Positions 1-57,375 of a stretch of 57,375 bases of DNA are shown piece by piece. The position numbers and the translations under genes are program-made. Each line of letters begins with the position of its first letter. Position 1 is the first letter of the stretch. The stretch covers positions 1 through 57,375 of the forward strand of contig JBAVXA010000210.1 of NCBI GenBank assembly GCA_049698095.1, in the 5' to 3' direction. The notes under the pieces were generated by a model. That model was not told where the DNA came from. It did not search any database and saw only the letters and a program-made list of their open reading frames with translations. The DNA is from Burkholderiales bacterium (lineage in GTDB: Bacteria; Pseudomonadota; Gammaproteobacteria; Burkholderiales; JBEEJL01).

Positions 1-447
1 GGTACGCAGATTAAACAGGCTCATGTCCGGCGTGCCGATGTCTTTCACCCAGAACGGCATCACCTGCATATAGCCGCGCGCACTCGCGGATGAAATGGCG
101 TATTTCTTGAAGCCGCTTTCCACTTGAATCAAACCCAATACCATTTGCGGATCGAGTCCGGCGCGAGTCGCTTCGTAGTGCACGGTGCGCAGGAACTCTT
201 CACGCTCGGCTCTCACCGGGAAAGCCTTCAGAAGTTTGCTGCCCATCGTATCCAGCCAACGCCGCTCTTCCGTCGGTGAGCTGAAAATACTTCTGGTGAT
301 GCCCTGGTCGCTGACCGCGCGCGACATGTTTGCGCGCACACTGGCTGACAGCATTTCCTGGGTTTGCGTGCCCGCGTTGGCGAACGACGCTGTCCCAAAA
401 ATAGCGGTTAAAGTTAAGTATTTGATTATATTAAATATTTTTTGCAT
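1..447 (-). CDS. Lytic transglycosylase (SLT domain), N-terminal part; the gene runs off the left edge
   Basis: Absent from the ORF track because it is open at the window edge. My reverse-strand translation from ATG 447 gives MQKIFNIIKYLTLTAIFGTASFANA (signal peptide), then GLDPQMVLGLIQVESGFKKYAISSASARGYMQVMPFW, which carries the catalytic E-S and GYMQ motifs of SLT enzymes. Track ORF 185..487(+) is its antisense shadow. Confidence 0.75.
   Translation of the reverse strand, partial: MQKIFNIIKYLTLTAIFGTASFANAGTQTQEMLSASVRANMSRAVSDQGITRSIFSSPTEERRWLDTMGSKLLKAFPVRAEREEFLRTVHYEATRAGLDPQMVLGLIQVESGFKKYAISSASARGYMQVMPFWVKDIGTPDMSLFNLRT
411..434 (-). repeat. AT-rich junction repeat, copy A
   Basis: Canonical orientation ttaatataATCAAatacTTAactt; exact WATCAANNNNTTR. 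Translated as part of the SLT signal peptide, 17 nt from the proS stop. Confidence 0.75.
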
Positions 448-450
448 CGC

Positions 451-2166
451 TCAGTTCAATTTAGCTACCAGTTTTGATTGTAGATGACTTACAGTATTTT
501 GCAGTGAAATACTTAACAGTTGTCCCTCGCGCCGTGCCTGATATTCCACTTCGCCCTTTTGCAAACCACGGTCGCCCACGACGATTCGATGAGGGATGCC
601 CATCAACTCGTGGTCGGCAAACATCACGCCGGGGCGTTCATCCCTATCATCGAGCAACACGTCGATGCCAGCAATACGCAAATCACTGTAGATTTTTTCT
701 ACAGCGGTTTTTACCGCTTCGCTTTTATTCAGTCCAATCGCCAGCAGGCTGACCTGGAATGGTGCCATCGCGTCCGGCCAGATAATGCCGCGCTCGTCGT
801 GATTCCGCTCAATCGCCGCGGCGACAATCCGCGACACGCCGATGCCGTAACAACCCATTTCCGCCACTTGTGTTTTGCCCGCCTCGTCGAGGAAATTCAC
901 TTTCATCGCCTCGGAGTATTTGGTGCGCAACTGGAAAATATGTCCGACTTCAATGCCGCGACAGAGTTCCAATGTACCCTTGCCGTCGGGCGATGCGTCG
1001 CCCGCGACGACGTTACGGATGTCGGCAATTTTCGTCGGCTCAGGCAAATCGCGGCCGAAATTCACGCCGGTCAAATGGAAGCCTTCGTCATTGGCGCCGC
1101 AGACAAAATCGCTCATCGCTGCGACCAAGCGGTCGGCGATGACAGGCAGCTTCAAACCCACCGGCCCAAGGTACCCCGGCGCAGTGTTAAGCCCCGCGCG
1201 AATTTCCACTTCAGTCGCCAAACGAAATCCGTCGGCAAATAATTTCGCCGCTTTGATTTCATTCAGTTGACGGTCACCGCGCAACAACAGCATCGTCAGT
1301 TGATTGTCACCACCCATCACGACCAAAGCCTTGACGGTTTTTCGTAATGGCAATTTGAGAAACTCGCTTACGTCTTCGCAGGTTTTTTTGTTCGGCGTGG
1401 CGACTTTATGCATCGCTTGCGTGGCGGTGGCGCGAGGAGTTTTCGGTGCGACGCCTTCAGCTAACTCCACATTAGCGGCATAATCGGAAGCCGAACAATA
1501 CGCGATGGCGTCTTCACCGGAATCGGCCAGCACGTGAAATTCATGCGAGCCCGACCCGCCGATTGCGCCGGGGTCGGCCGCCACGGGACGGAACTTTAGA
1601 CCGAGTCGGGTAAATATGCGCGAATAGGCGTCGTACATATCGGTATAGGTTTTTTCCAGCGATGGGTAATCGGCGTGGAACGAATATGCGTCCTTCATCA
1701 TGAATTCGCGCGCGCGCATCACGCCGAAACGCGGGCGGATTTCGTCGCGGAACTTGGTTTGTATCTGATAAAAATTCAACGGCAACTGGCGGTAACTTTT
1801 TATTTCGCGCCGCGCGATATCGCTGATCACTTCTTCATGCGTCGGGCCGAAACAGAAATCGCGCTCGTGGCGGTCCTTGATTTTTAGCATCTGCGGGCCG
1901 AAAACATCCCAGCGCCCACTCTCCTGCCATAACTCGGCCGGCTGAATTGCCGGCATCAACAATTCCACTGCGCCCGCCGCATCCATTTCCTCGCGCACGA
2001 TGTTTTCCACCTTGCGCAACACGCGCAAGCCGAGCGGCATCCAAGTGTAAAGCCCGCTTCCAAGCTTTTTGATCAAGCCCGCGCGCAGCATCAGCTTGTG
2101 GCTGGTCAGCTCTGCTTCAGCAGGTGCTTCTTTAAGCGTAGAAATAAAAAATTGCGATACGCGCAT
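451..2166 (-). CDS. proS: Prolyl-tRNA synthetase
   Basis: Long ORF with a canonical bacterial ProRS N-terminus ([19 protein letters not shown]) and a class II core plus insertion domain. I moved the start to the internal ATG (M11 of the track ORF) to match that N-terminus. Confidence 0.95.
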
Positions 2167-2361
2167 GACATATTCCGGAAAAACGAAAGCCGCCATTTTA
2201 CAACGGCGGCCGTTGATTCCCTAATGGCAAACGTACTGGTAAGGAAAAGAAAAAATTGTCATCGCGGCACAAGACTAACCATATGATTTTATTTGATTTT
2301 TATTGAAAACATACGCGGCGTCGACTTCATTGGCGACGATTCCAACATGGCGCGGATTGAA

Positions 2362-4410
2362 TCAAAAATTTCCGATAATGCTGAAGCGCACATTGCGCGG
2401 TTCGACCGGGTGGAAGTGAATATCATCCACTGGCACAGTTTCGTTTTTGAGTTGCGACGAATAGAAGTAATCGATGTCGCTGGCTTCGCGGTTGAGCAAA
2501 TTAAATATGTCGATGCTTGCTTTCCACCTCGGCGTAATGCGGTAACCGGCGCGCAGGTTGACCATCGTGGTGGCCTTGGACTTCTGGCTGCCGTCTTCAA
2601 GCAGTGGCCGCGGTCCGAAATAGCGAAGTTGCAGGCTGCCAAAAAAATTATGTAAATCATCGACGGTTATGCCAGCCGAAGCGACTTTGTCGATCGCGCC
2701 GGGAATCAGGCTGCCGGCGGCATCGGTATCGCTGAATCTCGCTTTCGAGCCGGACAGGCTTGCGTCGAGCAACAGCCATTTATTTGGTGTGTAATGCGCG
2801 CTCCATTCGATGCCGTGGCGTTTGCTCGGGCGCGTGGCCTCGGTCGTGCCGGCGTCGCCGACGAACAACAATTCCGAGTCGAGCTTGAGTTGCCATAAGG
2901 CCAGCGAGGTTTGAAGATTGGGAATGATTTCCGTGCGCAGGCCTAACTCGGCGCCGCGCGATTTCACCAGTGGGTGCACTCCAGCGACAGGCTGCAGCGT
3001 TTTCGGATCGACGGTCAATGTCGCGCCGCGCGCGTCATTGCTATGGAAACCGTTGCCGAGATTGGCGAAAAATTCCGTCTTGTCCCAAGGACCGGCGATG
3101 ACGCTGAGTTTTGGTGAAACCATGCTGTCATCGGAAGTACCGGAATTCTCCGCGGTGTTGCTGTTGACCTTGAAGCGATATTTGTCCGCGCGCAGCCCGA
3201 CAATGCTTCGCAGTTTGTCATTCCACTGCAAAGAATTTTCCGCAAATACGCCGAGGCTGGTTTGCTTCACTACATCAGCGCGGGTGAGGTTGGTGCGCTG
3301 GCGCGCGGTAGTGTCGTACAGCGCGACGTTATCGATTTGATCATGGCGCAATTGCACGCCAATCTTGGTGATACTTTCTTTACCACCGAGTTTGCCGAAC
3401 CACGAGCGGCTGCTGTTGAGGCCGTAAATCATGCGGCTGTCGGCTTGTTCGAATTGGTCGCCATTGATCGGGCCGGCGAGGAAAAAAGTGAAGTTGGAAA
3501 ACAGATTAAGCCGGTATTTAATCGCGTAGCTGTTGAAGGCGAATACACCGTTGTCAAGTTGTGATTTTTGCTCAAACGAAAAACTGTAGCGCGACGATTC
3601 GCCGCCGTCGGTCGGGTCAATGGTGCCGAAACGATTGAGTGAGCCATCCTGCACCGCGCGTAACGGAATCTGGTCCGTGCTGTTCCATTTGCTGTTATAG
3701 GCCATGCCGGTGAATGCGTAGCCGTTGTCGAGTGTGCCTTTGCTATAGCGCAATACGCCGTTGAATTTTTTCAGTTTGCTTGGGTTTTGCCATGGACCGT
3801 CGTTGTGCGCGACTTCGAGGCCATAGAGCAAATGGCCGCGTTGCAGGTCGGGCGAAGCCGCGATTAATCCGCGCTGAAAATTTTTCTGTCCCAGCGTAAT
3901 CTCTGCCAGGCTGCTCTTCAGCGAGTTGGCATAGAGGATATTCGCCGAACCTGCCGAGGAAAAGTCGCCCGAGTCGGCGAAGTACGGACCTTTTTTATAG
4001 TCCACGCGCGACACCAGTTCGGGCAGCAGGAAATTTAAATCCGAATACCCTTGTCCGTGCGCATGCGTCGGCATATTGACCGGCATTCCGGCGACGGAAG
4101 TGGCAAAGTCGGTGCCGTGATCGAGATTGAAACCGCGCAGGAAATATTGATTGGCTTTGCCTTCTCCGCTGTGCTGCGTAACGATTACGCCGGGTACGAA
4201 TTCGAGCACTTCGCCGGGTCGCTGCAGCGGCCGCGTTTCGATCAATTTTGCAGTGACGCTGCCTTGGCTGGCGGCGTCCGACGTGCCGACGCCATTGGCA
4301 TAATTTCCCTGGATTTCGATTTTTTCCAGAATTTCTGCGTCGTGGGCGAAAGCGTTACCGGAAAATGAAACAATAAGGCCCATGCTGCTGGAGCAAATGA
4401 ATTGACGCAT
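2362..4410 (-). CDS. TonB-dependent outer-membrane receptor
   Basis: 682 aa. Signal peptide ends AFA. Plug region GEVLEFVPGVIVTQHSGEGKANQYFLRGFNLDHGTDF. Long beta-barrel ending in a terminal aromatic (RFSIIGNF). Confidence 0.9.
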   Translation of the reverse strand: MRQFICSSSMGLIVSFSGNAFAHDAEILEKIEIQGNYANGVGTSDAASQGSVTAKLIETRPLQRPGEVLEFVPGVIVTQHSGEGKANQYFLRGFNLDHGTDFATSVAGMPVNMPTHAHGQGYSDLNFLLPELVSRVDYKKGPYFADSGDFSSAGSANILYANSLKSSLAEITLGQKNFQRGLIAASPDLQRGHLLYGLEVAHNDGPWQNPSKLKKFNGVLRYSKGTLDNGYAFTGMAYNSKWNSTDQIPLRAVQDGSLNRFGTIDPTDGGESSRYSFSFEQKSQLDNGVFAFNSYAIKYRLNLFSNFTFFLAGPINGDQFEQADSRMIYGLNSSRSWFGKLGGKESITKIGVQLRHDQIDNVALYDTTARQRTNLTRADVVKQTSLGVFAENSLQWNDKLRSIVGLRADKYRFKVNSNTAENSGTSDDSMVSPKLSVIAGPWDKTEFFANLGNGFHSNDARGATLTVDPKTLQPVAGVHPLVKSRGAELGLRTEIIPNLQTSLALWQLKLDSELLFVGDAGTTEATRPSKRHGIEWSAHYTPNKWLLLDASLSGSKARFSDTDAAGSLIPGAIDKVASAGITVDDLHNFFGSLQLRYFGPRPLLEDGSQKSKATTMVNLRAGYRITPRWKASIDIFNLLNREASDIDYFYSSQLKNETVPVDDIHFHPVEPRNVRFSIIGNF

Positions 4411-4551
4411 CGACGAACTACTTTTAATTAAATGATCTGATGGGTTATATACATTCGGCTTACGGAAAACCCTAAAGGCCGCCGTGCCGGCATCAGGAGG
4501 AATTTACCGACGTAAAACAGCCGACGCCGGCAAATCCCAATAGCATTTGAA

Positions 4552-5121
4552 TCAAATCGGTTTGTAGAAGATATAGTCAGCCTGATAATTGACGATCTGC
4601 TTGCTTCCGGCGACGCTTGCATTGCAGGGCGCGGAAGGTGCAACGCCGCCTTGCGTCGCGACGCGCTGGATATAGGTGACGCCGCTCATCACACCGCTGC
4701 CCATCGCCGCGTTCGTCTTTACCAATTGCGATGGGATATTTCCACTCCCGTTTGGCGCCACGGCGACCTGGGCGCCGGTCAGTTTGGAGCCGTCGGTGCT
4801 TTCCCATGTGGCGGGCGGACCGTAATATTTTCCGACTTGTTTCCCGCTTCGATCATTCAGCTTCGCATCGGGTCCGACAAACACCCATTCGAACTGATCA
4901 GCCATATCTTTTTTTGCGTTGCATTGGTAAGTAATGGTGCCTGCCCCGACCGTTTCCATGGCCACCTTGTGGCCGGCGGGTACCTGAACCGATGCCGGCA
5001 GATTTGCCTGGGAAAACATTGATTGGGAGGACATCGGCGACATGCTGCCGCAGGCCGCGAGCAACGATATCGCGAGCGAATAAGCAACATTCTTAGCGAC
5101 ACGAATTTTCATTTTGATCAT
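4552..5121 (-). CDS. DUF3455-like exported lipoprotein
   Basis: Lipobox LLAAC. C-terminal QADYIFYKP resembles DUF3455 family ends. The start is set at the ATG preceded by GGAG (ATGGAGATAAAAATG); the track ORF extends to 5133. Confidence 0.7.
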   Translation of the reverse strand: MIKMKIRVAKNVAYSLAISLLAACGSMSPMSSQSMFSQANLPASVQVPAGHKVAMETVGAGTITYQCNAKKDMADQFEWVFVGPDAKLNDRSGKQVGKYYGPPATWESTDGSKLTGAQVAVAPNGSGNIPSQLVKTNAAMGSGVMSGVTYIQRVATQGGVAPSAPCNASVAGSKQIVNYQADYIFYKPI

Positions 5122-5361
5122 TTTTATCTCCATAATTGAATTGAGCCGACCTGCTCAGGCCGGCATGGTCTAGATGTTCACATCCTCGTGAAGAATCGCG
5201 GAGTCGAACATCCTCGCAGATGATACGCATTTTTGAGGCCGTCGGATGCAAGGACAGGCCGCATGGCGAAAAATCGAAAAAATATCGCTACACCGAATTC
5301 TCCGGCCGGCTGCGGGCGGGACGGCCTTTGTTGACGATTTTATCATTGCTCGACAAAAAAA

Positions 5362-5385
5362 ATAATATAATCAATGAGTTATAAT
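5362..5385 (+). repeat. AT-rich junction repeat, copy B
   Basis: ataatataATCAAtgagTTAtaat; exact IHF-type core. Lies 46 nt downstream of the TPR gene stop. Confidence 0.75.
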
Positions 5386-5430
5386 AAATAAATTGTTCCG
5401 CTGGAGCTCGTTTCTAGCGTGTGCTGCCGT

Positions 5431-6624
5431 TCACGACCGGTTTGCCGGCATCATGGCGGCCAGCACAACATCCTGCAGCTTGCTTTGCTTGATCCATTCG
5501 CCGGCCATGCTAATGGCTGCGGTGTCTTTCGCCGCAACCGCCGCTTCGAGCAATACGCGCAAGTCCGCCGGTTCTTTTTGTACGCGCCAGTTTTCCAGCG
5601 CCAGTTGCAGCGCGGACGGTGGATCGTTCAGCAGGTGCAAAGTAAATCGTGCCTGTTCGCGCTGGTGGGTGCGGTCGCCGCGAAGCGCGGCCGATGCGAA
5701 GCGCTGCTGCAGTTTGTCGGCATATTGTTTCGCCTGTGCATGCCCGGTTCGCTTCAACGCTTCGGCATAACGCAGCAGCAATCCATCTGCGCGGGTTTTG
5801 TCCTGCAGTAATTGGTTCACTTCCGCGTAACGTTTCTGGTCGAGCAGATAATCGGCATAGGCGGCAAGCAAATAGCTGTCGTCCGGGTCACTTTTCAGGG
5901 CCGCGTGGAAATGCGTTTCGGCCGCATCGGGCTTGCCTAGCCGCATTGCCATTTCCGCCAGCTGCGTCAGCACCCAGCTACGCAAGTCCGGCTCGGCCTC
6001 GCCGTACCTTGCATAGTCTTGCAACAACTGCTGATAGCTTGATCGCGCGTCGCCATTCACATTCGCCACACCAGTGCTGCACATCTGCGCGACCAGCGGC
6101 GAGGCGATGCGCGCCACCACCTGACATGCCTGTTTCGCCTCGGCGAAGCGGCCTTGCACCTGCAATATCGATGCACGCGTCAGCCACGCCTGCGGCTGCA
6201 TTTTATCCTGGCGTAGCACACTGTTTAATTCCGCCAATGCGGCGTCGAATTGATGCGAGCTTTGTGCGAGAGTCGCGCGCAGGACGCGCACTTCAACCGG
6301 CGCGTCGGCGTGACTCCACCATGGTGCCAGCGCCGCCTGTGCGTAGCCGGAGTAGCGCGGATCCGACTCCCTGCGGCCGATTTCGATATAGCGCCGCGCC
6401 GCGGCAACGGCAGTTTGCAGATCTTTCGGGTTTTGCTTCAGAGACGTTTTAAGTAGCCCCAGCTCACGATCGACTGCCGTGTTCTTTACCGGCAATTGCT
6501 CGAGAACCTGTGCATCGGTGTCGGGCAAAAAAGGTGCCGCAGACAGCGGCATCGCTATGCCGAGAATTAAAAAAAGCGCTGGCGATAATCTGCCGCGCCG
6601 TAATAGTGAAATAAATTTTGTCAT
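5431..6624 (-). CDS. TPR-repeat exported protein
   Basis: Signal peptide MTKFISLLRRGRLSPALFLILGIAMPLSA, followed by repeated Ala/Leu-rich helical TPR-like units. Same strand as, and adjacent to, the DUF4331 gene. Confidence 0.75.
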   Translation of the reverse strand: MTKFISLLRRGRLSPALFLILGIAMPLSAAPFLPDTDAQVLEQLPVKNTAVDRELGLLKTSLKQNPKDLQTAVAAARRYIEIGRRESDPRYSGYAQAALAPWWSHADAPVEVRVLRATLAQSSHQFDAALAELNSVLRQDKMQPQAWLTRASILQVQGRFAEAKQACQVVARIASPLVAQMCSTGVANVNGDARSSYQQLLQDYARYGEAEPDLRSWVLTQLAEMAMRLGKPDAAETHFHAALKSDPDDSYLLAAYADYLLDQKRYAEVNQLLQDKTRADGLLLRYAEALKRTGHAQAKQYADKLQQRFASAALRGDRTHQREQARFTLHLLNDPPSALQLALENWRVQKEPADLRVLLEAAVAAKDTAAISMAGEWIKQSKLQDVVLAAMMPANRS

Positions 6625-6709
6625 GGAAACGCTTTCAACAAACGGCAATCTCCGGCCGACCGGCAGAGCAAACGCTCCCTGCCGACCGGCGCGACGAATG
6701 CATTTCTGT

Positions 6710-6931
6710 TCAGCTCAATGGAACCGGTTCGGTATTATCCGGCTGCGTCACCACCAGGCTGTTGATATCCAGCGGCTCGGCTGCATCCTTAGCCGCTGCT
6801 GCCTCGACCGAAACCTGACTGGTAAATGTATCTGCAACCGGGTTAGCGCCATTATTATCGCTGCCGCCCCTGCTGCAGGCGCTCAGTAACACGGCGACCA
6901 CTACCGCCAACGTTAGTCTGGAAAATTTCAT
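6710..6931 (-). CDS. Small lipoprotein, unknown function
   Basis: 73 aa with lipobox LLSAC. Sits between the DUF4331 and TPR genes on the same strand. Confidence 0.6.
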   Translation of the reverse strand: MKFSRLTLAVVVAVLLSACSRGGSDNNGANPVADTFTSQVSVEAAAAKDAAEPLDINSLVVTQPDNTEPVPLS

Positions 6932-6949
6932 GATAGTCTCCGATTCAAA

Positions 6950-8470
6950 TCAATCCGACACGCCGTTTGGCGAGCCGGCAAGCGGTGTTTTGACATACGG
7001 AAAACTGGCGTCAAAATAACTGTCGTCGACAAATGCACCGTCGGTGAACTTGATGCCGCCTGAAGGCGCATCGCCCGGAACGCATCCGAGATTGATGGTG
7101 CACAACAAACCCATCGCGACGCGCAACTCGATATCCACTACGTCATCGCCGGGGCGTCTGCCGTTGGGGAAACCCGCATTGTCGCCGGCTACAACGCCGA
7201 GGCGTTTCTGCGAGCCTTTGGCCACCGGCATAATGCTGGTATTCAGGCGCAACATTTCCGACGCTGTGACTTTGGCTTGCTGGTTTAGGCCGGGTACCCC
7301 GGTCAGGAACGCGGCGACCAGATCATTGCGCGGGAAGTTAGTCGGTGCTTTGACGCCGGCTCCGCCGAACAGAATTTCAACCAGAGCCGGTAAAGTGGGG
7401 TTAGTCACATAGTCGGCAAACTGCGCATCGTTTTCCGGTTTGCTGTGGTTGAATTTGTCTTTATCCTTGAGGCCGATAACGACTTCATTCACCAACGGCG
7501 AGCCGAGACGCGATACTTGCGTCCATGCACCACCTTCTTTGCTTGCGCCGTGGCTGTCGTCCTTGAAGCCTTTAGGCGTCGGGTCGATCAAGCGCGCCTG
7601 TCTTACGCTGGCAGTGGTCCATCCGCCAATAACGGGATCCGCGCCTTTGGTCAAACAGCTGATCGGCACTTCGAGAATCATGCTCGTGACGTTGGCGTCG
7701 GCCAGATCGTCCTTCTCCAGCTTTTCAGCATTTGCATCAAATTCGACTGCCGGTGCCTTGATGTTAACAAGGTCGAACGTCTCGCCGAGGTTGACCACAA
7801 ACGGGTCTTTACGCTGGCCGACAAACACGCGTCCATCGCCGCACTGCGGGATGCTGACGTTGTAAACGTGCTGCGCAGCGTATGCCGGGTAATCGGCTAT
7901 GGTCTTGGTGCCGATGTTATCCACTGGCTTGTCGAAAACCGGCGAGGCGTTGGCCTTGTTGGTGACCGCCGTGCGCGCGCCGCTGCGGCGGTTGCCGCGA
8001 AGTATATCGACGGTATAGGTCTCGCGCACATTTAAGGTGCCAGGGTTAACGCCGCTGATGGGGCCTGCTTGCGTCAGCGGAATGGAAATATTTTTTCCGC
8101 CGATCGGCAGTTTGATGTCTTTAAGGGTGTTTTTGAAGCGGAACTGGAAAGTCAGATCTTCCTTGGCATCGCCGTCGTTATCCAGATGGATTTCATAAAT
8201 TGCGTCGGAGTCCATGGTGAAATAATTCGGCCCGCCGTAGGGCGCCTGTAACGGTTGGTAATTGGCTACCAGCGTGACATAATCCTGACGACCGGTTTCA
8301 TAACTGCGGAACATATAAAAGTCTGTGGCATCGACTTTCGGCATGCGGGTAATAAACGGCGCTTCGCGATGGCTCGAAGCATGGACCGGGGCTGCAAGCA
8401 TTGCATTGGCCGCGATGGTCAGCGCGATCAAGCTGACGTTACGCAGCAAGGTTTTTGGTTTGGTAGGCAT
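6950..8470 (-). CDS. DUF4331 domain-containing exported protein
   Basis: Signal peptide ends HA, followed directly by SSHREAPFI, the DUF4331 hallmark. The start is set at the ATG with upstream CAGGAGAAAC (M16 of the track ORF). Confidence 0.85.
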   Translation of the reverse strand: MPTKPKTLLRNVSLIALTIAANAMLAAPVHASSHREAPFITRMPKVDATDFYMFRSYETGRQDYVTLVANYQPLQAPYGGPNYFTMDSDAIYEIHLDNDGDAKEDLTFQFRFKNTLKDIKLPIGGKNISIPLTQAGPISGVNPGTLNVRETYTVDILRGNRRSGARTAVTNKANASPVFDKPVDNIGTKTIADYPAYAAQHVYNVSIPQCGDGRVFVGQRKDPFVVNLGETFDLVNIKAPAVEFDANAEKLEKDDLADANVTSMILEVPISCLTKGADPVIGGWTTASVRQARLIDPTPKGFKDDSHGASKEGGAWTQVSRLGSPLVNEVVIGLKDKDKFNHSKPENDAQFADYVTNPTLPALVEILFGGAGVKAPTNFPRNDLVAAFLTGVPGLNQQAKVTASEMLRLNTSIMPVAKGSQKRLGVVAGDNAGFPNGRRPGDDVVDIELRVAMGLLCTINLGCVPGDAPSGGIKFTDGAFVDDSYFDASFPYVKTPLAGSPNGVSD

Positions 8471-8644
8471 GAGTTTCTCCTGTGGAAAAGTGGTTGCAGA
8501 TAAAATGAACTGCACAGTTGTATACGCGGGCTGATTTACATTGGATGCAAATCAGGCGAAAAAATAAATTGTCTATAAAATACAGATAGTTAGCTCCGTT
8601 ACCTTGATTATTCGATATCCCCGCTTCCGTTATAGACAAATAAA

Positions 8645-9217
8645 ATGAAAAACACAGAAAGGAATAACGATATTGCGCTGCTGTTGCTGTCCGCCGGTAA
8701 AGGGGACCAGAACGCATTCGAAAAACTTTATTCGCAGACTTCGGCGAATCTGTTTGCCGTTGCGATGCGTATATTGGGTCGTCAGGACTGGGCAGAAGAC
8801 GTGTTGCAGGAGTGCTACGTGCGGATTTGGCACAATGCGTCCGAATACGATTCGGCCAGGAGCGCACCGCTTACCTGGATGATCAGCATAGTCCGCAATA
8901 GCTGTATCGATAATTTGCGCCGCGCCGGTGTGCGGCCGCAGCAGCTCGGCGGAGATGAGATAGAAGATATGCTGGAAAATATAATTGAACCGTCATTGGG
9001 TCCGCAGGAATTGGCGCAGCAGAATCAACTGAGTGGGCACATAGAAAAGTGTCTCGAGCAACTCGCTCCGTCCGCTCGCCGCAATATTGAATTGGCTTTT
9101 TTTTACGGCTACAGCCATAGCGAACTGGCGGCGGAGCAAAAACAACCGATAGGCACAGTGAAATCGTTGATTCGGCGCGGCCTTGACAGCCTGAAAAATT
9201 GTTTGGGAATAGCATGA
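8645..9217 (+). CDS. ECF-type RNA polymerase sigma-70 factor
   Basis: 190 aa. Region 2 (DVLQECYVRIWHNA) and region 4 HTH (YSHSELAAEQKQPIGTVKSLIRRG). Confidence 0.9.
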   Translation: MKNTERNNDIALLLLSAGKGDQNAFEKLYSQTSANLFAVAMRILGRQDWAEDVLQECYVRIWHNASEYDSARSAPLTWMISIVRNSCIDNLRRAGVRPQQLGGDEIEDMLENIIEPSLGPQELAQQNQLSGHIEKCLEQLAPSARRNIELAFFYGYSHSELAAEQKQPIGTVKSLIRRGLDSLKNCLGIA

Positions 9218-9924
9218 ATTACCACGATCCGGATTTACGCAACGCACTGGCGGCCGAATACGCGCTCGGCACATTACAAGGAGCGGCGCGCAAGCGTTTC
9301 GAATCGCTATTGCACAACGACGCGGATTTGCAGCACCGGGTCGAGCAATGGCAGGCGTCGCTGTCTGTGCTGGCGCTGAGGCTCGCGCCGATTGCCCCGT
9401 CGCGCCGAGTCTGGAATCGCATTCGCGCGCAATTGTTCATGAAAAATGCGCCGGCAAATGATCCGTCCAAGTCCGGCCCAAGCTGGTGGAGCAATCTGGT
9501 TTTCTGGCGCGGCTGGGGTCTGGCCGCGACCGCCGCGGTCGCGGCATTGCTCGTATTCATCAGCGTCGTGCCGCCGCCTGAGGCGAAGCCGACTTATGTT
9601 GTCGTGCTGAGCAACCAGCAGGCGCAGCCGGTGATGTCGGTTGCCAGCGACAACCGGCAAAAGCAATTGCGCATAAAAATTATCGGCCAGCAGAAAATCG
9701 ACGCCGATCGGGATTATGAGTTGTGGGCATTGCCCAAGGGCGGGCCGCCGCGGTCGCTCGGCTTGGTGTCGGAACAAGGTGAGACGGTGTTGCTGGTGCC
9801 GAATACGATGCAAGGATTGACCGACATTCCTGCGCTAGCGATCAGCCTTGAACCCAAGGGCGGTTCGCCGACCGGTCAACCGACGGGCCCAGTCTTGTTT
9901 ACCGGGCCGGTCATCAAACTATGA
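9214..9924 (+). CDS. Anti-sigma factor (RskA-type C-terminal domain)
   Basis: ATGA start/stop overlap with the sigma gene. One central TM helix (WGLAATAAVAALLVFISVV). C-terminal YELWALPKGGPPRSLG...LAISLEPKGGSPTGQPTGPV is typical of anti-sigma-K-like proteins. Confidence 0.8.
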   Translation: MNYHDPDLRNALAAEYALGTLQGAARKRFESLLHNDADLQHRVEQWQASLSVLALRLAPIAPSRRVWNRIRAQLFMKNAPANDPSKSGPSWWSNLVFWRGWGLAATAAVAALLVFISVVPPPEAKPTYVVVLSNQQAQPVMSVASDNRQKQLRIKIIGQQKIDADRDYELWALPKGGPPRSLGLVSEQGETVLLVPNTMQGLTDIPALAISLEPKGGSPTGQPTGPVLFTGPVIKL

Positions 9925-9936
9925 TTTATGGAAAAT

Positions 9937-9960
9937 TCAATTTAATCATATAGATAAAAG
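9937..9960 (+). repeat. AT-rich junction repeat, copy C (variant)
   Basis: tcaatttaATCATatagATAaaag. Shares the tcaattNaatcatatag block with copy G. Lies 13 nt after the anti-sigma stop. Confidence 0.6.
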
Positions 9961-10126
9961 AAATGATCGGTTTTGATGAGCTGTCGCGCGAAAGCATCAT
10001 ATCGAACCAGGCGATGACGCAGCGCGATAATTTCATTGGATAAATTTCAAAAGACGGGCGTTCACGCTTTTAAACCAACCGGAAATGTGAAAAAATCGGG
10101 GTAACTCACTATTAGGTAGTGCGATC

Positions 10127-10696
10127 ATGATTGACCGGGACGGATACCGCCCCAACGTCGGCATTGTGCTATGCAATGCCCGAAATGAAGTATTTTGGGG
10201 CAAGCGCATCAAAGAGCATTCGTGGCAATTTCCGCAAGGCGGCATCAACCACGGCGAATCACCTGAACAGGCGATGTATCGCGAGTTGGAAGAAGAAACC
10301 GGCTTGTTGCCGCACCATGTGCAAATCCTCGGGCGTACCCGCTCCTGGCTGCATTACGACGTGCCCGCCCACTGGGTGCGGCGCGAGTGGCGCGGCAGCT
10401 ATCGCGGGCAAAAACAGATATGGTATTTACTCCGCCTGGTTGGCCGCGACTCGGACGTGAAATTGCGCGCCAGCCCGCACCCCGAATTCGACGCCTGGCG
10501 CTGGCATGAATACTGGATTCCCATGGAGAGCGTCATCGAGTTCAAGCGCGATGTATACAAGCAGGCGTTGAACGAATTGTTTGTTTATCTGCGTGGACAA
10601 AATCATCGGAACAAGCGCACGCATCTGGGCATCCGCGCCGAGCCGAAAGATACGGCTAAGCCGGACATCATCCTCCCGGAAGCATCGTCTTCATAA
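10127..10696 (+). CDS. rppH: RNA pyrophosphohydrolase (Nudix)
   Basis: N-terminus [14 protein letters not shown] and Nudix box [23 protein letters not shown]. Confidence 0.9.
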
Positions 10697-10823
10697 TTTT
10701 CGTTTGAACCGTGCTTTGTGGGTTGAGCTTGCGCCAATCCTGTCCTATACTGAACTCATGATTTAGACATTGTCTAGTCATCAAGGCGCAAACGCTTCCA
10801 AACGCTCATTAATCAGCCTGATA

Positions 10824-10847
10824 TTTTTAACTCATTGTTTATTATAA
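10824..10847 (-). repeat. AT-rich junction repeat, copy D
   Basis: ttataataAACAAtgagTTAaaaa (minus strand). Lies 20 nt upstream of the rubrerythrin start. Confidence 0.6.
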
Positions 10848-10866
10848 ATATTTCAAGGAGACCGTT

Positions 10867-11286
10867 ATGTCACTCAAAGGCACCAAAACCCACGACAACC
10901 TGAAAGCCGCGTTTGCGGGCGAGTCCCAGGCAAATCGCCGCTATCTTTATTTTGCAGCCAAAGCGGACGTCGAAGGCCAGAACGACGTCGCTGCGGTATT
11001 CCGCTCAACGGCTGAAGGTGAAACTGGCCATGCCCACGGACATCTGGAATACATGGAGTCTGTCGGCGATCCCGCTACCGATTTGCCAATCGGCTCGAGC
11101 CGAAATAACCTGAAAGCCGCGATTGCCGGCGAAACGCACGAATACACTGACATGTATCCGGGCATGGCAAAAACCGCGCGCACCGAAGGCTTTGAAGAAA
11201 TCGCCGACTGGTTCGAGACGCTGGCCAAAGCCGAGCGCTCGCATGCCAACCGTTTCCAGAAAGCCCTGGACGCGCTCGCCGATTAA
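10867..11286 (+). CDS. Rubrerythrin-family diiron protein (erythrin; no rubredoxin domain)
   Basis: 139 aa with a four-helix ferritin-like pattern and two E...ExxH sites ([22 protein letters not shown]). RBS AGGAGA lies upstream. Confidence 0.85.
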
Positions 11287-11310
11287 CTTGTTGCCAAGGC
11301 GGTGAAAAAA

Positions 11311-11340
11311 CAAAGGCGAAGACAAAAATCTTCGCCTTTG
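11311..11340 (+). terminator. Hairpin downstream of the rubrerythrin gene
   Basis: Perfect 12-bp stem caaaggcgaaga / tcttcgcctttg with loop caaaaa. No strong T-tract follows, so it could be an attenuator or an RNA-stability element instead. Confidence 0.5.
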
Positions 11341-11377
11341 TCGCTAATACAATCGAAACGCACAGGACGACATTATT

Positions 11378-12700
11378 ATGACCCGCGAAGGCAGCCTCGA
11401 AGCTCCCAAACGTCACCCGCTGGATTGGCATAATCCGGAATTCTACGACGAGAATTCCGTGATGGCCGAAATGCATCGCGTATTCGACATTTGTCACGGC
11501 TGCCGCCGCTGCTTCAATTTATGCAACGCGTTTCCATTGCTGTTCGACAAAATTGACGAGAGTCCCTCGAACGAACTCGACACTGTGCCGAAAAAAGTTT
11601 ACTGGGATGTGGTCGATCAATGTTATTTGTGCGACATGTGCTTCATGACCAAATGTCCGTACGTACCGCCGCATCAGTTCAATATCGATTTTCCGCACTT
11701 GATGTTGCGGGCCAAGGCGGTCAAATATAAAAACGGCGGTACGCACTTCCGCGACAAAATGCTCGCGAGCACCGACATCATGGGCAAACTCGCCAGCATT
11801 CCCGTGGTGGTGCAGGTAGTGAATAAGGTGAACAAAACGCCTGCCACGCGCAAGCTGCTGGAAGACGTGCTGAAAATCCACAAAGACCGAAAACTGCCTG
11901 AGTACGACAGTAAAAAGTTCCGCAGCACCATGATGCCTAGCGCGCAGTGGCCGGTGCGCGACGGCAAAAACACGCCGGGAAAAGTTGCAATCTACGCGAC
12001 GTGTTATATCAATTACAACGAACCAGGCATCGGCCACGATCTGGTAAAAATTCTGAACCACAACGAAATTCCGCATGTGCTGGTGGAAAAAGAAGCGTGC
12101 TGCGGCATGCCGAAATTCGAGCTGGGCGACCTCGAGGGGGTCGCGGCGCTGAAAGAAAAAAATATTCCGCATCTTGCCAAGCTGGCTAAGCAGGGTTACG
12201 CAATTCTCACCGCTGTTCCGTCTTGCACTTTGATGTACAAAAGCGAATTGCCCCTGATGTTCCCCGAAGATGCCGACGTCAAGGCGGTGGCCGAAGCCAT
12301 GTTCGATCCGTTCGAATATTTCATGCTGCGCAATGCCGACGGCTTACTCAATACGGATTTCAAAAAACCGTTAGGGAAGGTTTCTTATCACATCCCCTGT
12401 CACCTGCGCGTGCAGAATCTCGGGCAAAAAACCCGCGAGATGCTGCAACTTGTCCCCGACACAACGGTCAATACCGTTGAGCGCTGCTCCGGCCACGACG
12501 GAACCTGGGGCGTGAAAAAAGAATACTTCGACATGTCGATGAAAATCGGCAGGCCCGTGTTCAAGGCCATGGCGAATAACTCGCCCGACTACGTCAGCTC
12601 AGATTGCGCAATCGCCGGTCGCCATATACTTCAAGGGATGGGCACCGAAACGGAAAAGCAACACCCTTTATCATTAATTCGCATTGCTTACGGACTTTAA
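11378..12700 (+). CDS. (Fe-S)-binding oxidoreductase with CCG domains (GlpC / heterodisulfide-reductase-related)
   Basis: Two 4Fe-4S ferredoxin motifs (CHGCRRCFNLC, CYLCDMCFMTKCP) and two Cys-rich CCG-type segments (ACCGMP, CSGHDG). Confidence 0.85.
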   Translation: MTREGSLEAPKRHPLDWHNPEFYDENSVMAEMHRVFDICHGCRRCFNLCNAFPLLFDKIDESPSNELDTVPKKVYWDVVDQCYLCDMCFMTKCPYVPPHQFNIDFPHLMLRAKAVKYKNGGTHFRDKMLASTDIMGKLASIPVVVQVVNKVNKTPATRKLLEDVLKIHKDRKLPEYDSKKFRSTMMPSAQWPVRDGKNTPGKVAIYATCYINYNEPGIGHDLVKILNHNEIPHVLVEKEACCGMPKFELGDLEGVAALKEKNIPHLAKLAKQGYAILTAVPSCTLMYKSELPLMFPEDADVKAVAEAMFDPFEYFMLRNADGLLNTDFKKPLGKVSYHIPCHLRVQNLGQKTREMLQLVPDTTVNTVERCSGHDGTWGVKKEYFDMSMKIGRPVFKAMANNSPDYVSSDCAIAGRHILQGMGTETEKQHPLSLIRIAYGL

Positions 12701-12716
12701 TACAGGAACTTTAATT

Positions 12717-13301
12717 ATGGCCATTACCCGCGACAGTTTGATGACACTCGAAGCCTACGCGAAGGCGCGCAAGGATTTCCGTGCCAAAGTCATCGCGCAC
12801 AAAAAAAATCGCACCTTGCATCTGGGCGAACACGTCACTTTGTTGTTTGAAGACGAATTGACTATCCGTTATCAAGTGCAGGAAATGCTCCGCATTGAGA
12901 AGATTTTCGAAGAGCAGGGCATCGAGGAAGAGCTCAGCGCGTACAACCCGCTGATTCCCGAGGGCAGCAACTGGAAAGCGACCATGTTGATCGAATACGC
13001 CGACATCGACGAGCGCAAGGTTGCACTGTCCAAATTGGTCGGCGTGGAAGACAAAGTCTGGGTGCGCGTGTTGGGTTTCAACCGCGTTTATGCCATTGCC
13101 GACGAAGACATGGAACGCGATCGCGAAGGCAAAACTTCATCGGTACATTTTTTGCGCTTCGAGCTCACGCGCGAAATGGTGGCCGCCTTGAAGGCCGGAG
13201 CCGACGTTGGCATGGGCGTAGATCATCCGAAATACCTGGTGTTGATAGATGAGATCGATCCGGTTTCACGTCAGGCTTTGGTAAACGATTTACGCGGTTA
13301 A
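12717..13301 (+). CDS. DUF3501 family protein
   Basis: About 195 aa, directly after the CCG Fe-S gene. The sequence (MAITRDSLMTLEAYAKARKDFRAKVIAHKKNRTLHLGEH...) matches my recollection of DUF3501. The start is set at ATG 12717. Confidence 0.7.
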   Translation: MAITRDSLMTLEAYAKARKDFRAKVIAHKKNRTLHLGEHVTLLFEDELTIRYQVQEMLRIEKIFEEQGIEEELSAYNPLIPEGSNWKATMLIEYADIDERKVALSKLVGVEDKVWVRVLGFNRVYAIADEDMERDREGKTSSVHFLRFELTREMVAALKAGADVGMGVDHPKYLVLIDEIDPVSRQALVNDLRG

Positions 13302-13382
13302 GGCCTGATGGTTGATTGATGCAGGTCAATTGCTGAACCGACAATAGGAGCATCTTCATACTTTTATCTGGTGGGCGATATC

Positions 13383-14651
13383 ATGTTTCCCGCGAAATTG
13401 AGTCCTGTCGAATCCACGCTTGATGCGTTGCAGGCCCGCCTGCAGCGCATCAAACTTCCCGTCGCTATTAAATTATGGAATAACAGGCTGCTGGTCGGCG
13501 ACGCGCCGGTGCGCGTAACTATTTCCCTTAATACGCCGCAAACACTGAGTTTATTCGTCCGCCCGGACATCAGCCGGTTCGCAGAGTATTACGTGCAGAA
13601 AAAAATCGACCTCGAGGGCAACGTGCGCGACATTGTGTCCATGCTTGCTCCGTTGCTCGAGATCAGCGGAAAGGCGGAGAGCAAATTAGCCACGGTGGCA
13701 CATTTATTTCGCCACACGCGCAGCCGCGACAAGCAGGCGATACAGTTCCACTATGACGTGAGCGATGATTTTTACGCACTGTGGTTGGACCGGCGCCGGG
13801 TGTACTCCTGCGCTTATTTTAAAACCGAGCAGGATTCACTTGACCTCGCGCAGGAGCAGAAACTCGATCTTATCTGCCGGAAGCTGGCCATCAAACAGGA
13901 TGAACGGGTACTCGACATCGGCTGCGGCTGGGGCGGCATGATTTTCTGGGCGGCGGAGAAATACGGTGCAAATTGCACTGGAATTACCCTGAGCGAAAAC
14001 CAGCGCGATTATGTTCAGCAGCAGATCGTCGCGCGTGGGCTGGAAGGAAAAGTCGAAGTCAGGTTACAGGACTATCGCGACGTGCCGGAAGAAAACATAT
14101 TCGACAAAATCATCAGCGTCGGTATGGTTGAACACGTCGGGACACGCAATCTAGGAGAATATTTCAATAAAATCAATAGGTTGTTGAAGCCGGGTGGGCT
14201 GCTGATGAATCACGGCGTCACCTCTTCAACCATGGACAACGACTACATCCGCGGCGGCGGCGCGGATTTTATCCAACGTTATGTTTTTCCCGAGGGTGAG
14301 TTGGCGCATGTTTCCAAGGTGCTCGACGCAATGGGACGCGAAAAACTCGAATGTCTCGATGTGGAAAATCTGCGGCCACACTACGCCGAGACTTTGTGGC
14401 ATTGGGTCGAGCGACTGGAAGCGCAACAGCAGCAAGCAGTCGAAATTGTGGGCGAAGAGAAATACCGCATCTGGCGTGCCTATATGGCGGGCTTCGCCTA
14501 CGCGTTCGAACAGGGTTGGGATGCGATTTATCAGGTCGTCGCAGCGAAGCCGCTAAAGGACGGTAGCGTACCGACATATCCGTTTACGCGGGACTATATG
14601 TATCAGGCTCCATTGCCTCCTTTTCAAGGCGGCGGCAGCTTGTCATCCTGA
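13383..14651 (+). CDS. Cyclopropane-fatty-acyl-phospholipid synthase family SAM-dependent methyltransferase
   Basis: SAM motif VLDIGCGWGG and Cfa-like flanking regions (YDVSDDFYALWLD, HYAETLWHW). An alternative GTG start lies at 13371. Confidence 0.85.
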   Translation: MFPAKLSPVESTLDALQARLQRIKLPVAIKLWNNRLLVGDAPVRVTISLNTPQTLSLFVRPDISRFAEYYVQKKIDLEGNVRDIVSMLAPLLEISGKAESKLATVAHLFRHTRSRDKQAIQFHYDVSDDFYALWLDRRRVYSCAYFKTEQDSLDLAQEQKLDLICRKLAIKQDERVLDIGCGWGGMIFWAAEKYGANCTGITLSENQRDYVQQQIVARGLEGKVEVRLQDYRDVPEENIFDKIISVGMVEHVGTRNLGEYFNKINRLLKPGGLLMNHGVTSSTMDNDYIRGGGADFIQRYVFPEGELAHVSKVLDAMGREKLECLDVENLRPHYAETLWHWVERLEAQQQQAVEIVGEEKYRIWRAYMAGFAYAFEQGWDAIYQVVAAKPLKDGSVPTYPFTRDYMYQAPLPPFQGGGSLSS

Positions 14652-14770
14652 TCATTTGCGAAGGAGTTGTTTGACGGTTTTGATTTGAACTGCGGCACAT
14701 CAGAATCTTCGCAATTGCTTAGAATAGCCGTGCAGTATTTCCCTAAAGCATTTGCAACGCGCTGCTTATG

Positions 14771-15889
14771 CTACAGCAACACCAAATTATCCCGATGCAC
14801 CAGCTCCGGTTCATCGACATAACCCAGAATCGCCTCGATCTCCGCGCTTGGTTTGCGCATGATTTTTTTTGTTTCGTCGGCGCTGTAGTTGGCGAGGCCA
14901 CGCGCGACTTCGCGTCCTTCGCTATCGGTAATGGTGATGACTTCACCGCGTTCGAACATTCCGCTTACGCCGGTGACGCCGATCGGCAATAAACTCTTCC
15001 CGTCGCCGCGCAGCGCTTTGACCGCACCGGCATCGAGCATGACTTTCCCGCCGACCTGCAGATGATCGGCGAGCCATTGTTTGCGTGCAGCGAGTGTTAA
15101 AGTTTCGGCCTTGAGTTGAGTGCCGATAGATTCGCCTTGGGCGAGCCGTTGTAATACTTCTGGTTCTCGGCCGGAGACGATGATGGTGTGCGCGCCGCTG
15201 CGCGCGGCGCGTTTGGCGGCGAGGATTTTGGTCAGCATGCCGCCGCGGCCGATATTGCTGCCGGCGCCGCCTGCCATTTGTTCGAGCGTCGGGTCGTTTG
15301 CATTCGCCTCGCGCACTAACGTCGCCGACGCATCTTTGCGCGGGTCGGCAGTGAAAAGTCCCGTCTGGTCGGTCAGTATGATCAGGCAATCGGCTTCTAT
15401 CAGATTGGTGACCAGCGCGCCAAGGGTGTCGTTGTCGCCGAAGCGGATTTCATCGGTAACGACGGTATCGTTTTCGTTAATGATCGGAATGACGTTGAGC
15501 TGCAACAACGTGCGGAGGGTGGTGCGCGCGTTGAGATAGCGTTTTCTGTCTGCCAGGTCTTCGTGGGTAAGTAACACCTGCGCGGTGTGTAAGTCGTGCT
15601 CACGGAAACAGGATTCGTATACTTGCACCAAACCCATTTGTCCGACTGCGGCTGCTGCCTGCAATTCGTGGACGGCGCGTGGACGTTTTTTCCAGCCGAG
15701 GCGCAACATGCCTTCAGCAATCGCGCCGCTGGAAACCAGCACAACTTCCCTGCCGGATTTTTTCAGTGCGGCGATCTGCTTCACCCAATTGCCTATGGCG
15801 CCGTGGTCCAGTCCCGCGCCTTCATTGGTGAGCAGACTGCTGCCGATTTTGACGACGATGCATTGTGATTTCGATACGACTGATTTCAT
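14771..15889 (-). CDS. proB: Glutamate 5-kinase
   Basis: 372 aa. Amino-acid kinase fold ([10 protein letters not shown]) plus a C-terminal PUA domain. Conserved position next to obg. Confidence 0.95.
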
Positions 15890-15896
15890 AAAATAG

Positions 15897-15920
15897 TTAA
15901 TATAAACAAATAGTTATAAT
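15897..15920 (+). repeat. AT-rich junction repeat, copy E
   Basis: ttaatataAACAAatagTTAtaat. Fills the 35-nt obgE/proB junction. Confidence 0.75.
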
Positions 15921-15924
15921 GTAA

Positions 15925-17004
<1,080 letters not shown>

Positions 17005-17103
17005 TTACCATACAGATGCAGATGCAAGCGGAAAATCGGCACGACAACTCCCGACCATTCCCGGTTCCGCGATGCCTGCAGGTATAAAAAACCGAAACCA
17101 CAA

Positions 17104-17132
17104 ATAAAAAAGCCCCGTCTTGCGGCGGGGCT
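17104..17132 (-). terminator. Rho-independent terminator or attenuator after rpmA
   Basis: On the minus strand: stem agccccg / cggggct, 8-nt loop, then TTTTTTATTTG. Lies between rpmA and obgE. Confidence 0.7.
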
Positions 17133-17153
17133 TTGTTGCGGATTCTGCGGATT

Positions 17154-17411
17154 TTACACAGCCACCACGAAAACCATTTTACGTTTGGCCGGGCCTTTGG
17201 TGACGAATTCCACTTTGCCGTCAATTTTGGCGAACAAGGTGTGATCCTTGCCCATGCCCACGTTGTCGCCCGGGTGAAATTGGGTGCCACGCTGGCGCAC
17301 GATGATGCTGCCTGCCGGAATCAACTCACCGCCATAGGCTTTCACGCCCAGGCGCTTCGATTCTGAATCGCGACCGTTACGGGAACTGCCGCCTGCTTTT
17401 TTATGTGCCAT
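17154..17411 (-). CDS. rpmA: 50S ribosomal protein L27
   Basis: [24 protein letters not shown]..., 85 aa. Confidence 0.97.
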
Positions 17412-17425
17412 GAATAATCTCCCGC

Positions 17426-17737
17426 TTAACCAGAAATACCGGTGATCTGGATTTCGGTGTAATTCTGCCGATGACCCTGGTGCTTTTGGTAGTGCTTGCG
17501 CCGGCGCATTTTGAAAATCTGCACTTTGTCGTGACGACCGTGCGATATAACCTTCGCCTTGACGCTAACCCCACTCAGGATCGGAGTGCCGATTTTGACG
17601 GAGTCGCCTTCACCCATCATCAACACTTGGTCCATGGTGATTTCTGCGCCTACGTCTGCCGGTATCTGTTCTATTTTCAATTTTTCGCCGGAGATAACGC
17701 GATACTGCTTACCGCCGGTTTTTATGACCGCATACAT
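17426..17737 (-). CDS. rplU: 50S ribosomal protein L21
   Basis: [14 protein letters not shown]..., 103 aa, immediately upstream of rpmA. Confidence 0.97.
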
Positions 17738-17799
17738 AAGAAATGCTCCTGAAATCCAATGAAATCAAACTAATATTTCCGCTTTTCAGCGAACCCCAC

Positions 17800-17828
17800 A
17801 CTATACAGCAAAAGATTTTTCAGGTCAA
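17800..17828 (-). promoter_or_regulatory. Putative sigma-70 promoter for rplU-rpmA-obgE
   Basis: Minus strand reads TTGACC, 17 nt, TATAGT, about 60 nt upstream of the rplU ATG. Confidence 0.55.
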
Positions 17829-17866
17829 AGGCACCCGGACGCGGCGTATCCGGGCAAAATCAGTTG

Positions 17867-17895
17867 TTGACAGGCCGCGGCGTCCTTCCTACCAT
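17867..17895 (+). promoter_or_regulatory. Putative sigma-70 promoter for ispB
   Basis: TTGACA, 17 nt, TACCAT, about 30 nt upstream of the ispB GTG start. Confidence 0.45.
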
Positions 17896-17927
17896 GCCTG
17901 CTTTGCCGCTGGTTCCCCCTCATTCTC

Positions 17928-18896
17928 GTGAACATAGACAACCTCCGCAGTGTGATCGACGCCGACATGCGCGCAGTAGACGACGTCATACGCGAAAAGC
18001 TTTACTCCGAAGTAGCACTGATCCGCAAGATTTCCGATTACATCATTCTGTCGGGCGGCAAACGGCTGCGCCCGGCGCTGGTTTTGCTGTCGGCAGGCGC
18101 CTTCGGCTATCAGGGCAGGGCTCATCACGAGCTTGCCGCCTTGGTTGAATTTATCCACACCGCGACGCTGCTGCACGATGACGTTGTAGATGAGTCGCAA
18201 ATGCGCCGCGGTAAAGAAACCGCAAACGCCCTTTTCGGGAATGCGGCGAGCGTGCTGGTCGGCGACTTTCTTTACTCGCGCGCATTCCAGATGATGGTCA
18301 GCGTCGGGTCGATGCGCGTAATGGAAATTCTGTCCGAGGCAACCAACGTCATCGCCGAGGGCGAGGTACTGCAGCTGATGAATGTGCACGATGCCGACAT
18401 CGATGAGGAAAATTACTTGCGCGTGGTGCGCTACAAAACCGCCAAACTGTTCGAAGCCGCGACGCGCTTGGGCGCAATCATCAGCCGCGCATCGAAAATT
18501 GACGAAGACGCTATGGCGTCTTACGGCATACATCTTGGCACGGCGTTTCAACTGATCGACGACGTACTCGATTATTCCGGGGATCAGGACGAGATGGGAA
18601 AAAATATCGGCGATGATCTCGCAGAGGGCAAGCCGACTTTGCCACTGATCTACGCCATGCGCATGGGCAGTAAAAAACATGCCGACGTGGTGCGCCACGC
18701 GATCGAGCAGGGCGGCCTCGCCGACCTAGCCGGCGTCGCGGAAGCGATCAGGGCAACGGGGGCGCTCGACTATGCGCGCGGCCAGGCCCGATATGAAGCC
18801 AGCGTGGCGACTGCTGTTATCGCGCATTTGCCGAATTCAATTCACAAGGATTGTTTGTTACAATTGTGCGAGTTTGCAGTCGCACGGAATTTCTAA
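17928..18896 (+). CDS. ispB: Octaprenyl-diphosphate synthase (trans-polyprenyl synthase)
   Basis: 322 aa with two DDxxD motifs (LLHDDVVDES, QLIDDVLDY). Divergent from rplU, as in many proteobacteria. Confidence 0.9.
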   Translation: MNIDNLRSVIDADMRAVDDVIREKLYSEVALIRKISDYIILSGGKRLRPALVLLSAGAFGYQGRAHHELAALVEFIHTATLLHDDVVDESQMRRGKETANALFGNAASVLVGDFLYSRAFQMMVSVGSMRVMEILSEATNVIAEGEVLQLMNVHDADIDEENYLRVVRYKTAKLFEAATRLGAIISRASKIDEDAMASYGIHLGTAFQLIDDVLDYSGDQDEMGKNIGDDLAEGKPTLPLIYAMRMGSKKHADVVRHAIEQGGLADLAGVAEAIRATGALDYARGQARYEASVATAVIAHLPNSIHKDCLLQLCEFAVARNF

Positions 18897-18920
18897 TATT
18901 GTCACTTCTGCAAAACCATT

Positions 18921-18997
<77 letters not shown>

Positions 18998-19004
18998 AAA
19001 AAAT

Positions 19005-19028
19005 CTAATATAATCAATTAGTTACAAT
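19005..19028 (+). repeat. AT-rich junction repeat, copy F
   Basis: ctaatataATCAAttagTTAcaat; exact IHF-type core. Starts 8 nt after tRNA-Pro. Confidence 0.75.
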
Positions 19029-19068
19029 GCATACGGTTTGTGCTCAGTGCACAGAAAAGAACGAGTGC

Positions 19069-20142
19069 ATGACCAAATCCTTCGCTAAAAAATCAAAATC
19101 GGCAGATCTGCCTGCAGCGGGCGGCAAGTTGCAGATGGCCGACATCGCGCGGCTGGCCGGCGTTTCCACCGCTACCGTGTCGCGCGCGCTGAACAAAAGT
19201 GCATTGGTAAATGATGAAACGCGCGAACGCATCGAACAACTTGCGCGTTCTTTAAATTATTCCATCAACGTGGGCGCGAAAAATTTCCGCCTCGGCCACA
19301 ACCGTACGATCGCCGTGGTTGTCCCTTACGATTCCGCCACGCGGCAACATATTTCCGACCCGTTTTTCCTCAGTATGCTCGGCAGTCTTGCCGACGCGCT
19401 GACGGATCGGGGTTTCGACATGTTGCTGTCCCGCGTCGATGCCGACAAACTCGATTCGGTGGCGCAGCTTCACGACTCGGGCCGTGCCATCGGTATCATC
19501 CTGATCGGCCAATGGCGCCACCACGACCAGTTGAATGAATTGGCATCGCGTCACGTGCCGGTTGTCGTGTGGGGCGCGCAGCTGCCGCGCCAATTGTATT
19601 GCACTATCGGCAGCGACAATGTCACCGGCGGTTTTCTGGCGACGGAACACCTGATCAAGGCCGGGCGGAAACGCATAGCGTTTTTCGGCGACGTAAATTT
19701 ACCCGAGGCGGCACAGCGCTTCGAAGGATATCAACGTGCGCTGGCAAAATACAAAGTCAAGCCGGATAAGCAGCTTTGCCTGTCAGTACCGTTTCTGGCC
19801 GAAAGCGCGCGCAAGGCGGTACACGACCTTTGCCGGCAGAATATCGGTTTCGATGCGATTTTCGCCTGCAGCGATTTACTCGCCATGACTGCCATCAGCA
19901 CGTTGCGCGACGAGCATCTGCGCGTGGCGGACGATGTTGCTGTCGTCGGATATGACGATATCGAGCTCGCACGATATTTTCACCCGCCCCTCAGCACCAT
20001 CCGCCAGCCGATAGATCTTGCCGGGCGCGCATTGGTTGAAGCACTGGTTAAAATACTTGAGGGCGCGCGTCCGGCGCCGGAAATACTGCCGACGCAACTC
20101 ATCGTGCGCGCCAGCAGCGTCGTGGAATCCCCGCGCAAGTAA
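19069..20142 (+). CDS. LacI-family transcriptional regulator (sucrose locus)
   Basis: HTH MADIARLAGVSTATVSRALN plus a periplasmic-binding-protein-like sugar domain. Start uncertain (ATG 19069, or the downstream MADIA). Confidence 0.85.
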   Translation: MTKSFAKKSKSADLPAAGGKLQMADIARLAGVSTATVSRALNKSALVNDETRERIEQLARSLNYSINVGAKNFRLGHNRTIAVVVPYDSATRQHISDPFFLSMLGSLADALTDRGFDMLLSRVDADKLDSVAQLHDSGRAIGIILIGQWRHHDQLNELASRHVPVVVWGAQLPRQLYCTIGSDNVTGGFLATEHLIKAGRKRIAFFGDVNLPEAAQRFEGYQRALAKYKVKPDKQLCLSVPFLAESARKAVHDLCRQNIGFDAIFACSDLLAMTAISTLRDEHLRVADDVAVVGYDDIELARYFHPPLSTIRQPIDLAGRALVEALVKILEGARPAPEILPTQLIVRASSVVESPRK

Positions 20143-20332
20143 ACCGCCGTTTTCTGTAATCGATTGTGATTCGCCTTAACGCAAACCTCCTTCTTTAGTT
20201 AATCCCTGTTGCAGATTCGCGACACCCACAAATCCTCGCTTTGCGTGGAGCAAATTCGTTTAATTACCTGAAAGCAATGAATATTGGGTTGGCAGGGTTG
20301 ATTTTGCTGCCAGTTATGTTGCGGCGCAAGAT

Positions 20333-20346
20333 TGCAATCGATTGCA
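20333..20346. promoter_or_regulatory. Candidate LacI-type operator TGCAATCGATTGCA
   Basis: Perfect 14-bp palindrome with a central CG, about 95 nt upstream of the TonB-dependent receptor start. A weaker look-alike, TGTAATCGATTGTG, lies at 20155..20168. Confidence 0.55.
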
Positions 20347-20441
20347 GTGAATGTATCCTACGCGTGCGCTGCTCCCGTTTCCACCGCAGAAGAATGGGGG
20401 CGAAGCAAGTAAACGTCCCCAAAAACCCACAGGAGATACTC

Positions 20442-22751
20442 ATGGCATCACGTACGCAAAACAAACCCGTAATACGCCCATTGGCCCTCGCCATCATGGC
20501 ACTCGCATCTGCGCAAGCTTTTGCGCAAGAAGCAAAGAAAGATGACTCGCCGATGAGTCTCGATGCAGTTGTGGTAACCGGTCAAACGCAAGGCATTTCG
20601 AAAATGAAATCCAGCGTTTCCATCAGCACCATGGATGACGAGCAAATTGCACGCAGCGGCGCAACCAATACGGCGGAGTTACTGCGTTCCATCCCCGGCA
20701 TTCGTTCTGAGTCGTCCGGCGGTGACAGCAATGCCAACGTAACGGCCCGCGGCGCGCCGATTTCTGCAGGCGGATCGCGTTATGTGCAATTTCAGGAAGA
20801 CGGCTTGCCGACCCTGCTGTTCGGGGACATTGCATTTGCGACGCCCGATACATTCGTGCGTACCGACTACAACGTTGACCGGCTCGAAGTTATCCGCGGC
20901 GGTTCTGCTTCCACCCTGGCAACCAACTCGCCCGGCGGCATCATCAACTTCATCAGCAAGACCGGCAAGGAATCGACCGGCGGAAATCTGGGCTACACCA
21001 TAGGCGGCGCGCGTTATAACCGCCTCGACTTTGATTACAGCGCCAAGGACAACGACAAGACCTACACCCACATCGGCGGCTTTTACCGCCTCGGCGAAGG
21101 CGGCCCGCGCGATTCCGGCGTCAACGTCGAAAAGGGCGGACAGCTTAAGGCAGCTATCACGCGCGAATTCGATAAGGGTTACGTGCGCGTTAACTTCAAG
21201 TTCCTCAATGACAACACGCCCAGCTACCTTCCCGTGCCGGTTAAATTCTCTAACGGCAGCATTTCCGAATTGCCCGGTATCGACCCACGTACGGCAACTT
21301 TCTACTCGCCCTACCTGATGACCGACCACACCTTGACGCGTGACAACGGCATGGTGTCGACCAACCTGAATGATGGCTTCCTGGCGAAAACCACAGCGTT
21401 TGGCGTTGAAGCGAAGTTCAATTTGCCCGGCGATATCGTACTGGATGAAAAATTCCGTATGGCGGCAAATTCCGGCCGCTTTGTTGCAATATTCCCCGGA
21501 AGCGATGTTGCTGCTGCTCCGGCCGGAACGACCTACGTCACAGGTCCGCGCGCAGGCCAAGCCTTCACCGGCAATGCCTTTTCTGCTGTGGTTTTCAACA
21601 CCTCGCTCGACGATTTCGGCCTGACCGTCAACGATGTAAAACTGACCAAGAACTTTAATACCGCTGACAGCAAGATCAGTTTAACAGGCGGTATGTTCAC
21701 GGCGTTGCAAAAGCTCGACGTAACATGGAACTTCAACCAATATCTGCTCGAAGCGGTTGGCCAGCGCGCCGCTGTACTGAGCGATGCGAATAACGGCAAG
21801 GTTGCTTTCGGCGGATGCTGTTCCAACACCAGCGTTTCCGATTACAAGGCCATTTCTCCGTACTTGCAGATCGGCACCGAAATGGGCGCATTTAACGGTG
21901 ATGTCAGCGTACGGCGCGACCGCATGGCCGCAACCGGGACCTATAATCAGCTGCTGTTTGCCCCGGCCGGTTCTACAACTTACGACCAGACCAAAGAGCG
22001 CGTCATCGACTGGAACGCCAACCGGACTTCATTCTCGCTTGGCGGAAACTATCGTGTGACAAAAGACACATCGCTATTCGCGCGTTACAGCGATGGCGCG
22101 TCATTCATGGCAGACCGCATCACGTTCTTCAATGATCCTAAACTTGTAAACGGTCAGTCGCCGGTGCCGATTAACATTATCAAACAGGCTGAAGGCGGCG
22201 TGAAATGGCGCAGCGGTGGCTTGAGCACCTTTGTTACGCTGTTCAACGCCAAGACTGACGAACAGAACGTCGACCTGACTTCGGCGACCCCGGTGCTCAA
22301 GGCGAACAAGTACGATTCCAAAGGTGTTGAAGTAGAAGCGGCGTACTACACCGGCGGATTCCGTCTGGGCGGCGGTGTGACCTACACCAAAGCCAAAGTT
22401 ACGGAATCTAGCGATGCTGCGCGTGTCGGCAAGGCGCCAAAGCGTCAGGCCGATTTCGTGTATCAGCTTACACCGTCGTATAACTTCGGCAATCTGAATG
22501 TCGGCCTCAGCATACTCGGGACCACCGACTCGCAAGACGATAGCCCAGCCGGTCCATTGACTGTCAAGTTGCCTGGCTATACTGTCCTGAATGCATTCGC
22601 CAATTATGAATTCGCACAGGGATTGATGGCGTCGGTCGGTATCAACAATCTGACCGACCAGATCGGCTACACAGAGAGCAATGACGGTCGTCAGGCCGCT
22701 CGCTCAATCAACGGCCGCTCGGTTCGCGCTACTCTGAAATACTCGTTCTAA
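20442..22751 (+). CDS. TonB-dependent receptor (SuxA-like position in the sucrose locus)
   Basis: RBS AGGAGA then ATG. Signal peptide ends AFAQE. Plug (LDAVVVTG...NTAELLRSIPG) and barrel ending RATLKYSF. Confidence 0.9.
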   Translation: MASRTQNKPVIRPLALAIMALASAQAFAQEAKKDDSPMSLDAVVVTGQTQGISKMKSSVSISTMDDEQIARSGATNTAELLRSIPGIRSESSGGDSNANVTARGAPISAGGSRYVQFQEDGLPTLLFGDIAFATPDTFVRTDYNVDRLEVIRGGSASTLATNSPGGIINFISKTGKESTGGNLGYTIGGARYNRLDFDYSAKDNDKTYTHIGGFYRLGEGGPRDSGVNVEKGGQLKAAITREFDKGYVRVNFKFLNDNTPSYLPVPVKFSNGSISELPGIDPRTATFYSPYLMTDHTLTRDNGMVSTNLNDGFLAKTTAFGVEAKFNLPGDIVLDEKFRMAANSGRFVAIFPGSDVAAAPAGTTYVTGPRAGQAFTGNAFSAVVFNTSLDDFGLTVNDVKLTKNFNTADSKISLTGGMFTALQKLDVTWNFNQYLLEAVGQRAAVLSDANNGKVAFGGCCSNTSVSDYKAISPYLQIGTEMGAFNGDVSVRRDRMAATGTYNQLLFAPAGSTTYDQTKERVIDWNANRTSFSLGGNYRVTKDTSLFARYSDGASFMADRITFFNDPKLVNGQSPVPINIIKQAEGGVKWRSGGLSTFVTLFNAKTDEQNVDLTSATPVLKANKYDSKGVEVEAAYYTGGFRLGGGVTYTKAKVTESSDAARVGKAPKRQADFVYQLTPSYNFGNLNVGLSILGTTDSQDDSPAGPLTVKLPGYTVLNAFANYEFAQGLMASVGINNLTDQIGYTESNDGRQAARSINGRSVRATLKYSF

Positions 22752-22761
22752 TGCAACCTCC

Positions 22762-22810
22762 TCACCGCATGTCGTCCCCCACAGGGGGGATGAGATGCGG
22801 TGATTTTTTT
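22762..22810 (+). terminator. Rho-independent terminator after the receptor gene
   Basis: tcaccgcat ... atgcggtga stem with inner tccccc/ggggga pairing, followed by TTTTTTT. Confidence 0.8.
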
Positions 22811-22838
22811 ATCTCTTTTCGATCATTAGAAATAATAT

Positions 22839-22862
22839 TCAATTAAATCATATAGTTATAAA
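22839..22862 (+). repeat. AT-rich junction repeat, copy G (variant)
   Basis: tcaattaaATCATatagTTAtaaa. Lies between the receptor terminator and the sucrose phosphorylase start. Confidence 0.7.
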
Positions 22863-22896
22863 TGTGTTTAATCGAATGTTCATTTGGCCGGCCATA

Positions 22897-24414
22897 ATGA
22901 AAAACCAGGTTCAACTCATTACGTATATCGACAGGCTGAGCGGCGGCGGGATCGCTGATTTGCAGAAATTATTCGATGGATCGTTAAAGGATTTATTCGG
23001 CGGCGTGCACCTGTTGCCGTTTTATTATCCGATTGACGGCGCCGACGCGGGCTTCGATCCGATCGACCATACGCAGGTGGATAATCAGCTCGGCAGTTGG
23101 AGCGACGTGAAAGCGCTGGGCAATCGCGTCGACGTAATGGCGGATGTCATTGTCAACCATATGTCAGCCGACTCACCGCAGTTCAAGGATTATCTGGAGA
23201 AGGGCGCGCAATCGAAGTACGCAGAATTGTTTCTCACTGCCGATGTCGTGTTTCCCAACGGCGTGACTGAAAAAGATTTACAAACTATCTATCGCCCGCG
23301 CCCCGGCAGGCCGTTTACCGAGATCAGTCTCAAATCCGGCGAGAAGAAACATTTATGGACCACCTTCACCTCGCACCAGATCGACATCAACGTTGAAAAT
23401 CCGCAGGGCCGCGCCTATCTGGAAAATATTCTGCAGATATTCAGCGCAAACGGCGTGCGCATGATCCGTCTGGATGCGGCGGGTTATGCCATCAAGCGGG
23501 CAGGGAAAAGTTGCTTCATGATGCCGGAGACGTTTGCTTTTATCGATGAATTCACCCGGCTCGCCAAGAAAAACGATCTTGAAGTGCTGGTGGAAATCCA
23601 TTCTTACTACCGCACGCAGATTGAAATCGCCAAAAAAGTCGACTGGGTTTATGACTTTGCTCTGCCGCCACTGGTGTTGCACGCGTTCATTTTCCACACC
23701 GCGCGTGCGCTCAAGGAGTGGATCGCGATTCGACCCGACAACGCACTTACCGTGCTCGACACCCATGACGGTATCGGCATCATCGATATCGGCGCCGATG
23801 CGACCGACCGAACCGCGCGACCCGGATTGGTCCCCCCGGGAGAGCTGACGCAGCTTGTTGACCGTATCCACGAAAACAGCCATGGACAAAGTCGCGAGGC
23901 GACCGGTAACGCCGCGAATAATCTGGATTTGTACCAGGTCAATTGCACCTACTACGACGCGTTGGGCCGCAATGACCGCGCCTATCTGCTGGCGCGGGCA
24001 ATCCAGTTTTTCATGCCTGGCATTCCGCAGGTTTATTATGTTGGTTTGCTGGCGGGCGAAAACGATATGGACCTGCTCGAGCGCACGGGCGTCGGGCGCG
24101 ACATCAACCGGCATTATTATTCCCTTGAGCAACTGGCGGCAGACTTGCAGAAACCAGTCGTGCGCGATTTGCTCAATCTGATACGCTTGCGCAATACCCA
24201 TGCGGCATTTTCCGGAACGTTCGCACTGTTGCCGTCAGCTACACAGGTTCTGGACATGCAGTGGACCAACGGTCAGCATACGGCGCGACTCGAAGTGAAT
24301 TTCGCTGACCTGTCTTACGCGCTGACATGCTCGGGCGCACTACGGGAGTGGCGATTTCAGTCGGATGAACGCCCCATAACGGCAGCAATAGCGCCGCCCG
24401 ATAAATCAAAGTAA
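22897..24414 (+). CDS. Sucrose phosphorylase family glycoside hydrolase (GH13_18)
   Basis: N-terminus MKNQVQLITYIDRL. Catalytic signatures RLDAAGY, EIHS and DTHDGIG. The exact acceptor specificity (sucrose versus related glucosides) cannot be read from the sequence. Confidence 0.85.
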   Translation: MKNQVQLITYIDRLSGGGIADLQKLFDGSLKDLFGGVHLLPFYYPIDGADAGFDPIDHTQVDNQLGSWSDVKALGNRVDVMADVIVNHMSADSPQFKDYLEKGAQSKYAELFLTADVVFPNGVTEKDLQTIYRPRPGRPFTEISLKSGEKKHLWTTFTSHQIDINVENPQGRAYLENILQIFSANGVRMIRLDAAGYAIKRAGKSCFMMPETFAFIDEFTRLAKKNDLEVLVEIHSYYRTQIEIAKKVDWVYDFALPPLVLHAFIFHTARALKEWIAIRPDNALTVLDTHDGIGIIDIGADATDRTARPGLVPPGELTQLVDRIHENSHGQSREATGNAANNLDLYQVNCTYYDALGRNDRAYLLARAIQFFMPGIPQVYYVGLLAGENDMDLLERTGVGRDINRHYYSLEQLAADLQKPVVRDLLNLIRLRNTHAAFSGTFALLPSATQVLDMQWTNGQHTARLEVNFADLSYALTCSGALREWRFQSDERPITAAIAPPDKSK

Positions 24415-24430
24415 ATTTGCAGGAGCCAAT

Positions 24431-25747
24431 ATGAAACCGCTGTTAACCTTCTGGCAAATTCTTTGTATGAATTTCGGCTTTTTCGGGATTCAATACAGCT
24501 TCGGCCTGCAGCAAAGCAATATGAGCCCAATCTACAAATACCTCGGTGCCGACGAAGGTAACCTGCCGTATCTCTGGCTCGCTGGGCCGATGACCGGACT
24601 CATCATTCAACCGATTATCGGTGCGATGAGTGACCGGACCGTGACCCGCTGGGGCCGTCGCACGCCGTATTTCCTGATCGGCGCGATAGTATGTAGCCTG
24701 GCACTGCTCGCCATGCCCTACAGTCCAACTTTATGGATGGCAGCCAGCATCCTGTGGATACTTGATGCCGCCAACAACATCACGATGGAGCCTTACCGCG
24801 CTTTTGTCAGCGACAAGCTCGACGAGAAACAGCATTCGCTCGGCTTTCTTACGCAGAGCGCGTTCACCGGCCTCGCGCAAACCCTGGCTTATCTTACGCC
24901 GACGTTGCTGGTGCTGATCGGCATGAATAAAGACGCCGTAAACGAGCACAACATTCCCGGCATCACCATGGTTGCTTTTTTCATAGGCGCGTTCTTCTCC
25001 ATCACCTCGATTCTGGTGACCCTGAAGACTACCAAGGAAAACCCGCTGACGGCCGGCGAAATCGCGCAAATGCGGAAAAAACCGCTCGGTATCGCGCAAA
25101 CCTTCGGCGACATCATCGAGGCGATTCGCGAGATGCCGATCACCATGCGGCAACTGGCTTTGATGAAACTGTTTCAGTGGTACGGCATGCTGTGCTACTG
25201 GGTCTATATCGTGCCTTCGCTGGCGAAAACCATGTTCAATACCAGCGATGCAACCACGGAAGGATTTCGCGATGCCGGGTTACTCAATGGGCAGATCGGC
25301 GCGTTTTATAATTTCGTCGCCTTTGCCGGCGCGTTTGCCCTGATTCCCTATGCCAGAAGATTCGGTCCGAAAATAACCCATGCCGTTTGCCTGACGCTGG
25401 CTGGCATCGGCATGATTTGCATCCCGCTGATCCACACCAAGTGGCTGTTATTCATTCCGATGATCGGCGTCGGCCTCGCATGGGCGAGCATCATGGGCAA
25501 CCCCTACATCATGCTGGCCGGTTCAATTCCGAAAGAACGGACGGGCGTTTACATGGGAATTTTCAACATGTTCATCGTGATTCCGATGATCATCCAGATT
25601 TTTACCCTGCCGCTTTACTACAATTCGTTGCTCGGCAGCAACCCGGAAAACGTCATACGTCTGGCCGGCGCGTTGCTGATTTGCGCAGCCGTTGCCGTCA
25701 TGTTTGTCCGCGTCGTCAAACCGAAAATGGAAATTGCCGCGGCCTGA
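24431..25747 (+). CDS. MFS/GPH-type sugar:cation symporter (sucrose-transporter-like)
   Basis: 438 aa, about 12 TM segments. Motif GAMSDRTVTRWGRRTPY is typical of the sucrose/SLC45-like branch. Confidence 0.8.
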   Translation: MKPLLTFWQILCMNFGFFGIQYSFGLQQSNMSPIYKYLGADEGNLPYLWLAGPMTGLIIQPIIGAMSDRTVTRWGRRTPYFLIGAIVCSLALLAMPYSPTLWMAASILWILDAANNITMEPYRAFVSDKLDEKQHSLGFLTQSAFTGLAQTLAYLTPTLLVLIGMNKDAVNEHNIPGITMVAFFIGAFFSITSILVTLKTTKENPLTAGEIAQMRKKPLGIAQTFGDIIEAIREMPITMRQLALMKLFQWYGMLCYWVYIVPSLAKTMFNTSDATTEGFRDAGLLNGQIGAFYNFVAFAGAFALIPYARRFGPKITHAVCLTLAGIGMICIPLIHTKWLLFIPMIGVGLAWASIMGNPYIMLAGSIPKERTGVYMGIFNMFIVIPMIIQIFTLPLYYNSLLGSNPENVIRLAGALLICAAVAVMFVRVVKPKMEIAAA

Positions 25748-25770
25748 TTCCGCGTAAATCCACTCGCGAC

Positions 25771-25805
25771 AATCGGCCAGCTTTGTGCTGGCCGATTTGT
25801 TTATA
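25771..25805 (+). terminator. Rho-independent terminator after the transporter gene
   Basis: Stem aatcggccagc / gctggccgatt, loop tttgt, then TGTTTAT. Confidence 0.7.
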
Positions 25806-25839
25806 ATGCATGGTTGCAGCCGCAGTCTGCGTATAATAT

Positions 25840-25863
25840 TAAATATTATCAATGACTTATAAT
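25840..25863 (+). repeat. AT-rich junction repeat, copy H
   Basis: taaatattATCAAtgacTTAtaat; exact IHF-type core. Contains the glk ATG at 25852. Confidence 0.75.
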
Positions 25864-26814
25864 AATTCATATCGATTGGTGGCAGACATTGGCGGCACTA
25901 ACGCGCGCTTCGCGCTGGCCGCGCGCGGCGACAATCAACTTGCCCAAATCCGATCCGTCCGAACGCAGGACCATCCTACATTCGTCGAAGCGGTGCGCAC
26001 CTATTTGCAATCCGCCGGCGCAGAAAAAATCCATGATGCCGCGATCGCGGTCGCCACGCCGGTATCCGGCGATCAAATCAAAATGACCAACTGTCCGTGG
26101 GAATTCTCCATCGAAGCCGCGCGTAAAGATTTGGGATTAACGCGCTTGCGTGTGCTGAACGATTTCGAAGCGCTGGCGTTGTCCGTGCCATTGATTGCGA
26201 AAACCGATCTTGAAAAAATCGGCGATGGCGCGCCGCAAGAACAAGCGCCGATCGGACTGCTCGGCGCGGGTACCGGGCTCGGCGTTGCCGGATTGTTGCG
26301 CGCGGACCATCGCTGGATCGCCATTCCGGGCGAGGGCGGACACGTCTCGATGTGCGCGGCGAACGAACGCGAAGATGCAATCATTGCGTTTACGCGCCGA
26401 CAGTACGCGCATGTTTCGGCGGAACGGTTGTTGTCCGGCATGGGACTGGTCAACATTTATAACGCCGTGGCTTCCCTGTCCGGCGTCGAGCCGCAGCAGC
26501 TTGAGCCGGCATTTATTACCGGCGAGGCGTTGCGCGGCGGCGACAAATTTTGCGTAGAGGCGTTGGAAATCTTTTGCGCCATGCTCGGCTCCGTCGCGGG
26601 CAATCTTGCGCTGACGCTTGGCGCGCGCGGCGGTGTATACATCGGCGGCGGCATCGTGCCGAAGCTCGGCGATTATTTCGCGCGCTCGCCGTTTCGTGCG
26701 CGGTTTGAAAGCAAAGGCCGCTTCAGCACCTACCTTGCGCCGATTCCCACCTATGTGATTCACGCCGAGAGCCCGGCGCTGCTCGGCGCGGCATCGACGT
26801 TGGACCAGACATGA
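25852..26814 (+). CDS. glk: Glucokinase
   Basis: 320 aa with ATP-binding motif LVADIGGTNARFALA. The start codon lies inside an AT-rich repeat copy. Confidence 0.9.
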   Translation: MTYNNSYRLVADIGGTNARFALAARGDNQLAQIRSVRTQDHPTFVEAVRTYLQSAGAEKIHDAAIAVATPVSGDQIKMTNCPWEFSIEAARKDLGLTRLRVLNDFEALALSVPLIAKTDLEKIGDGAPQEQAPIGLLGAGTGLGVAGLLRADHRWIAIPGEGGHVSMCAANEREDAIIAFTRRQYAHVSAERLLSGMGLVNIYNAVASLSGVEPQQLEPAFITGEALRGGDKFCVEALEIFCAMLGSVAGNLALTLGARGGVYIGGGIVPKLGDYFARSPFRARFESKGRFSTYLAPIPTYVIHAESPALLGAASTLDQT

Positions 26815-27752
26815 TTGCCGCGCTGGGCGAAGCACTGGTCGATCTGATTCAACAGCCGGACGGAAACTTCAAAGCCTGTCTCGGCGGATCGGTATTCAAT
26901 TTCTGTATCGGCGCGGCGCGGCAAGGGCTGGCTACCGCGTATCTCAACCCATTGTCGCAGGATCGTTTCGGCCGCCAATTCGACGCCAGCCTGCACGAGA
27001 ACGGCGTGGATCTGAAAGCAGGTTTTACCAGCCGCCTGCCGACTGCGCTGGCGATTGTCAGCCTGGATGTCGAGGGAAAGGCAAGTTATGCGTTTCATCA
27101 TGGACCGGTTGCGAATCGTGAGATCGACGCGCAAAAAATCATTGCTTCCCTGCCGCAGCCGTTGGCGCTGCTGCATACCGGCGGGCTGGCGCTGATACCG
27201 GAAGATATCGATACCGTGATCACGGTGATGCAACATGCGGCGAAGCGCGGCGCCGTGTTGTCGGTTGACGCCAATTTGCGGCCGATTGCTGCCAGCGATC
27301 TCGGCGCCTACCGGCTCGGCGTGATGCGCGCGGTGCGTCAGGCGCACATCGTCAAGGTGAGCGACGAAGATTTGCTGCACCTGGGGTATGGGTCTGACGA
27401 CGCAGTTGCGTCGGCGAGGAAATTGTTTGAATCGTCGGAGGTGCGGTTGATTGCATTGACATTGGGTGCCGCGGGTGGCGCACTGCTGACGCGCTCGGAC
27501 ATGGCGCAAATGCCCACGCCAAAGAATCTGGCGGTAAAAGATACCGTGGGAGCCGGCGATTGTTTTCACGCAGGCCTGATTGCTTACCTTGCGCACGACG
27601 ATAAACTGAGTCAGGACGCGATCAAAAAACTCGATAATGATTTTTTACGCAATGCATTGCGACATGCGATTGCAGCCGCCAGCATCAATATCATGCGCCC
27701 CGGCTGCGACCCGGGTACGTGGGAAGAAACGGTTGCATTCGATGTCGCCTAG
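26811..27752 (+). CDS. PfkB-family carbohydrate kinase (fructokinase-like)
   Basis: ATGA overlap with glk. PfkB signature DTVGAGDCFHAGL. Confidence 0.85.
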   Translation: MIAALGEALVDLIQQPDGNFKACLGGSVFNFCIGAARQGLATAYLNPLSQDRFGRQFDASLHENGVDLKAGFTSRLPTALAIVSLDVEGKASYAFHHGPVANREIDAQKIIASLPQPLALLHTGGLALIPEDIDTVITVMQHAAKRGAVLSVDANLRPIAASDLGAYRLGVMRAVRQAHIVKVSDEDLLHLGYGSDDAVASARKLFESSEVRLIALTLGAAGGALLTRSDMAQMPTPKNLAVKDTVGAGDCFHAGLIAYLAHDDKLSQDAIKKLDNDFLRNALRHAIAAASINIMRPGCDPGTWEETVAFDVA

Positions 27753-27866
27753 GCCGCGCAGTACGCAGCGGTTGAGCGTGGCCAATCTGCGGTAAATGTA
27801 ATTTTTCAGCCGACGGCGTGCGCAAGGCATTGCCTGCGCCATCACCCTTCATCCTTCAATTCCGCC

Positions 27867-28742
27867 TCACCCTGCGCGTTTTTTCCTGTCCATGAATTGA
27901 AGAATCATCGGCGTGAAAATGAGCTGCATGGCCAATTCCATTTTACCGCCAGGTACCACCAGAATATTCGGCCGCGACATAAAGGAATCGTGGATCATGG
28001 AAATCAAATACGGGAAATCGATTCCCTTCGGATTGGCGAAACGAATGACGACAAAGCTTTCGTCCGCCGTCGGGATGTAGCGCGCGGAAAACGGATTCGA
28101 GGTGTCGACTGTCGGCACGCGCTGGAAGTTGATATGCGTGCGGGAAAATTGCGGCGTGATGTAATGGATGTAGTCGGGCATGCGGCGCAGGATGGTATCG
28201 GTCACCGCCTCGGTCGAATAGCCCCTGTCGCCCTTGTCGCGCAACAACTTTTGTATCCATTCCAGATTGATAATCGGCACCACGCCCACGAGCAGATCGG
28301 CGTGCTGGCCAACATCGACCTGCTCGGTTTTCACAGCGCCGTGCAGGCCCTCGTAAAACAGCAGGTCGGTTTTTTCAGGCAAGTCTTCCCAAGGCGTGAA
28401 TGTTCCCGGCTCCTGGCTGTACGGCGCGGCCTCCGCGGCATTGTGCAGATATTTGCGCACTTTGCCGCGGCCGGTTTCACCGTATTCGCGGAACAATGAC
28501 GCCAGCTCGGTAAACAGGTTGGCTTCCGGGCCGAAGTGGCTGAACTTGTCATTGCCCATCTTGAGTTCTTCCGCCATTTTTATTTTCATTTCCTGGCGGT
28601 TGTAGCTGTGGAATGAATCGCCTTCAACAATCCCAGCGTTTATTTTTTCCCGCCGGAAAATATGCTGGAATGTCTTGGTCACGGACGAAGTCCCTGCTCC
28701 TGACGAGCCGGTGATGGCGATGACTGGGTGTCTGACGGACAT
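27867..28742 (-). CDS. cbbP: Phosphoribulokinase
   Basis: 291 aa with P-loop ITGSSGAGTSSV. Bacterial PRK body. Last gene of the cbb operon. Confidence 0.92.
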   Translation of the reverse strand: MSVRHPVIAITGSSGAGTSSVTKTFQHIFRREKINAGIVEGDSFHSYNRQEMKIKMAEELKMGNDKFSHFGPEANLFTELASLFREYGETGRGKVRKYLHNAAEAAPYSQEPGTFTPWEDLPEKTDLLFYEGLHGAVKTEQVDVGQHADLLVGVVPIINLEWIQKLLRDKGDRGYSTEAVTDTILRRMPDYIHYITPQFSRTHINFQRVPTVDTSNPFSARYIPTADESFVVIRFANPKGIDFPYLISMIHDSFMSRPNILVVPGGKMELAMQLIFTPMILQFMDRKKRAG

Positions 28743-28752
28743 TTTTATTCCT

Positions 28753-28776
28753 GTTATAAGTATTTGAATATATTAA
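28753..28776 (-). repeat. AT-rich junction repeat, copy I
   Basis: ttaatataTTCAAatacTTAtaac (minus strand); matches copy K at 21 of 24 positions. Fills the fbp/prk junction. Confidence 0.75.
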
Positions 28777-28781
28777 ATTAA

Positions 28782-29858
28782 TTAATGCGTCATAAACAGC
28801 GAGCGGGTGTTGAATAAGGGCGAAGTGAATTCTTCGTCGCTGCCGTCATCGTGTTCGCGATGGTAACGCACAATGCGCTCGACTTCATTGCGCGAACCGA
28901 GAATGAGCGGCACGCGCTCATGAATCGCAGTCGGTTTCAATTCCATGATGCGCTGATGACCGGTCGATGCGGCGCCGCCGGCTTGCTCGACCAGCATCGC
29001 CATCGGGTTTGCTTCGTACATCAGGCGCAGGCGTCCGGCCCTGCTCGGATCCTTGGTGTCCTTGGGATACATGAATACGCCGCCGCGGATCAGGATACGA
29101 TGGACTTCAGCCACCAGCGAGGCAATCCAGCGCATGTTGAAATCAGCGCCGCGCGGCCCGCTCTTGCCGGCGAAGCATTCATGCACATAACGTTTCACCG
29201 GCACTTCCCAAAAACGTTCATTCGAGGCGTTGATCGCGAATTCGCGCGTCTCGGCCGGGATCTGCAACTGCGGGTGCGTCAACATGAATTCGCCCAACTC
29301 GCGGTCCAGCGTGAAACCGCACACGCCGGTTCCAACAGTCAACACCAGCATGGTCGACGGACCGTATATCGCGTATCCGGCCAGCACCTGTTCGGTGCCC
29401 GGCCGTAAAAAATCTTCGGCCGTCGGGCGGGTCAATCCGGACGGCGCGCGCAACACGGAAAAAATGCTGCCGACGGAAAGATTGACGTCGGTATTCGACG
29501 ACCCGTCAAGCGGGTCGAACAGCAGCAGATAGCGGCCGCGCGGATATTCATCGGGAATCTGATACGGCTCATCCAGTTCCTCCGACACCATGCCGGCTAA
29601 ATGGCCACCCCATTCGCAATGGCGCACGAACGCTTCGTTGGCCAGCACATCAAGTTTTTTTTGCGTTTCGCCTTGCACGTTTTCCACACCGGCGGTGCCG
29701 AGCACGCCGGCCAGCGCGCCCTTCGCAGCTGCCTGCGAGATGGCCTTGCACGAACGCACGATGTCGCTGACCAGCAGGCCGAAGTCGCTGCCGAGCGCGG
29801 GGTTGCCGCGCAGCTGCTCGGTGATGAATTTATTGACGTTAGTACGGCCTTGCTGCAT
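28782..29858 (-). CDS. cbbF: Fructose-1,6-/sedoheptulose-1,7-bisphosphatase, class 1
   Basis: Contains FDPLDGSSN and GVFMYP-type FBPase class 1 motifs. Located in the cbb operon. Confidence 0.92.
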
Positions 29859-29879
29859 GACGCTCTCCCGCTGAATAGT

Positions 29880-30800
29880 CTATTTCGCCTGCTGGGCGAA
29901 AACCCGGCTGTTGCGGATGTCTTCCGCTTCCAGCGTCATCAGCGCTTCCTTGCCGACATTTTTTCCCATGCTGCTGAACAGGCGATTCGCCGCACGCAGC
30001 CGCGCGCGGTCCAGTGCGTTGCGCATCGATCGCGCATTGGCGAAGTGCGGCTGTTGCATGCGCAACACGATATATTCGCGCAAGGCGGCGGTTGCCTCGG
30101 CGCTGAGCTTGAAATGCATTTTGTCCAGCATCAGGTCGGCAATCTGCAATAACTCGTCCGCGCTGTAATCGGGAAAATCGATATGGTGCGCAATACGCGA
30201 CGACATGCCCGGATTGCTTTTGAAAAACGTGTCCATGCGGTCTTTGTAGCCGGCGACGATGACGACCAGATCATCTCGCTGGTTTTCCATCACTTGCAAC
30301 AGGATTTCTATCGCTTCCTGGCCGTAGTCGCGTTCATTTTCTGGACGATATAAATAGTACGCCTCGTCGATGAACAACACGCCGCCCATCGCTTTTTTAA
30401 GGATTTCCTTGGTCTTGGGCGCGGTGTGGCCGATGTATTGGCCGACCAGATCGTCACGCGTGACCGCGACCAGATGGCCTTTGCGCACATAGCCGAGGCG
30501 ATGCAGAATTTCCGCCATGCGCATCGCGACGGTGGTCTTGCCGGTGCCCGGGTTGCCGGTAAAGCTCATGTGCAATGACGGCGCGCCGGAGGCGAGGCCG
30601 AATTGTTCGCGCGCTTTTTCCATCAGCAAAAACGCGGCGATCTCGCGAATTCGCGTTTTCACCGGCGCCAAACCGATCAGCTCGCGGTCGAGTTCATTGA
30701 GCAATGGTTCGATGCCGGTCTGCTGATAGAGGTCGGCCAGATTCACTGACGTTGCTTTATCAGCGCCTGGATCCAACGTCTTTATCTCGGCAGAGGACAT
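29880..30800 (-). CDS. cbbX: CbbX, AAA+ red-type RuBisCO activase
   Basis: 306 aa with Walker [10 protein letters not shown] and Walker B LFIDEAY. Lies directly after cbbS. Confidence 0.92.
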
Positions 30801-30809
30801 TAAAATGTT

Positions 30810-30833
30810 CCAATATAAACAATATGTTAGTAA
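30810..30833 (+). repeat. AT-rich junction repeat, copy J
   Basis: ccaatataAACAAtatgTTAgtaa. Lies at the cbbS/cbbX junction and overlaps the cbbS stop codon. Confidence 0.6.
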
Positions 30834-31243
30834 CGGCTACCGGAAGGCTTGTCGGTAGCGTAGCTGTGAATGGTGTAGCGAATGTTTCTGCCGTTCACTT
30901 CCTGCCGCGTCACGCCAAAACCCGGCTCCTGTTTCGGACGATGCACGATGAACGACATGCGCATGGTCTCAAATCCGTGCACCGCGTCGAAGGCATTTAC
31001 TTTAATGTAATGGTTGGGGAAAGTCTCGCGGCATTCATTGACTTCCAGCATCGCGCCCGCCGCGTCTTTCAAATCGAACATCGGCAATCCCCACATTTCC
31101 CAGTAGGTGTTGCGCGGGTGCGGATCGTCCGTGTATTCGACCGAGACGGCCCAGCTTTGTTTCAATGCGTAATCGATCTGTGCCTGGATTTCCTTGTCGG
31201 TCAGTTCGGGTAAGAACGAGAATGTTCCCTGGGTTATGCGCAT
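30827..31243 (-). CDS. cbbS: RuBisCO small subunit (red-type)
   Basis: [19 protein letters not shown]..., 138 aa with the long C-terminal extension typical of form IC/ID. Confidence 0.95.
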
Positions 31244-31255
31244 ACGATTCCTTTC

Positions 31256-32816
<1,561 letters not shown>

Positions 32817-32826
32817 GCAATCCCTG

Positions 32827-33810
32827 ATGAATAACCTCGATCTTGTCCGCCACCTGACATTGCGCCAGCTGCAGATATTCGAAGTCGCCGCGCGCAACCT
32901 GAGTTTTGCGCGAGCCGCGGAGCAACTGCACCTGACGCAGCCTGCGGTCTCGATGCAAATCAAATTACTCGAAGATGCGGTCGGCACGGCGCTGTTTGAA
33001 CGCGTCGGCAAAAAGGTTCAGCTTACCGAGGCAGGCGACAAATTACTCCATCACGCGTCGCGCATTCTGGGTGAACTGAAGGATGCCGCGGCGGTATTCG
33101 AGTCGCTCACCGGTTTACAGTCGGGCACGCTGCATATTGGTCTCGTGAGCACGGCAAAATATTTCGCGCCGAAAATGCTGGCGAAATTCTCCGCGCAATT
33201 TCCACATCTGGATGTGAAGCTGGAAGTCGGCAACCGCGAGTTCCTGCTCAAACTGTTACAGGACAATGTCATCGATCTCGCCATCATGGGCCGGCCGGCG
33301 AAGGGGCTTGATGCCGTGGCAGAGCCGCTGGCGCAACATCCGCACGTCATTATCGCCAAAGTCGACCACCCGTTCCGCAACGAGAAAAGGTTTGATTTGC
33401 AGGAATTGCGCGGAGAGACTTTTTTGCTGCGCGAGCCCGGTTCCGGTACGCGCGTGGTCGCGGAAGAGATGTTCAAAAATCATTTGTTCAAGCCGAAAAA
33501 AATCGTCACCCTGGGCAGCAACGAAACCATCAAGCAGGCGGTCATGGCAGGAATGGGCGTGTCGCTGCTATCGTTGCACACGCTGGGCCTGGAATTGCGC
33601 AGCGACGTGATTGCCATTCTCGACGTGCTCGGTACGCCGGTCTCGCGCACCTGGCACGTCGTCAATATGCGTACTAAGAGTCTCTCGCCGCCGGTGTTGG
33701 CGTACCGGGCATTCATGCTGGACAATGCTGCGGAGTTTCTTGAACAGGAGTTCGGCCGTTATGTGGCTGAAAAGAAAATTCCGGCGAAAAAACTCCGGAA
33801 GAAGCCGTGA
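32827..33810 (+). CDS. cbbR: LysR-family regulator of the cbb operon
   Basis: Divergent from cbbL. HTH LRQLQIFEVAARNLSFARAAEQLHLTQPAVSMQIKLLE. Confidence 0.9.
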   Translation: MNNLDLVRHLTLRQLQIFEVAARNLSFARAAEQLHLTQPAVSMQIKLLEDAVGTALFERVGKKVQLTEAGDKLLHHASRILGELKDAAAVFESLTGLQSGTLHIGLVSTAKYFAPKMLAKFSAQFPHLDVKLEVGNREFLLKLLQDNVIDLAIMGRPAKGLDAVAEPLAQHPHVIIAKVDHPFRNEKRFDLQELRGETFLLREPGSGTRVVAEEMFKNHLFKPKKIVTLGSNETIKQAVMAGMGVSLLSLHTLGLELRSDVIAILDVLGTPVSRTWHVVNMRTKSLSPPVLAYRAFMLDNAAEFLEQEFGRYVAEKKIPAKKLRKKP

Positions 33811-33939
33811 CCAAGCCGGCAACTGTCGCGACATCTGGCGCGAACAGAAAACTTCGACATTAAAAGTAACTGCTGTTTTGGGATAAATTTTCTGTGCGCA
33901 GCGTCGTTGCGCAGCAGTATTGGCTGGAGCGTAGTGGCA

Positions 33940-34362
33940 TTAAGCAAAAAACTCCAAATTGACGCCGACCTGTTTAGCGTCCGGCACGATACCGGTTTTG
34001 GCAATGCTAATTTTTACCCACGGCGCGTGGAATTCGTTAATGATCATGCGACCGAGATGCTGGCCTAATCGTTCCAGCAGAAAAAACTGCCTGATCACCA
34101 GCTCTTCGCGGATGCGTGCCACCACCAGCGCGTAATCCGCCGTGTCGCTGATATCGTCGCTGAAACACGCTGCCGTGTCGCGCATGCCGATTTCCAGCTC
34201 AAACTGCAGGGTTTGCGGCGCGAGGCGCTCGTAGTCGTAAACACCGATAATCGTCGGCAACTTGAGCTCGCGAATAAACACGCTGTTGTTGGTGTCGCGG
34301 TTTTGCGGCGGCAGGGCAACCGGAAATTCCGGCTTGAACTGGGTAGGCTTATCGGAAAACAT
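33940..34362 (-). CDS. folB: Dihydroneopterin aldolase family protein
   Basis: 140 aa. IGVYDYERLAPQTLQFELEI and the tunnelling-fold pattern resemble FolB. Carries an N-terminal extension of about 25 aa. Confidence 0.65.
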   Translation of the reverse strand: MFSDKPTQFKPEFPVALPPQNRDTNNSVFIRELKLPTIIGVYDYERLAPQTLQFELEIGMRDTAACFSDDISDTADYALVVARIREELVIRQFFLLERLGQHLGRMIINEFHAPWVKISIAKTGIVPDAKQVGVNLEFFA

Positions 34363-34405
34363 AATGGTCCTTCATTGTTTCGGGTGACTTTTGCGAATTG
34401 TAAGC

Positions 34406-35347
34406 TTATTTCGAAAACTCATGGGACTCAATTTCCAGATATAAATTAAAGACATTCCTGCGATGCAACACATCATATAATGCCCATTTCGAATAAGCGG
34501 GCAGATTCGCCAGCTTTGTCGCCTCGCCGAGGCTCACGCCGTCGCGATAAAATTTTTCCGTTTGCGCTTTAAGCGCGCGCAGGTAGGCGGACACTTCTGC
34601 CATGCGCGCGGGCTTCGACACCGGTCCGTGCCCGGGAACGATTTGCTTCAGCGGCAATTTTCCTGCCGACTCGATTGCGCTAAGCCAGCCATCGATTTTC
34701 GCTTCGCGGGTTTCCGGCAGGCGGTCAAAGCTGAAAAGATCGCCGCTGAACAAAACGCCGCTGGCGCGGTCATAAACAAGTAGCGCGCCGGGCGCTTGGC
34801 TGTGGCCGAAATACAGAATGTCCAACTCGCGGCCAGATATTTTTACCTGGATCGAACGATCCAGGATCAGCGTCGGACGGTTGACCCTGGTGCCTTGCAT
34901 AATGTCTTCGCCGATATTTTTTTTCAGGTTGGCAAGGCAGGCGGCGCAGTGTTCCAGCATAGATTTATCGGCATCGCGATGACTGACAATGGCGATATTG
35001 CGCCGCTTGAATGCGCCGTTGCCAAGCACATGGTCCTGTCCGGTAAAGGTTGTGATGACCAGCACCACCGGTTTGTCGCTGACTTTTGCGATGGCGCGCA
35101 ACATGTACTCGCCGTATTCGTCGCTGCTGCCGGTGTCGATGACGATAATACCGTTGTCGCCGACGATGAATCCCTGGTTCGCCACCGCGCCGCGGTTTTG
35201 CGCACTGGCTTCTTCGGTTGCGCCGATAAACGCATAAACATTCGGCGCAACTTTGCACGGCGCAGGGAAATCAGCCCACGCGACGGGCGCGAAAATCAGC
35301 CACAATAAAAACGACAGGGAGAGTTTCCGGCAAAAAGAATGGTTCAT
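34406..35347 (-). CDS. Exported metallo-beta-lactamase-fold protein, SoxH-like, with a degenerate metal motif
   Basis: Signal peptide ends AWA. Paralogue of the 53572..54519 product (shared GFIVGD, VIDTG, PGHG, RRNV blocks), but HxHxDH is replaced by TFTGQDH. Confidence 0.8.
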   Translation of the reverse strand: MNHSFCRKLSLSFLLWLIFAPVAWADFPAPCKVAPNVYAFIGATEEASAQNRGAVANQGFIVGDNGIIVIDTGSSDEYGEYMLRAIAKVSDKPVVLVITTFTGQDHVLGNGAFKRRNIAIVSHRDADKSMLEHCAACLANLKKNIGEDIMQGTRVNRPTLILDRSIQVKISGRELDILYFGHSQAPGALLVYDRASGVLFSGDLFSFDRLPETREAKIDGWLSAIESAGKLPLKQIVPGHGPVSKPARMAEVSAYLRALKAQTEKFYRDGVSLGEATKLANLPAYSKWALYDVLHRRNVFNLYLEIESHEFSK

Positions 35348-35442
35348 TTAGCGGGGCCAGGTAGTATGTTTTGCGGCGGCTTGCGTTAGAGCATAGGCAA
35401 CATGTTAGCATTACCCTATTGTTTATTTCAGGAGTAGCTTAA

Positions 35443-35790
35443 ATGAACGTTTCCAAAGTATTGGTTTTACTCGGCGGATTGTGTTGTTTGCCAACGGTCG
35501 CGTCGGCGCACGACTATCCGACTGCCGACCGCGTCGAATATGTGCTCGAGTGCATGAAGGACAACGAAGGCAAATACGAGTACGTTTACAAATGCTCCTG
35601 CGCCATCGACGCTATCGCCAAAGAAATGCCCTACGAAGAATACGTCGACAGCTCGATGTCGCTGCGCAACCAGAATCTGCAGGGCAACCGCGGCGCAATG
35701 TTCCGCGACCCTGAGTCGGTGAAAGACATGGCGAAAAAATACAAAGCCGTAAGGGAAAGCGCCAACAAGCAATGCTTGATTAAAAACTGA
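35443..35790 (+). CDS. Small exported Cys-containing protein, unknown function
   Basis: 115 aa. Signal peptide ends ASA. Five Cys in the mature part. I recognise no family. Confidence 0.6.
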   Translation: MNVSKVLVLLGGLCCLPTVASAHDYPTADRVEYVLECMKDNEGKYEYVYKCSCAIDAIAKEMPYEEYVDSSMSLRNQNLQGNRGAMFRDPESVKDMAKKYKAVRESANKQCLIKN

Positions 35791-35801
35791 TTCCGCGAGT
35801 T

Positions 35802-36344
35802 ATGCTGCGCCTAGAAAATATTAAATATAATCAAATACTTATAATTTTCCTGCTGGCGGGATGTTTTTGCCTGCCAGCGCGTGCGCAGGAGGCGCCGCGC
35901 AAAACCATCGCCATGCTCGAATTTGAGATCGTTGACGACACCCTCGACTACGACGCCGTCCCGGCGCAAAAGCAGCGCCTGAAACTTATCAGCCAACAAC
36001 TGCGCGACGAATTCGAACAGAAGAAATTTTATGAGGTTCTCAGTAACGAACCCGCCACCGCGCTGATAGCCGACTACCAATCCAAGGTCAAATACCTTTA
36101 CGACTGCAACGGCTGCGAAATCGACATCGCCAAAAAACTCGGCGCGCAACGCGTGCTGACCGCATGGGTGCAGAAGGTCAGCAACCTGATTCTGAATATC
36201 AACATCGAAATCAAAGACGTCACCACAGGGCAGGTTGTCGTCAACAAATCATCCGATATACGCGGCAACACCGATCTGTCATGGCAGCGCGGTATCACCT
36301 CGATTGTGCGCAGCATGGAGGAGAAAAATCAGGGCGGGAAGTGA
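35802..36344 (+). CDS. Exported protein of unknown function (possibly DUF3280/DUF2380-like)
   Basis: 180 aa with a signal peptide ending ARA. The N-terminal codons are supplied by an AT-rich repeat copy. The family assignment is from memory only. Confidence 0.55.
   Translation: MLRLENIKYNQILIIFLLAGCFCLPARAQEAPRKTIAMLEFEIVDDTLDYDAVPAQKQRLKLISQQLRDEFEQKKFYEVLSNEPATALIADYQSKVKYLYDCNGCEIDIAKKLGAQRVLTAWVQKVSNLILNINIEIKDVTTGQVVVNKSSDIRGNTDLSWQRGITSIVRSMEEKNQGGK
35822..35845 (+). repeat. AT-rich junction repeat, copy K
   Basis: taaatataATCAAatacTTAtaat; exact IHF-type core. Translated as ENIKYNQILII at the N-terminus of ORF 35802. Confidence 0.8.
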
Positions 36345-36522
36345 GAGAAATATTCGAGTGCCTGAGATCAGCCAAGAACAGTCATGCGAAATGTTTCTTG
36401 ACAATAAACGCCACAAAAGCAGAGGTCTGACTTGAATCATTGACCTGTTGAAATTTCGCCAATCATAGTTATAAAGGGTGAAGTTCAAAGTTCGATCTTT
36501 AAGCTATTAAGTTGAAACGTAG

Positions 36523-37677
36523 TCAAGGAGCGAAGCGGGCGCCCTCATATAACGGCGAATTACAGACTGGTGCGCCGGGCACCGCAGTTCCGCATAGCGC
36601 GTATCTTGGTGTTCGTGTCGCGTCCCATAATCCCCATCCGTCGTCTGCCGCTTTCCAGGCTTCATCTGTCGCCTCAAAATATAAAATCGTCTTCGGTCCG
36701 GCGCCGCTGGCCTGCCAGGTATTCATCGAGTCGAAATACATTTTGGCATTGATCGGGTTAGCGCAACAGGCCTCTAAGGGATTGCCTGGATTGGTGGCTA
36801 ATGCTTTCCAGCCTGTTTCGCCTATTATTATCGGGAGGTTAGATGCTGCGCCGTGGGTTGAGATGTAATTGGCGACCTGGGTATAGGTTGATTGAGCGTT
36901 GGCGAGCGCCGCATTCATCATAGCGTCAGCGCTGCCAGCACCTCTGTAATTCCAACGACCGATGTTGCTCATCGGGTAGGTGTGCATCGATACGAAGTCG
37001 AGCAAAGGCAATATTGAGTCGGGTAGTTCTGTTGGACCCGACAGGCCTGCAAAGAAGGTGTAATCGTCATCGGCCGTAACAGGTTGCAGCACGTTCTGCT
37101 TTACCGCAGTTATATAGCCTTTCAGGCAGTTGACAGGCATAAAAGCACTGTAGAAAGAAGTCTCATTGCCGACACTGACTGTAACGACGTTCGAATAGCT
37201 GTTCGCTTGTCTTATTGCGTTTAGTACAGCCTTAAAGTTTGCCTCGCTCGTGCAGGTCGCTTGTTGTGCGGGGGCTATTCCTTCGAGAAAAATGCCAAGT
37301 TGAAATTTTAAGGCAGGAAAATTTGCAGCGGCGACGCGAAGATAATTTTCATGGGAAAGGTCAGTATGGAATGTACGCAGCAGGGTATAGCCTGCAGCAC
37401 TTAATAACTGAAGATCTTCTGTGATTTGCGCATCGGTTGGGATTTCATTGGCGCTGGGGCCGGCACCGCGATATGCGCTGTAGTTGATCGCCTTGACTGT
37501 GTTGGTATAAATGGCGGGCAGAGGGCGCGTGGTTAATGGGTAGTTCGCATTGGGGTAGGTTTGATTGGGTTGATTGCCGGTGACGCCGTCGGCGCCACAA
37601 GTTGCAAGCAAGACGCACAACAAGGCAAAACATACGATGCGGAACTTGCTGACTAGGTTTGATACTGAAATAAACAT
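36523..37677 (-). CDS. Glycoside hydrolase family 17 (beta-1,3-glucanase / glucanosyltransferase), lipoprotein
   Basis: Lipobox LLATC. GH17 catalytic signatures VSVGNE and IIIGETGW. The start is set at ATG 37677; a TTG lies at 37692 in the track. Confidence 0.8.
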   Translation of the reverse strand: MFISVSNLVSKFRIVCFALLCVLLATCGADGVTGNQPNQTYPNANYPLTTRPLPAIYTNTVKAINYSAYRGAGPSANEIPTDAQITEDLQLLSAAGYTLLRTFHTDLSHENYLRVAAANFPALKFQLGIFLEGIAPAQQATCTSEANFKAVLNAIRQANSYSNVVTVSVGNETSFYSAFMPVNCLKGYITAVKQNVLQPVTADDDYTFFAGLSGPTELPDSILPLLDFVSMHTYPMSNIGRWNYRGAGSADAMMNAALANAQSTYTQVANYISTHGAASNLPIIIGETGWKALATNPGNPLEACCANPINAKMYFDSMNTWQASGAGPKTILYFEATDEAWKAADDGWGLWDATRTPRYALCGTAVPGAPVCNSPLYEGARFAP

Positions 37678-37775
37678 AAATAGTCCCTGCAAATTTTAGT
37701 CAAAATAAAATATGGAGTGCGAATAGATTCTAGTTGTTTCAACGTGAATTGTTTGCTCGCGGGCAAAAAAATTAT

Positions 37776-37799
37776 TCAATAAAAACAAATAGTTACATT
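37776..37799 (+). repeat. AT-rich junction repeat, copy L (degenerate)
   Basis: tcaataaaAACAAatagTTAcatt. Lies at the porin/GH17 junction. Confidence 0.5.
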
Positions 37800-37827
37800 T
37801 ATACGGCCAGATTAAAAATAGGTCTGA

Positions 37828-39180
37828 TTAGAACGTCAGGCCAGCGCCTAGCGTCAACGAAGTAGCCGATGAGTTAGAACGCGGATCGACGCCAAAAAAA
37901 GCCAACTCGTTCGGCATGCTCAAGGGCGCGGGACCCTTACGCCCAAAGCGCACTTGCGAGAGGCCGGCATACACTTGCATGTTTTTGTATACCTCGGGCA
38001 ATTTCCGGTTTATCCCCAAGTTGATGTATGTCGCGGTATTGCTCTGTCCATATTCAGTTGGCGTGCTGGTATAGGCTTTGTTGAGCCTTACGAAGCCGGT
38101 GGTGTAGGTCCATAGCCCTTGAAAATGACTGATACCGCCCATGAAATCCACCGACCATGCAGCATGCCCACGATTGTCTGAGGCGTTGTTGAAGCCGGAA
38201 GGAAAGTAGCAGCCTACCCCCGGTACGAAATCGCATTGGTAAGCCACACCGGACCAGGCATTTCGCCGAGCTCCGAGTGTGGCTTTCCAATTTGGATTGA
38301 AATAGTGATCGCCTTGAATAATATGAACATTCTCAGTGGGTCGCGTATAAATGCCGGGCACACCAGGAACGATGCCTTGACCGTCTGCATTGCCCACATC
38401 GCCGACGAAGGGACCTTTTGCAAACGAAGACTGTTGTCCGCCACGGCTTTTTTGAAAAACGTACTCAACCAAGTTCGCGCTGTCGGAATATTGCACAAAT
38501 ATTTCGCCTAACTTAGGTCGCGGCGGCGCTTGGTTAAAGTTGGTGCTGGAGAGAAAAGCGCTACGCGCGTAGCGAATATCGTTGGTGGCATAGGTGCCTT
38601 CGAGATAAAGTTTTCTTCCACCGTCGAGTTCAAACATCGGGCCGTTGTAGCGAACTGCTTTGTTGAAGAAGCCATAGCCCGCGCCGCTTTCACTCCATGG
38701 GCTCGACATGCCGAGCGGGTAGCTGAAACTATCGGAGCGAGACCACGAGCGCGACAGCATTTTACCCGCTCTGATTTCGCCATAAACAGGATGGCTAACG
38801 GCAATATTTTGCTCCGTCACTTTCTCCTCGAAAATATCCGCTTTGCCATTACGCAAACGGTAAGTCAGGCGGCTATCAATTTTCCAGGCTGAATCAAATT
38901 CATGCGACAAGCCGCCGCTAAGTTGCGTCAGAAATAGTGAAGGTGGGCTTTTGGTCTCTGATGATCCGGGCTGACAAAAAGTGCCGAACACGCCGCGGGG
39001 ATCATTGGTGAATCCGCAGTTAACCAAGCCAGTTGATTGATTGGTTGCGCGCGAGGCTTCTGCTTTGACGAAGCCTGAAACACTGATCTTGGCAACGTCG
39101 CCCAAGTCGTAGGTTAGTTCCGCAAAGGCGAGCTGGCTAAAAAGGGCAATTCCAAAAGGCGCAAAAAAAAGGCGGTTCAT
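37828..39180 (-). CDS. Outer-membrane beta-barrel porin
   Basis: Signal peptide ends AFA. Alternating amphipathic strands. C-terminal LTLGAGLTF with a terminal Phe. Confidence 0.75.
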   Translation of the reverse strand: MNRLFFAPFGIALFSQLAFAELTYDLGDVAKISVSGFVKAEASRATNQSTGLVNCGFTNDPRGVFGTFCQPGSSETKSPPSLFLTQLSGGLSHEFDSAWKIDSRLTYRLRNGKADIFEEKVTEQNIAVSHPVYGEIRAGKMLSRSWSRSDSFSYPLGMSSPWSESGAGYGFFNKAVRYNGPMFELDGGRKLYLEGTYATNDIRYARSAFLSSTNFNQAPPRPKLGEIFVQYSDSANLVEYVFQKSRGGQQSSFAKGPFVGDVGNADGQGIVPGVPGIYTRPTENVHIIQGDHYFNPNWKATLGARRNAWSGVAYQCDFVPGVGCYFPSGFNNASDNRGHAAWSVDFMGGISHFQGLWTYTTGFVRLNKAYTSTPTEYGQSNTATYINLGINRKLPEVYKNMQVYAGLSQVRFGRKGPAPLSMPNELAFFGVDPRSNSSATSLTLGAGLTF

Positions 39181-39200
39181 TTATTTTCTCGGGGCGGATG

Positions 39201-39237
39201 AAAAGCGAAAGGGTGTTCGGTTTCGAACACCCTTCGC
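39201..39237 (-). terminator. Rho-independent terminator or attenuator between the lipoprotein and porin genes
   Basis: Minus strand: gcgaagggtgttcg / cgaacaccctttcgc stem (one bulge), loop aaac, then TTTT. Confidence 0.6.
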
Positions 39238-39278
39238 CTAGGCAGTTTACATTTTCTGCAAGCTATTAAAGACTAAAC

Positions 39279-40070
39279 TTACAGACCCAGTGCTGTCTGG
39301 TCTGCAGCCGACACCGCACCTGCGAAGCCAATCATGCCGACGGCGATGGTGTTGTATTCGCCCGGAGCCACGGCCTTATTTTTATCGCCGACCACTTTGA
39401 CGGCAACCGTAGTAATGCCGCCGGATTGTAATGCCGCCAACGTTCCTTTGGAGCAGGTAAAGCTGCTTAATGGCACGGCGTAAGTGCTGACGCCAAGAGC
39501 AGATTTGGGGCCGGCACCAACGCTTCTCAGCGTTACATCGGCTGCGCAATCATTGGTGGCCGCAGTGGCACCGACAGCATTATTGAGATCGACGGTGAAG
39601 ACGTTTGAATTATTTGGAGTGGTATTTCCCATCTGAATCAAAAGTGTCGTTGCGGTACTGATGTCAAAAGTGCCATTGAGCGGCGCCAGAACGGCAATGT
39701 AGGAAAAATCCGCGGCAGTGTTAGGGGCAACCGCAGTTGCCCTTGATTGTAAATTGTAAAAACCGGTGCGATTCATGTCGGCTTGGGGAGAGCTATAGTC
39801 ACCGTAGATCAAATTGCCGCCGAATCCCGCATAAACATCGCCGCCCTGAATCGAACGGAGGAAAGCACCGTTGGTTTGGGCCGCGTAAGCAATATAGGTA
39901 GAAGCAAAGAGTGAAAACGGGCTAACCGTCACGCCTGCACCCCCACCGCCACCTGCTGTTGTCGTGGTGCCGCCCCCGCCGCAGGCTGACAGGCCAACAA
40001 TCCCGGCCGCAGCAATTCCGGCAACGATCGTTTTCATCGAAAATTTAAAATTTGATTTAGCTAGAAACAT
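39279..40070 (-). CDS. Lipoprotein of unknown function with a Gly/Thr linker
   Basis: RBS GGAGG 6 nt before ATG 40070. Lipobox GLSAC followed by GGGGTTTTAGGGGGAG. I recognise no family. Confidence 0.65.
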   Translation of the reverse strand: MFLAKSNFKFSMKTIVAGIAAAGIVGLSACGGGGTTTTAGGGGGAGVTVSPFSLFASTYIAYAAQTNGAFLRSIQGGDVYAGFGGNLIYGDYSSPQADMNRTGFYNLQSRATAVAPNTAADFSYIAVLAPLNGTFDISTATTLLIQMGNTTPNNSNVFTVDLNNAVGATAATNDCAADVTLRSVGAGPKSALGVSTYAVPLSSFTCSKGTLAALQSGGITTVAVKVVGDKNKAVAPGEYNTIAVGMIGFAGAVSAADQTALGL

Positions 40071-40161
40071 GGCTACCTCCAGAAAAGTTTTATGTTTAAC
40101 GTATGCTGCCCGAAAGCCCGATGAAAACGAATAATGTAGGTTCATTGCCTATCCGGAAAAA

Positions 40162-40177
40162 ATGAAAGCGCTTTCAT
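40162..40177. promoter_or_regulatory. LacI-type operator ATGAAAGCGCTTTCAT (copy 1)
   Basis: Perfect 16-bp palindrome in the divergent region between the lipoprotein operon and the esterase gene. Identical to the site at 49318..49333. Confidence 0.7.
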
Positions 40178-40449
40178 AAAGCTGAATCATTGTACCCGTG
40201 TTGGTTAAATTTGCAATAGTTCCACAGCGTAAATCTAGGGGACGCGAAAATTGAAAGTTGGTGTTTCCCTAAAGATGCGAAGTGTTTGATCCGGGTCGTT
40301 GATTTGCAACAGGAATTCGGCAATGATGCAGTTATGCACGGTATAAGTTTCGCCAATATGGTTTCTTTGTGCGATGCACAAAAACAGTAATGTTTCTTCG
40401 AAATTGCTGAATCATGTAAAGTTAATTGCTCAAGTTTCCTGACTTCAAA

Positions 40450-41337
40450 ATGATCCAAAATCTGATTCCCTTTGTGATTTCGACGTCACGCTCCTTGCTC
40501 ATGAGCGGATTGGCTGTATCCGCTTTTTCAACGTCTGCGAGATCTGAGATTATCGAACATACCGTCCGCGTTCCAACCGTGGTCGAAGGAGTCGCCGGTA
40601 TGGTGGTTGAGCGTCAAATGGTGTTGACCATCGTGCGCGATACTAACCGAAGAAAATCGCCATATATTATTATCCATCATGGCCGGCCAGAGAGCCCTGA
40701 TCGCTTTGCGGTAATGGGCCAGCAGAAATATCCGGCCAATGCGAATTACTTTGTATCCAAAGGTTTCGTGGTGTTGATTCCAACCCGGATAGGCTACGGC
40801 CTGACCGGCGGGCCAGATATCGAATACACCGGCGAATGCGATCACAAAAATTATCTTCGCGGCGTTGCGCCGATTGTGAGCGAAACAAAACAAATTTTAT
40901 CCTACGCAGCAAAACTGCCTTACGTAGATACGGCGCGCGGATTGGTGCTGGGAGAATCTTTCGGCGGTATCGGCGCAATCGCGGTTGCATCGAGCGAGCT
41001 TCGTTCGGTGGCGGGCGTTGTCAATATCTCGGGCGGCGATGGCGGCAGCCTCGATCGTCTCGAAAAGCCTTGCCGCCCCGACCAGCTGCGCGATGCGTTT
41101 GCGCAGTATGGGGAAACCAATCATTTTCCCAGCTTATGGCTATACAGCCTGAATGATCGATTCTGGGGCACTCACTACCCGAAGCAATGGTTTGAAGCAT
41201 TTAAACATGCCGGTGGAAATGGTGAGTTTGTACGCCTTCCTGCGGATAAAAATAACGGCCACTATATTTTCGTCCGAAATCCTGACGCATGGCATCCTGC
41301 CTTCGAAGCCTTTATGCATAAGGTAGGTTTTCGGTAG
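40450..41337 (+). CDS. Exported alpha/beta hydrolase (dienelactone-hydrolase/esterase-like)
   Basis: Nucleophile elbow LGESFGG and a signal-like N-terminus. The start is set at ATG 40450; a TTG lies at 40426 in the track. Confidence 0.7.
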   Translation: MIQNLIPFVISTSRSLLMSGLAVSAFSTSARSEIIEHTVRVPTVVEGVAGMVVERQMVLTIVRDTNRRKSPYIIIHHGRPESPDRFAVMGQQKYPANANYFVSKGFVVLIPTRIGYGLTGGPDIEYTGECDHKNYLRGVAPIVSETKQILSYAAKLPYVDTARGLVLGESFGGIGAIAVASSELRSVAGVVNISGGDGGSLDRLEKPCRPDQLRDAFAQYGETNHFPSLWLYSLNDRFWGTHYPKQWFEAFKHAGGNGEFVRLPADKNNGHYIFVRNPDAWHPAFEAFMHKVGFR

Positions 41338-41390
41338 ATCATGAGATTGCCGGGCTAGAGAACTAACGCAGATAAGCCTTGGCGATCGGT

Positions 41391-43715
41391 TTAGTTTATT
41401 CTGCCAAGGCTACGTGGTGCCACCGTCAATACTTTCCCATCACTGAATTGCACCTCGATCGCTTTTTCGCCTGAGTTGAAGGCGAGGTAGGTACGAACTC
41501 CGGCAGTTTTCTGGAACACGCTGTAGAGCGGTGTGTTAGCAGAAATCGAAAAGTCAGGGGTTCCCATTTCTTTCAGACTCAAAATCCAATACAGCGTATG
41601 GGATCGGGTTTCTCCCAATTCCGTATCGCCCTTAGGTTTCCATTTCGCCAGCGCTGCGTCAGGATCAGCCATGGCTAAAAACGAGGCATATAGATCCTGC
41701 CAGACATCATCTGGCGTTCCGTCGCTTAATCCGCGTTTACTATAAGCACGCTTTTCCGGCTCGAGCGCCGCCAAGAAGCGAAGGGAATAGGCAGGGTCAC
41801 GACCCAGATATAGCGAAGCGGGCGTAATTGGTAATAGATTTATGCCCTGGATTTGTCTCGGCTCCTCGGTCCACCAAGTGTTGTATGAGTAGCGGCCGCC
41901 GAAAACTAGTGCAGCGACGACTTTGCCGTAGGCGGGCGGGAATATTTTGCCGCGCATGTCGAACCAGTAGTCGGTAATCGCCTCGGTCTCAGTCGTGTAG
42001 AGCCAAATAGCTTTATCGCGCAAGGCTGTGTCACCGGTTGCTTCTGCCCATAGAATGATGCCCGCCCAAGCGTTGGCAGCCTCGGATGACGACTCTTGAT
42101 TGTTGCCGTCAACAAAAGCAGCGTCGCCGGACGCCCACGAATGTCCTTCGTATGGATCGAAGTTACGCAAAAAAGGGAAATCCGCGCGGCCTCGTTCGCT
42201 CGTGGCGATGTCTGCTACTAACAGATTTACCATGCCGCCCCAGTTTTCCTTGCGTGCCCAGGCGGGGTCGCGCAAGGCGATTTGGGCGGCGACATTCACC
42301 CAGTAACCATAATGAAAATGATGGTCGTTAATATGCGTGATGCTGCCAAATTCATCATACGAGCCCACTACAGTTCCGATGCGCGCATAATCTTCGATAA
42401 AATAACTGTTACCTTCGCCTTTAAACCAGGACTCGAGACGCGATTTCAAGGTGGTAAGTAATGTTTTGGCTAATGCGGCGTCGCCATTTTGCTCGGCAAC
42501 ACACATCAGTTGCGCCAGCGCGGAAAACGCCTTGCCATGCCAATAGGTGCCGCCGCCTTGTTGTTTGCTGAAAATATTGCGCGACCGCGCTGCGTCGCCC
42601 ACCAGTACGCTTGCGAGTCGCTCTTTGCCTGTCGCATCTTGCAGGCCACCCCAATAGGGCAATATCCCGTTGTAGCGATAAGTCGTACTGAATTCGTTGC
42701 TGGAAATCGTTTGAATGGAACCGCGCACCGAAGCATAACGATAGCTGCGGCCAAGATCTGCTTTCGTAGCGCGCGACTGGTGTGGATATAGGCCGAGGAT
42801 GGGTATGGACTGAGACTCGGCACGCGATTCAACGGTCGCAGTGAAGCGTGTGTGAACTAGGCTGCTGGCTTGGTCATAGCGCCAGTCAACCGCGGTATTG
42901 GTAATGAATGCAAAGGCATGGCGCTTGAATTCAACCAAGGTTTCGGGTTGGTTATCGGGCAAAACCGCCACAGAAAAAAAGCGTCCGGACGAACCAAATT
43001 GTAAAACGGGTACGTCGCGATCTCTATCGACCCAACGCGCATCGTTAGGCGCGAATATGGCAAACTCACGTTGCAATGCGCGTACACATAAAACCTGCGG
43101 ATCAATGGTAGTGGAGCACGCCACCGCGCCTTTGGCTAGTTTTACCCGCAGGTCACCAGCGCTAAGGGTGTAATAACTAAACGGGCTACCGTGCACGACG
43201 GTGGCAAGCAAGGCGTTTTCGCTCGCATCGCCCATCGAGATTGTGGCAGAAAAATCACCGCGTCCAGCGAGCTTGGCATCCAGCGGAGTGAAGCTGCTGG
43301 GTGCAAGAGTGAGTGCTGCGCGATGTGGAAAGGAAATATCAATTCTGCTACCACCGCCTTCCGGTACAGGAGTTTCAACCGGATAGCCGACCTCGAAACC
43401 ATCAGCGCTCGCGCGGTATGTTGCCGGGTGCGCGTGTATCGGCTCAGACCACCGGGTGAACATTACGGATGAGTACCACTGATTAGTGGGCGCAGCCTGT
43501 TTCAGCATCGCCGGAGTGCGGTAATTTGCCGTGGGCGTTTGCGGCACGCTCGCTGAAAACAGCGAAGTTTTCGGCGCTATGCGAACTGAGCCCAGCCCGA
43601 TCGAGCGGACCTTGTCGTCAGCCTGGACGAATGAGCGCGGCACAAGGCAGCCTGCAAGAATCAGCCAGAGTGCGGCCTTAGAAATTTTGATCGAGTTAAA
43701 TGACATCGGCATCAT
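41391..43715 (-). CDS. Glycoside hydrolase family 81 endo-beta-1,3-glucanase, exported
   Basis: 774 aa with a signal peptide. GH81 hallmarks NDHHFHYGYW, HSWASG and NQESSSEAANAW. Confidence 0.85.
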   Translation of the reverse strand: MMPMSFNSIKISKAALWLILAGCLVPRSFVQADDKVRSIGLGSVRIAPKTSLFSASVPQTPTANYRTPAMLKQAAPTNQWYSSVMFTRWSEPIHAHPATYRASADGFEVGYPVETPVPEGGGSRIDISFPHRAALTLAPSSFTPLDAKLAGRGDFSATISMGDASENALLATVVHGSPFSYYTLSAGDLRVKLAKGAVACSTTIDPQVLCVRALQREFAIFAPNDARWVDRDRDVPVLQFGSSGRFFSVAVLPDNQPETLVEFKRHAFAFITNTAVDWRYDQASSLVHTRFTATVESRAESQSIPILGLYPHQSRATKADLGRSYRYASVRGSIQTISSNEFSTTYRYNGILPYWGGLQDATGKERLASVLVGDAARSRNIFSKQQGGGTYWHGKAFSALAQLMCVAEQNGDAALAKTLLTTLKSRLESWFKGEGNSYFIEDYARIGTVVGSYDEFGSITHINDHHFHYGYWVNVAAQIALRDPAWARKENWGGMVNLLVADIATSERGRADFPFLRNFDPYEGHSWASGDAAFVDGNNQESSSEAANAWAGIILWAEATGDTALRDKAIWLYTTETEAITDYWFDMRGKIFPPAYGKVVAALVFGGRYSYNTWWTEEPRQIQGINLLPITPASLYLGRDPAYSLRFLAALEPEKRAYSKRGLSDGTPDDVWQDLYASFLAMADPDAALAKWKPKGDTELGETRSHTLYWILSLKEMGTPDFSISANTPLYSVFQKTAGVRTYLAFNSGEKAIEVQFSDGKVLTVAPRSLGRIN

Positions 43716-43727
43716 TCTTTGAATTCC

Positions 43728-44810
43728 TTATACAGTAGTGTCAATCAAGATGTTATTTCCTGCCGCATCGAAATACAGAATATTTTTCAGGTTCGGAACG
43801 ACGAATACAGGCTGCCCATTCTGAAGTCGATCCGTGTTGCTGCCGACTTTTGCGGTGACAAGCGTGTCCACGCCTGGCAATTGGACGTGCGCTATCACGT
43901 GGTCACCCAGATGCTCGCTCACTACGATAGTGCCACGCATACCTTCAGAGCCATGGAGGTTGAAATCTTCAGGACGAATGCCGATCTGCGCAGCGTTTCG
44001 AATCTTCGGTGAACTGCCGGCTGGTAGCGCCAGTTTATGGTCGCCCTCCAGCAGCAACGTGTTGTCATTCTGGTATGCGCAATCGAGAAGATTTATCGCG
44101 GGCGAGCCAAGAAATGCGGCGACAAATATATTGCGCGGCTGCCGGTAGAGCGTTAACGGATCTCCTACCTGCTCGAGCAAACCTTTGCGCAGCAGAGCGA
44201 CGCGGTCGCCCATGGTCATTGCTTCGATCTGGTCATGCGTTACGTAAATCATTGTGGTGTTGAGTTCTTGATGCAGGCGTAACAGCTCGATTCTCATTTG
44301 TCCTCGCAACGACGCATCCAGATTCGATAGAGGCTCATCAAACAAGAAAAATTTTGGCTTGCGTACGATAGCGCGACCAATCGCCACGCGTTGTCGCTCG
44401 CCGCCGGAAAGTGCTTTGGGCAGGGCATTCAGCAAGTGAGAAATATTCAGGATCTCGGCCGCGCGGTCGACGGCCAGTTTGATATCGTTTTTAGATTTTC
44501 CCGACACTTCTAGCGCGAATCCCAGATTGCGTGCGACCGTCATGTGAGGATAAAGAGCGTAATTTTGGAATACCATCGCGCCTCCGCGCTGGGCCGGGTG
44601 CACATCATTTGCTCTAACGCCGTCAATCAGCAAGTCGCCCGCAGTGATGCCTTCAAGGCCTGCGATCATTCGCAAAAGTGTCGATTTACCGCAGCCAGAC
44701 GGGCCAACCAACACCACGAATTCGCCTGACTCAATCGACAGATCGATGCCCTTGATAATTTCATGATCATCGTAGGACTTGCGAATGCCATGTAGTTCAA
44801 TAGTTGCCAC
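43728..44810 (-). CDS. Sugar ABC transporter ATP-binding protein (MalK/UgpC type)
   Basis: Walker A GPSGCGKST, signature LSGGERQRV, Walker B FLFDEP, and a C-terminal regulatory (TOBE-like) domain. Confidence 0.92.
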   Translation of the reverse strand: MATIELHGIRKSYDDHEIIKGIDLSIESGEFVVLVGPSGCGKSTLLRMIAGLEGITAGDLLIDGVRANDVHPAQRGGAMVFQNYALYPHMTVARNLGFALEVSGKSKNDIKLAVDRAAEILNISHLLNALPKALSGGERQRVAIGRAIVRKPKFFLFDEPLSNLDASLRGQMRIELLRLHQELNTTMIYVTHDQIEAMTMGDRVALLRKGLLEQVGDPLTLYRQPRNIFVAAFLGSPAINLLDCAYQNDNTLLLEGDHKLALPAGSSPKIRNAAQIGIRPEDFNLHGSEGMRGTIVVSEHLGDHVIAHVQLPGVDTLVTAKVGSNTDRLQNGQPVFVVPNLKNILYFDAAGNNILIDTTV

Positions 44811-44828
44811 AAGTCATTCCCCAAAAAA

Positions 44829-46184
44829 TTATTTTTCTTGGTTGCCGTTTAGAAACCGGTTATACCATTTCGCACTGTTTTTCAGATAGCGCTTTTGTGT
44901 CGCATAATCAACGTAAACAATGCCAAAGCGCTTTTCATAGCCTGAAGCCCATTCGAAGTTGTCGAGCAGGCTCCAGACAAAATAGCCGCTCACATCGACC
45001 CCTCGTTCAAGGGCATTTTGCACTGCTGAAATATGTTGTTTAAGGTAGGCGATACGCGGTAGATCATTGACCTCACCGTTAACGAGCTGGTCAGCAAAGG
45101 CGGCGCCATTTTCGGTAATCAATAGCGTAGGTAACGGATAATCGCGCTTAAGTCTCAGCAAGAGGTCAGTCAGTCCTTCCGGACAAATTTCCCATCCCAT
45201 GTCGGTCACGGGTAATTTATTTTCCAGATGATCGAAGCGTGATTGCGCACTCACCACCTGGCGGGTGTAATAATTAATGCCGATAAAATCTAATGGCGCT
45301 CGAATGATATCAAGGTCGCCCGACGCAATATCGGGCGCATCTTTGCCGAGGTGTTCCAATACGTCAGCCGGGTAATTGCCTTTAAGCAGTGGATCCATGT
45401 ACCAGCGAATCAGCAGGCCATCTTCCAGCTTGGCCTTGGCAAGGTCCTCAGGCGCAAGCGTTGCAGGATAGAAAGGCGATTGGTTCAACACGATCCCGAG
45501 CTGCGCATTGGTCCCGGTTGTGCGCATGCTCTGCAGCGCCATGCCATGACTCAGCAACAGATGGTGAGCAGTCTCCATGGCAATCTTACGATCACGTATT
45601 CCAGGCGCAAATATTCCGGTCTCGTGGCCTAAAATTGACACCACCCATGGCTCGTTATGGGTGGCAATAGAAACCAGTCTGTCACCAAAGCGTCGAGCCA
45701 CTTCGGCTGCGTATTCGCTAAAGCGTTTGCACGTCTCGCGGTTGTTCCACCCGCCGTTATCTTGAAGTGCTTGCGGAAGATCCCAGTGGTAAAGCGTGGC
45801 ATAAGGCGAAATGCCTCGCGCTAACATGCCATCAATCAAACGATCATAAAAATCAAAACCTTTTTCGTTCCAATCTCCCTTGCCCAAGGCCTGCACGCGC
45901 GACCATGAGAATGAAAAGCGATACGCATCGACTCCAATAGCTTTGATTAAATCCAGATCTTGCTCGTATAGATGATAATGATCACAAGCGACCTTGCCAT
46001 TGCTCTTATCTGCAATAGTGCCCGGTCTGTCGCAGAACGTATCCCATATTGACGCGCCGCGACCATCCACAGCTGCCGCACCTTCAATTTGAAATGCAGC
46101 AGTGGCGACGCCCCAGGTAAATGTATCGGGGAATGAATTTCTCAATGGGGTGGCCAGATTGGATGCTGCACGTTTCATGTTCAT
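44829..46184 (-). CDS. GH1 beta-glucosidase
   Basis: Catalytic motifs THNEPW and ITENGAA. No signal peptide, so cytoplasmic. Confidence 0.92.
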   Translation of the reverse strand: MNMKRAASNLATPLRNSFPDTFTWGVATAAFQIEGAAAVDGRGASIWDTFCDRPGTIADKSNGKVACDHYHLYEQDLDLIKAIGVDAYRFSFSWSRVQALGKGDWNEKGFDFYDRLIDGMLARGISPYATLYHWDLPQALQDNGGWNNRETCKRFSEYAAEVARRFGDRLVSIATHNEPWVVSILGHETGIFAPGIRDRKIAMETAHHLLLSHGMALQSMRTTGTNAQLGIVLNQSPFYPATLAPEDLAKAKLEDGLLIRWYMDPLLKGNYPADVLEHLGKDAPDIASGDLDIIRAPLDFIGINYYTRQVVSAQSRFDHLENKLPVTDMGWEICPEGLTDLLLRLKRDYPLPTLLITENGAAFADQLVNGEVNDLPRIAYLKQHISAVQNALERGVDVSGYFVWSLLDNFEWASGYEKRFGIVYVDYATQKRYLKNSAKWYNRFLNGNQEK

Positions 46185-46218
46185 TCAGTGGTTTACCAAG
46201 AAATTATTCCAAGAGTGT

Positions 46219-47031
46219 TCAGCCGCGAACAGCTCCTGCAGTGAGGCCATCGATCATGCGACGGGAGGAAAACACAAATAAAATCAGCAACGGAAGGACG
46301 GCGATGGCAGACCCAGCCATGATCGCGCCCCATTCGGCATTCATCGGGTTTTGCATGCTGCGAAGTGCAAGCGGTAAAGTGTAATGGTCGACGCTACGCA
46401 TCACCACCAGCGGGCCGATGAAGTTATTCCAGGAGGCGATAAACGATATCAATCCCAATGTGCCAAGCGCAGGGCCAAGCAACGGCAGGACCACTTTCAA
46501 AAAGATACTAAACTCGCTGCAGCCATCCATGCGCGCTGCCTCGACTAAAGTTTTTGGGATCGAAGAGGCGATGAACTGTCGCATCAGGAAAATACCGAAT
46601 GCGCTGGCAGCGCCGGGTATGTAAAGCGCGCGCGGCTGGTCAATCCATCCGAGCAAATCCATAATCATGAAGGTGGGAATCATGCCGAGGAACGGCGGAA
46701 TCAGCATCGTGCCCATTACCAAGGCAAACAGGGCTGTCTTGCCGCGGAATTCGTACATCGCAAAAGCGTAGCCGCCCATGGAAGAAAACAGCAGCGTAAG
46801 TGCAGTGCTTATCGATGCGACATAGATACTCCAGCCAAGGTTTTTCCAAAATGGAATATTTTTGGTCAGAATCGATAAGTTAGCGAAAAAATCGCCGCCG
46901 AACAACAAGGGTGGAGGCAAGCGGAAAATTTCGCTTTTGGTGTGCGTCGCGAAGACGAACATAAAGTAGAACGGAAGCAACATAATCAACGCACCGATTC
47001 CGACCGTCAGGTAAGCCCCGAAGCGCGACAT
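46219..47031 (-). CDS. Carbohydrate ABC transporter permease
   Basis: Six TM segments and EAA loop EAARMDGCSEFSIFLKVVLP. The start is trimmed to ATG 47031, 17 nt after the upstream stop. Confidence 0.88.
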   Translation of the reverse strand: MSRFGAYLTVGIGALIMLLPFYFMFVFATHTKSEIFRLPPPLLFGGDFFANLSILTKNIPFWKNLGWSIYVASISTALTLLFSSMGGYAFAMYEFRGKTALFALVMGTMLIPPFLGMIPTFMIMDLLGWIDQPRALYIPGAASAFGIFLMRQFIASSIPKTLVEAARMDGCSEFSIFLKVVLPLLGPALGTLGLISFIASWNNFIGPLVVMRSVDHYTLPLALRSMQNPMNAEWGAIMAGSAIAVLPLLILFVFSSRRMIDGLTAGAVRG

Positions 47032-47048
47032 GGGTAAGTTTTGCACCT

Positions 47049-47987
47049 TCACGCTTCTCGCTCCAAACGTGGTGACGACTGAGGTTGCCGGAAGGCAAAG
47101 CGCGTGATCAGTGTCAAAACGACAATAACCGCGAACAGCATCCAAGAAATCGCGCTGGCAATGCCGAAGTCATTAAATTCGAACGCCGTCTTGAACATAT
47201 ACATCGCGGTGGTCATGCCGGCTTTGTCCGATCCGCCTTTGCCATTGGTGAGAATGAACGGCTCTTCGAACAACTGCAGCCCGCCGATGACGCTCAATGT
47301 CACACCGAATAGCATCATGGGCTTGAGTTGCGGAAGGGTGATTTTCCAGAACTGCTGTCGTGTGCTGGCGCCGTCCATCGTGGCCGCTTCATACAATTCT
47401 TTCGGAATGGATTGCAGCGCGGCCAGATAGAGGACCGTGTTAAAGCCGACGTAGCGCCAGAACACGACTAGCGCCACCGCCGGTTTGATATTCTCCGCAC
47501 GGTTTAGCCAGTCGATATTGTGGCCGGGCAGCAGTTGGCCGATTATCGGTACCTCAGCAAACTTGCGCAGCAGCAGGTTGATGGCGCCGTAGTCAGTGGA
47601 AAGCAGGGCGGAAAACATGATGGCAATGGCCACCGTAGAGGTGATGTAAGGCAAAAAATACATGCCAACCAGCGTATTACGCAATTGCTTGACATGTTGC
47701 TGCAGAAAGCACGCCAGTGGAATCGCCACCAGGTGCTGGGGTATACCGGCAACCAGGGCTAACCATAAGGTGTTGTAGATCGATTTCCAGAACCAATCAT
47801 CGCCCAAGGTAAAGTGAAAATTTCCTAGTCCGACGTAATACATGGCATCCATGCCTTGTATCGGATCCCAACTTTGAAACGCCAAATAAAATGAAAACAC
47901 AAGCGGAAAAATACCGAACACTGCGAACAGCAGCAAGAATGGGCTGAGAAAAAGATACGGCACGAGGGCGGTAGTACGCAGCTTCAT
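47049..47987 (-). CDS. Carbohydrate ABC transporter permease
   Basis: EAA loop EAATMDGASTRQQFWKITLP. 4-nt overlap with the binding-protein gene. Confidence 0.9.
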   Translation of the reverse strand: MKLRTTALVPYLFLSPFLLLFAVFGIFPLVFSFYLAFQSWDPIQGMDAMYYVGLGNFHFTLGDDWFWKSIYNTLWLALVAGIPQHLVAIPLACFLQQHVKQLRNTLVGMYFLPYITSTVAIAIMFSALLSTDYGAINLLLRKFAEVPIIGQLLPGHNIDWLNRAENIKPAVALVVFWRYVGFNTVLYLAALQSIPKELYEAATMDGASTRQQFWKITLPQLKPMMLFGVTLSVIGGLQLFEEPFILTNGKGGSDKAGMTTAMYMFKTAFEFNDFGIASAISWMLFAVIVVLTLITRFAFRQPQSSPRLEREA

Positions 47988-49213
47988 GGTTTGCGCAGTC
48001 GATATTCCAGGAAGCGACTCGCCTCGGCCAGAGCATCTGGAATCGGCATGTCATTATTCAGCACTTTGTCCAATGCAGTGTCGACGATCTCGGCGGCAAT
48101 GGAATCCAATTTGTTGACCGGGATTGGGCGGATTCTTGCTGCTTCATCGCGCCATAATTTGCGCGCCAGCTGGCCACCAAGAAAAGCAACCGGCTGATCA
48201 AAAAACGCATCATTCTGTGCTTCAAGCAACGCAGGGAACGCATCCTGTGCCCGAAACGCGGCCAGTTGGCGTTCACGCTTAAGCGTCAACATCTGGAGGA
48301 ATTCAAACGCCAACTTACGCTGCGCCGCTTTGGTGGGTATGGCGTAAAACGTGCCACCCCACGCAATCCTGGCATGCTCGGGCAGCTCGGATGCGCGCCA
48401 GAGGCCTGCAGTTTCCGGTGCCAGCCAGTTTGCCAGATGTCCTCCTAGCCAAGCGCCCATCATTTGCGTTGCCACCCCGCCACTGCGTAGCGACTCGGAC
48501 CATTCTGATGTCCAGGCCTTCACGTTTCCATCAAGTCGCTCGCGGCGAATCTGACGTGCAAGCTCAAAGGCGCGCTGGAAGCGCGGGCTGTTAACCAGAA
48601 CACGATCTTGAGTATCAAAATAAATTCCCTCACCTGATTTCAGATCTGAGCGAATCATGACATCTTTAATATTTCGTGCGTCTGCTACCAAGTAGGCGCC
48701 GGTGGCAGTTTTAATTTTGTGCCCATTAGCCACGTAGCTCTCCCAGCTTGCAGTCAGTTGTTGGATGTTTACGCCACTACGTTGCAGCAAGTCATTGCGA
48801 TAAAACAATGTGCCGGGGCCAATATCGCCTGGCAGCGCAGTTAAGGCACCGGTTTTGGCCGTAGCTTGTGGGAAGGTATAGGCGACGAAGCGGTCTTGAT
48901 ATTGTCTGGCGTTGAAAGGTGGTTGAGCGAGATCCGTGAGCCCGCCACTATTGGCAAAGCGGCCCAGATAATCCACTTCCACCACCATGATGTCGGGAAG
49001 ATTAGACCGCGTGGCCAGCGCGGTGGTCATTGCAGTATGGTGATCCGAGAATTCTCTGCTCACGACGATAACATCGACATCAGGATGCACGAGCTTCCAT
49101 GCTGGAATAGCTGCGCGGACTATTTCGTCAACGGCAGGGTAGGCGGCAACGGTAAGCGTGGCGCTGTTCGCAGCGCCTGCAACAATCAGGCAGGCGAGCA
49201 GATAAGACTTCAC
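47984..49213 (-). CDS. ABC transporter extracellular solute-binding protein (family 1)
   Basis: The start is set at GTG 49213, preceded by GAGGTG, giving signal peptide (M)KSYLLACLIVAGAANSA. The track ORF begins at 49279. Confidence 0.85.
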   Translation of the reverse strand: MKSYLLACLIVAGAANSATLTVAAYPAVDEIVRAAIPAWKLVHPDVDVIVVSREFSDHHTAMTTALATRSNLPDIMVVEVDYLGRFANSGGLTDLAQPPFNARQYQDRFVAYTFPQATAKTGALTALPGDIGPGTLFYRNDLLQRSGVNIQQLTASWESYVANGHKIKTATGAYLVADARNIKDVMIRSDLKSGEGIYFDTQDRVLVNSPRFQRAFELARQIRRERLDGNVKAWTSEWSESLRSGGVATQMMGAWLGGHLANWLAPETAGLWRASELPEHARIAWGGTFYAIPTKAAQRKLAFEFLQMLTLKRERQLAAFRAQDAFPALLEAQNDAFFDQPVAFLGGQLARKLWRDEAARIRPIPVNKLDSIAAEIVDTALDKVLNNDMPIPDALAEASRFLEYRLRKP

Positions 49214-49317
49214 AGCGACCCACCTCGTATAGTGGAGCAGTGAAAAATCAGCGTGAATGCGACAGACTGCGCCGCTCATTTTATCCCCCTCCCTAAGTTG
49301 GTCGCGTCTAGCCGGTT

Positions 49318-49333
49318 ATGAAAGCGCTTTCAT
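49318..49333. promoter_or_regulatory. LacI-type operator ATGAAAGCGCTTTCAT (copy 2)
   Basis: Perfect 16-bp palindrome about 105 nt upstream of the ABC operon start and just downstream of the LacI gene. Identical to the site at 40162..40177. Confidence 0.7.
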
Positions 49334-49410
49334 TTTTGCATTAGAATAGCTATGTGACGGCCTGCTGTCAAACTTTCTTTCATCCGGGCTTTATTGCAGG
49401 GTACTTACGA

Positions 49411-50451
49411 TCAACCAATTGACCGGGTCGAGTTTCTAACGATCAGTTCGGGAGCCAGTGCGACAGGGTGCGGAATCTTCCTATCAATTAACTGGATGAT
49501 GGATTTAGCCGCAATTTTTCCTGTTTCGTAGATTGAGTGCCTAACCGTCGTCAACGGAGGGAGTGAAAAAGTCGAGGTGATCAGGTCATCAAAACCGACG
49601 AGAGAAATGTCGGCAGGCACGTTTATGCCGCGGCGGTACAAGGCAAGCGATGCACCGTAAGCCATCTGGTCGTTTGCCGCAAAGATTGCGGTGAAAGGAA
49701 CTTTTGCTTCAAGTAGTTTCTGTGTGGCCTTCTCGCCGCCGCTTTCGAGGAAATCACCCCTTTCGGTCAACTTAGGGTCGTAAGGGATATCATTTTCGTC
49801 CAAAGCTGCGCGATAACCCCTGAGGCGCTCAATAGCATCAGGATGGCTTGGCGTTCCCTTCAAAAAAGCGATGCGCCTGTGCCCTAACCCGATCAGATGT
49901 TCCGTGGCCATTCTCGCGCCTTGGTAGTCATCAAAATTGAGGCTGATGAGTCGGTCTGAACTGAGATTTCTGCTGGTGATTACCATGGGCGTCTGCCTTG
50001 CTTTTTCGATCAAAACGCTATCGGGCAAGCAGGCGGTTAGAATAATAATGCCGTCAACCCGGCGACTTTCCAGAAAACTGATACAACGCATCTCGTCTTC
50101 GGCGCGCCAATGACTGCTCACAAACAGCGGCGCATAGTTTGCTGCCAGCAATATTTTTTCTATACCGAGCAATCCTTGACCATAAAATGGACTGCCAAGT
50201 ACCTGTGTGATGACGCCAACGCTGCGGCTTTTCCCTCCTGCCAGGCCACTGGCAACTGGGTCTGAAACAAAATTCAATTTTTTTATCGCGGCTTTGATTG
50301 TGGCATGTTTGATGGCGCTGACTTTAGCGGTGCCGTTAAGGTATCGTGATACGGTACTCGGCGATACGCCAGCTTCAATGGCTACCATTCCTAGTGTTGA
50401 CACAGTGCGTATTGCAGGCGCTCCGGATTTTTTCTTATTACGCAATGACAT
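49411..50451 (-). CDS. LacI-family transcriptional regulator (glucan locus)
   Basis: HTH MVAIEAGVSPSTVSRYLNG plus a sugar-binding domain. Confidence 0.9.
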   Translation of the reverse strand: MSLRNKKKSGAPAIRTVSTLGMVAIEAGVSPSTVSRYLNGTAKVSAIKHATIKAAIKKLNFVSDPVASGLAGGKSRSVGVITQVLGSPFYGQGLLGIEKILLAANYAPLFVSSHWRAEDEMRCISFLESRRVDGIIILTACLPDSVLIEKARQTPMVITSRNLSSDRLISLNFDDYQGARMATEHLIGLGHRRIAFLKGTPSHPDAIERLRGYRAALDENDIPYDPKLTERGDFLESGGEKATQKLLEAKVPFTAIFAANDQMAYGASLALYRRGINVPADISLVGFDDLITSTFSLPPLTTVRHSIYETGKIAAKSIIQLIDRKIPHPVALAPELIVRNSTRSIG

Positions 50452-50846
50452 ATATAGTCGGATAAATGAGTGACACTCGAATTTTCTAAAAAAGCCATTT
50501 TCGTGCCGAGAAAAACTTCGAAATCTGGTCCGTTTTCCTCATTAAAAAATAACCAGAGCAAGAATAGCGCATCGAAGGATATTAAGAAAGAGTATTTAGA
50601 ATAGCGGGTGTTTCCGCTGAAATTCGGTAATCTAAGGGATGCGATACGAATATTGCGTCGAGAATCGGCGTTAAACAGGCGCAAAAAATAGTATGTCAAA
50701 TCTGAATATTCAGTTTGAGACAAGGGGCTGCGTTTGATCGTTAACTATTATTGGCTGTTGCAATATGCCCGCCAAGCATGCGAATAAGTTAGCGTCGGCC
50801 TTTCAGGAATAAATAATGCTCGTGCGCACGGATAACGCTACGTTTT

Positions 50847-51380
50847 CTATTTTCCGTTCTGAGATTTTGCATCCACCCAGATAAATCCCTTCGCATTCGG
50901 CATCATCACCTTCGGTAAGGCCTGCGCGTTCATTTCCTGTTTCTCGTTGATCACATTATTCAATTGCAATAAGTAAGCAGTGAGGGCGTAAGTTTCGTCG
51001 TTCGTGAGCGAGCCGGGCGCGGTCATCGGCATGCCGCGGCGGATGAAGTCGAACAGTGTCGTCGCGTAGGGCCAATAGGTGCCGATGGTTTTGTCGGGTG
51101 AGGCGCTGGTGAGGGCGTGGGTGCCGTTGGCGAGTTCGGTGGCCGATGCGCCGATGCCTTTTTCGCCGTGGCAGGACGCGCAGTGTTTTTCGAACAGGGG
51201 TTTGCCTTGCTGCGCGTTGCCGCGACCGGTGGGCAGGCCGCGGCCGTCGGGGTAGATGCTGAGATTAGTGCTTTTTATTTCTGCTTCGGTAGTGGGTTTA
51301 CCGAGGCGTGGGGAGTTGTCGGCAGCAAAAGCGGTTTGAGTAGCCAGCAGTAACAAAAAGAATAGTTTCGTATTAAGCAT
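50847..51380 (-). CDS. Monohaem cytochrome c subunit (SorB / SoxD-like partner)
   Basis: Signal peptide MLNTKLFFLLLLATQTAFA and a single CASCH haem site. The ATG overlaps the upstream stop by 8 nt. Confidence 0.8.
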   Translation of the reverse strand: MLNTKLFFLLLLATQTAFAADNSPRLGKPTTEAEIKSTNLSIYPDGRGLPTGRGNAQQGKPLFEKHCASCHGEKGIGASATELANGTHALTSASPDKTIGTYWPYATTLFDFIRRGMPMTAPGSLTNDETYALTAYLLQLNNVINEKQEMNAQALPKVMMPNAKGFIWVDAKSQNGK

Positions 51381-52650
51381 ACACATGTGCAACCGAACCA
51401 TCGTCATCGATTTCCCACGCCACGATGCCGTTGTAATGAAAATAGCCGTGGCGTCCGCGCTCTTGAATTAACGCTTCCCGCTCGGGCTGCACGTAGCCGG
51501 ATTCGTCGGTGGCGCGACTTTTCAGGATGGCGGCTTTGCCGTCCCAGTTCCAGCCCATGCGAAAGCGGGTGAAGCATTGCGGCAGCACCGGTCCTTGCAT
51601 CGCGGCTTCTCCCCAGCTTTTGCCGCCGTCTGCGGAGACTTCGACTTTGCTGATTTTGCCTCGGCCAGACCAGGCGAGTCCGCTGATTTGGTAAAACCCC
51701 GGTGCGCGCAATTTGTAACCCAGCGACGGCGACGTGATCAGCGATTTCGCTTCCATCACAAACGTGAACTGCCGTGCTTTTCCGGAAGGCAATAGTTCGG
51801 TGTATTGCGACGTTTCGTTGCGCGACATGATGGGTTGGTCGCTGAGCTCGAAGCGGCGCAGCCATTTCACATTCAATACGCCTTCCCAGCCGGGAACGAT
51901 CAAACGCAATGGAAAACCGTTCTCCGGCCGCAGGCGCTCGCCGTTCTGGTAAAGCGCGATGATCGCATCCTGCATGAGTTTTTCCAGCGGTAGACTCATG
52001 TTGTGAGCGATGGCGTCTGCGCCTTCGGCGATGACCCACGAGGCTTTCCCATCGACGCCGGCTTCATTCAACAGCACGGAAACCGGCACCCCGGTCCATT
52101 CGTTGCACGAAGCGAGGCCATGCAGATTTCCGGCGGAAGTTTGCAGCGGCTCCTGATGCCAGCCGGAAAAACTGTTGCCGCCGCATTCGAGAAAAATCAG
52201 CTTCGAGGTCATTGGATAGCGCAACAAATTGTCCACGCTGAAAGTCAGCGGTTGCTTCACCAAACCATGAATCAAAAGTTTGTGTTGGGCCGCGTCGATT
52301 TCCGGCACGCCGTTGTGGTGGCGCTCGAAATGCAAACCGGTCGGCGTGATGACGCCTTCGAGTTCGTCCAATGGCGTCCACGAGGAACCGTTACCCGCAA
52401 CGACGCGATTCGCGGTAATGCGACGAATGGTTTTAACTTGTTTGGATGGTTGCCCGTAATTGGAAAACGGCAGGCCTGGCTTTTGCATCCACGGCGGCGT
52501 GGTGAGATTTTCTGCGGCGATTGCGGGAACCGCCATGGTCGCGCCGGTTGCAGCCACTTGCTTAAAAAATACGCGGCGATGTAACAGGCCGTTGTCGGCG
52601 ACAATTTCGAGATCGGATGCAGCGGGCAGATTTTTTTTGTTTTGGCGCAT
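51373..52650 (-). CDS. Molybdopterin sulfite-oxidase-family dehydrogenase (SorA/SoxC type), Tat-exported
   Basis: Twin-arginine signal HRRVFFKQVAATGATMAVPAIAA, Mo-ligand Cys in FLECGGNS, and a C-terminal dimerisation domain. Confidence 0.85.
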   Translation of the reverse strand: MRQNKKNLPAASDLEIVADNGLLHRRVFFKQVAATGATMAVPAIAAENLTTPPWMQKPGLPFSNYGQPSKQVKTIRRITANRVVAGNGSSWTPLDELEGVITPTGLHFERHHNGVPEIDAAQHKLLIHGLVKQPLTFSVDNLLRYPMTSKLIFLECGGNSFSGWHQEPLQTSAGNLHGLASCNEWTGVPVSVLLNEAGVDGKASWVIAEGADAIAHNMSLPLEKLMQDAIIALYQNGERLRPENGFPLRLIVPGWEGVLNVKWLRRFELSDQPIMSRNETSQYTELLPSGKARQFTFVMEAKSLITSPSLGYKLRAPGFYQISGLAWSGRGKISKVEVSADGGKSWGEAAMQGPVLPQCFTRFRMGWNWDGKAAILKSRATDESGYVQPEREALIQERGRHGYFHYNGIVAWEIDDDGSVAHVYA

Positions 52651-52671
52651 CTTGCCTGCTGGCGTGATTAT

Positions 52672-52695
52672 TATATAACTATTTGATTATATTAA
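52672..52695 (-). repeat. AT-rich junction repeat, copy M
   Basis: ttaatataATCAAatagTTAtata (minus strand); exact IHF-type core. Fills the SoxYZ-like/SorA junction. Confidence 0.8.
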
Positions 52696-52703
52696 GTATT
52701 TCA

Positions 52704-53534
52704 TTACGATTTGCCTGCCACTACTTCGAGTGCGCCATTAAATTTTTTGTCGGCCGTATCTTCCACTTCTGCTTTCAACACGCCCTTTTCCTTCGGCACA
52801 AAGTAGAAACGGAAGTTCGGGTTTTCGCTGATGGAAAAATCGACATCGGCGGTGAGTACCGGTTTATCGGCATACGTCACGTTGATGCGGCGGACGTAAT
52901 AAGCGGGCACGAACAGGCGCGTGACCTGATCCATCGCCAGGCCCGAATTGTTCGGATGGTTGACCATGAGCTGCACCAGATTCGGCTGGTTATATTTCAC
53001 GTCGTTTTCCAGCCGCATCTTGATTTTGCCCACCTTGGACATCGCTTCGGCCTGGTCCTTGCCGGCCGGCGCGGAGCATCCGCCGGATGCCTTGATATAA
53101 CGAGCCACGCTGTAAAGTTTGCCGTCGTTCATTTCTGCGATGGCGCGAATGTAGGAATACTCTTCCACGCGAATCCGCGTTTCCAGATCAGCACGACCGC
53201 TGTCCGGCGTCATGGTAAACACGGCTGCGATCGGCGACGGGTTTTTGTCCACGATGAGATAGACTTTTTTCACGTATTCATTCGGGTTTTGCTGCAGCTG
53301 GGCCTTGATTGATATTGGCACGGTCGCCGCATCTTCCGCGCGCACCGGCGCGTCAAGCTGAATGACTTTGTCGGCTTTCTCGCTGATCGGCCGGCTCTCG
53401 AACAGGCTTTTGCGCACCTTTCCCCACATTTCCGTATTCGGATCGGGGTCGGCGTCGGCAGCGTAAACTGTCGTTGCGCCCAGCGTCAGGGCAATCACGC
53501 ACAGCAACGGCTTGAGAAACTTGAGTGAGTTCAT
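52704..53534 (-). CDS. Fused SoxY-SoxZ-like carrier protein
   Basis: Signal peptide MNSLKFLKPLLCVIALTLGATTVYA. Internal carrier-Cys motif KASGGCSAP between a SoxY-like and a SoxZ-like half. Resembles the family described as quinoprotein-dehydrogenase-associated SoxYZ-like carrier (from memory of TIGRFAM descriptions). Confidence 0.75.
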   Translation of the reverse strand: MNSLKFLKPLLCVIALTLGATTVYAADADPDPNTEMWGKVRKSLFESRPISEKADKVIQLDAPVRAEDAATVPISIKAQLQQNPNEYVKKVYLIVDKNPSPIAAVFTMTPDSGRADLETRIRVEEYSYIRAIAEMNDGKLYSVARYIKASGGCSAPAGKDQAEAMSKVGKIKMRLENDVKYNQPNLVQLMVNHPNNSGLAMDQVTRLFVPAYYVRRINVTYADKPVLTADVDFSISENPNFRFYFVPKEKGVLKAEVEDTADKKFNGALEVVAGKS

Positions 53535-53571
53535 GGCACTTACCCCTGAATAGGCATTCACTGAAAAAATT

Positions 53572-54519
53572 CTACTCTTCCCACTCCAGTTGCGCAAACG
53601 CAGTGGTGACGTTGCGCTTGTGAAAAGTATCAAACAATAGCCAGTTATCGCGCTCGCCGATTCCCACTGTTTCAACTGCCTGCTGGATGGTTTTCCTGTT
53701 TCGCAGCATTAGTCGGGTTTCGGCGAGTAAACTTTCCAGATAGCGCTGCTGGTTGTCTGCCGCCGCAGGCCAGTTTTTTTGCACGGCGCCGTGGCCGGGA
53801 ATCACCGTCGTCGCTTTGATGCCGCGAAGCTCGTTCATCACCACCAGCCAGCCGGTCAGATTTCCGTCGAGCACCGGCGTATGGCCAATGAATAACAGGT
53901 CTGACAGCCACAAGGTTCCGCTGGTTTCATCAAACACGGTTACATCATTGTCCGTGTGCGCCGTGCGCCACGCGCGCAAAGCCAGTTTGCGTCCGCCGAG
54001 ATCGAGTTCGAGCGTGTCGGTTAACGTTTGCGTCGGCGCAACGATGACGCTGCCATCTGCTGCCTCGCCCAATACACGCTTGATTGCATTGAGATAATTC
54101 TGCGCGCGCGTTGCCATGGCGAGCGGCAGTTTTGCATGGCCGATAAACGCGGGCCTGTCGGCATTGAAAGCAGCGTTGCCAAAAATATGATCCGGATGCA
54201 CGTGGGTATTAATGACATAACAAACCGGCAGCGGCGTCACGCGCGAAATTGCCGCACGGAGTTTTTTGCCGACGACGAGACTGCCGCCGCTGTCGACCAC
54301 GGCGACGCACTTGCTGCCGACAATAAAGCCGATGTTGGCGATGTCGCCCTGGTTCGCGGCAGCACTCTCCTGCACCACCGCCTGATGCACAAACACGCCC
54401 TTCGCCACTTCGCTCAACGGCCATTGGTCGTCCTCGATAGTCGCCCGGACATGCGTCGGTGGCAACGCTGCGCAAGCGGCGAGAAGACCGACTAAAAATA
54501 AATATTTAAATATAATCAT
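53572..54519 (-). CDS. Exported SoxH-like metallo-beta-lactamase-fold zinc hydrolase
   Basis: Intact INTHVHPDH motif plus PGHG. The signal-peptide codons MIIFKYLFLVG are supplied by a repeat copy. Confidence 0.85.
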   Translation of the reverse strand: MIIFKYLFLVGLLAACAALPPTHVRATIEDDQWPLSEVAKGVFVHQAVVQESAAANQGDIANIGFIVGSKCVAVVDSGGSLVVGKKLRAAISRVTPLPVCYVINTHVHPDHIFGNAAFNADRPAFIGHAKLPLAMATRAQNYLNAIKRVLGEAADGSVIVAPTQTLTDTLELDLGGRKLALRAWRTAHTDNDVTVFDETSGTLWLSDLLFIGHTPVLDGNLTGWLVVMNELRGIKATTVIPGHGAVQKNWPAAADNQQRYLESLLAETRLMLRNRKTIQQAVETVGIGERDNWLLFDTFHKRNVTTAFAQLEWEE

Positions 54520-54530
54520 ATAGTTATGAA
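54507..54530 (+). repeat. AT-rich junction repeat, copy N
   Basis: taaatataATCATatagTTAtgaa. Overlaps the start codon and first codons of the minus-strand MBL gene. Confidence 0.75.
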
Positions 54531-54739
54531 TGGCGCGCGATCTGACAATGGAACGACATTACGTGTGCGTGAGATTGTATGGTAATGCTTTTCGTTGCAT
54601 TGGTAAGCGCAAATAAATCGTTACACCAACTTGCGCGCGTGGATATATGCGTGGTGCAATGGCTAGCTGCTGGCATAGACATTGCGATAATTCGACAAAC
54701 ACCTCATCGGAGCGAAAAGTGACTGACCATAGCGACGCA

Positions 54740-55744
54740 ATGCTGCAGGATTGGCGCACCCGCGCGCTGAACCTGGAAAATCAGGTGAACAAAATCGTGA
54801 TCGGCCAGGAGCGCGTGGTGCGCCTGCTCAACACCGCGCTGTTCGCGCGCGGCCATGTCTTGCTCGAGGGCGATGTCGGTGTCGGCAAGACCACATTATT
54901 GCGTGCGTATTCGCGCGCCATCGGCGGTGCCTATTCGCGCATAGAGGGCACGATAGATTTGATGCCGAATGACCTGATTTATTACACCTTCATCAGCGCA
55001 GACGGCAAGCCGCGCGTCGATCCCGGGCCGCTGCTCATGCACGGCGAAAATCTCAGCACGTTTTTTTTCAACGAGATCAACCGCGCGCGGCCGCAGGTAC
55101 ATTCGCTGCTGCTGCGCGTGATGGCCGAGCGTAGCGTGACGGCGTTTAACCGCGAATATCATTTTCCGCACCTGTTGGTTTTTGCCGACCGTAATCGCGT
55201 GGAAAAAGAAGAGACATTCGAAATCTCGTCCGCCGCACGCGACCGGTTCATGATGGAGATTTTTATCGACACGCCCGCCGATGCGGCGATTCAGCAGGCG
55301 CTGATGTTCGATCCGATTTACCACGATTCGGACGCGCTGGTGAATCGCATCACGCCGGGCCTGCTCGAATTCGAGAAGCTCGAGGACATTGGCGCGGCGA
55401 TACAACTCGGCATCGAAGCCAGCCAGACGCTTTGCGATTATGCGCTGAATTTATGGCGCGCCACGCGCGAGCCGGCGGCGTTCGGCGTAAAAATCAACGG
55501 CGCCGATGTCAGTCATCTGGTGCTCGCCGGCGCCAGCCCGCGCGGAATGAGCATGTTGTTGCGCGCGTCGCGCGTCGCCGCCTGGCTGGACGGCCGCCAT
55601 TACGTCGTGCCGGAAGACATCCAGTCGATCTTCGCGCAGGTCATCGCGCACCGCGTTTTTTTCAATCCGGTGTACGAATTGCGCCGCGCGGAAGTGTCGC
55701 GTGAATTGATCGACGGCATCATGAATAAAGTTGCGGCGCCGTAA
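54740..55744 (+). CDS. MoxR-family AAA+ ATPase
   Basis: Walker A GDVGVGKTT, Walker B-like FFFNEINRA, and a MoxR-type C-terminal lid. Start uncertain (ATG 54740; the track begins at 54647). Confidence 0.88.
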   Translation: MLQDWRTRALNLENQVNKIVIGQERVVRLLNTALFARGHVLLEGDVGVGKTTLLRAYSRAIGGAYSRIEGTIDLMPNDLIYYTFISADGKPRVDPGPLLMHGENLSTFFFNEINRARPQVHSLLLRVMAERSVTAFNREYHFPHLLVFADRNRVEKEETFEISSAARDRFMMEIFIDTPADAAIQQALMFDPIYHDSDALVNRITPGLLEFEKLEDIGAAIQLGIEASQTLCDYALNLWRATREPAAFGVKINGADVSHLVLAGASPRGMSMLLRASRVAAWLDGRHYVVPEDIQSIFAQVIAHRVFFNPVYELRRAEVSRELIDGIMNKVAAP

Positions 55745-55837
55745 GCCGATGGCGGAGCCGGCAATTTTCAGCATGGCGCGGATTTTCCTCCCGATGGCGA
55801 TACGCGAGCCAAAGCGGCGCAAGGCGAGTCGGAGCGG

Positions 55838-56776
55838 GTGCAGACCGCATTCGCGCTGGACGCAAAGTACGTACCGGCAAGCGATGATCGGGCCGGTTAC
55901 CGCCCATGGCGGAGCGCGGCATTAGCTATGCTCGGCGAGTTCCATTACCGCATCAACGCGCGCGCGGGCGGTTATTTCCCCGGTCACCATCGCAGTGTGC
56001 AACCCGGCGGCGCGTTCGAGTTTCGCGGCCACGTGCCGCTGCTCGACCGGCCGGATGCGCGTCGACTTGATGTTCACGTCAGTCTGCGCGATCCGTTCGG
56101 CGGCTGGGTGGTGCGCGATTTCAAGCAACGCAGCAGCGTGCCGTTATATGTCATCGGCGATATTTCCGCGTCGATGGGGTTTGCCGGCCTCGCAGGGCGT
56201 AAACTCGACGTATTGGCGGACATTCTTGCCTCGGCCGCCTACTCGGCACATCGTACCGGCGACCGTTTCGGTTTTGTCGCCTGCGATACGCAAGTGCGCG
56301 AAGAGTTTTTTCAGCCGCCAAGTCATTTGCGCGGCGCTGGTGCGGCAGCGGAAAAGGCGTTGCGCGGGTTAACGCCAACCGGCAAAAAAGCCGACGGATT
56401 GCTCGACGCGCACAAATATCTGGCCCGCCAGCGCGCGCTGATTTTTCTGGTGTCGGATTTTCATTTTCCCGTTAAATTGCTCGATGACATTATGCAAACC
56501 TTGTCGCGACACCAGGTTATCCCGCTGGTGTTATGGGACGCTGCCGAATACGCAAACCTGCCTAATTACGGCTTCGCCACCTTGCGCGATAGCGAGAGCG
56601 GCAGACAACGCAGCGTGTGGATGCGTCCGAAACTGCGCGAGCGCATCCGGGCGCATTTTGCGCAACATCGCGCGGCGATGGAGCAGATCTTCATGCAACG
56701 ACAATCGCCGGCGGTTTTTCTGCAAGGCAGGTTCGAACCTGACCTACTCACGCAATATTTTTATAGTCATGCGTAA
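55838..56776 (+). CDS. DUF58 (vWA-like) protein, MoxR partner
   Basis: YVIGDISASMGF (DxSxS MIDAS-like motif) and FLVSDF. Start uncertain (GTG 55838 or ATG 55928). Confidence 0.8.
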   Translation: MQTAFALDAKYVPASDDRAGYRPWRSAALAMLGEFHYRINARAGGYFPGHHRSVQPGGAFEFRGHVPLLDRPDARRLDVHVSLRDPFGGWVVRDFKQRSSVPLYVIGDISASMGFAGLAGRKLDVLADILASAAYSAHRTGDRFGFVACDTQVREEFFQPPSHLRGAGAAAEKALRGLTPTGKKADGLLDAHKYLARQRALIFLVSDFHFPVKLLDDIMQTLSRHQVIPLVLWDAAEYANLPNYGFATLRDSESGRQRSVWMRPKLRERIRAHFAQHRAAMEQIFMQRQSPAVFLQGRFEPDLLTQYFYSHA

Positions 56777-57375
56777 CCTGGTTGCTCTGTTTTTTTGCCT
56801 GCTGACTTTGCCGCTGGCTGCCAACGCAGAGCAGAAACCGGCGGAGGCCAACACGGAAAATAACGGCGCGGCGCAGGTTAGCGTGCGCACGCTTGACCCA
56901 CGACCGTTTGGCTATGTCATTGGCGATGAATTGTCTCGGCGCATTGAAATTGATACGCCGCCGAGTTTTAAACTGTCTGCCGATTCGTTGCCGCGCCCCG
57001 GCCGGGTCGATGCCTGGCTGGAGCTGCGCAAAATAGCGGTGGCGCAAAAAGCATATGGTGCCAACGTACGGCACACGCTCGACCTGCGTTATCAGATTCT
57101 CAATTCACCGCAAGCCGTGAAAACCCATTATCTACCGAAGATATTGATTATATTAAATAATAATGATCAAATGCAACCGGTAGAGATTAACGAAACGCCA
57201 TTCACGCTTGCGCCGATCACGCCGGCGTTTGTGCTCGCCCGTGACGGTCTCGAGGAATTGCGCGCAGATAGACCCGCCCCGTTGATCGACGCGTCAGCGC
57301 ATTATTGGCGCCTCGGTTTTGCTGCATTGGCAACTGCGGCTGCGTTGTTTTCGTTGATTTATATAAAGTGGGGCA
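56769..57375 (+). CDS. Exported protein of unknown function (MxaA-like position after MoxR/DUF58); runs off the right edge
   Basis: Absent from the track because it has no stop in the window. The ATG overlaps the DUF58 stop (ATGCGTAA). My translation: MRNLVALFFCLLTLPLAANA EQKPAE...YLPKILIILNNNDQMQPVEINETPF...LFSLIYIKWG, with no stop through 57375. Confidence 0.65.
   Translation, partial: MRNLVALFFCLLTLPLAANAEQKPAEANTENNGAAQVSVRTLDPRPFGYVIGDELSRRIEIDTPPSFKLSADSLPRPGRVDAWLELRKIAVAQKAYGANVRHTLDLRYQILNSPQAVKTHYLPKILIILNNNDQMQPVEINETPFTLAPITPAFVLARDGLEELRADRPAPLIDASAHYWRLGFAALATAAALFSLIYIKWG
57133..57156 (-). repeat. AT-rich junction repeat, copy O (intragenic)
   Basis: ttaatataATCAAtatcTTCggta (minus strand). 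Lies about 120 codons inside ORF 56769..>57375 and is read as KILIILN. Confidence 0.6.

Follow-up and report, generated by a model that had tools for sequence, protein, structure and literature searches.

A 34-base module recurs at the gene junctions of the window

The window (the whole stretch of DNA analyzed, 57,375 nt) comes from an uncultured clade related to the Gallionellaceae and includes the gene pairs obgE/proB, fbp/prk, cbbS/cbbX, and SoxYZ/SorA-like, names that were given in the original prediction and that Pfam confirmed. About 16 modules of 34 bases, composed of A+T only, are found along it, all of them in intergenic spacers or lapping gene ends. They are listed below with their position weight matrix (PWM) scores.

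410..443, minus strand, 46.7 bits: 7 nt past the proS stop, ahead of the next minus-strand gene; sense; exact core WATCAANNNNTTR
2271..2304, minus strand, 26.9 bits: TonB-dependent receptor/proS junction; a weaker copy, additional to the 15 predicted
5353..5386, plus strand, 41.7 bits: between a TPR gene stop and a DUF3455 gene; antisense; exact core
9928..9961, plus strand, 35.0 bits: 3 nt past an anti-sigma gene stop, ahead of a NUDIX gene; sense
10823..10856, minus strand, 38.5 bits: 10 nt 5' of the rubrerythrin start, touching its Shine-Dalgarno sequence; antisense
15888..15921, plus strand, 47.9 bits: occupies the entire 35-nt obgE/proB spacer; antisense
18996..19029, plus strand, 44.4 bits: begins at the 3' end of tRNA-Pro, ahead of a LacI-family gene; exact core; missing in sister species L001, as is the adjacent 8.8-kb sugar gene block
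22830..22863, plus strand, 43.6 bits: between a TonB-dependent receptor and an alpha-amylase-family gene; sense; ortholog in L206 at 18282-18315
25831..25864, plus strand, 40.9 bits: overlaps the glk start codon (25852), its 3' half encoding glk codons 1-5; exact core; ortholog in L206
28752..28785, minus strand, 40.1 bits: fills the 39-nt fbp/prk spacer, reaching from the fbp stop codon as far as the Shine-Dalgarno sequence of prk; sense; kept in L001, L206, and L209
30801..30834, plus strand, 28.2 bits: cbbS stop codon to cbbX start codon, a 26-nt spacer; antisense; most degenerate copy in the window, stronger in L001, L206, and L209
35813..35846, plus strand, 48.9 bits: 3' of a 115-aa hypothetical gene, at the border of a ~15-kb block missing from L206 and L209; exact core; orthologs in L206 and L209
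37767..37800, plus strand, 44.3 bits: between minus-strand genes for a 450-aa protein and a GH17-like protein; antisense
52671..52704, minus strand, 46.6 bits: in the 53-nt SoxYZ/SorA-like spacer; sense, with exact core; kept in L206, whereas L209 has a 132-nt hairpin-bearing spacer in its place
54498..54531, plus strand, 43.7 bits: divergent MBL-fold/MoxR region; overlaps the MBL-fold gene start given by the longest ORF
57132..57165, minus strand, 29.0 bits: ~10 nt 5' of a plus-strand ORF running past the window end; antisense; TTR element decayed to TTC

All 15 copies described earlier were found, each at its predicted start, and they aligned without gaps in one orientation. The hand counts were reproduced, copy K (35822) matching copies A (411) and M (52672) at 20 of 24 positions each and copy I (28753) at 21 of 24, and six copies contain an exact WATCAANNNNTTR, as claimed. 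Their reported closeness to start and stop codons also holds, each copy lying no more than ~60 nt from a gene end. Some details needed revision: the unit had been described as 24-30 nt long, but the conserved block measures 34 nt and takes in an upstream A-tract and AA step; and the background, said to be GC-rich, is so only moderately (53.8% GC).

We assessed the similarity of the copies against several controls. Exact WATCAANNNNTTR occurs nine times in the window compared with 1.83 expected from dinucleotide shuffles (0 of 100 shuffles reached nine), and a 22-nt consensus with at most three mismatches occurs seven times against an expectation of 0. At a PWM threshold of at least 25 bits, 12 matches fell in the spacers scanned, compared with none in 100 within-spacer dinucleotide shuffles. 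Scored by leave-one-out against an 88%-AT background, the copies reached 8-27 bits, whereas 6 kb of random 88%-AT sequence gave a mean best match of 9.6 bits (95th percentile, 14). These data exclude a chance origin of the copies, even against so AT-rich a background, and bear out the proposal that the similarity goes beyond low complexity.

The conserved block has the anatomy of an IHF site

The conserved unit is the 34-nt block AAAAATATTTAATATAATCAAATAGTTATAAT, in which the four canonical IHF elements (5' A-tract, AA step, WATCAR, and TTR) stand in the correct register. A canonical IHF site is likewise 34 bp long with four elements, and complete sites are preferred ~2500-fold; the kink steps at which proline intercalates, usually AA, lie 9 bp apart, and 4-6 A in the 5' half of the WATCAR strand form an A-tract that is optional in known sites (PMC1874591). 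In the window, ATCAA is matched at four or more of its five positions in all 15 copies and exactly in seven, and TT followed by R is present four bases past this core in 13 of 15. An AA lies exactly 9 bp 5' of the AA of ATCAA in 14 of the 15 copies, and a run of at least four A (9/15) or at least three (12/15) ends 7-13 nt before ATCAA.

Information content rises and then falls over the 34 columns of this asymmetric block, a length equal to the IHF footprint of ~34-35 bp, and the flanks are unrelated to each other. It is highest at the IHF contact elements and drops at NNNN and past TTR. Conservation also extends beyond the IHF elements, to TAT before ATCAA, ATAG or ATAC at NNNN, and TATAAT after TTR, and a partial interrupted palindrome, TATAA-N8-TTATA, can be read within the motif. 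The copies with 10-nt flanks form no hairpin (mean fold z, 0.08), and the block ends show neither terminal inverted repeats nor consistent direct repeats or target duplications. Because the copies lack all these features and occur in both orientations, they fit a site at which a protein binds duplex DNA.

To calibrate the PWM trained on the window, we applied it to two phages. On phage lambda (48.5 kb), three of the top four matches were assigned by us, and not by the annotation of the record, to the pL-upstream site, cos I1, and the attP H2 region, and a match likewise assigned to H' was recovered in the right register and strand; in phage Mu, the operator-region site scored low. Under the same PWM, 12 of the 15 copies score 35-49 bits, compared with at most 25 bits for proven E. 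coli and lambda sites. The copies are thus far more uniform than these proven sites, so that IHF specificity alone may not explain the extra conservation.

Copies adjoin gene starts, in either orientation

In the window, 15 copies lie in co-directional junctions and one in a divergent junction, with none in the five convergent junctions. Convergent junctions also lacked copies across the clade (0/11) and among the resolved contexts in GC-rich contigs (0/17). The copies always adjoin a downstream gene start, some running from stop to start codon inside operons, and modules occupy ~40% of the co-directional junctions of this lineage. Of 14 copies scored in such junctions, nine point in the sense and five in the antisense direction. 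IHF of E. coli occupies nearly all 2293 instances of its motif and is enriched at distances below 400 bp upstream of transcription units (PMC9104697); by analogy, the placement of the present copies matches the behavior of IHF there. Stop-to-start sites within operons and the site on the glk start codon are unusual places for IHF.

This placement raises the question of whether the modules are parts of sigma-70 promoters (a UP-like A-tract with TATAAT) or A/U-rich, unstructured translation leaders, their likeness to IHF sites being incidental. In favor of this view, copies always adjoin gene starts and are absent from convergent junctions, and TATAAT forms the end of many of them. For several, the distance to a Shine-Dalgarno sequence or start codon is 0-20 nt, the copy at glk contains the start codon, and a clear Shine-Dalgarno sequence is lacking at cbbX. 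A strong terminator hairpin (25771-25797) precedes the glk copy, so that a promoter must be nearby. Against this explanation, no -35 hexamer was found 16-18 bp from TATAAT, the most conserved bases (ATCAA and TT) would sit in the promoter spacer, the five antisense orientations are kept across species, and the specificity of the motif far exceeds mere AT-richness. A scan for consensus promoters returned 12 matches where 13.2 were expected; the only module among them was the 22830 copy, overlapped by a weak 9/12 match at 22827-22856. We therefore consider promoter parts or leaders improbable as an account of the family, and the copies do not qualify as sigma-70 promoters. The earlier case against a simple promoter role, made from the antisense copies, stands, reinforced by the position of the strongest conservation. 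Nonetheless, modules that run from stop to start codon or cover a start codon could equally act as A/U-rich translation-initiation regions.

We also looked for sigma-54 promoters within ~100 bp downstream of a copy, the arrangement expected of a sigma-54-associated IHF site. The pattern TGGCAC-N5-TTGCW with at most two mismatches occurred 33 times against 38.5 expected, and no match lay beside a copy.

Copies are conserved by locus among sister species

In three sister species (L001, L206, and L209), copies are found at the corresponding junctions with their orientation kept. The identity of the block at orthologous junctions is 71-84%, compared with 50-56% at 4-fold synonymous sites, and ortholog pairs are 0.76 identical, compared with 0.64-0.65 for paralog pairs, whether from the same genome or from different genomes. 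Copies thus group by locus and not by genome, which, together with a block identity above that of 4-fold sites, points to selection on a binding site and not to active transposition. The sites at orthologous junctions are under purifying selection.

Orthologous junctions were compared for presence or absence of copies, as had been proposed: copies in sister species keep their position, and more distant relatives are motif-free. Module-bearing junctions are ~17-30 nt longer than those of motif-free relatives. The obgE/proB spacer measures 35 nt here and 0-8 nt in motif-free Gallionellaceae relatives, and the cbbS/cbbX spacer measures 26-27 nt with the module and 9 nt in L211, where it is motif-free. 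These much shorter spacers show that the modules arose as ancient insertions.

Such length differences, as well as gain and loss among sister species at MBL/SoxYZ and SoxYZ/SorA and a density specific to some lineages, would also be expected of a miniature copy-and-paste element, a bare IHF-site cassette that is still spreading and owes its abundance to selfish amplification. We regard this as very unlikely. The copies have unrelated flanks and lack terminal inverted repeats, target duplications, and hairpins; paralogs of one genome are no more alike than those of different genomes; and the copies are retained while synonymous sites are near saturation. Furthermore, the ~15-kb block unique to this genome has almost no copies, and none at all in its 38-50.8 kb part, although six spacers there were usable; the window contains no transposase. 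The suggestion of a miniature insertion element thus survives only as history: the modules entered as insertions, but show no sign of current mobility. The copies are indeed related, as the term "repeat family" implied, but descent by copying was overstated, the pattern being that of independently maintained binding sites.

A role in recombination or DNA uptake, also raised in the original prediction, found no support. Strong copies are never deep inside genes and form no inverted pairs. Uptake sequences of the DUS/USS type are private to a lineage, frequent inside genes, and often paired as inverted terminators, whereas the present copies lie in spacers, lapping gene ends by a few bases at most or, at glk, overlapping a start codon, and the motif occurs in contigs that resemble several betaproteobacterial orders.

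The motif recurs in other betaproteobacterial contigs

Metagenome contigs of 50-67% GC contain the same 34-nt pattern in isolated AT islands, where the matches include flanks outside the search pattern. The motif is therefore not private to this genome (it is also present in L013, L016, L055, and L057), and some of the metagenome contigs carry genes like those of Rhodocyclales, Neisseriales, and Gallionellaceae. A motif present in contigs with likenesses to several betaproteobacterial orders implies that the factor acting on it in trans is conserved. IHF is general among the Proteobacteria. A tblastn search with E. coli IhfA and IhfB gave no homologue in the window or in ~105 kb of clade sequence, which is a small share of a genome. 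The density of complete sites in the clade exceeds that in 78 other betaproteobacterial loci at least 20-fold.

This uneven density could instead track a lineage-specific protein, and the sites might bind another abundant betaproteobacterial protein (DNABII, HU-like, nucleoid, or global regulator) with IHF-like specificity. The uniformity of the copies, above what E. coli IHF needs, and the partial palindrome would suit such a protein. To our knowledge, the motif is unlike the consensus sites of Fur, FNR, Lrp, Fis, and H-NS. The combination of asymmetry, 34-bp size, and four spaced elements is specific to IHF (PMC1874591), and the presence of the motif in contigs that resemble several orders suggests a universally conserved factor; we thus think a different binder unlikely.

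Proposed role of the modules

Taken together, the copies are probably stand-alone, near-optimal predicted sites for IHF, the DNA-bending heterodimer of IhfA and IhfB, that selection keeps at gene starts, most likely in an architectural capacity. Among the three roles originally put forward, that of an IHF-type nucleoid-protein site is well supported by sequence and evolution, namely by the four elements in register, the purifying selection, and the recurrence in other betaproteobacterial lineages. We infer both IHF as the binder and the effect of the bend. IHF would bind in the minor groove and bend the DNA back on itself in a U-turn of ~160°, with the AA steps 9 bp apart as the two kink positions. 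A fixed, sharp bend just 5' of a gene start may shape the geometry of a promoter or internal promoter, and it could topologically separate adjacent transcription units and add to nucleoid organization.

A bolder possibility, which we hold to be doubtful, is a genome-wide "IHF punctuation": a bare 34-bp IHF module would have been inserted into ~40% of co-directional junctions, the interiors of core operons included (cbbS/cbbX, fbp/prk, obgE/proB, and soxYZ/sorA), and then each kept by selection, both in this clade and, independently, in one or more other betaproteobacterial lineages from freshwater (L013). A U-turn before many cistrons could then link the architecture of the nucleoid with expression inside operons, or take the place of conventional intercistronic signals.

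If the modules are bound by IHF, this lineage would be a natural extreme case, with near-perfect sites before a large share of genes, even inside a Calvin-cycle operon. It would offer a convenient system for studying the effects of a fixed bend on insulation, internal promoters, and translation context, and would help to define the optimal IHF sequence outside enterobacteria. For annotation, such AT islands are best read as putative protein-binding sites and not as mobile repeats, promoters, or uptake signals.

Comparison with known systems

The terminal inverted repeats of Correia elements measure 26 bp, and these elements also have TA duplications and RNA stem-loops and show recent mobility. 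Like the present copies, the Correia elements (CREE/NEMIS) of Neisseria are betaproteobacterial intergenic repeats with an internal IHF site, often located upstream of genes and inside operons (PMC3184786). They are, however, MITEs of ~104-157 bp (PMC3184786), whereas the present unit spans 34 bp and clusters by locus. Measured against the hallmarks of a MITE (terminal inverted repeats, target-site duplication, a length of ~100 bp or more, and recent mobility), the copies are too short, lack inverted ends and consistent direct repeats, and have paralogs that are equally alike within and between genomes.

RIP/BIME-1 elements are found mostly at the 3' ends of transcription units. Those of E. 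coli form, like the present copies, a dispersed intergenic family with an IHF site (PMC3184786). In RIP/BIME-1, this site lies between inverted, G+C-rich REP palindromes, whereas the present modules are A+T-only and devoid of palindromes; the fold z of 0.08 with 10-nt flanks and the lack of shared flanking sequence set them apart from that family.

The closest likeness is to the IHF sites of E. coli and lambda, such as attP H' and cos I1, which are also asymmetric, 34 bp long, and composed of an A-tract, AA steps 9 bp apart, WATCAR, and TTR (PMC1874591). The E. coli sites, too, are mostly intergenic, upstream of transcription units, and in either orientation (PMC9104697). By comparison, the present copies are closer to each other and to the full consensus, their binding is predicted, and many of them take up whole spacers within operons and extend over stop or start codons. 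The modules are thus a known kind of site and not a new kind of element; it is their density, uniformity, and conservation that are unusual in this lineage.

The AT-rich copies form a repeat family

All 15 copies of the AT-rich repeat listed in the original prediction were found at their positions in the window (57,375 bp, 53.8% GC), ten in plus and five in minus orientation.

Copies of the repeat by start position
411, minus, copy A
5362, plus
9937, plus
10824, minus
15897, plus
19005, plus
22839, plus
25840, plus
28753, minus, copy I
30810, plus
35822, plus, copy K
37776, plus
52672, minus, copy M
54507, plus
57133, minus

Put in one orientation, the 15 copies align without gaps, and the identities counted by hand were reproduced (copy K with copies A and M, 20/24 each, and with copy I, 21/24). 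The exact motif WATCAANNNNTTR, predicted in six copies, occurs nine times in the window compared with 1.83 expected, and six of these occurrences do lie within copies. A 22-nt consensus with up to three mismatches gave seven matches (0 expected). Scanning the window with a weight matrix (PWM) derived from the copies returned 16 matches of at least 26.9 bits, namely the 15 copies and one further module at 2271–2304. In a shuffled control, 12 matches of at least 25 bits were present in the scanned spacers and none in 100 within-spacer dinucleotide shuffles. Leave-one-out scores of the copies against an 88%-AT background were 8–27 bits; in random sequence of equal composition, the best match per 6 kb had a mean of 9.6 bits (95th percentile, 14). 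The training set of the PWM came from the window itself, and an untrained pattern yields the same picture. Together, these data confirm that the repeat family exists and does not stem from low complexity.

The module has the anatomy of an IHF site

The length of 24–30 nt first assigned to the repeat proved too short: the copies are real and alignable, but the conserved unit spans 34 nt. Its consensus consists of an A-rich 5' part followed by TTAAT, ATAATCAA, ATAG or ATAC, TTA, and TAAT. The canonical IHF site is 34 bp long and comprises four elements: WATCAR; TTR; two steps, usually AA, 9 bp apart, at which the prolines intercalate; and an optional tract of 4–6 A in the 5' half (PMC1874591). 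IHF prefers complete sites about 2500-fold (PMC1874591).

In the window, the ATCAA element matches at four or more of its five positions in 15/15 copies (exactly in seven), and TT followed by a purine is found in 13/15. An AA step lies exactly 9 bp 5' of the AA in ATCAA in 14/15 copies, and the 5' part holds a run of at least four A in 9/15 and of at least three in 12/15. Information content peaks on these IHF elements and is lower at NNNN and past TTR, and the sequences flanking the copies are mutually unrelated. Judged by sequence, the modules therefore have every feature that defines a candidate IHF site. Their uniformity goes beyond the known requirement of IHF, which this reading leaves unexplained. 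We found no RNA or DNA hairpins at the copies and no folding potential (mean z 0.08).

A sole candidate within the coding sequence of the window, at 14155–14188 inside the cyclopropane-fatty-acid synthase gene, has an exact IHF core, AATCAATAGGTTG, preceded by an AA step (PWM, 20 bits). It may reflect chance or mark an IHF site within a gene.

Modules sit at gene starts in either orientation

The gene names of the original prediction were backed by Pfam; an exact-protein look-up gave no record for the 440-aa CCG-domain protein, and the Rfam search returned tRNA-Pro only. Fifteen of the 16 copies occupy co-directional junctions and one a divergent junction, with none at the five convergent junctions. 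The mixed orientation claimed for them holds: of the 14 copies in co-directional junctions that were scored, nine are sense and five antisense. The module makes up the whole 35-nt obgE|proB spacer, reaches from the stop codon of fbp to the Shine-Dalgarno sequence of prk in the 39-nt fbp|prk spacer, and in the 26-nt cbbS|cbbX spacer overlaps the stop codon of cbbS and directly adjoins the ATG of cbbX. The glk start codon falls inside its module.

Some copies double as the entire translation-initiation region, a second feature that the IHF reading leaves unexplained. It is because of this feature and the excess uniformity that we keep three alternatives. One of them, that the modules act as a promoter or an A/U leader, draws on these initiation regions. 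We consider it unlikely. No sigma-54 promoters adjoin the copies, consensus sigma-70 promoters and terminators show no excess at them (12 versus 13.2 expected), and the sole promoter-like match is weak (9/12) and overlaps the 22830 copy.

Two local arrangements were also noted. No recognizable Shine-Dalgarno sequence precedes cbbX in the window (30798–30826) or in its orthologues in sister species L001, L206, and L209 (4/4 species), and the cbbX ATG lies immediately 3' of the T-run of the antisense module, suggesting translational coupling or initiation dependent on an A/U-rich leader. A strong terminator-like hairpin, unrelated to the modules (25771–25797; 11 pairs, 7 G-C, then a T-rich tail), follows the MFS gene 34 nt before the glk-start module, implying that glk is served by start signals of its own, located in the module or close to it.

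Orthologous modules are under purifying selection

The same species was found elsewhere at 99–100% identity (NCBI GCA_049696075.1 and a Logan run), and three sister species were recovered: L001 (ObgE 92% identical, ~83–85% nucleotide identity), L206 (CbbX 91% identical), and L209 (CbbX 84% identical). The analysis covered ~105 kb of the clade. All three carry modules at matching junctions with orientation kept; the cbbS|cbbX module is antisense and the fbp|prk module sense in 4/4 genomes. L206 additionally has modules at SoxYZ|SorA, the glk start, and TBDR|amylase, and the module downstream of the 115-aa gene is also present in L206 and L209.

In cbbS, cbbX, fbp, and prk, 4-fold degenerate sites are just 0.50–0.56 identical, and identity of the orthologous 34-nt blocks is 0.71–0.84. 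Mean module identity is 0.76 for orthologous pairs, compared with 0.64 for paralogous pairs within a genome and 0.65 between genomes; composition alone predicts 0.40. Because the blocks exceed the 4-fold sites and orthologues exceed paralogues, the modules are under purifying selection and vertically inherited.

Modules arose by insertion and show turnover

The obgE|proB junction measures 0–8 nt in the motif-free Gallionellaceae loci L002–L016 versus 35 nt in the window, and cbbS|cbbX measures 9 nt in the more distant motif-free relative L211 versus 26–27 nt with the module. These short junctions indicate that the modules came in by insertion, in a clade ancestor. The indel behavior to be looked for at orthologous junctions was seen in part, as shorter spacers in motif-free relatives and some gain and loss, but copies in the sister species are held in place by selection. 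Turnover is seen in L209, which lacks the SoxYZ|SorA copy but carries one at MBL|SoxYZ, a junction without a module in the window and in L206. It is also seen in L001, where the copy after tRNA-Pro is missing along with the 8.8-kb sugar gene block next to it.

A still-active insertion element would account for this origin and turnover. We regard it as very improbable, as we found neither terminal inverted repeats nor flanking direct repeats at the 15 copies, and identities among the window and its sisters give no sign of concerted evolution or recent copying.

The 8.8-kb block (19005–27850), directly 3' of tRNA-Pro, encodes a LacI-family regulator, a TonB-dependent receptor, an alpha-amylase-family protein, an MFS transporter, glucokinase, and a PfkB kinase; no integrase was found in it. 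It adjoins prk in L206 and L209, and in L001 tRNA-Pro is followed by a hairpin and the prk flank. Either the block is a tRNA-adjacent island or L001 has lost it by deletion.

A second block of ~15 kb (~35.8–50.8 kb), present in the window only, has 51% GC versus 54–56% elsewhere and encodes DUF3280, GH17-like, GH81, and GH1 proteins, a sugar ABC transporter, and a LacI-family regulator. It lies between a cytochrome c gene and the 115-aa gene, which are 1.6–1.8 kb apart in L206 and L209, and was probably acquired recently, for the use of beta-glucan. No modules occur across 38–50.8 kb of it, despite six spacers that are long enough. At its position L206 has a Gp49-family/HTH_37 (HigB/HigA-like) toxin-antitoxin pair (3575–4209). 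The cbbX|fbp spacer is 21 nt in the window, 176 nt in L206 (10915–11092), and 383 nt in L209 (10924–11308), where it holds a tandem G+C-rich palindromic unit (GTAGGTCAGGTTGCGGCGCG...CGCCGTTACCTGACA) that is REP-like and unrelated to the AT-rich modules.

Dense modules recur in an unrelated lineage, and the motif more widely

PWM matches of at least 30 bits occur once per 4.4 kb in the window, 4.3 kb in the sister species, and 7 kb in L013, compared with once per 1,270 kb in 78 other betaproteobacterial obgE loci; there are none in L211, 50 kb of E. coli, or phage lambda. An untrained definition (WATCAR-N4-TTR plus the AA step) gave 12–19 sites per 100 kb in the window, sisters, and L013 versus 0.63 in the other 1.27 Mb, and with an A4 tract added, 6–19 versus 0. 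L013 (Betaproteobacteria bacterium K_Offshore_80m_m2_113; 60% GC) is a lake bacterium of an unrelated lineage. Its complete sites, for example at 9187–9220, 12685–12718, and 19480–19513, have a slightly different filler consensus (AAAAAATATTAAATAAAATCAAATACTTAC). This pattern suggests that IHF-type modules expanded independently in at least two freshwater lineages of Betaproteobacteria.

When metagenome contigs were scanned for AATATAAWCAAATASTTATA, >120 of them matched. In ~55 of these, at 50–67% GC, the match is an isolated AT island, and the family consensus (ATAAAATATTCAAT ... ATAAT) extends into the flanks, which the search pattern did not include. The motif is therefore not private to the clade. 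By protein similarity to named loci, which gives an approximate taxonomy, genes on some of the contigs are closest to those of Uliginosibacterium (Rhodocyclales; 70–77% at the amino acid level), Andreprevotia and Crenobacter (Neisseriales; 58–69%), and Gallionellaceae (84%). Seventeen contexts in the GC-rich contigs were resolved with GC3-based gene calls, ten divergent, seven co-directional, and none convergent, so that a gene start always adjoins the site. Eight convergent contexts from crude longest-ORF calls on these contigs all disappeared with GC3-based calls.

The predicted binder is IHF

The asymmetry of the modules, their use in either orientation, the lack of RNA structure, site-by-site selection, and recurrence in lineages that resemble more than one order argue for a conserved protein that binds duplex DNA. 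Four IHF elements in register and the footprint length point to IHF. Applied to phage lambda (48.5 kb), the window-trained PWM gave its highest score to the region upstream of pL, its second highest to cos I1, and its fourth highest to the attP H2 region, and it found H' (27748–27781) in the right register and strand; all four we take to be IHF sites. The phage Mu operator-region site scored ~7 bits.

Another protein might bind the modules instead, and their excess uniformity leaves room for one. The IHF elements make this unlikely and, to our knowledge, the consensus sites of Fur, FNR, Lrp, Fis, H-NS, dif, and the DnaA box do not fit the module. No ihfA or ihfB was found in the ~105 kb of clade sequence, a small share of the genome.

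With IHF as the predicted binder, each module would be bound and bent into a U-turn just upstream of a gene start. Such a bend could shape promoter or internal-promoter geometry, separate neighboring co-directional units, and add to nucleoid structure. In E. coli, ChIP-exo identified 2293 instances of the IHF motif, of which nearly all are occupied; they are enriched at <400 bp upstream of transcription units, and roles in nucleoid organization, insulation of neighboring genes, and control of initiation have been proposed (PMC9104697). The location rules of the modules agree with this placement.

Comparison with known repeat families

We found no description of the module family in the searchable literature; string searches for 13-mers gave unrelated matches only, such as predicted OmpR sites in Acidithiobacillus. 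The first 50 kb (1–50 kb) of the E. coli K-12 RefSeq record has no annotated REP, RIP, or IHF features. Among known sequences, the modules come closest to ordinary IHF sites, to the RIP/BIME-1 elements of E. coli, which carry IHF sites, and to the Correia elements of Neisseria (PMC3184786). RIP and BIME elements are defined by flanking REP palindromes, which the modules lack, and MITEs by terminal inverted repeats, target site duplications, size, and mobility, in all of which the modules differ. As predicted IHF sites, the modules stand out in their density, uniformity, intra-operon placement, and conservation.

Follow-up and report, generated by a model that had tools for sequence, protein, structure and literature searches.

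The four co-directional minus-strand genes at 54519–50847 of the window (the whole 57,375-nucleotide stretch analysed) form a real, tightly packed operon for an MBL hydrolase, a fused SoxYZ-like carrier, SoxC and a cytochrome c, and the link between this carrier and SoxCD is real and recurrent across genomes. Synteny with relatives places the operon within an XoxF-type island for a PQQ alcohol/methanol dehydrogenase, as one of its arms. Most likely the operon scavenges sulfane sulfur or sulfite in the periplasm on behalf of the PQQ enzyme, a chemistry that we infer.

Gene content and layout of the operon

The operon genes and the one other SoxH-like hydrolase gene of the window are as follows.

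53572–54519, minus strand: exported SoxH-related zinc metallohydrolase 2, MBL fold, 315 aa (TIGR04559, Pfam Lactamase_B)
52704–53534, minus strand: fused SoxY-SoxZ-like carrier, 276 aa, Sec-type signal (TIGR04557)
51373–52650, minus strand: SoxC-type molybdopterin enzyme, 425 aa (TIGR04555)
50847–51380, minus strand: monohaem SoxD-type cytochrome c, 177 aa, CASCH at residues 67–71 (PDB match 2XTS_B)
34406–35347, minus strand: third SoxH-like MBL hydrolase (TIGR04559 212 bits, TIGR04558 210 bits, both under cut-off)

Intergenic spacing was 37 nt between hydrolase and carrier and 53 nt between carrier and SoxC, and the end of SoxC and the ATG of the cytochrome gene overlap by 8 nt, confirming the short gaps between four same-strand genes described in the initial annotation. 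An independent gene call on an identical public contig (L001) reproduced the carrier, SoxC, the cytochrome and the 8-nt overlap, and that of L002 likewise gave the 315-aa hydrolase. No coding-strand terminator-like site was found between the four genes, which lends weak support to a single operon. Export signals were present on all four products, which are thereby directed to the periplasm.

In the HMM searches proposed with the initial annotation, the hydrolase, carrier and SoxC each scored above the curated cut-off of their own family (280 bits for TIGR04559, 140 for TIGR04557 and 420 for TIGR04555). Pfam matches were Lactamase_B for the hydrolase, SoxY and SoxZ for the carrier, Oxidored_molyb and Mo-co_dimer for SoxC, and Cytochrom_C for the cytochrome. 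The hydrolase, product of the first gene, reached 406.1 bits, bearing out its earlier description as an exported SoxH-like MBL; it carries HVHPDH at residues 106–111 and an N-terminal hydrophobic signal read from the sequence. Against TIGR04558 (SoxH-related hydrolase 1, cut-off 300) it scored 176 bits and the other window MBL 210 bits. The latter is the sole further SoxH-like MBL of the window and lies 15.5 kb from the operon. By blastn synteny its counterparts in relatives are 1.4–1.9 kb downstream of the cytochrome gene, and blastn placed a ~15-kb sugar-utilisation block, inserted here, between the cytochrome gene and this MBL.

The carrier starts at an ATG (MNSLKF), the listed ORF beginning further upstream at a TTG. 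It scored 288.4 bits against TIGR04557 and fell below cut-off for the true-SoxY model TIGR04488 (81.5 bits, cut-off 125) and the true-SoxZ model TIGR04490 (58.1 bits, cut-off 76). The fused carrier with an internal GGC cysteine motif that had been proposed was thus recovered both by its family model and by direct reading of the internal loop KASGGCSAPAGKD at 53093–53055, in which Cys153 (of 276 residues) occupies 53078–53076. This loop was invariant across 18 carrier homologues. In an AF2 model of the carrier (pLDDT 82, pTM 0.78) the domains matched solved structures of SoxY (TM 0.86) and SoxZ (TM 0.83–0.88), and residues 152–158 fell below 50; the cysteine loop between the two domains is predicted to be flexible.

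SoxC scored 572 bits against TIGR04555, and 355 bits against the solved SoxC 2XTS_A, to which it is 48.8% identical. Its Tat signal, RRVFFK, lies at residues 25–30, and ECGGNS at residues 155–160 presumably contains the Mo-ligand cysteine; R25, R26, E155 and C156 were invariant (alignment A2). The cytochrome corresponds by homology to SoxD's first haem domain, and its best PDB match was the SoxD haem domain, 2XTS_B (E 4.5e-32, 40% identity). CASCH is its one haem site, in agreement with the monohaem cytochrome noted earlier. A small homologous cytochrome followed SoxC in all 68 metagenome loci with downstream room. A SorA or SorT identity for the molybdoenzyme was rejected, with 130.6 bits against 600 for SorA (NF052245) and 130.3 against 570 for SorT (NF052247). 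The pair had been called SoxCD/SorAB-like, and the SoxCD part of that description stands while the SorAB part does not; the pair is SoxCD-type rather than SorAB-type.

A predicted PQQ dehydrogenase island beside the operon

Divergent from the operon, mxaR-, mxaS- and mxaA-like genes fill the final 2.7 kb of the window.

54647–55744, plus strand: MoxR-type AAA ATPase, mxaR-like (Pfam AAA_3, AAA_lid_2, bpMoxR)
55838–56776, plus strand: DUF58 protein, mxaS-like (Pfam DUF58 84.8 bits), syntenic in relatives
56769–57375, plus strand: mxaA-like ORF, truncated at the window end

The MoxR gene opens the accessory arm of the PQQ dehydrogenase island and shows colinearity, at 82–83% DNA identity, with its counterparts in L003, L005, L007 and L009. 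The ATG of the mxaA-like ORF overlaps the DUF58 stop by 8 nt, and this ORF gave no match in Pfam or NCBIfam; its homologue lies between the DUF58 and VWA genes in L003, L005 and L007. The mxa accessory set is understood to consist of dehydrogenase assembly factors.

In four relatives (L003, L005, L007 and L008), colinearity with the window extends to its last base, 57375. Beyond the mxaA-like gene these relatives continue with VWA, mxaK-like, VWA and pterin-4a dehydratase genes and then a PQQ dehydrogenase, so that the two VWA genes of the mxaRSACKL-type accessory cluster are located, in relatives, past the shared stretch. The relatives' dehydrogenase (605 aa, TIGR03075 736 bits), with a cytochrome gene alongside, lies ~3.7 kb past the window end and is of the XoxF type; in L003, L005 and L007 its sequence shows a CC pair and the motif WDFDG. 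Within the window, all seven ORFs of at least 500 aa, the size class to which that dehydrogenase belongs, match families other than PQQ enzymes, and phmmer with the relatives' dehydrogenase as query gave no match. By synteny, xoxF and xoxG are predicted ~3.7–5.5 kb beyond base 57375 in this genome.

The initial annotation had placed a SoxCD/SorAB-like neighbour where a PQQ dehydrogenase would be expected. Judged from the four colinear relatives, a PQQ cluster is predicted just outside the window, an outcome that the initial annotation had itself named as refuting; that contrast is not supported, and the module does not appear to stand in for a PQQ dehydrogenase.

Carrier–SoxC association and proposed function

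The carrier lay directly beside SoxC and the cytochrome in 7 of 80 genome loci. The remaining 73 lacked SoxC, the carrier family being found overwhelmingly with PQQ dehydrogenases and two hydrolases. Hydrolase 2 was immediately upstream of the carrier in 59/80 loci, and an XoxF-like dehydrogenase was present in 27 of the 38 carrier loci having 8 kb of flank on both sides. When metagenome loci were anchored on SoxC, a TIGR04557 carrier shared the locus in 11/80, in three gene orders, and was absent nearby in the other 69. The out-of-cluster SoxC clade, in which the tree placed this enzyme, with canonical 2XTS_A as a distant outgroup, consists mostly of orphan SoxC–cytochrome pairs (those 69 loci, and pairs in Methylocaldum, Methylosinus, Methylobacterium, Caballeronia, Burkholderia and Paracoccus pPAN2). 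The closest relatives of this SoxC come from Hyphomicrobium and Methylocaldum.

At least seven clades of each protein nevertheless contained carrier–SoxC–cytochrome triads, which upholds the earlier idea that the carrier and a SoxCD-like pair go together. Some triads stand alone, in Methylibium and Hyphomicrobium assemblies. No PQQ dehydrogenase was found within 8–10 kb of these stand-alone triads, nor any hydrolase, and the Hyphomicrobium triad has neither within 10 kb. No further gene family was common to the triads beyond the triad itself. Carriers and SoxC proteins group alike in their respective trees, pointing to a long shared inheritance.

The reading that we favour, with confidence a little short of even, is a carrier-based clean-up of periplasmic sulfur nucleophiles by the operon that would protect the neighbouring PQQ dehydrogenase. 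Cys153 on the flexible loop would take up periplasmic reactive sulfur: sulfane sulfur, bound as a persulfide, or perhaps sulfite; the SoxCD-type enzyme would oxidize the bound sulfur to the sulfonate level, and electrons would pass via the SoxD-type cytochrome into the respiratory chain. The zinc hydrolase would then free sulfate and regenerate the carrier, a task that falls to SoxB in the canonical pathway. Such a clean-up would need neither SoxAX nor SoxB, would protect the adjacent dehydrogenase at its PQQ and its vicinal-cysteine active site, and would also recover electrons. The SoxCD type of the enzyme supports this cycle, since the solved member (2XTS) acts on SoxY-bound sulfur, as do the invariance and predicted flexibility of the cysteine loop. 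Published hypotheses also tie such carriers to the shielding of PQQ from sulfur species (PMC12997753). The cycle is weakened by the dominance of orphan pairs in the clade and by the position of the cysteine, which is internal rather than on a C-terminal arm. Because the stand-alone triads lack a hydrolase, the cycle has no obvious release step there. More tentatively, TIGR04557 carriers may be the natural protein substrate of out-of-cluster SoxCD, in a triad self-contained without SoxAX or SoxB that would predate the PQQ islands and have joined them secondarily. If true, this would be the first defined chemistry for the "quinoprotein relay" proteins. Conceivably, the invariant CSAPAGKD linker may also be processed, yielding a canonical C-terminal arm.

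The SoxC–cytochrome pair could instead be a soluble periplasmic sulfite:cytochrome c oxidoreductase acting on free sulfite; it would have a physiological theme in common with the carrier and hydrolase, sulfite removal close to a PQQ enzyme, but the carrier would not be its substrate. We consider this rather unlikely. It would fit the NCBI family name "sulfite dehydrogenase" and a clade dominated by orphan pairs, including those of organisms without Sox systems; one orphan pair lies among flavin monooxygenase and ABC-transporter genes, which we take to resemble organosulfur desulfonation genes. No SoxC alignment column separated carrier-adjacent from orphan enzymes, so that the enzyme may act on free sulfite. 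What such an activity leaves unexplained is the co-directional TIGR04557 carrier directly upstream in at least seven separate clades and its place as the sole shared partner in stand-alone triads. The 355 bits of SoxC to 2XTS_A, compared with 93 or less to solved free-sulfite enzymes (SorA 87), also argue against it, as does canonical SoxCD, which is reported to show no sulfite dehydrogenase activity by itself.

That the carrier and hydrolase serve XoxF in maturation or redox maintenance (at the vicinal disulfide, the PQQ or the lanthanide site), with the SoxCD pair a passenger unconnected to them in mechanism, seems improbable: the stand-alone triads have no PQQ dehydrogenase within 8–10 kb, the carrier and SoxC trees agree in their groupings, and the 8-nt overlap and 37–53 nt gaps speak against recent passenger insertion. 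This role would nonetheless suit the 73/80 loci in which the carrier accompanies PQQ dehydrogenases and two hydrolases without SoxC, and the divergent mxaRSA-like genes as part of the mxa accessory set; maturation or redox-control roles for the carrier and hydrolase have also been suggested in a review (PMC12997753). Least probable is that these genes belong to a complete Sox system of the ordinary kind for thiosulfate oxidation, whose soxAX and soxB would lie in another part of the genome, even though the window carries RuBisCO and a cbb operon, as would fit an autotroph able to use sulfur. The carrier is under the true-SoxY and true-SoxZ cut-offs with its cysteine internal, SoxC belongs to the out-of-cluster clade at 48.8% identity to the outgroup 2XTS_A, and a separate soxY or soxZ was found within 8 kb in 0/80 of the closest SoxC loci. 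Across the 57-kb window the operon cytochrome is the only credible CxxCH ORF, the one other CxxCH match being a short ORF judged by its position to be antisense to 10127–10696, and none of the seven ORFs of at least 500 aa is SoxB-like. Both checks agree with the earlier statement that SoxAX and SoxB are absent from the window.

Comparison with known systems

The canonical Sox system (Paracoccus pantotrophus SoxXA, SoxYZ, SoxB and SoxCD; 2XTS, 2OX5, 4UWQ) resembles the operon in its SoxC (48.8% identical), in a cytochrome that shares homology with SoxD (first haem domain) and is encoded right after soxC, and in the SoxY and SoxZ folds, the GGC cysteine and the periplasmic location of all proteins. 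It differs in that SoxAX and SoxB are absent from this window, an MBL zinc hydrolase here taking the place of the SoxB hydrolase, and in that SoxD here is monohaem, with 177 aa. Canonical SoxY carries GGCGG on a C-terminal arm and has SoxZ as a separate partner, whereas the carrier here is fused with its cysteine on an internal loop. The C-terminal cysteine arm of the canonical carrier is said to enter the SoxC active-site funnel. SorAB and SorT (Starkeya novella, Sinorhizobium meliloti) share the sulfite-oxidase fold (Oxidored_molyb and Mo-co_dimer), the periplasmic location and the partnership with a small c-type cytochrome, but differ in model scores (~130 bits against 570–600) and in PDB matches (SorA 87 bits, SoxC 355).

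Three families make up the quinoprotein relay system, namely the TIGR04557 carrier and the SoxH-related hydrolases TIGR04558 and TIGR04559, as in P. putida (PP_2677 and PP_2678, ped cluster) and M. extorquens (META1p1703–1705, near xoxFGJ). The operon matches this system in that the carrier and hydrolase 2 pass their models, hydrolase 2 is directly upstream of the carrier, and syntenic relatives have an XoxF-type PQQ dehydrogenase island alongside. The slot after the carrier, usually held by the second hydrolase, holds SoxC and the SoxD-type cytochrome here; the nearest second SoxH-like hydrolase is under both cut-offs and 15.5 kb off, and the predicted dehydrogenase is outside this window.

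The gene set has already been noted in methanol- and methane-using bacteria, and its novelty is lower than the initial annotation implied. SoxCD, SoxYZ and SoxH without SoxAXB were reported in Methylophaga, where the authors call the role of the truncated pathway unclear (PMC6548844), and SoxCD and SoxYZ without SoxAXB in Methylococcus, with the role likewise called unclear (PMC8527097). The inventory and the question of its role are the same as here, but these papers give gene inventories only, without describing an operon or a link to xoxF (PMC6548844, PMC8527097). Unlike in those inventories, the genes here, from an uncultured RuBisCO-carrying bacterium with closest named relatives labelled Burkholderiales, are arranged as a single operon right next to the mxa-like arm of what synteny indicates to be an XoxF-type island.

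Gene content and family assignment of the operon

The operon under study consists of four co-oriented genes, as follows.

54519–53572, minus strand: MBL-fold hydrolase, 315 aa
53534–52704, minus strand: fused SoxY-SoxZ-like carrier, 276 aa
52650–51373, minus strand: molybdopterin enzyme (SoxC), 425 aa
51380–50847, minus strand: cytochrome c, 177 aa

The spacing within the operon is 37 and 53 nt, and the coordinates bear out the 8-nt overlap of the cytochrome ATG with the molybdopterin enzyme stop codon described in the initial annotation. Public-contig gene calls agreed with the window models for the carrier, SoxC and cytochrome (homologous locus L001) and for the hydrolase (L002); the contigs carrying an identical carrier end too early to show DNA past the window. 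An exact-sequence look-up of the window SoxC found no identical entry on record. Promoter-like and terminator-like sites were no more numerous than in shuffled sequence, and the sole information obtained from scanning for them was the absence of coding-strand terminator-like sites inside the four-gene cluster, which weakly suggests a single transcript.

The hydrolase, in which the motif HVHPDH was read, passed the model for quinoprotein relay system zinc metallohydrolase 2 (TIGR04559; 406 bits, cut-off 280), and the molybdopterin enzyme passed the SoxC model (TIGR04555; 572 bits, cut-off 420), upholding the SoxH-like and sulfite-oxidase-family assignments made from sequence. Pfam assignments were in agreement with these family calls. 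Against the SorA and SorT models the molybdopterin enzyme scored about 130, below cut-offs of 570–600. Its closest solved structure was Paracoccus SoxC (2XTS_A; 355 bits, 48.8 % identity), with solved free-sulfite enzymes at 93 bits or less, and the cytochrome was homologous to the SoxD haem domain (2XTS_B; E 4.5e-32). The best matches of both proteins therefore indicate a SoxCD-type rather than a SorAB-type pair; of the earlier designation 'SoxCD/SorAB-like', the first half stands and the SorAB reading is rejected by the HMM and PDB scores. The SoxC sequence has a Tat signal (RRVFFK) and the motif ECGGNS, whose cysteine we take to be the Mo ligand, and the cytochrome has one haem site (CASCH). 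This cytochrome was the only credible CxxCH ORF in the window, and the seven ORFs of at least 500 aa included no SoxB-like protein, in line with the earlier observation that the window lacks SoxAX and SoxB.

The carrier passed the fused-carrier model (TIGR04557; 288 bits, cut-off 140) and failed the true-SoxY and true-SoxZ models. Its AlphaFold2 model was confident (pLDDT 82, pTM 0.78), with the exception of the cysteine loop at residues 152–158 (pLDDT <50), and its domains superposed on solved SoxY (TM 0.86) and SoxZ (TM 0.83–0.88). The loop, KASGGCSAPAGKD, contains Cys153 and was invariant in 18 homologues of 56–87 % identity.

Genomic neighbourhood and the predicted XoxF island

Divergent from the operon, starting at 54647, are genes for a MoxR ATPase and a DUF58 protein, then an ORF that is truncated where the window stops. 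Four loci on longer contigs with carriers 81–87 % identical (L003, L005, L007 and L008) share both the four-gene operon and the divergent arm with the window, the arm having the order MoxR, DUF58, mxaA-like, VWA, mxaK-like, VWA and then a pterin-4a dehydratase gene. In these relatives the latter is followed by a 605-aa PQQ dehydrogenase, which passed TIGR03075 (736 bits), and then a small cytochrome. The dehydrogenase has a vicinal CC pair and the motif WDFDG, the latter the lanthanide/XoxF signature. By blastn the window was colinear with the relatives through its last base, with position 57375 corresponding to about 6415 in L003, where the dehydrogenase gene occupies 2687–870; the PQQ dehydrogenase gene is therefore expected approximately 3.7–5.5 kb past the window.

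The initial annotation had described the neighbour of the carrier and hydrolase as a SoxCD/SorAB-like pair instead of a PQQ dehydrogenase. Synteny does not support that contrast, since the colinear relatives continue into a PQQ dehydrogenase cluster just outside the window, a circumstance that the annotation itself had listed as refuting its reading. Judged from these sequence comparisons, the module is predicted to accompany a PQQ dehydrogenase, not to replace one. The locus is best read as a variant, specific to this lineage, of the quinoprotein-relay accessory set of an XoxF island, with a SoxCD-type pair after the carrier. Overall, the arrangement originally observed was confirmed and its interpretation was supported in part.

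Several other features of the neighbourhood were recorded. A pterin-4a-carbinolamine dehydratase gene recurs beside, or a few kb from, an XoxF-like PQQ dehydrogenase or carrier cluster in many loci (L003, L005, L007, L010, L011, L027, L034, L040, L061, L064 and L073). On the cytochrome side, a block of approximately 15 kb (35840–50820) is absent from the colinear L003, L005 and L009, the interval being approximately 1.3 kb in L003. The block encodes a DUF3280 protein, a GH17-like protein, GH81, an ABC ATPase, a GH1 beta-glucosidase, two permeases, a solute-binding protein and a LacI regulator, and has the look of a beta-glucan/sugar utilisation island that was inserted between the cytochrome gene and a third SoxH-like hydrolase. 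Two genes lie beside cbbR and the cbb operon on its far side.

34406–35347: third SoxH-like MBL
33940–34362: FolB-like gene

The third hydrolase scored about equally against TIGR04558 and TIGR04559, under both cut-offs. The surrounding region (27867–35347), which includes cbbR and genes for the RuBisCO large subunit, CbbX, FBPase and PRK, has the same gene order in L003 and L005.

Recurrence of the carrier–SoxCD association

The carrier alignment was searched against one genome per species and the best 80 loci were kept. Hydrolase 2 was present in 59 of these, usually immediately upstream of the carrier, and a second SoxH-like hydrolase was found downstream in 53; among the 38 loci whose flanks were complete, 27 had an XoxF-like dehydrogenase. 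SoxC and the cytochrome adjoined the carrier in 7 of the best 80: one locus from the window's own lineage (L009), five of Methylibium type and one fragmented (L088). L039, the Methylibium-type locus with full flanks, had neither hydrolase nor PQQ enzyme within 10 kb. In L088 (6582–11204), an intact carrier is accompanied by SoxC, the cytochrome, hydrolase 2 and a further carrier copy, all four broken up across several frames through either gene decay or faulty assembly. In L018, L020, L044, L047, L052, L062, L070, L079 and L083–L085, the second hydrolase is followed by a second fused carrier paralogue, and these paralogues form a separate clade of the carrier tree.

A SoxC protein search identified relatives 65–73 % identical in Hyphomicrobium, Methylocaldum and Gammaproteobacteria, comprising a stand-alone triad of carrier, SoxC and cytochrome in Hyphomicrobium and orphan SoxC–cytochrome pairs in the others. 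A SoxC-anchored metagenome scan added 80 loci. A small cytochrome followed SoxC in all 68 with room downstream, the fused carrier was present in 11 of the 80, in three gene orders, and separate soxY or soxZ genes were found in none. Two of the 11 have the order SoxC, cytochrome, hydrolase 2, carrier, hydrolase, with MoxR and DUF58 adjoining. All seven carriers of SoxC-anchored loci that were scanned passed TIGR04557 (217–281 bits), divergent ones included, and all seven kept the CSAP cysteine loop. In the SoxC-adjacent carriers of L108 (7036–7896) and L120 (6960–7856), KGACSAPP replaces SGGCSAPAG, so that the cysteine and CSAP are kept and GGC is lost.

In a neighbour-joining SoxC tree, carrier-adjacent enzymes made up at least seven groups, with orphans placed between them, and canonical SoxC lay far outside. 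The neighbour-joining carrier tree gave the same groupings. We read this pattern as a functional association of long standing that joins the fused carrier to an 'out-of-cluster' clade of SoxCD. Among the triads, SoxC, the carrier and the cytochrome were the sole recurring genes, with no further common gene family; hydrolase, rhodanese and thioredoxin were each rejected as a conserved partner, the other neighbours being lineage-specific or antisense ORFs. The triad is a recurrent unit, sometimes without a nearby PQQ enzyme, and is the part worth following up.

Orphan pairs were nevertheless the majority, with hosts including Methylosinus trichosporium OB3b, Methylobacterium, Caballeronia, Burkholderia and Paracoccus pantotrophus pPAN2. 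In Caballeronia sp. M1242 the orphan pair and a TIGR04557-like carrier are on separate replicons (NZ_CP071131.1 and NZ_CP071130.1), so orphan status at the locus level does not mean a carrier-free genome. On the Burkholderia sp. FXe9 plasmid (L176, 6911–12631), the genes downstream of the orphan pair encode two LLM-class flavin monooxygenases and an acyl-CoA dehydrogenase-like protein, and genes for ABC substrate-binding proteins lie close by on either side. To us the neighbourhood resembles an organosulfur desulfonation context, which would release sulfite from organosulfur compounds.

Possible mechanism and relation to known systems

In the mechanism that we tentatively prefer, and regard as quite possible, sulfane sulfur or sulfite would be oxidized while bound to the carrier, with the zinc hydrolase taking the place of SoxB. 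Against this are the predominance of orphan pairs, the internal position of the carrier cysteine rather than one on a C-terminal arm, and the stand-alone triads, which lack a hydrolase to close a cycle. Alternatively, SoxC and the cytochrome may act as a free-sulfite dehydrogenase having only its theme in common with the carrier, which we consider somewhat less likely. A residue signature splitting carrier-adjacent from orphan SoxC was rejected, as no alignment column was at 85 % or more in one group and 25 % or less in the other; with no column telling the two apart, free sulfite is still a credible substrate.

Parts of the gene set have been reported as inventories. Methylophaga genomes have soxCDHYZ and soxYZ fusions without soxAB (PMC6548844), and Methylococcus has SoxYZ and SoxCD without SoxAXB, in a role called 'not clear' (PMC8527097). 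The open-access full texts searched gave inventories only, with no description of an operonic carrier–SoxCD link, its mechanism or 'orphan SoxCD'. In P. putida (PP_2677, PP_2678) and M. extorquens, PQQ alcohol dehydrogenases are flanked by carrier and SoxH-like genes, for which maturation, redox control or shielding of PQQ from sulfur nucleophiles have been put forward as proposals only (PMC12997753), and lucinid symbionts have soxYZ fusions adjoining alcohol dehydrogenase or xoxF and soxH genes (PMC11237559).

In thousands of genomes the fused carrier and SoxH-like hydrolases are neighbours of lanthanide/PQQ alcohol dehydrogenases, and the set is known from the Pseudomonas putida ped cluster, Methylorubrum and chemosynthetic symbionts. 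Within this set, a conserved operonic carrier–SoxCD link would give the carrier a definite partner and a specific candidate reaction. If confirmed, it would tie C1 metabolism to periplasmic reactive-sulfur detoxification, and the family name, which implies exclusive association with PQQ enzymes, would need correcting.
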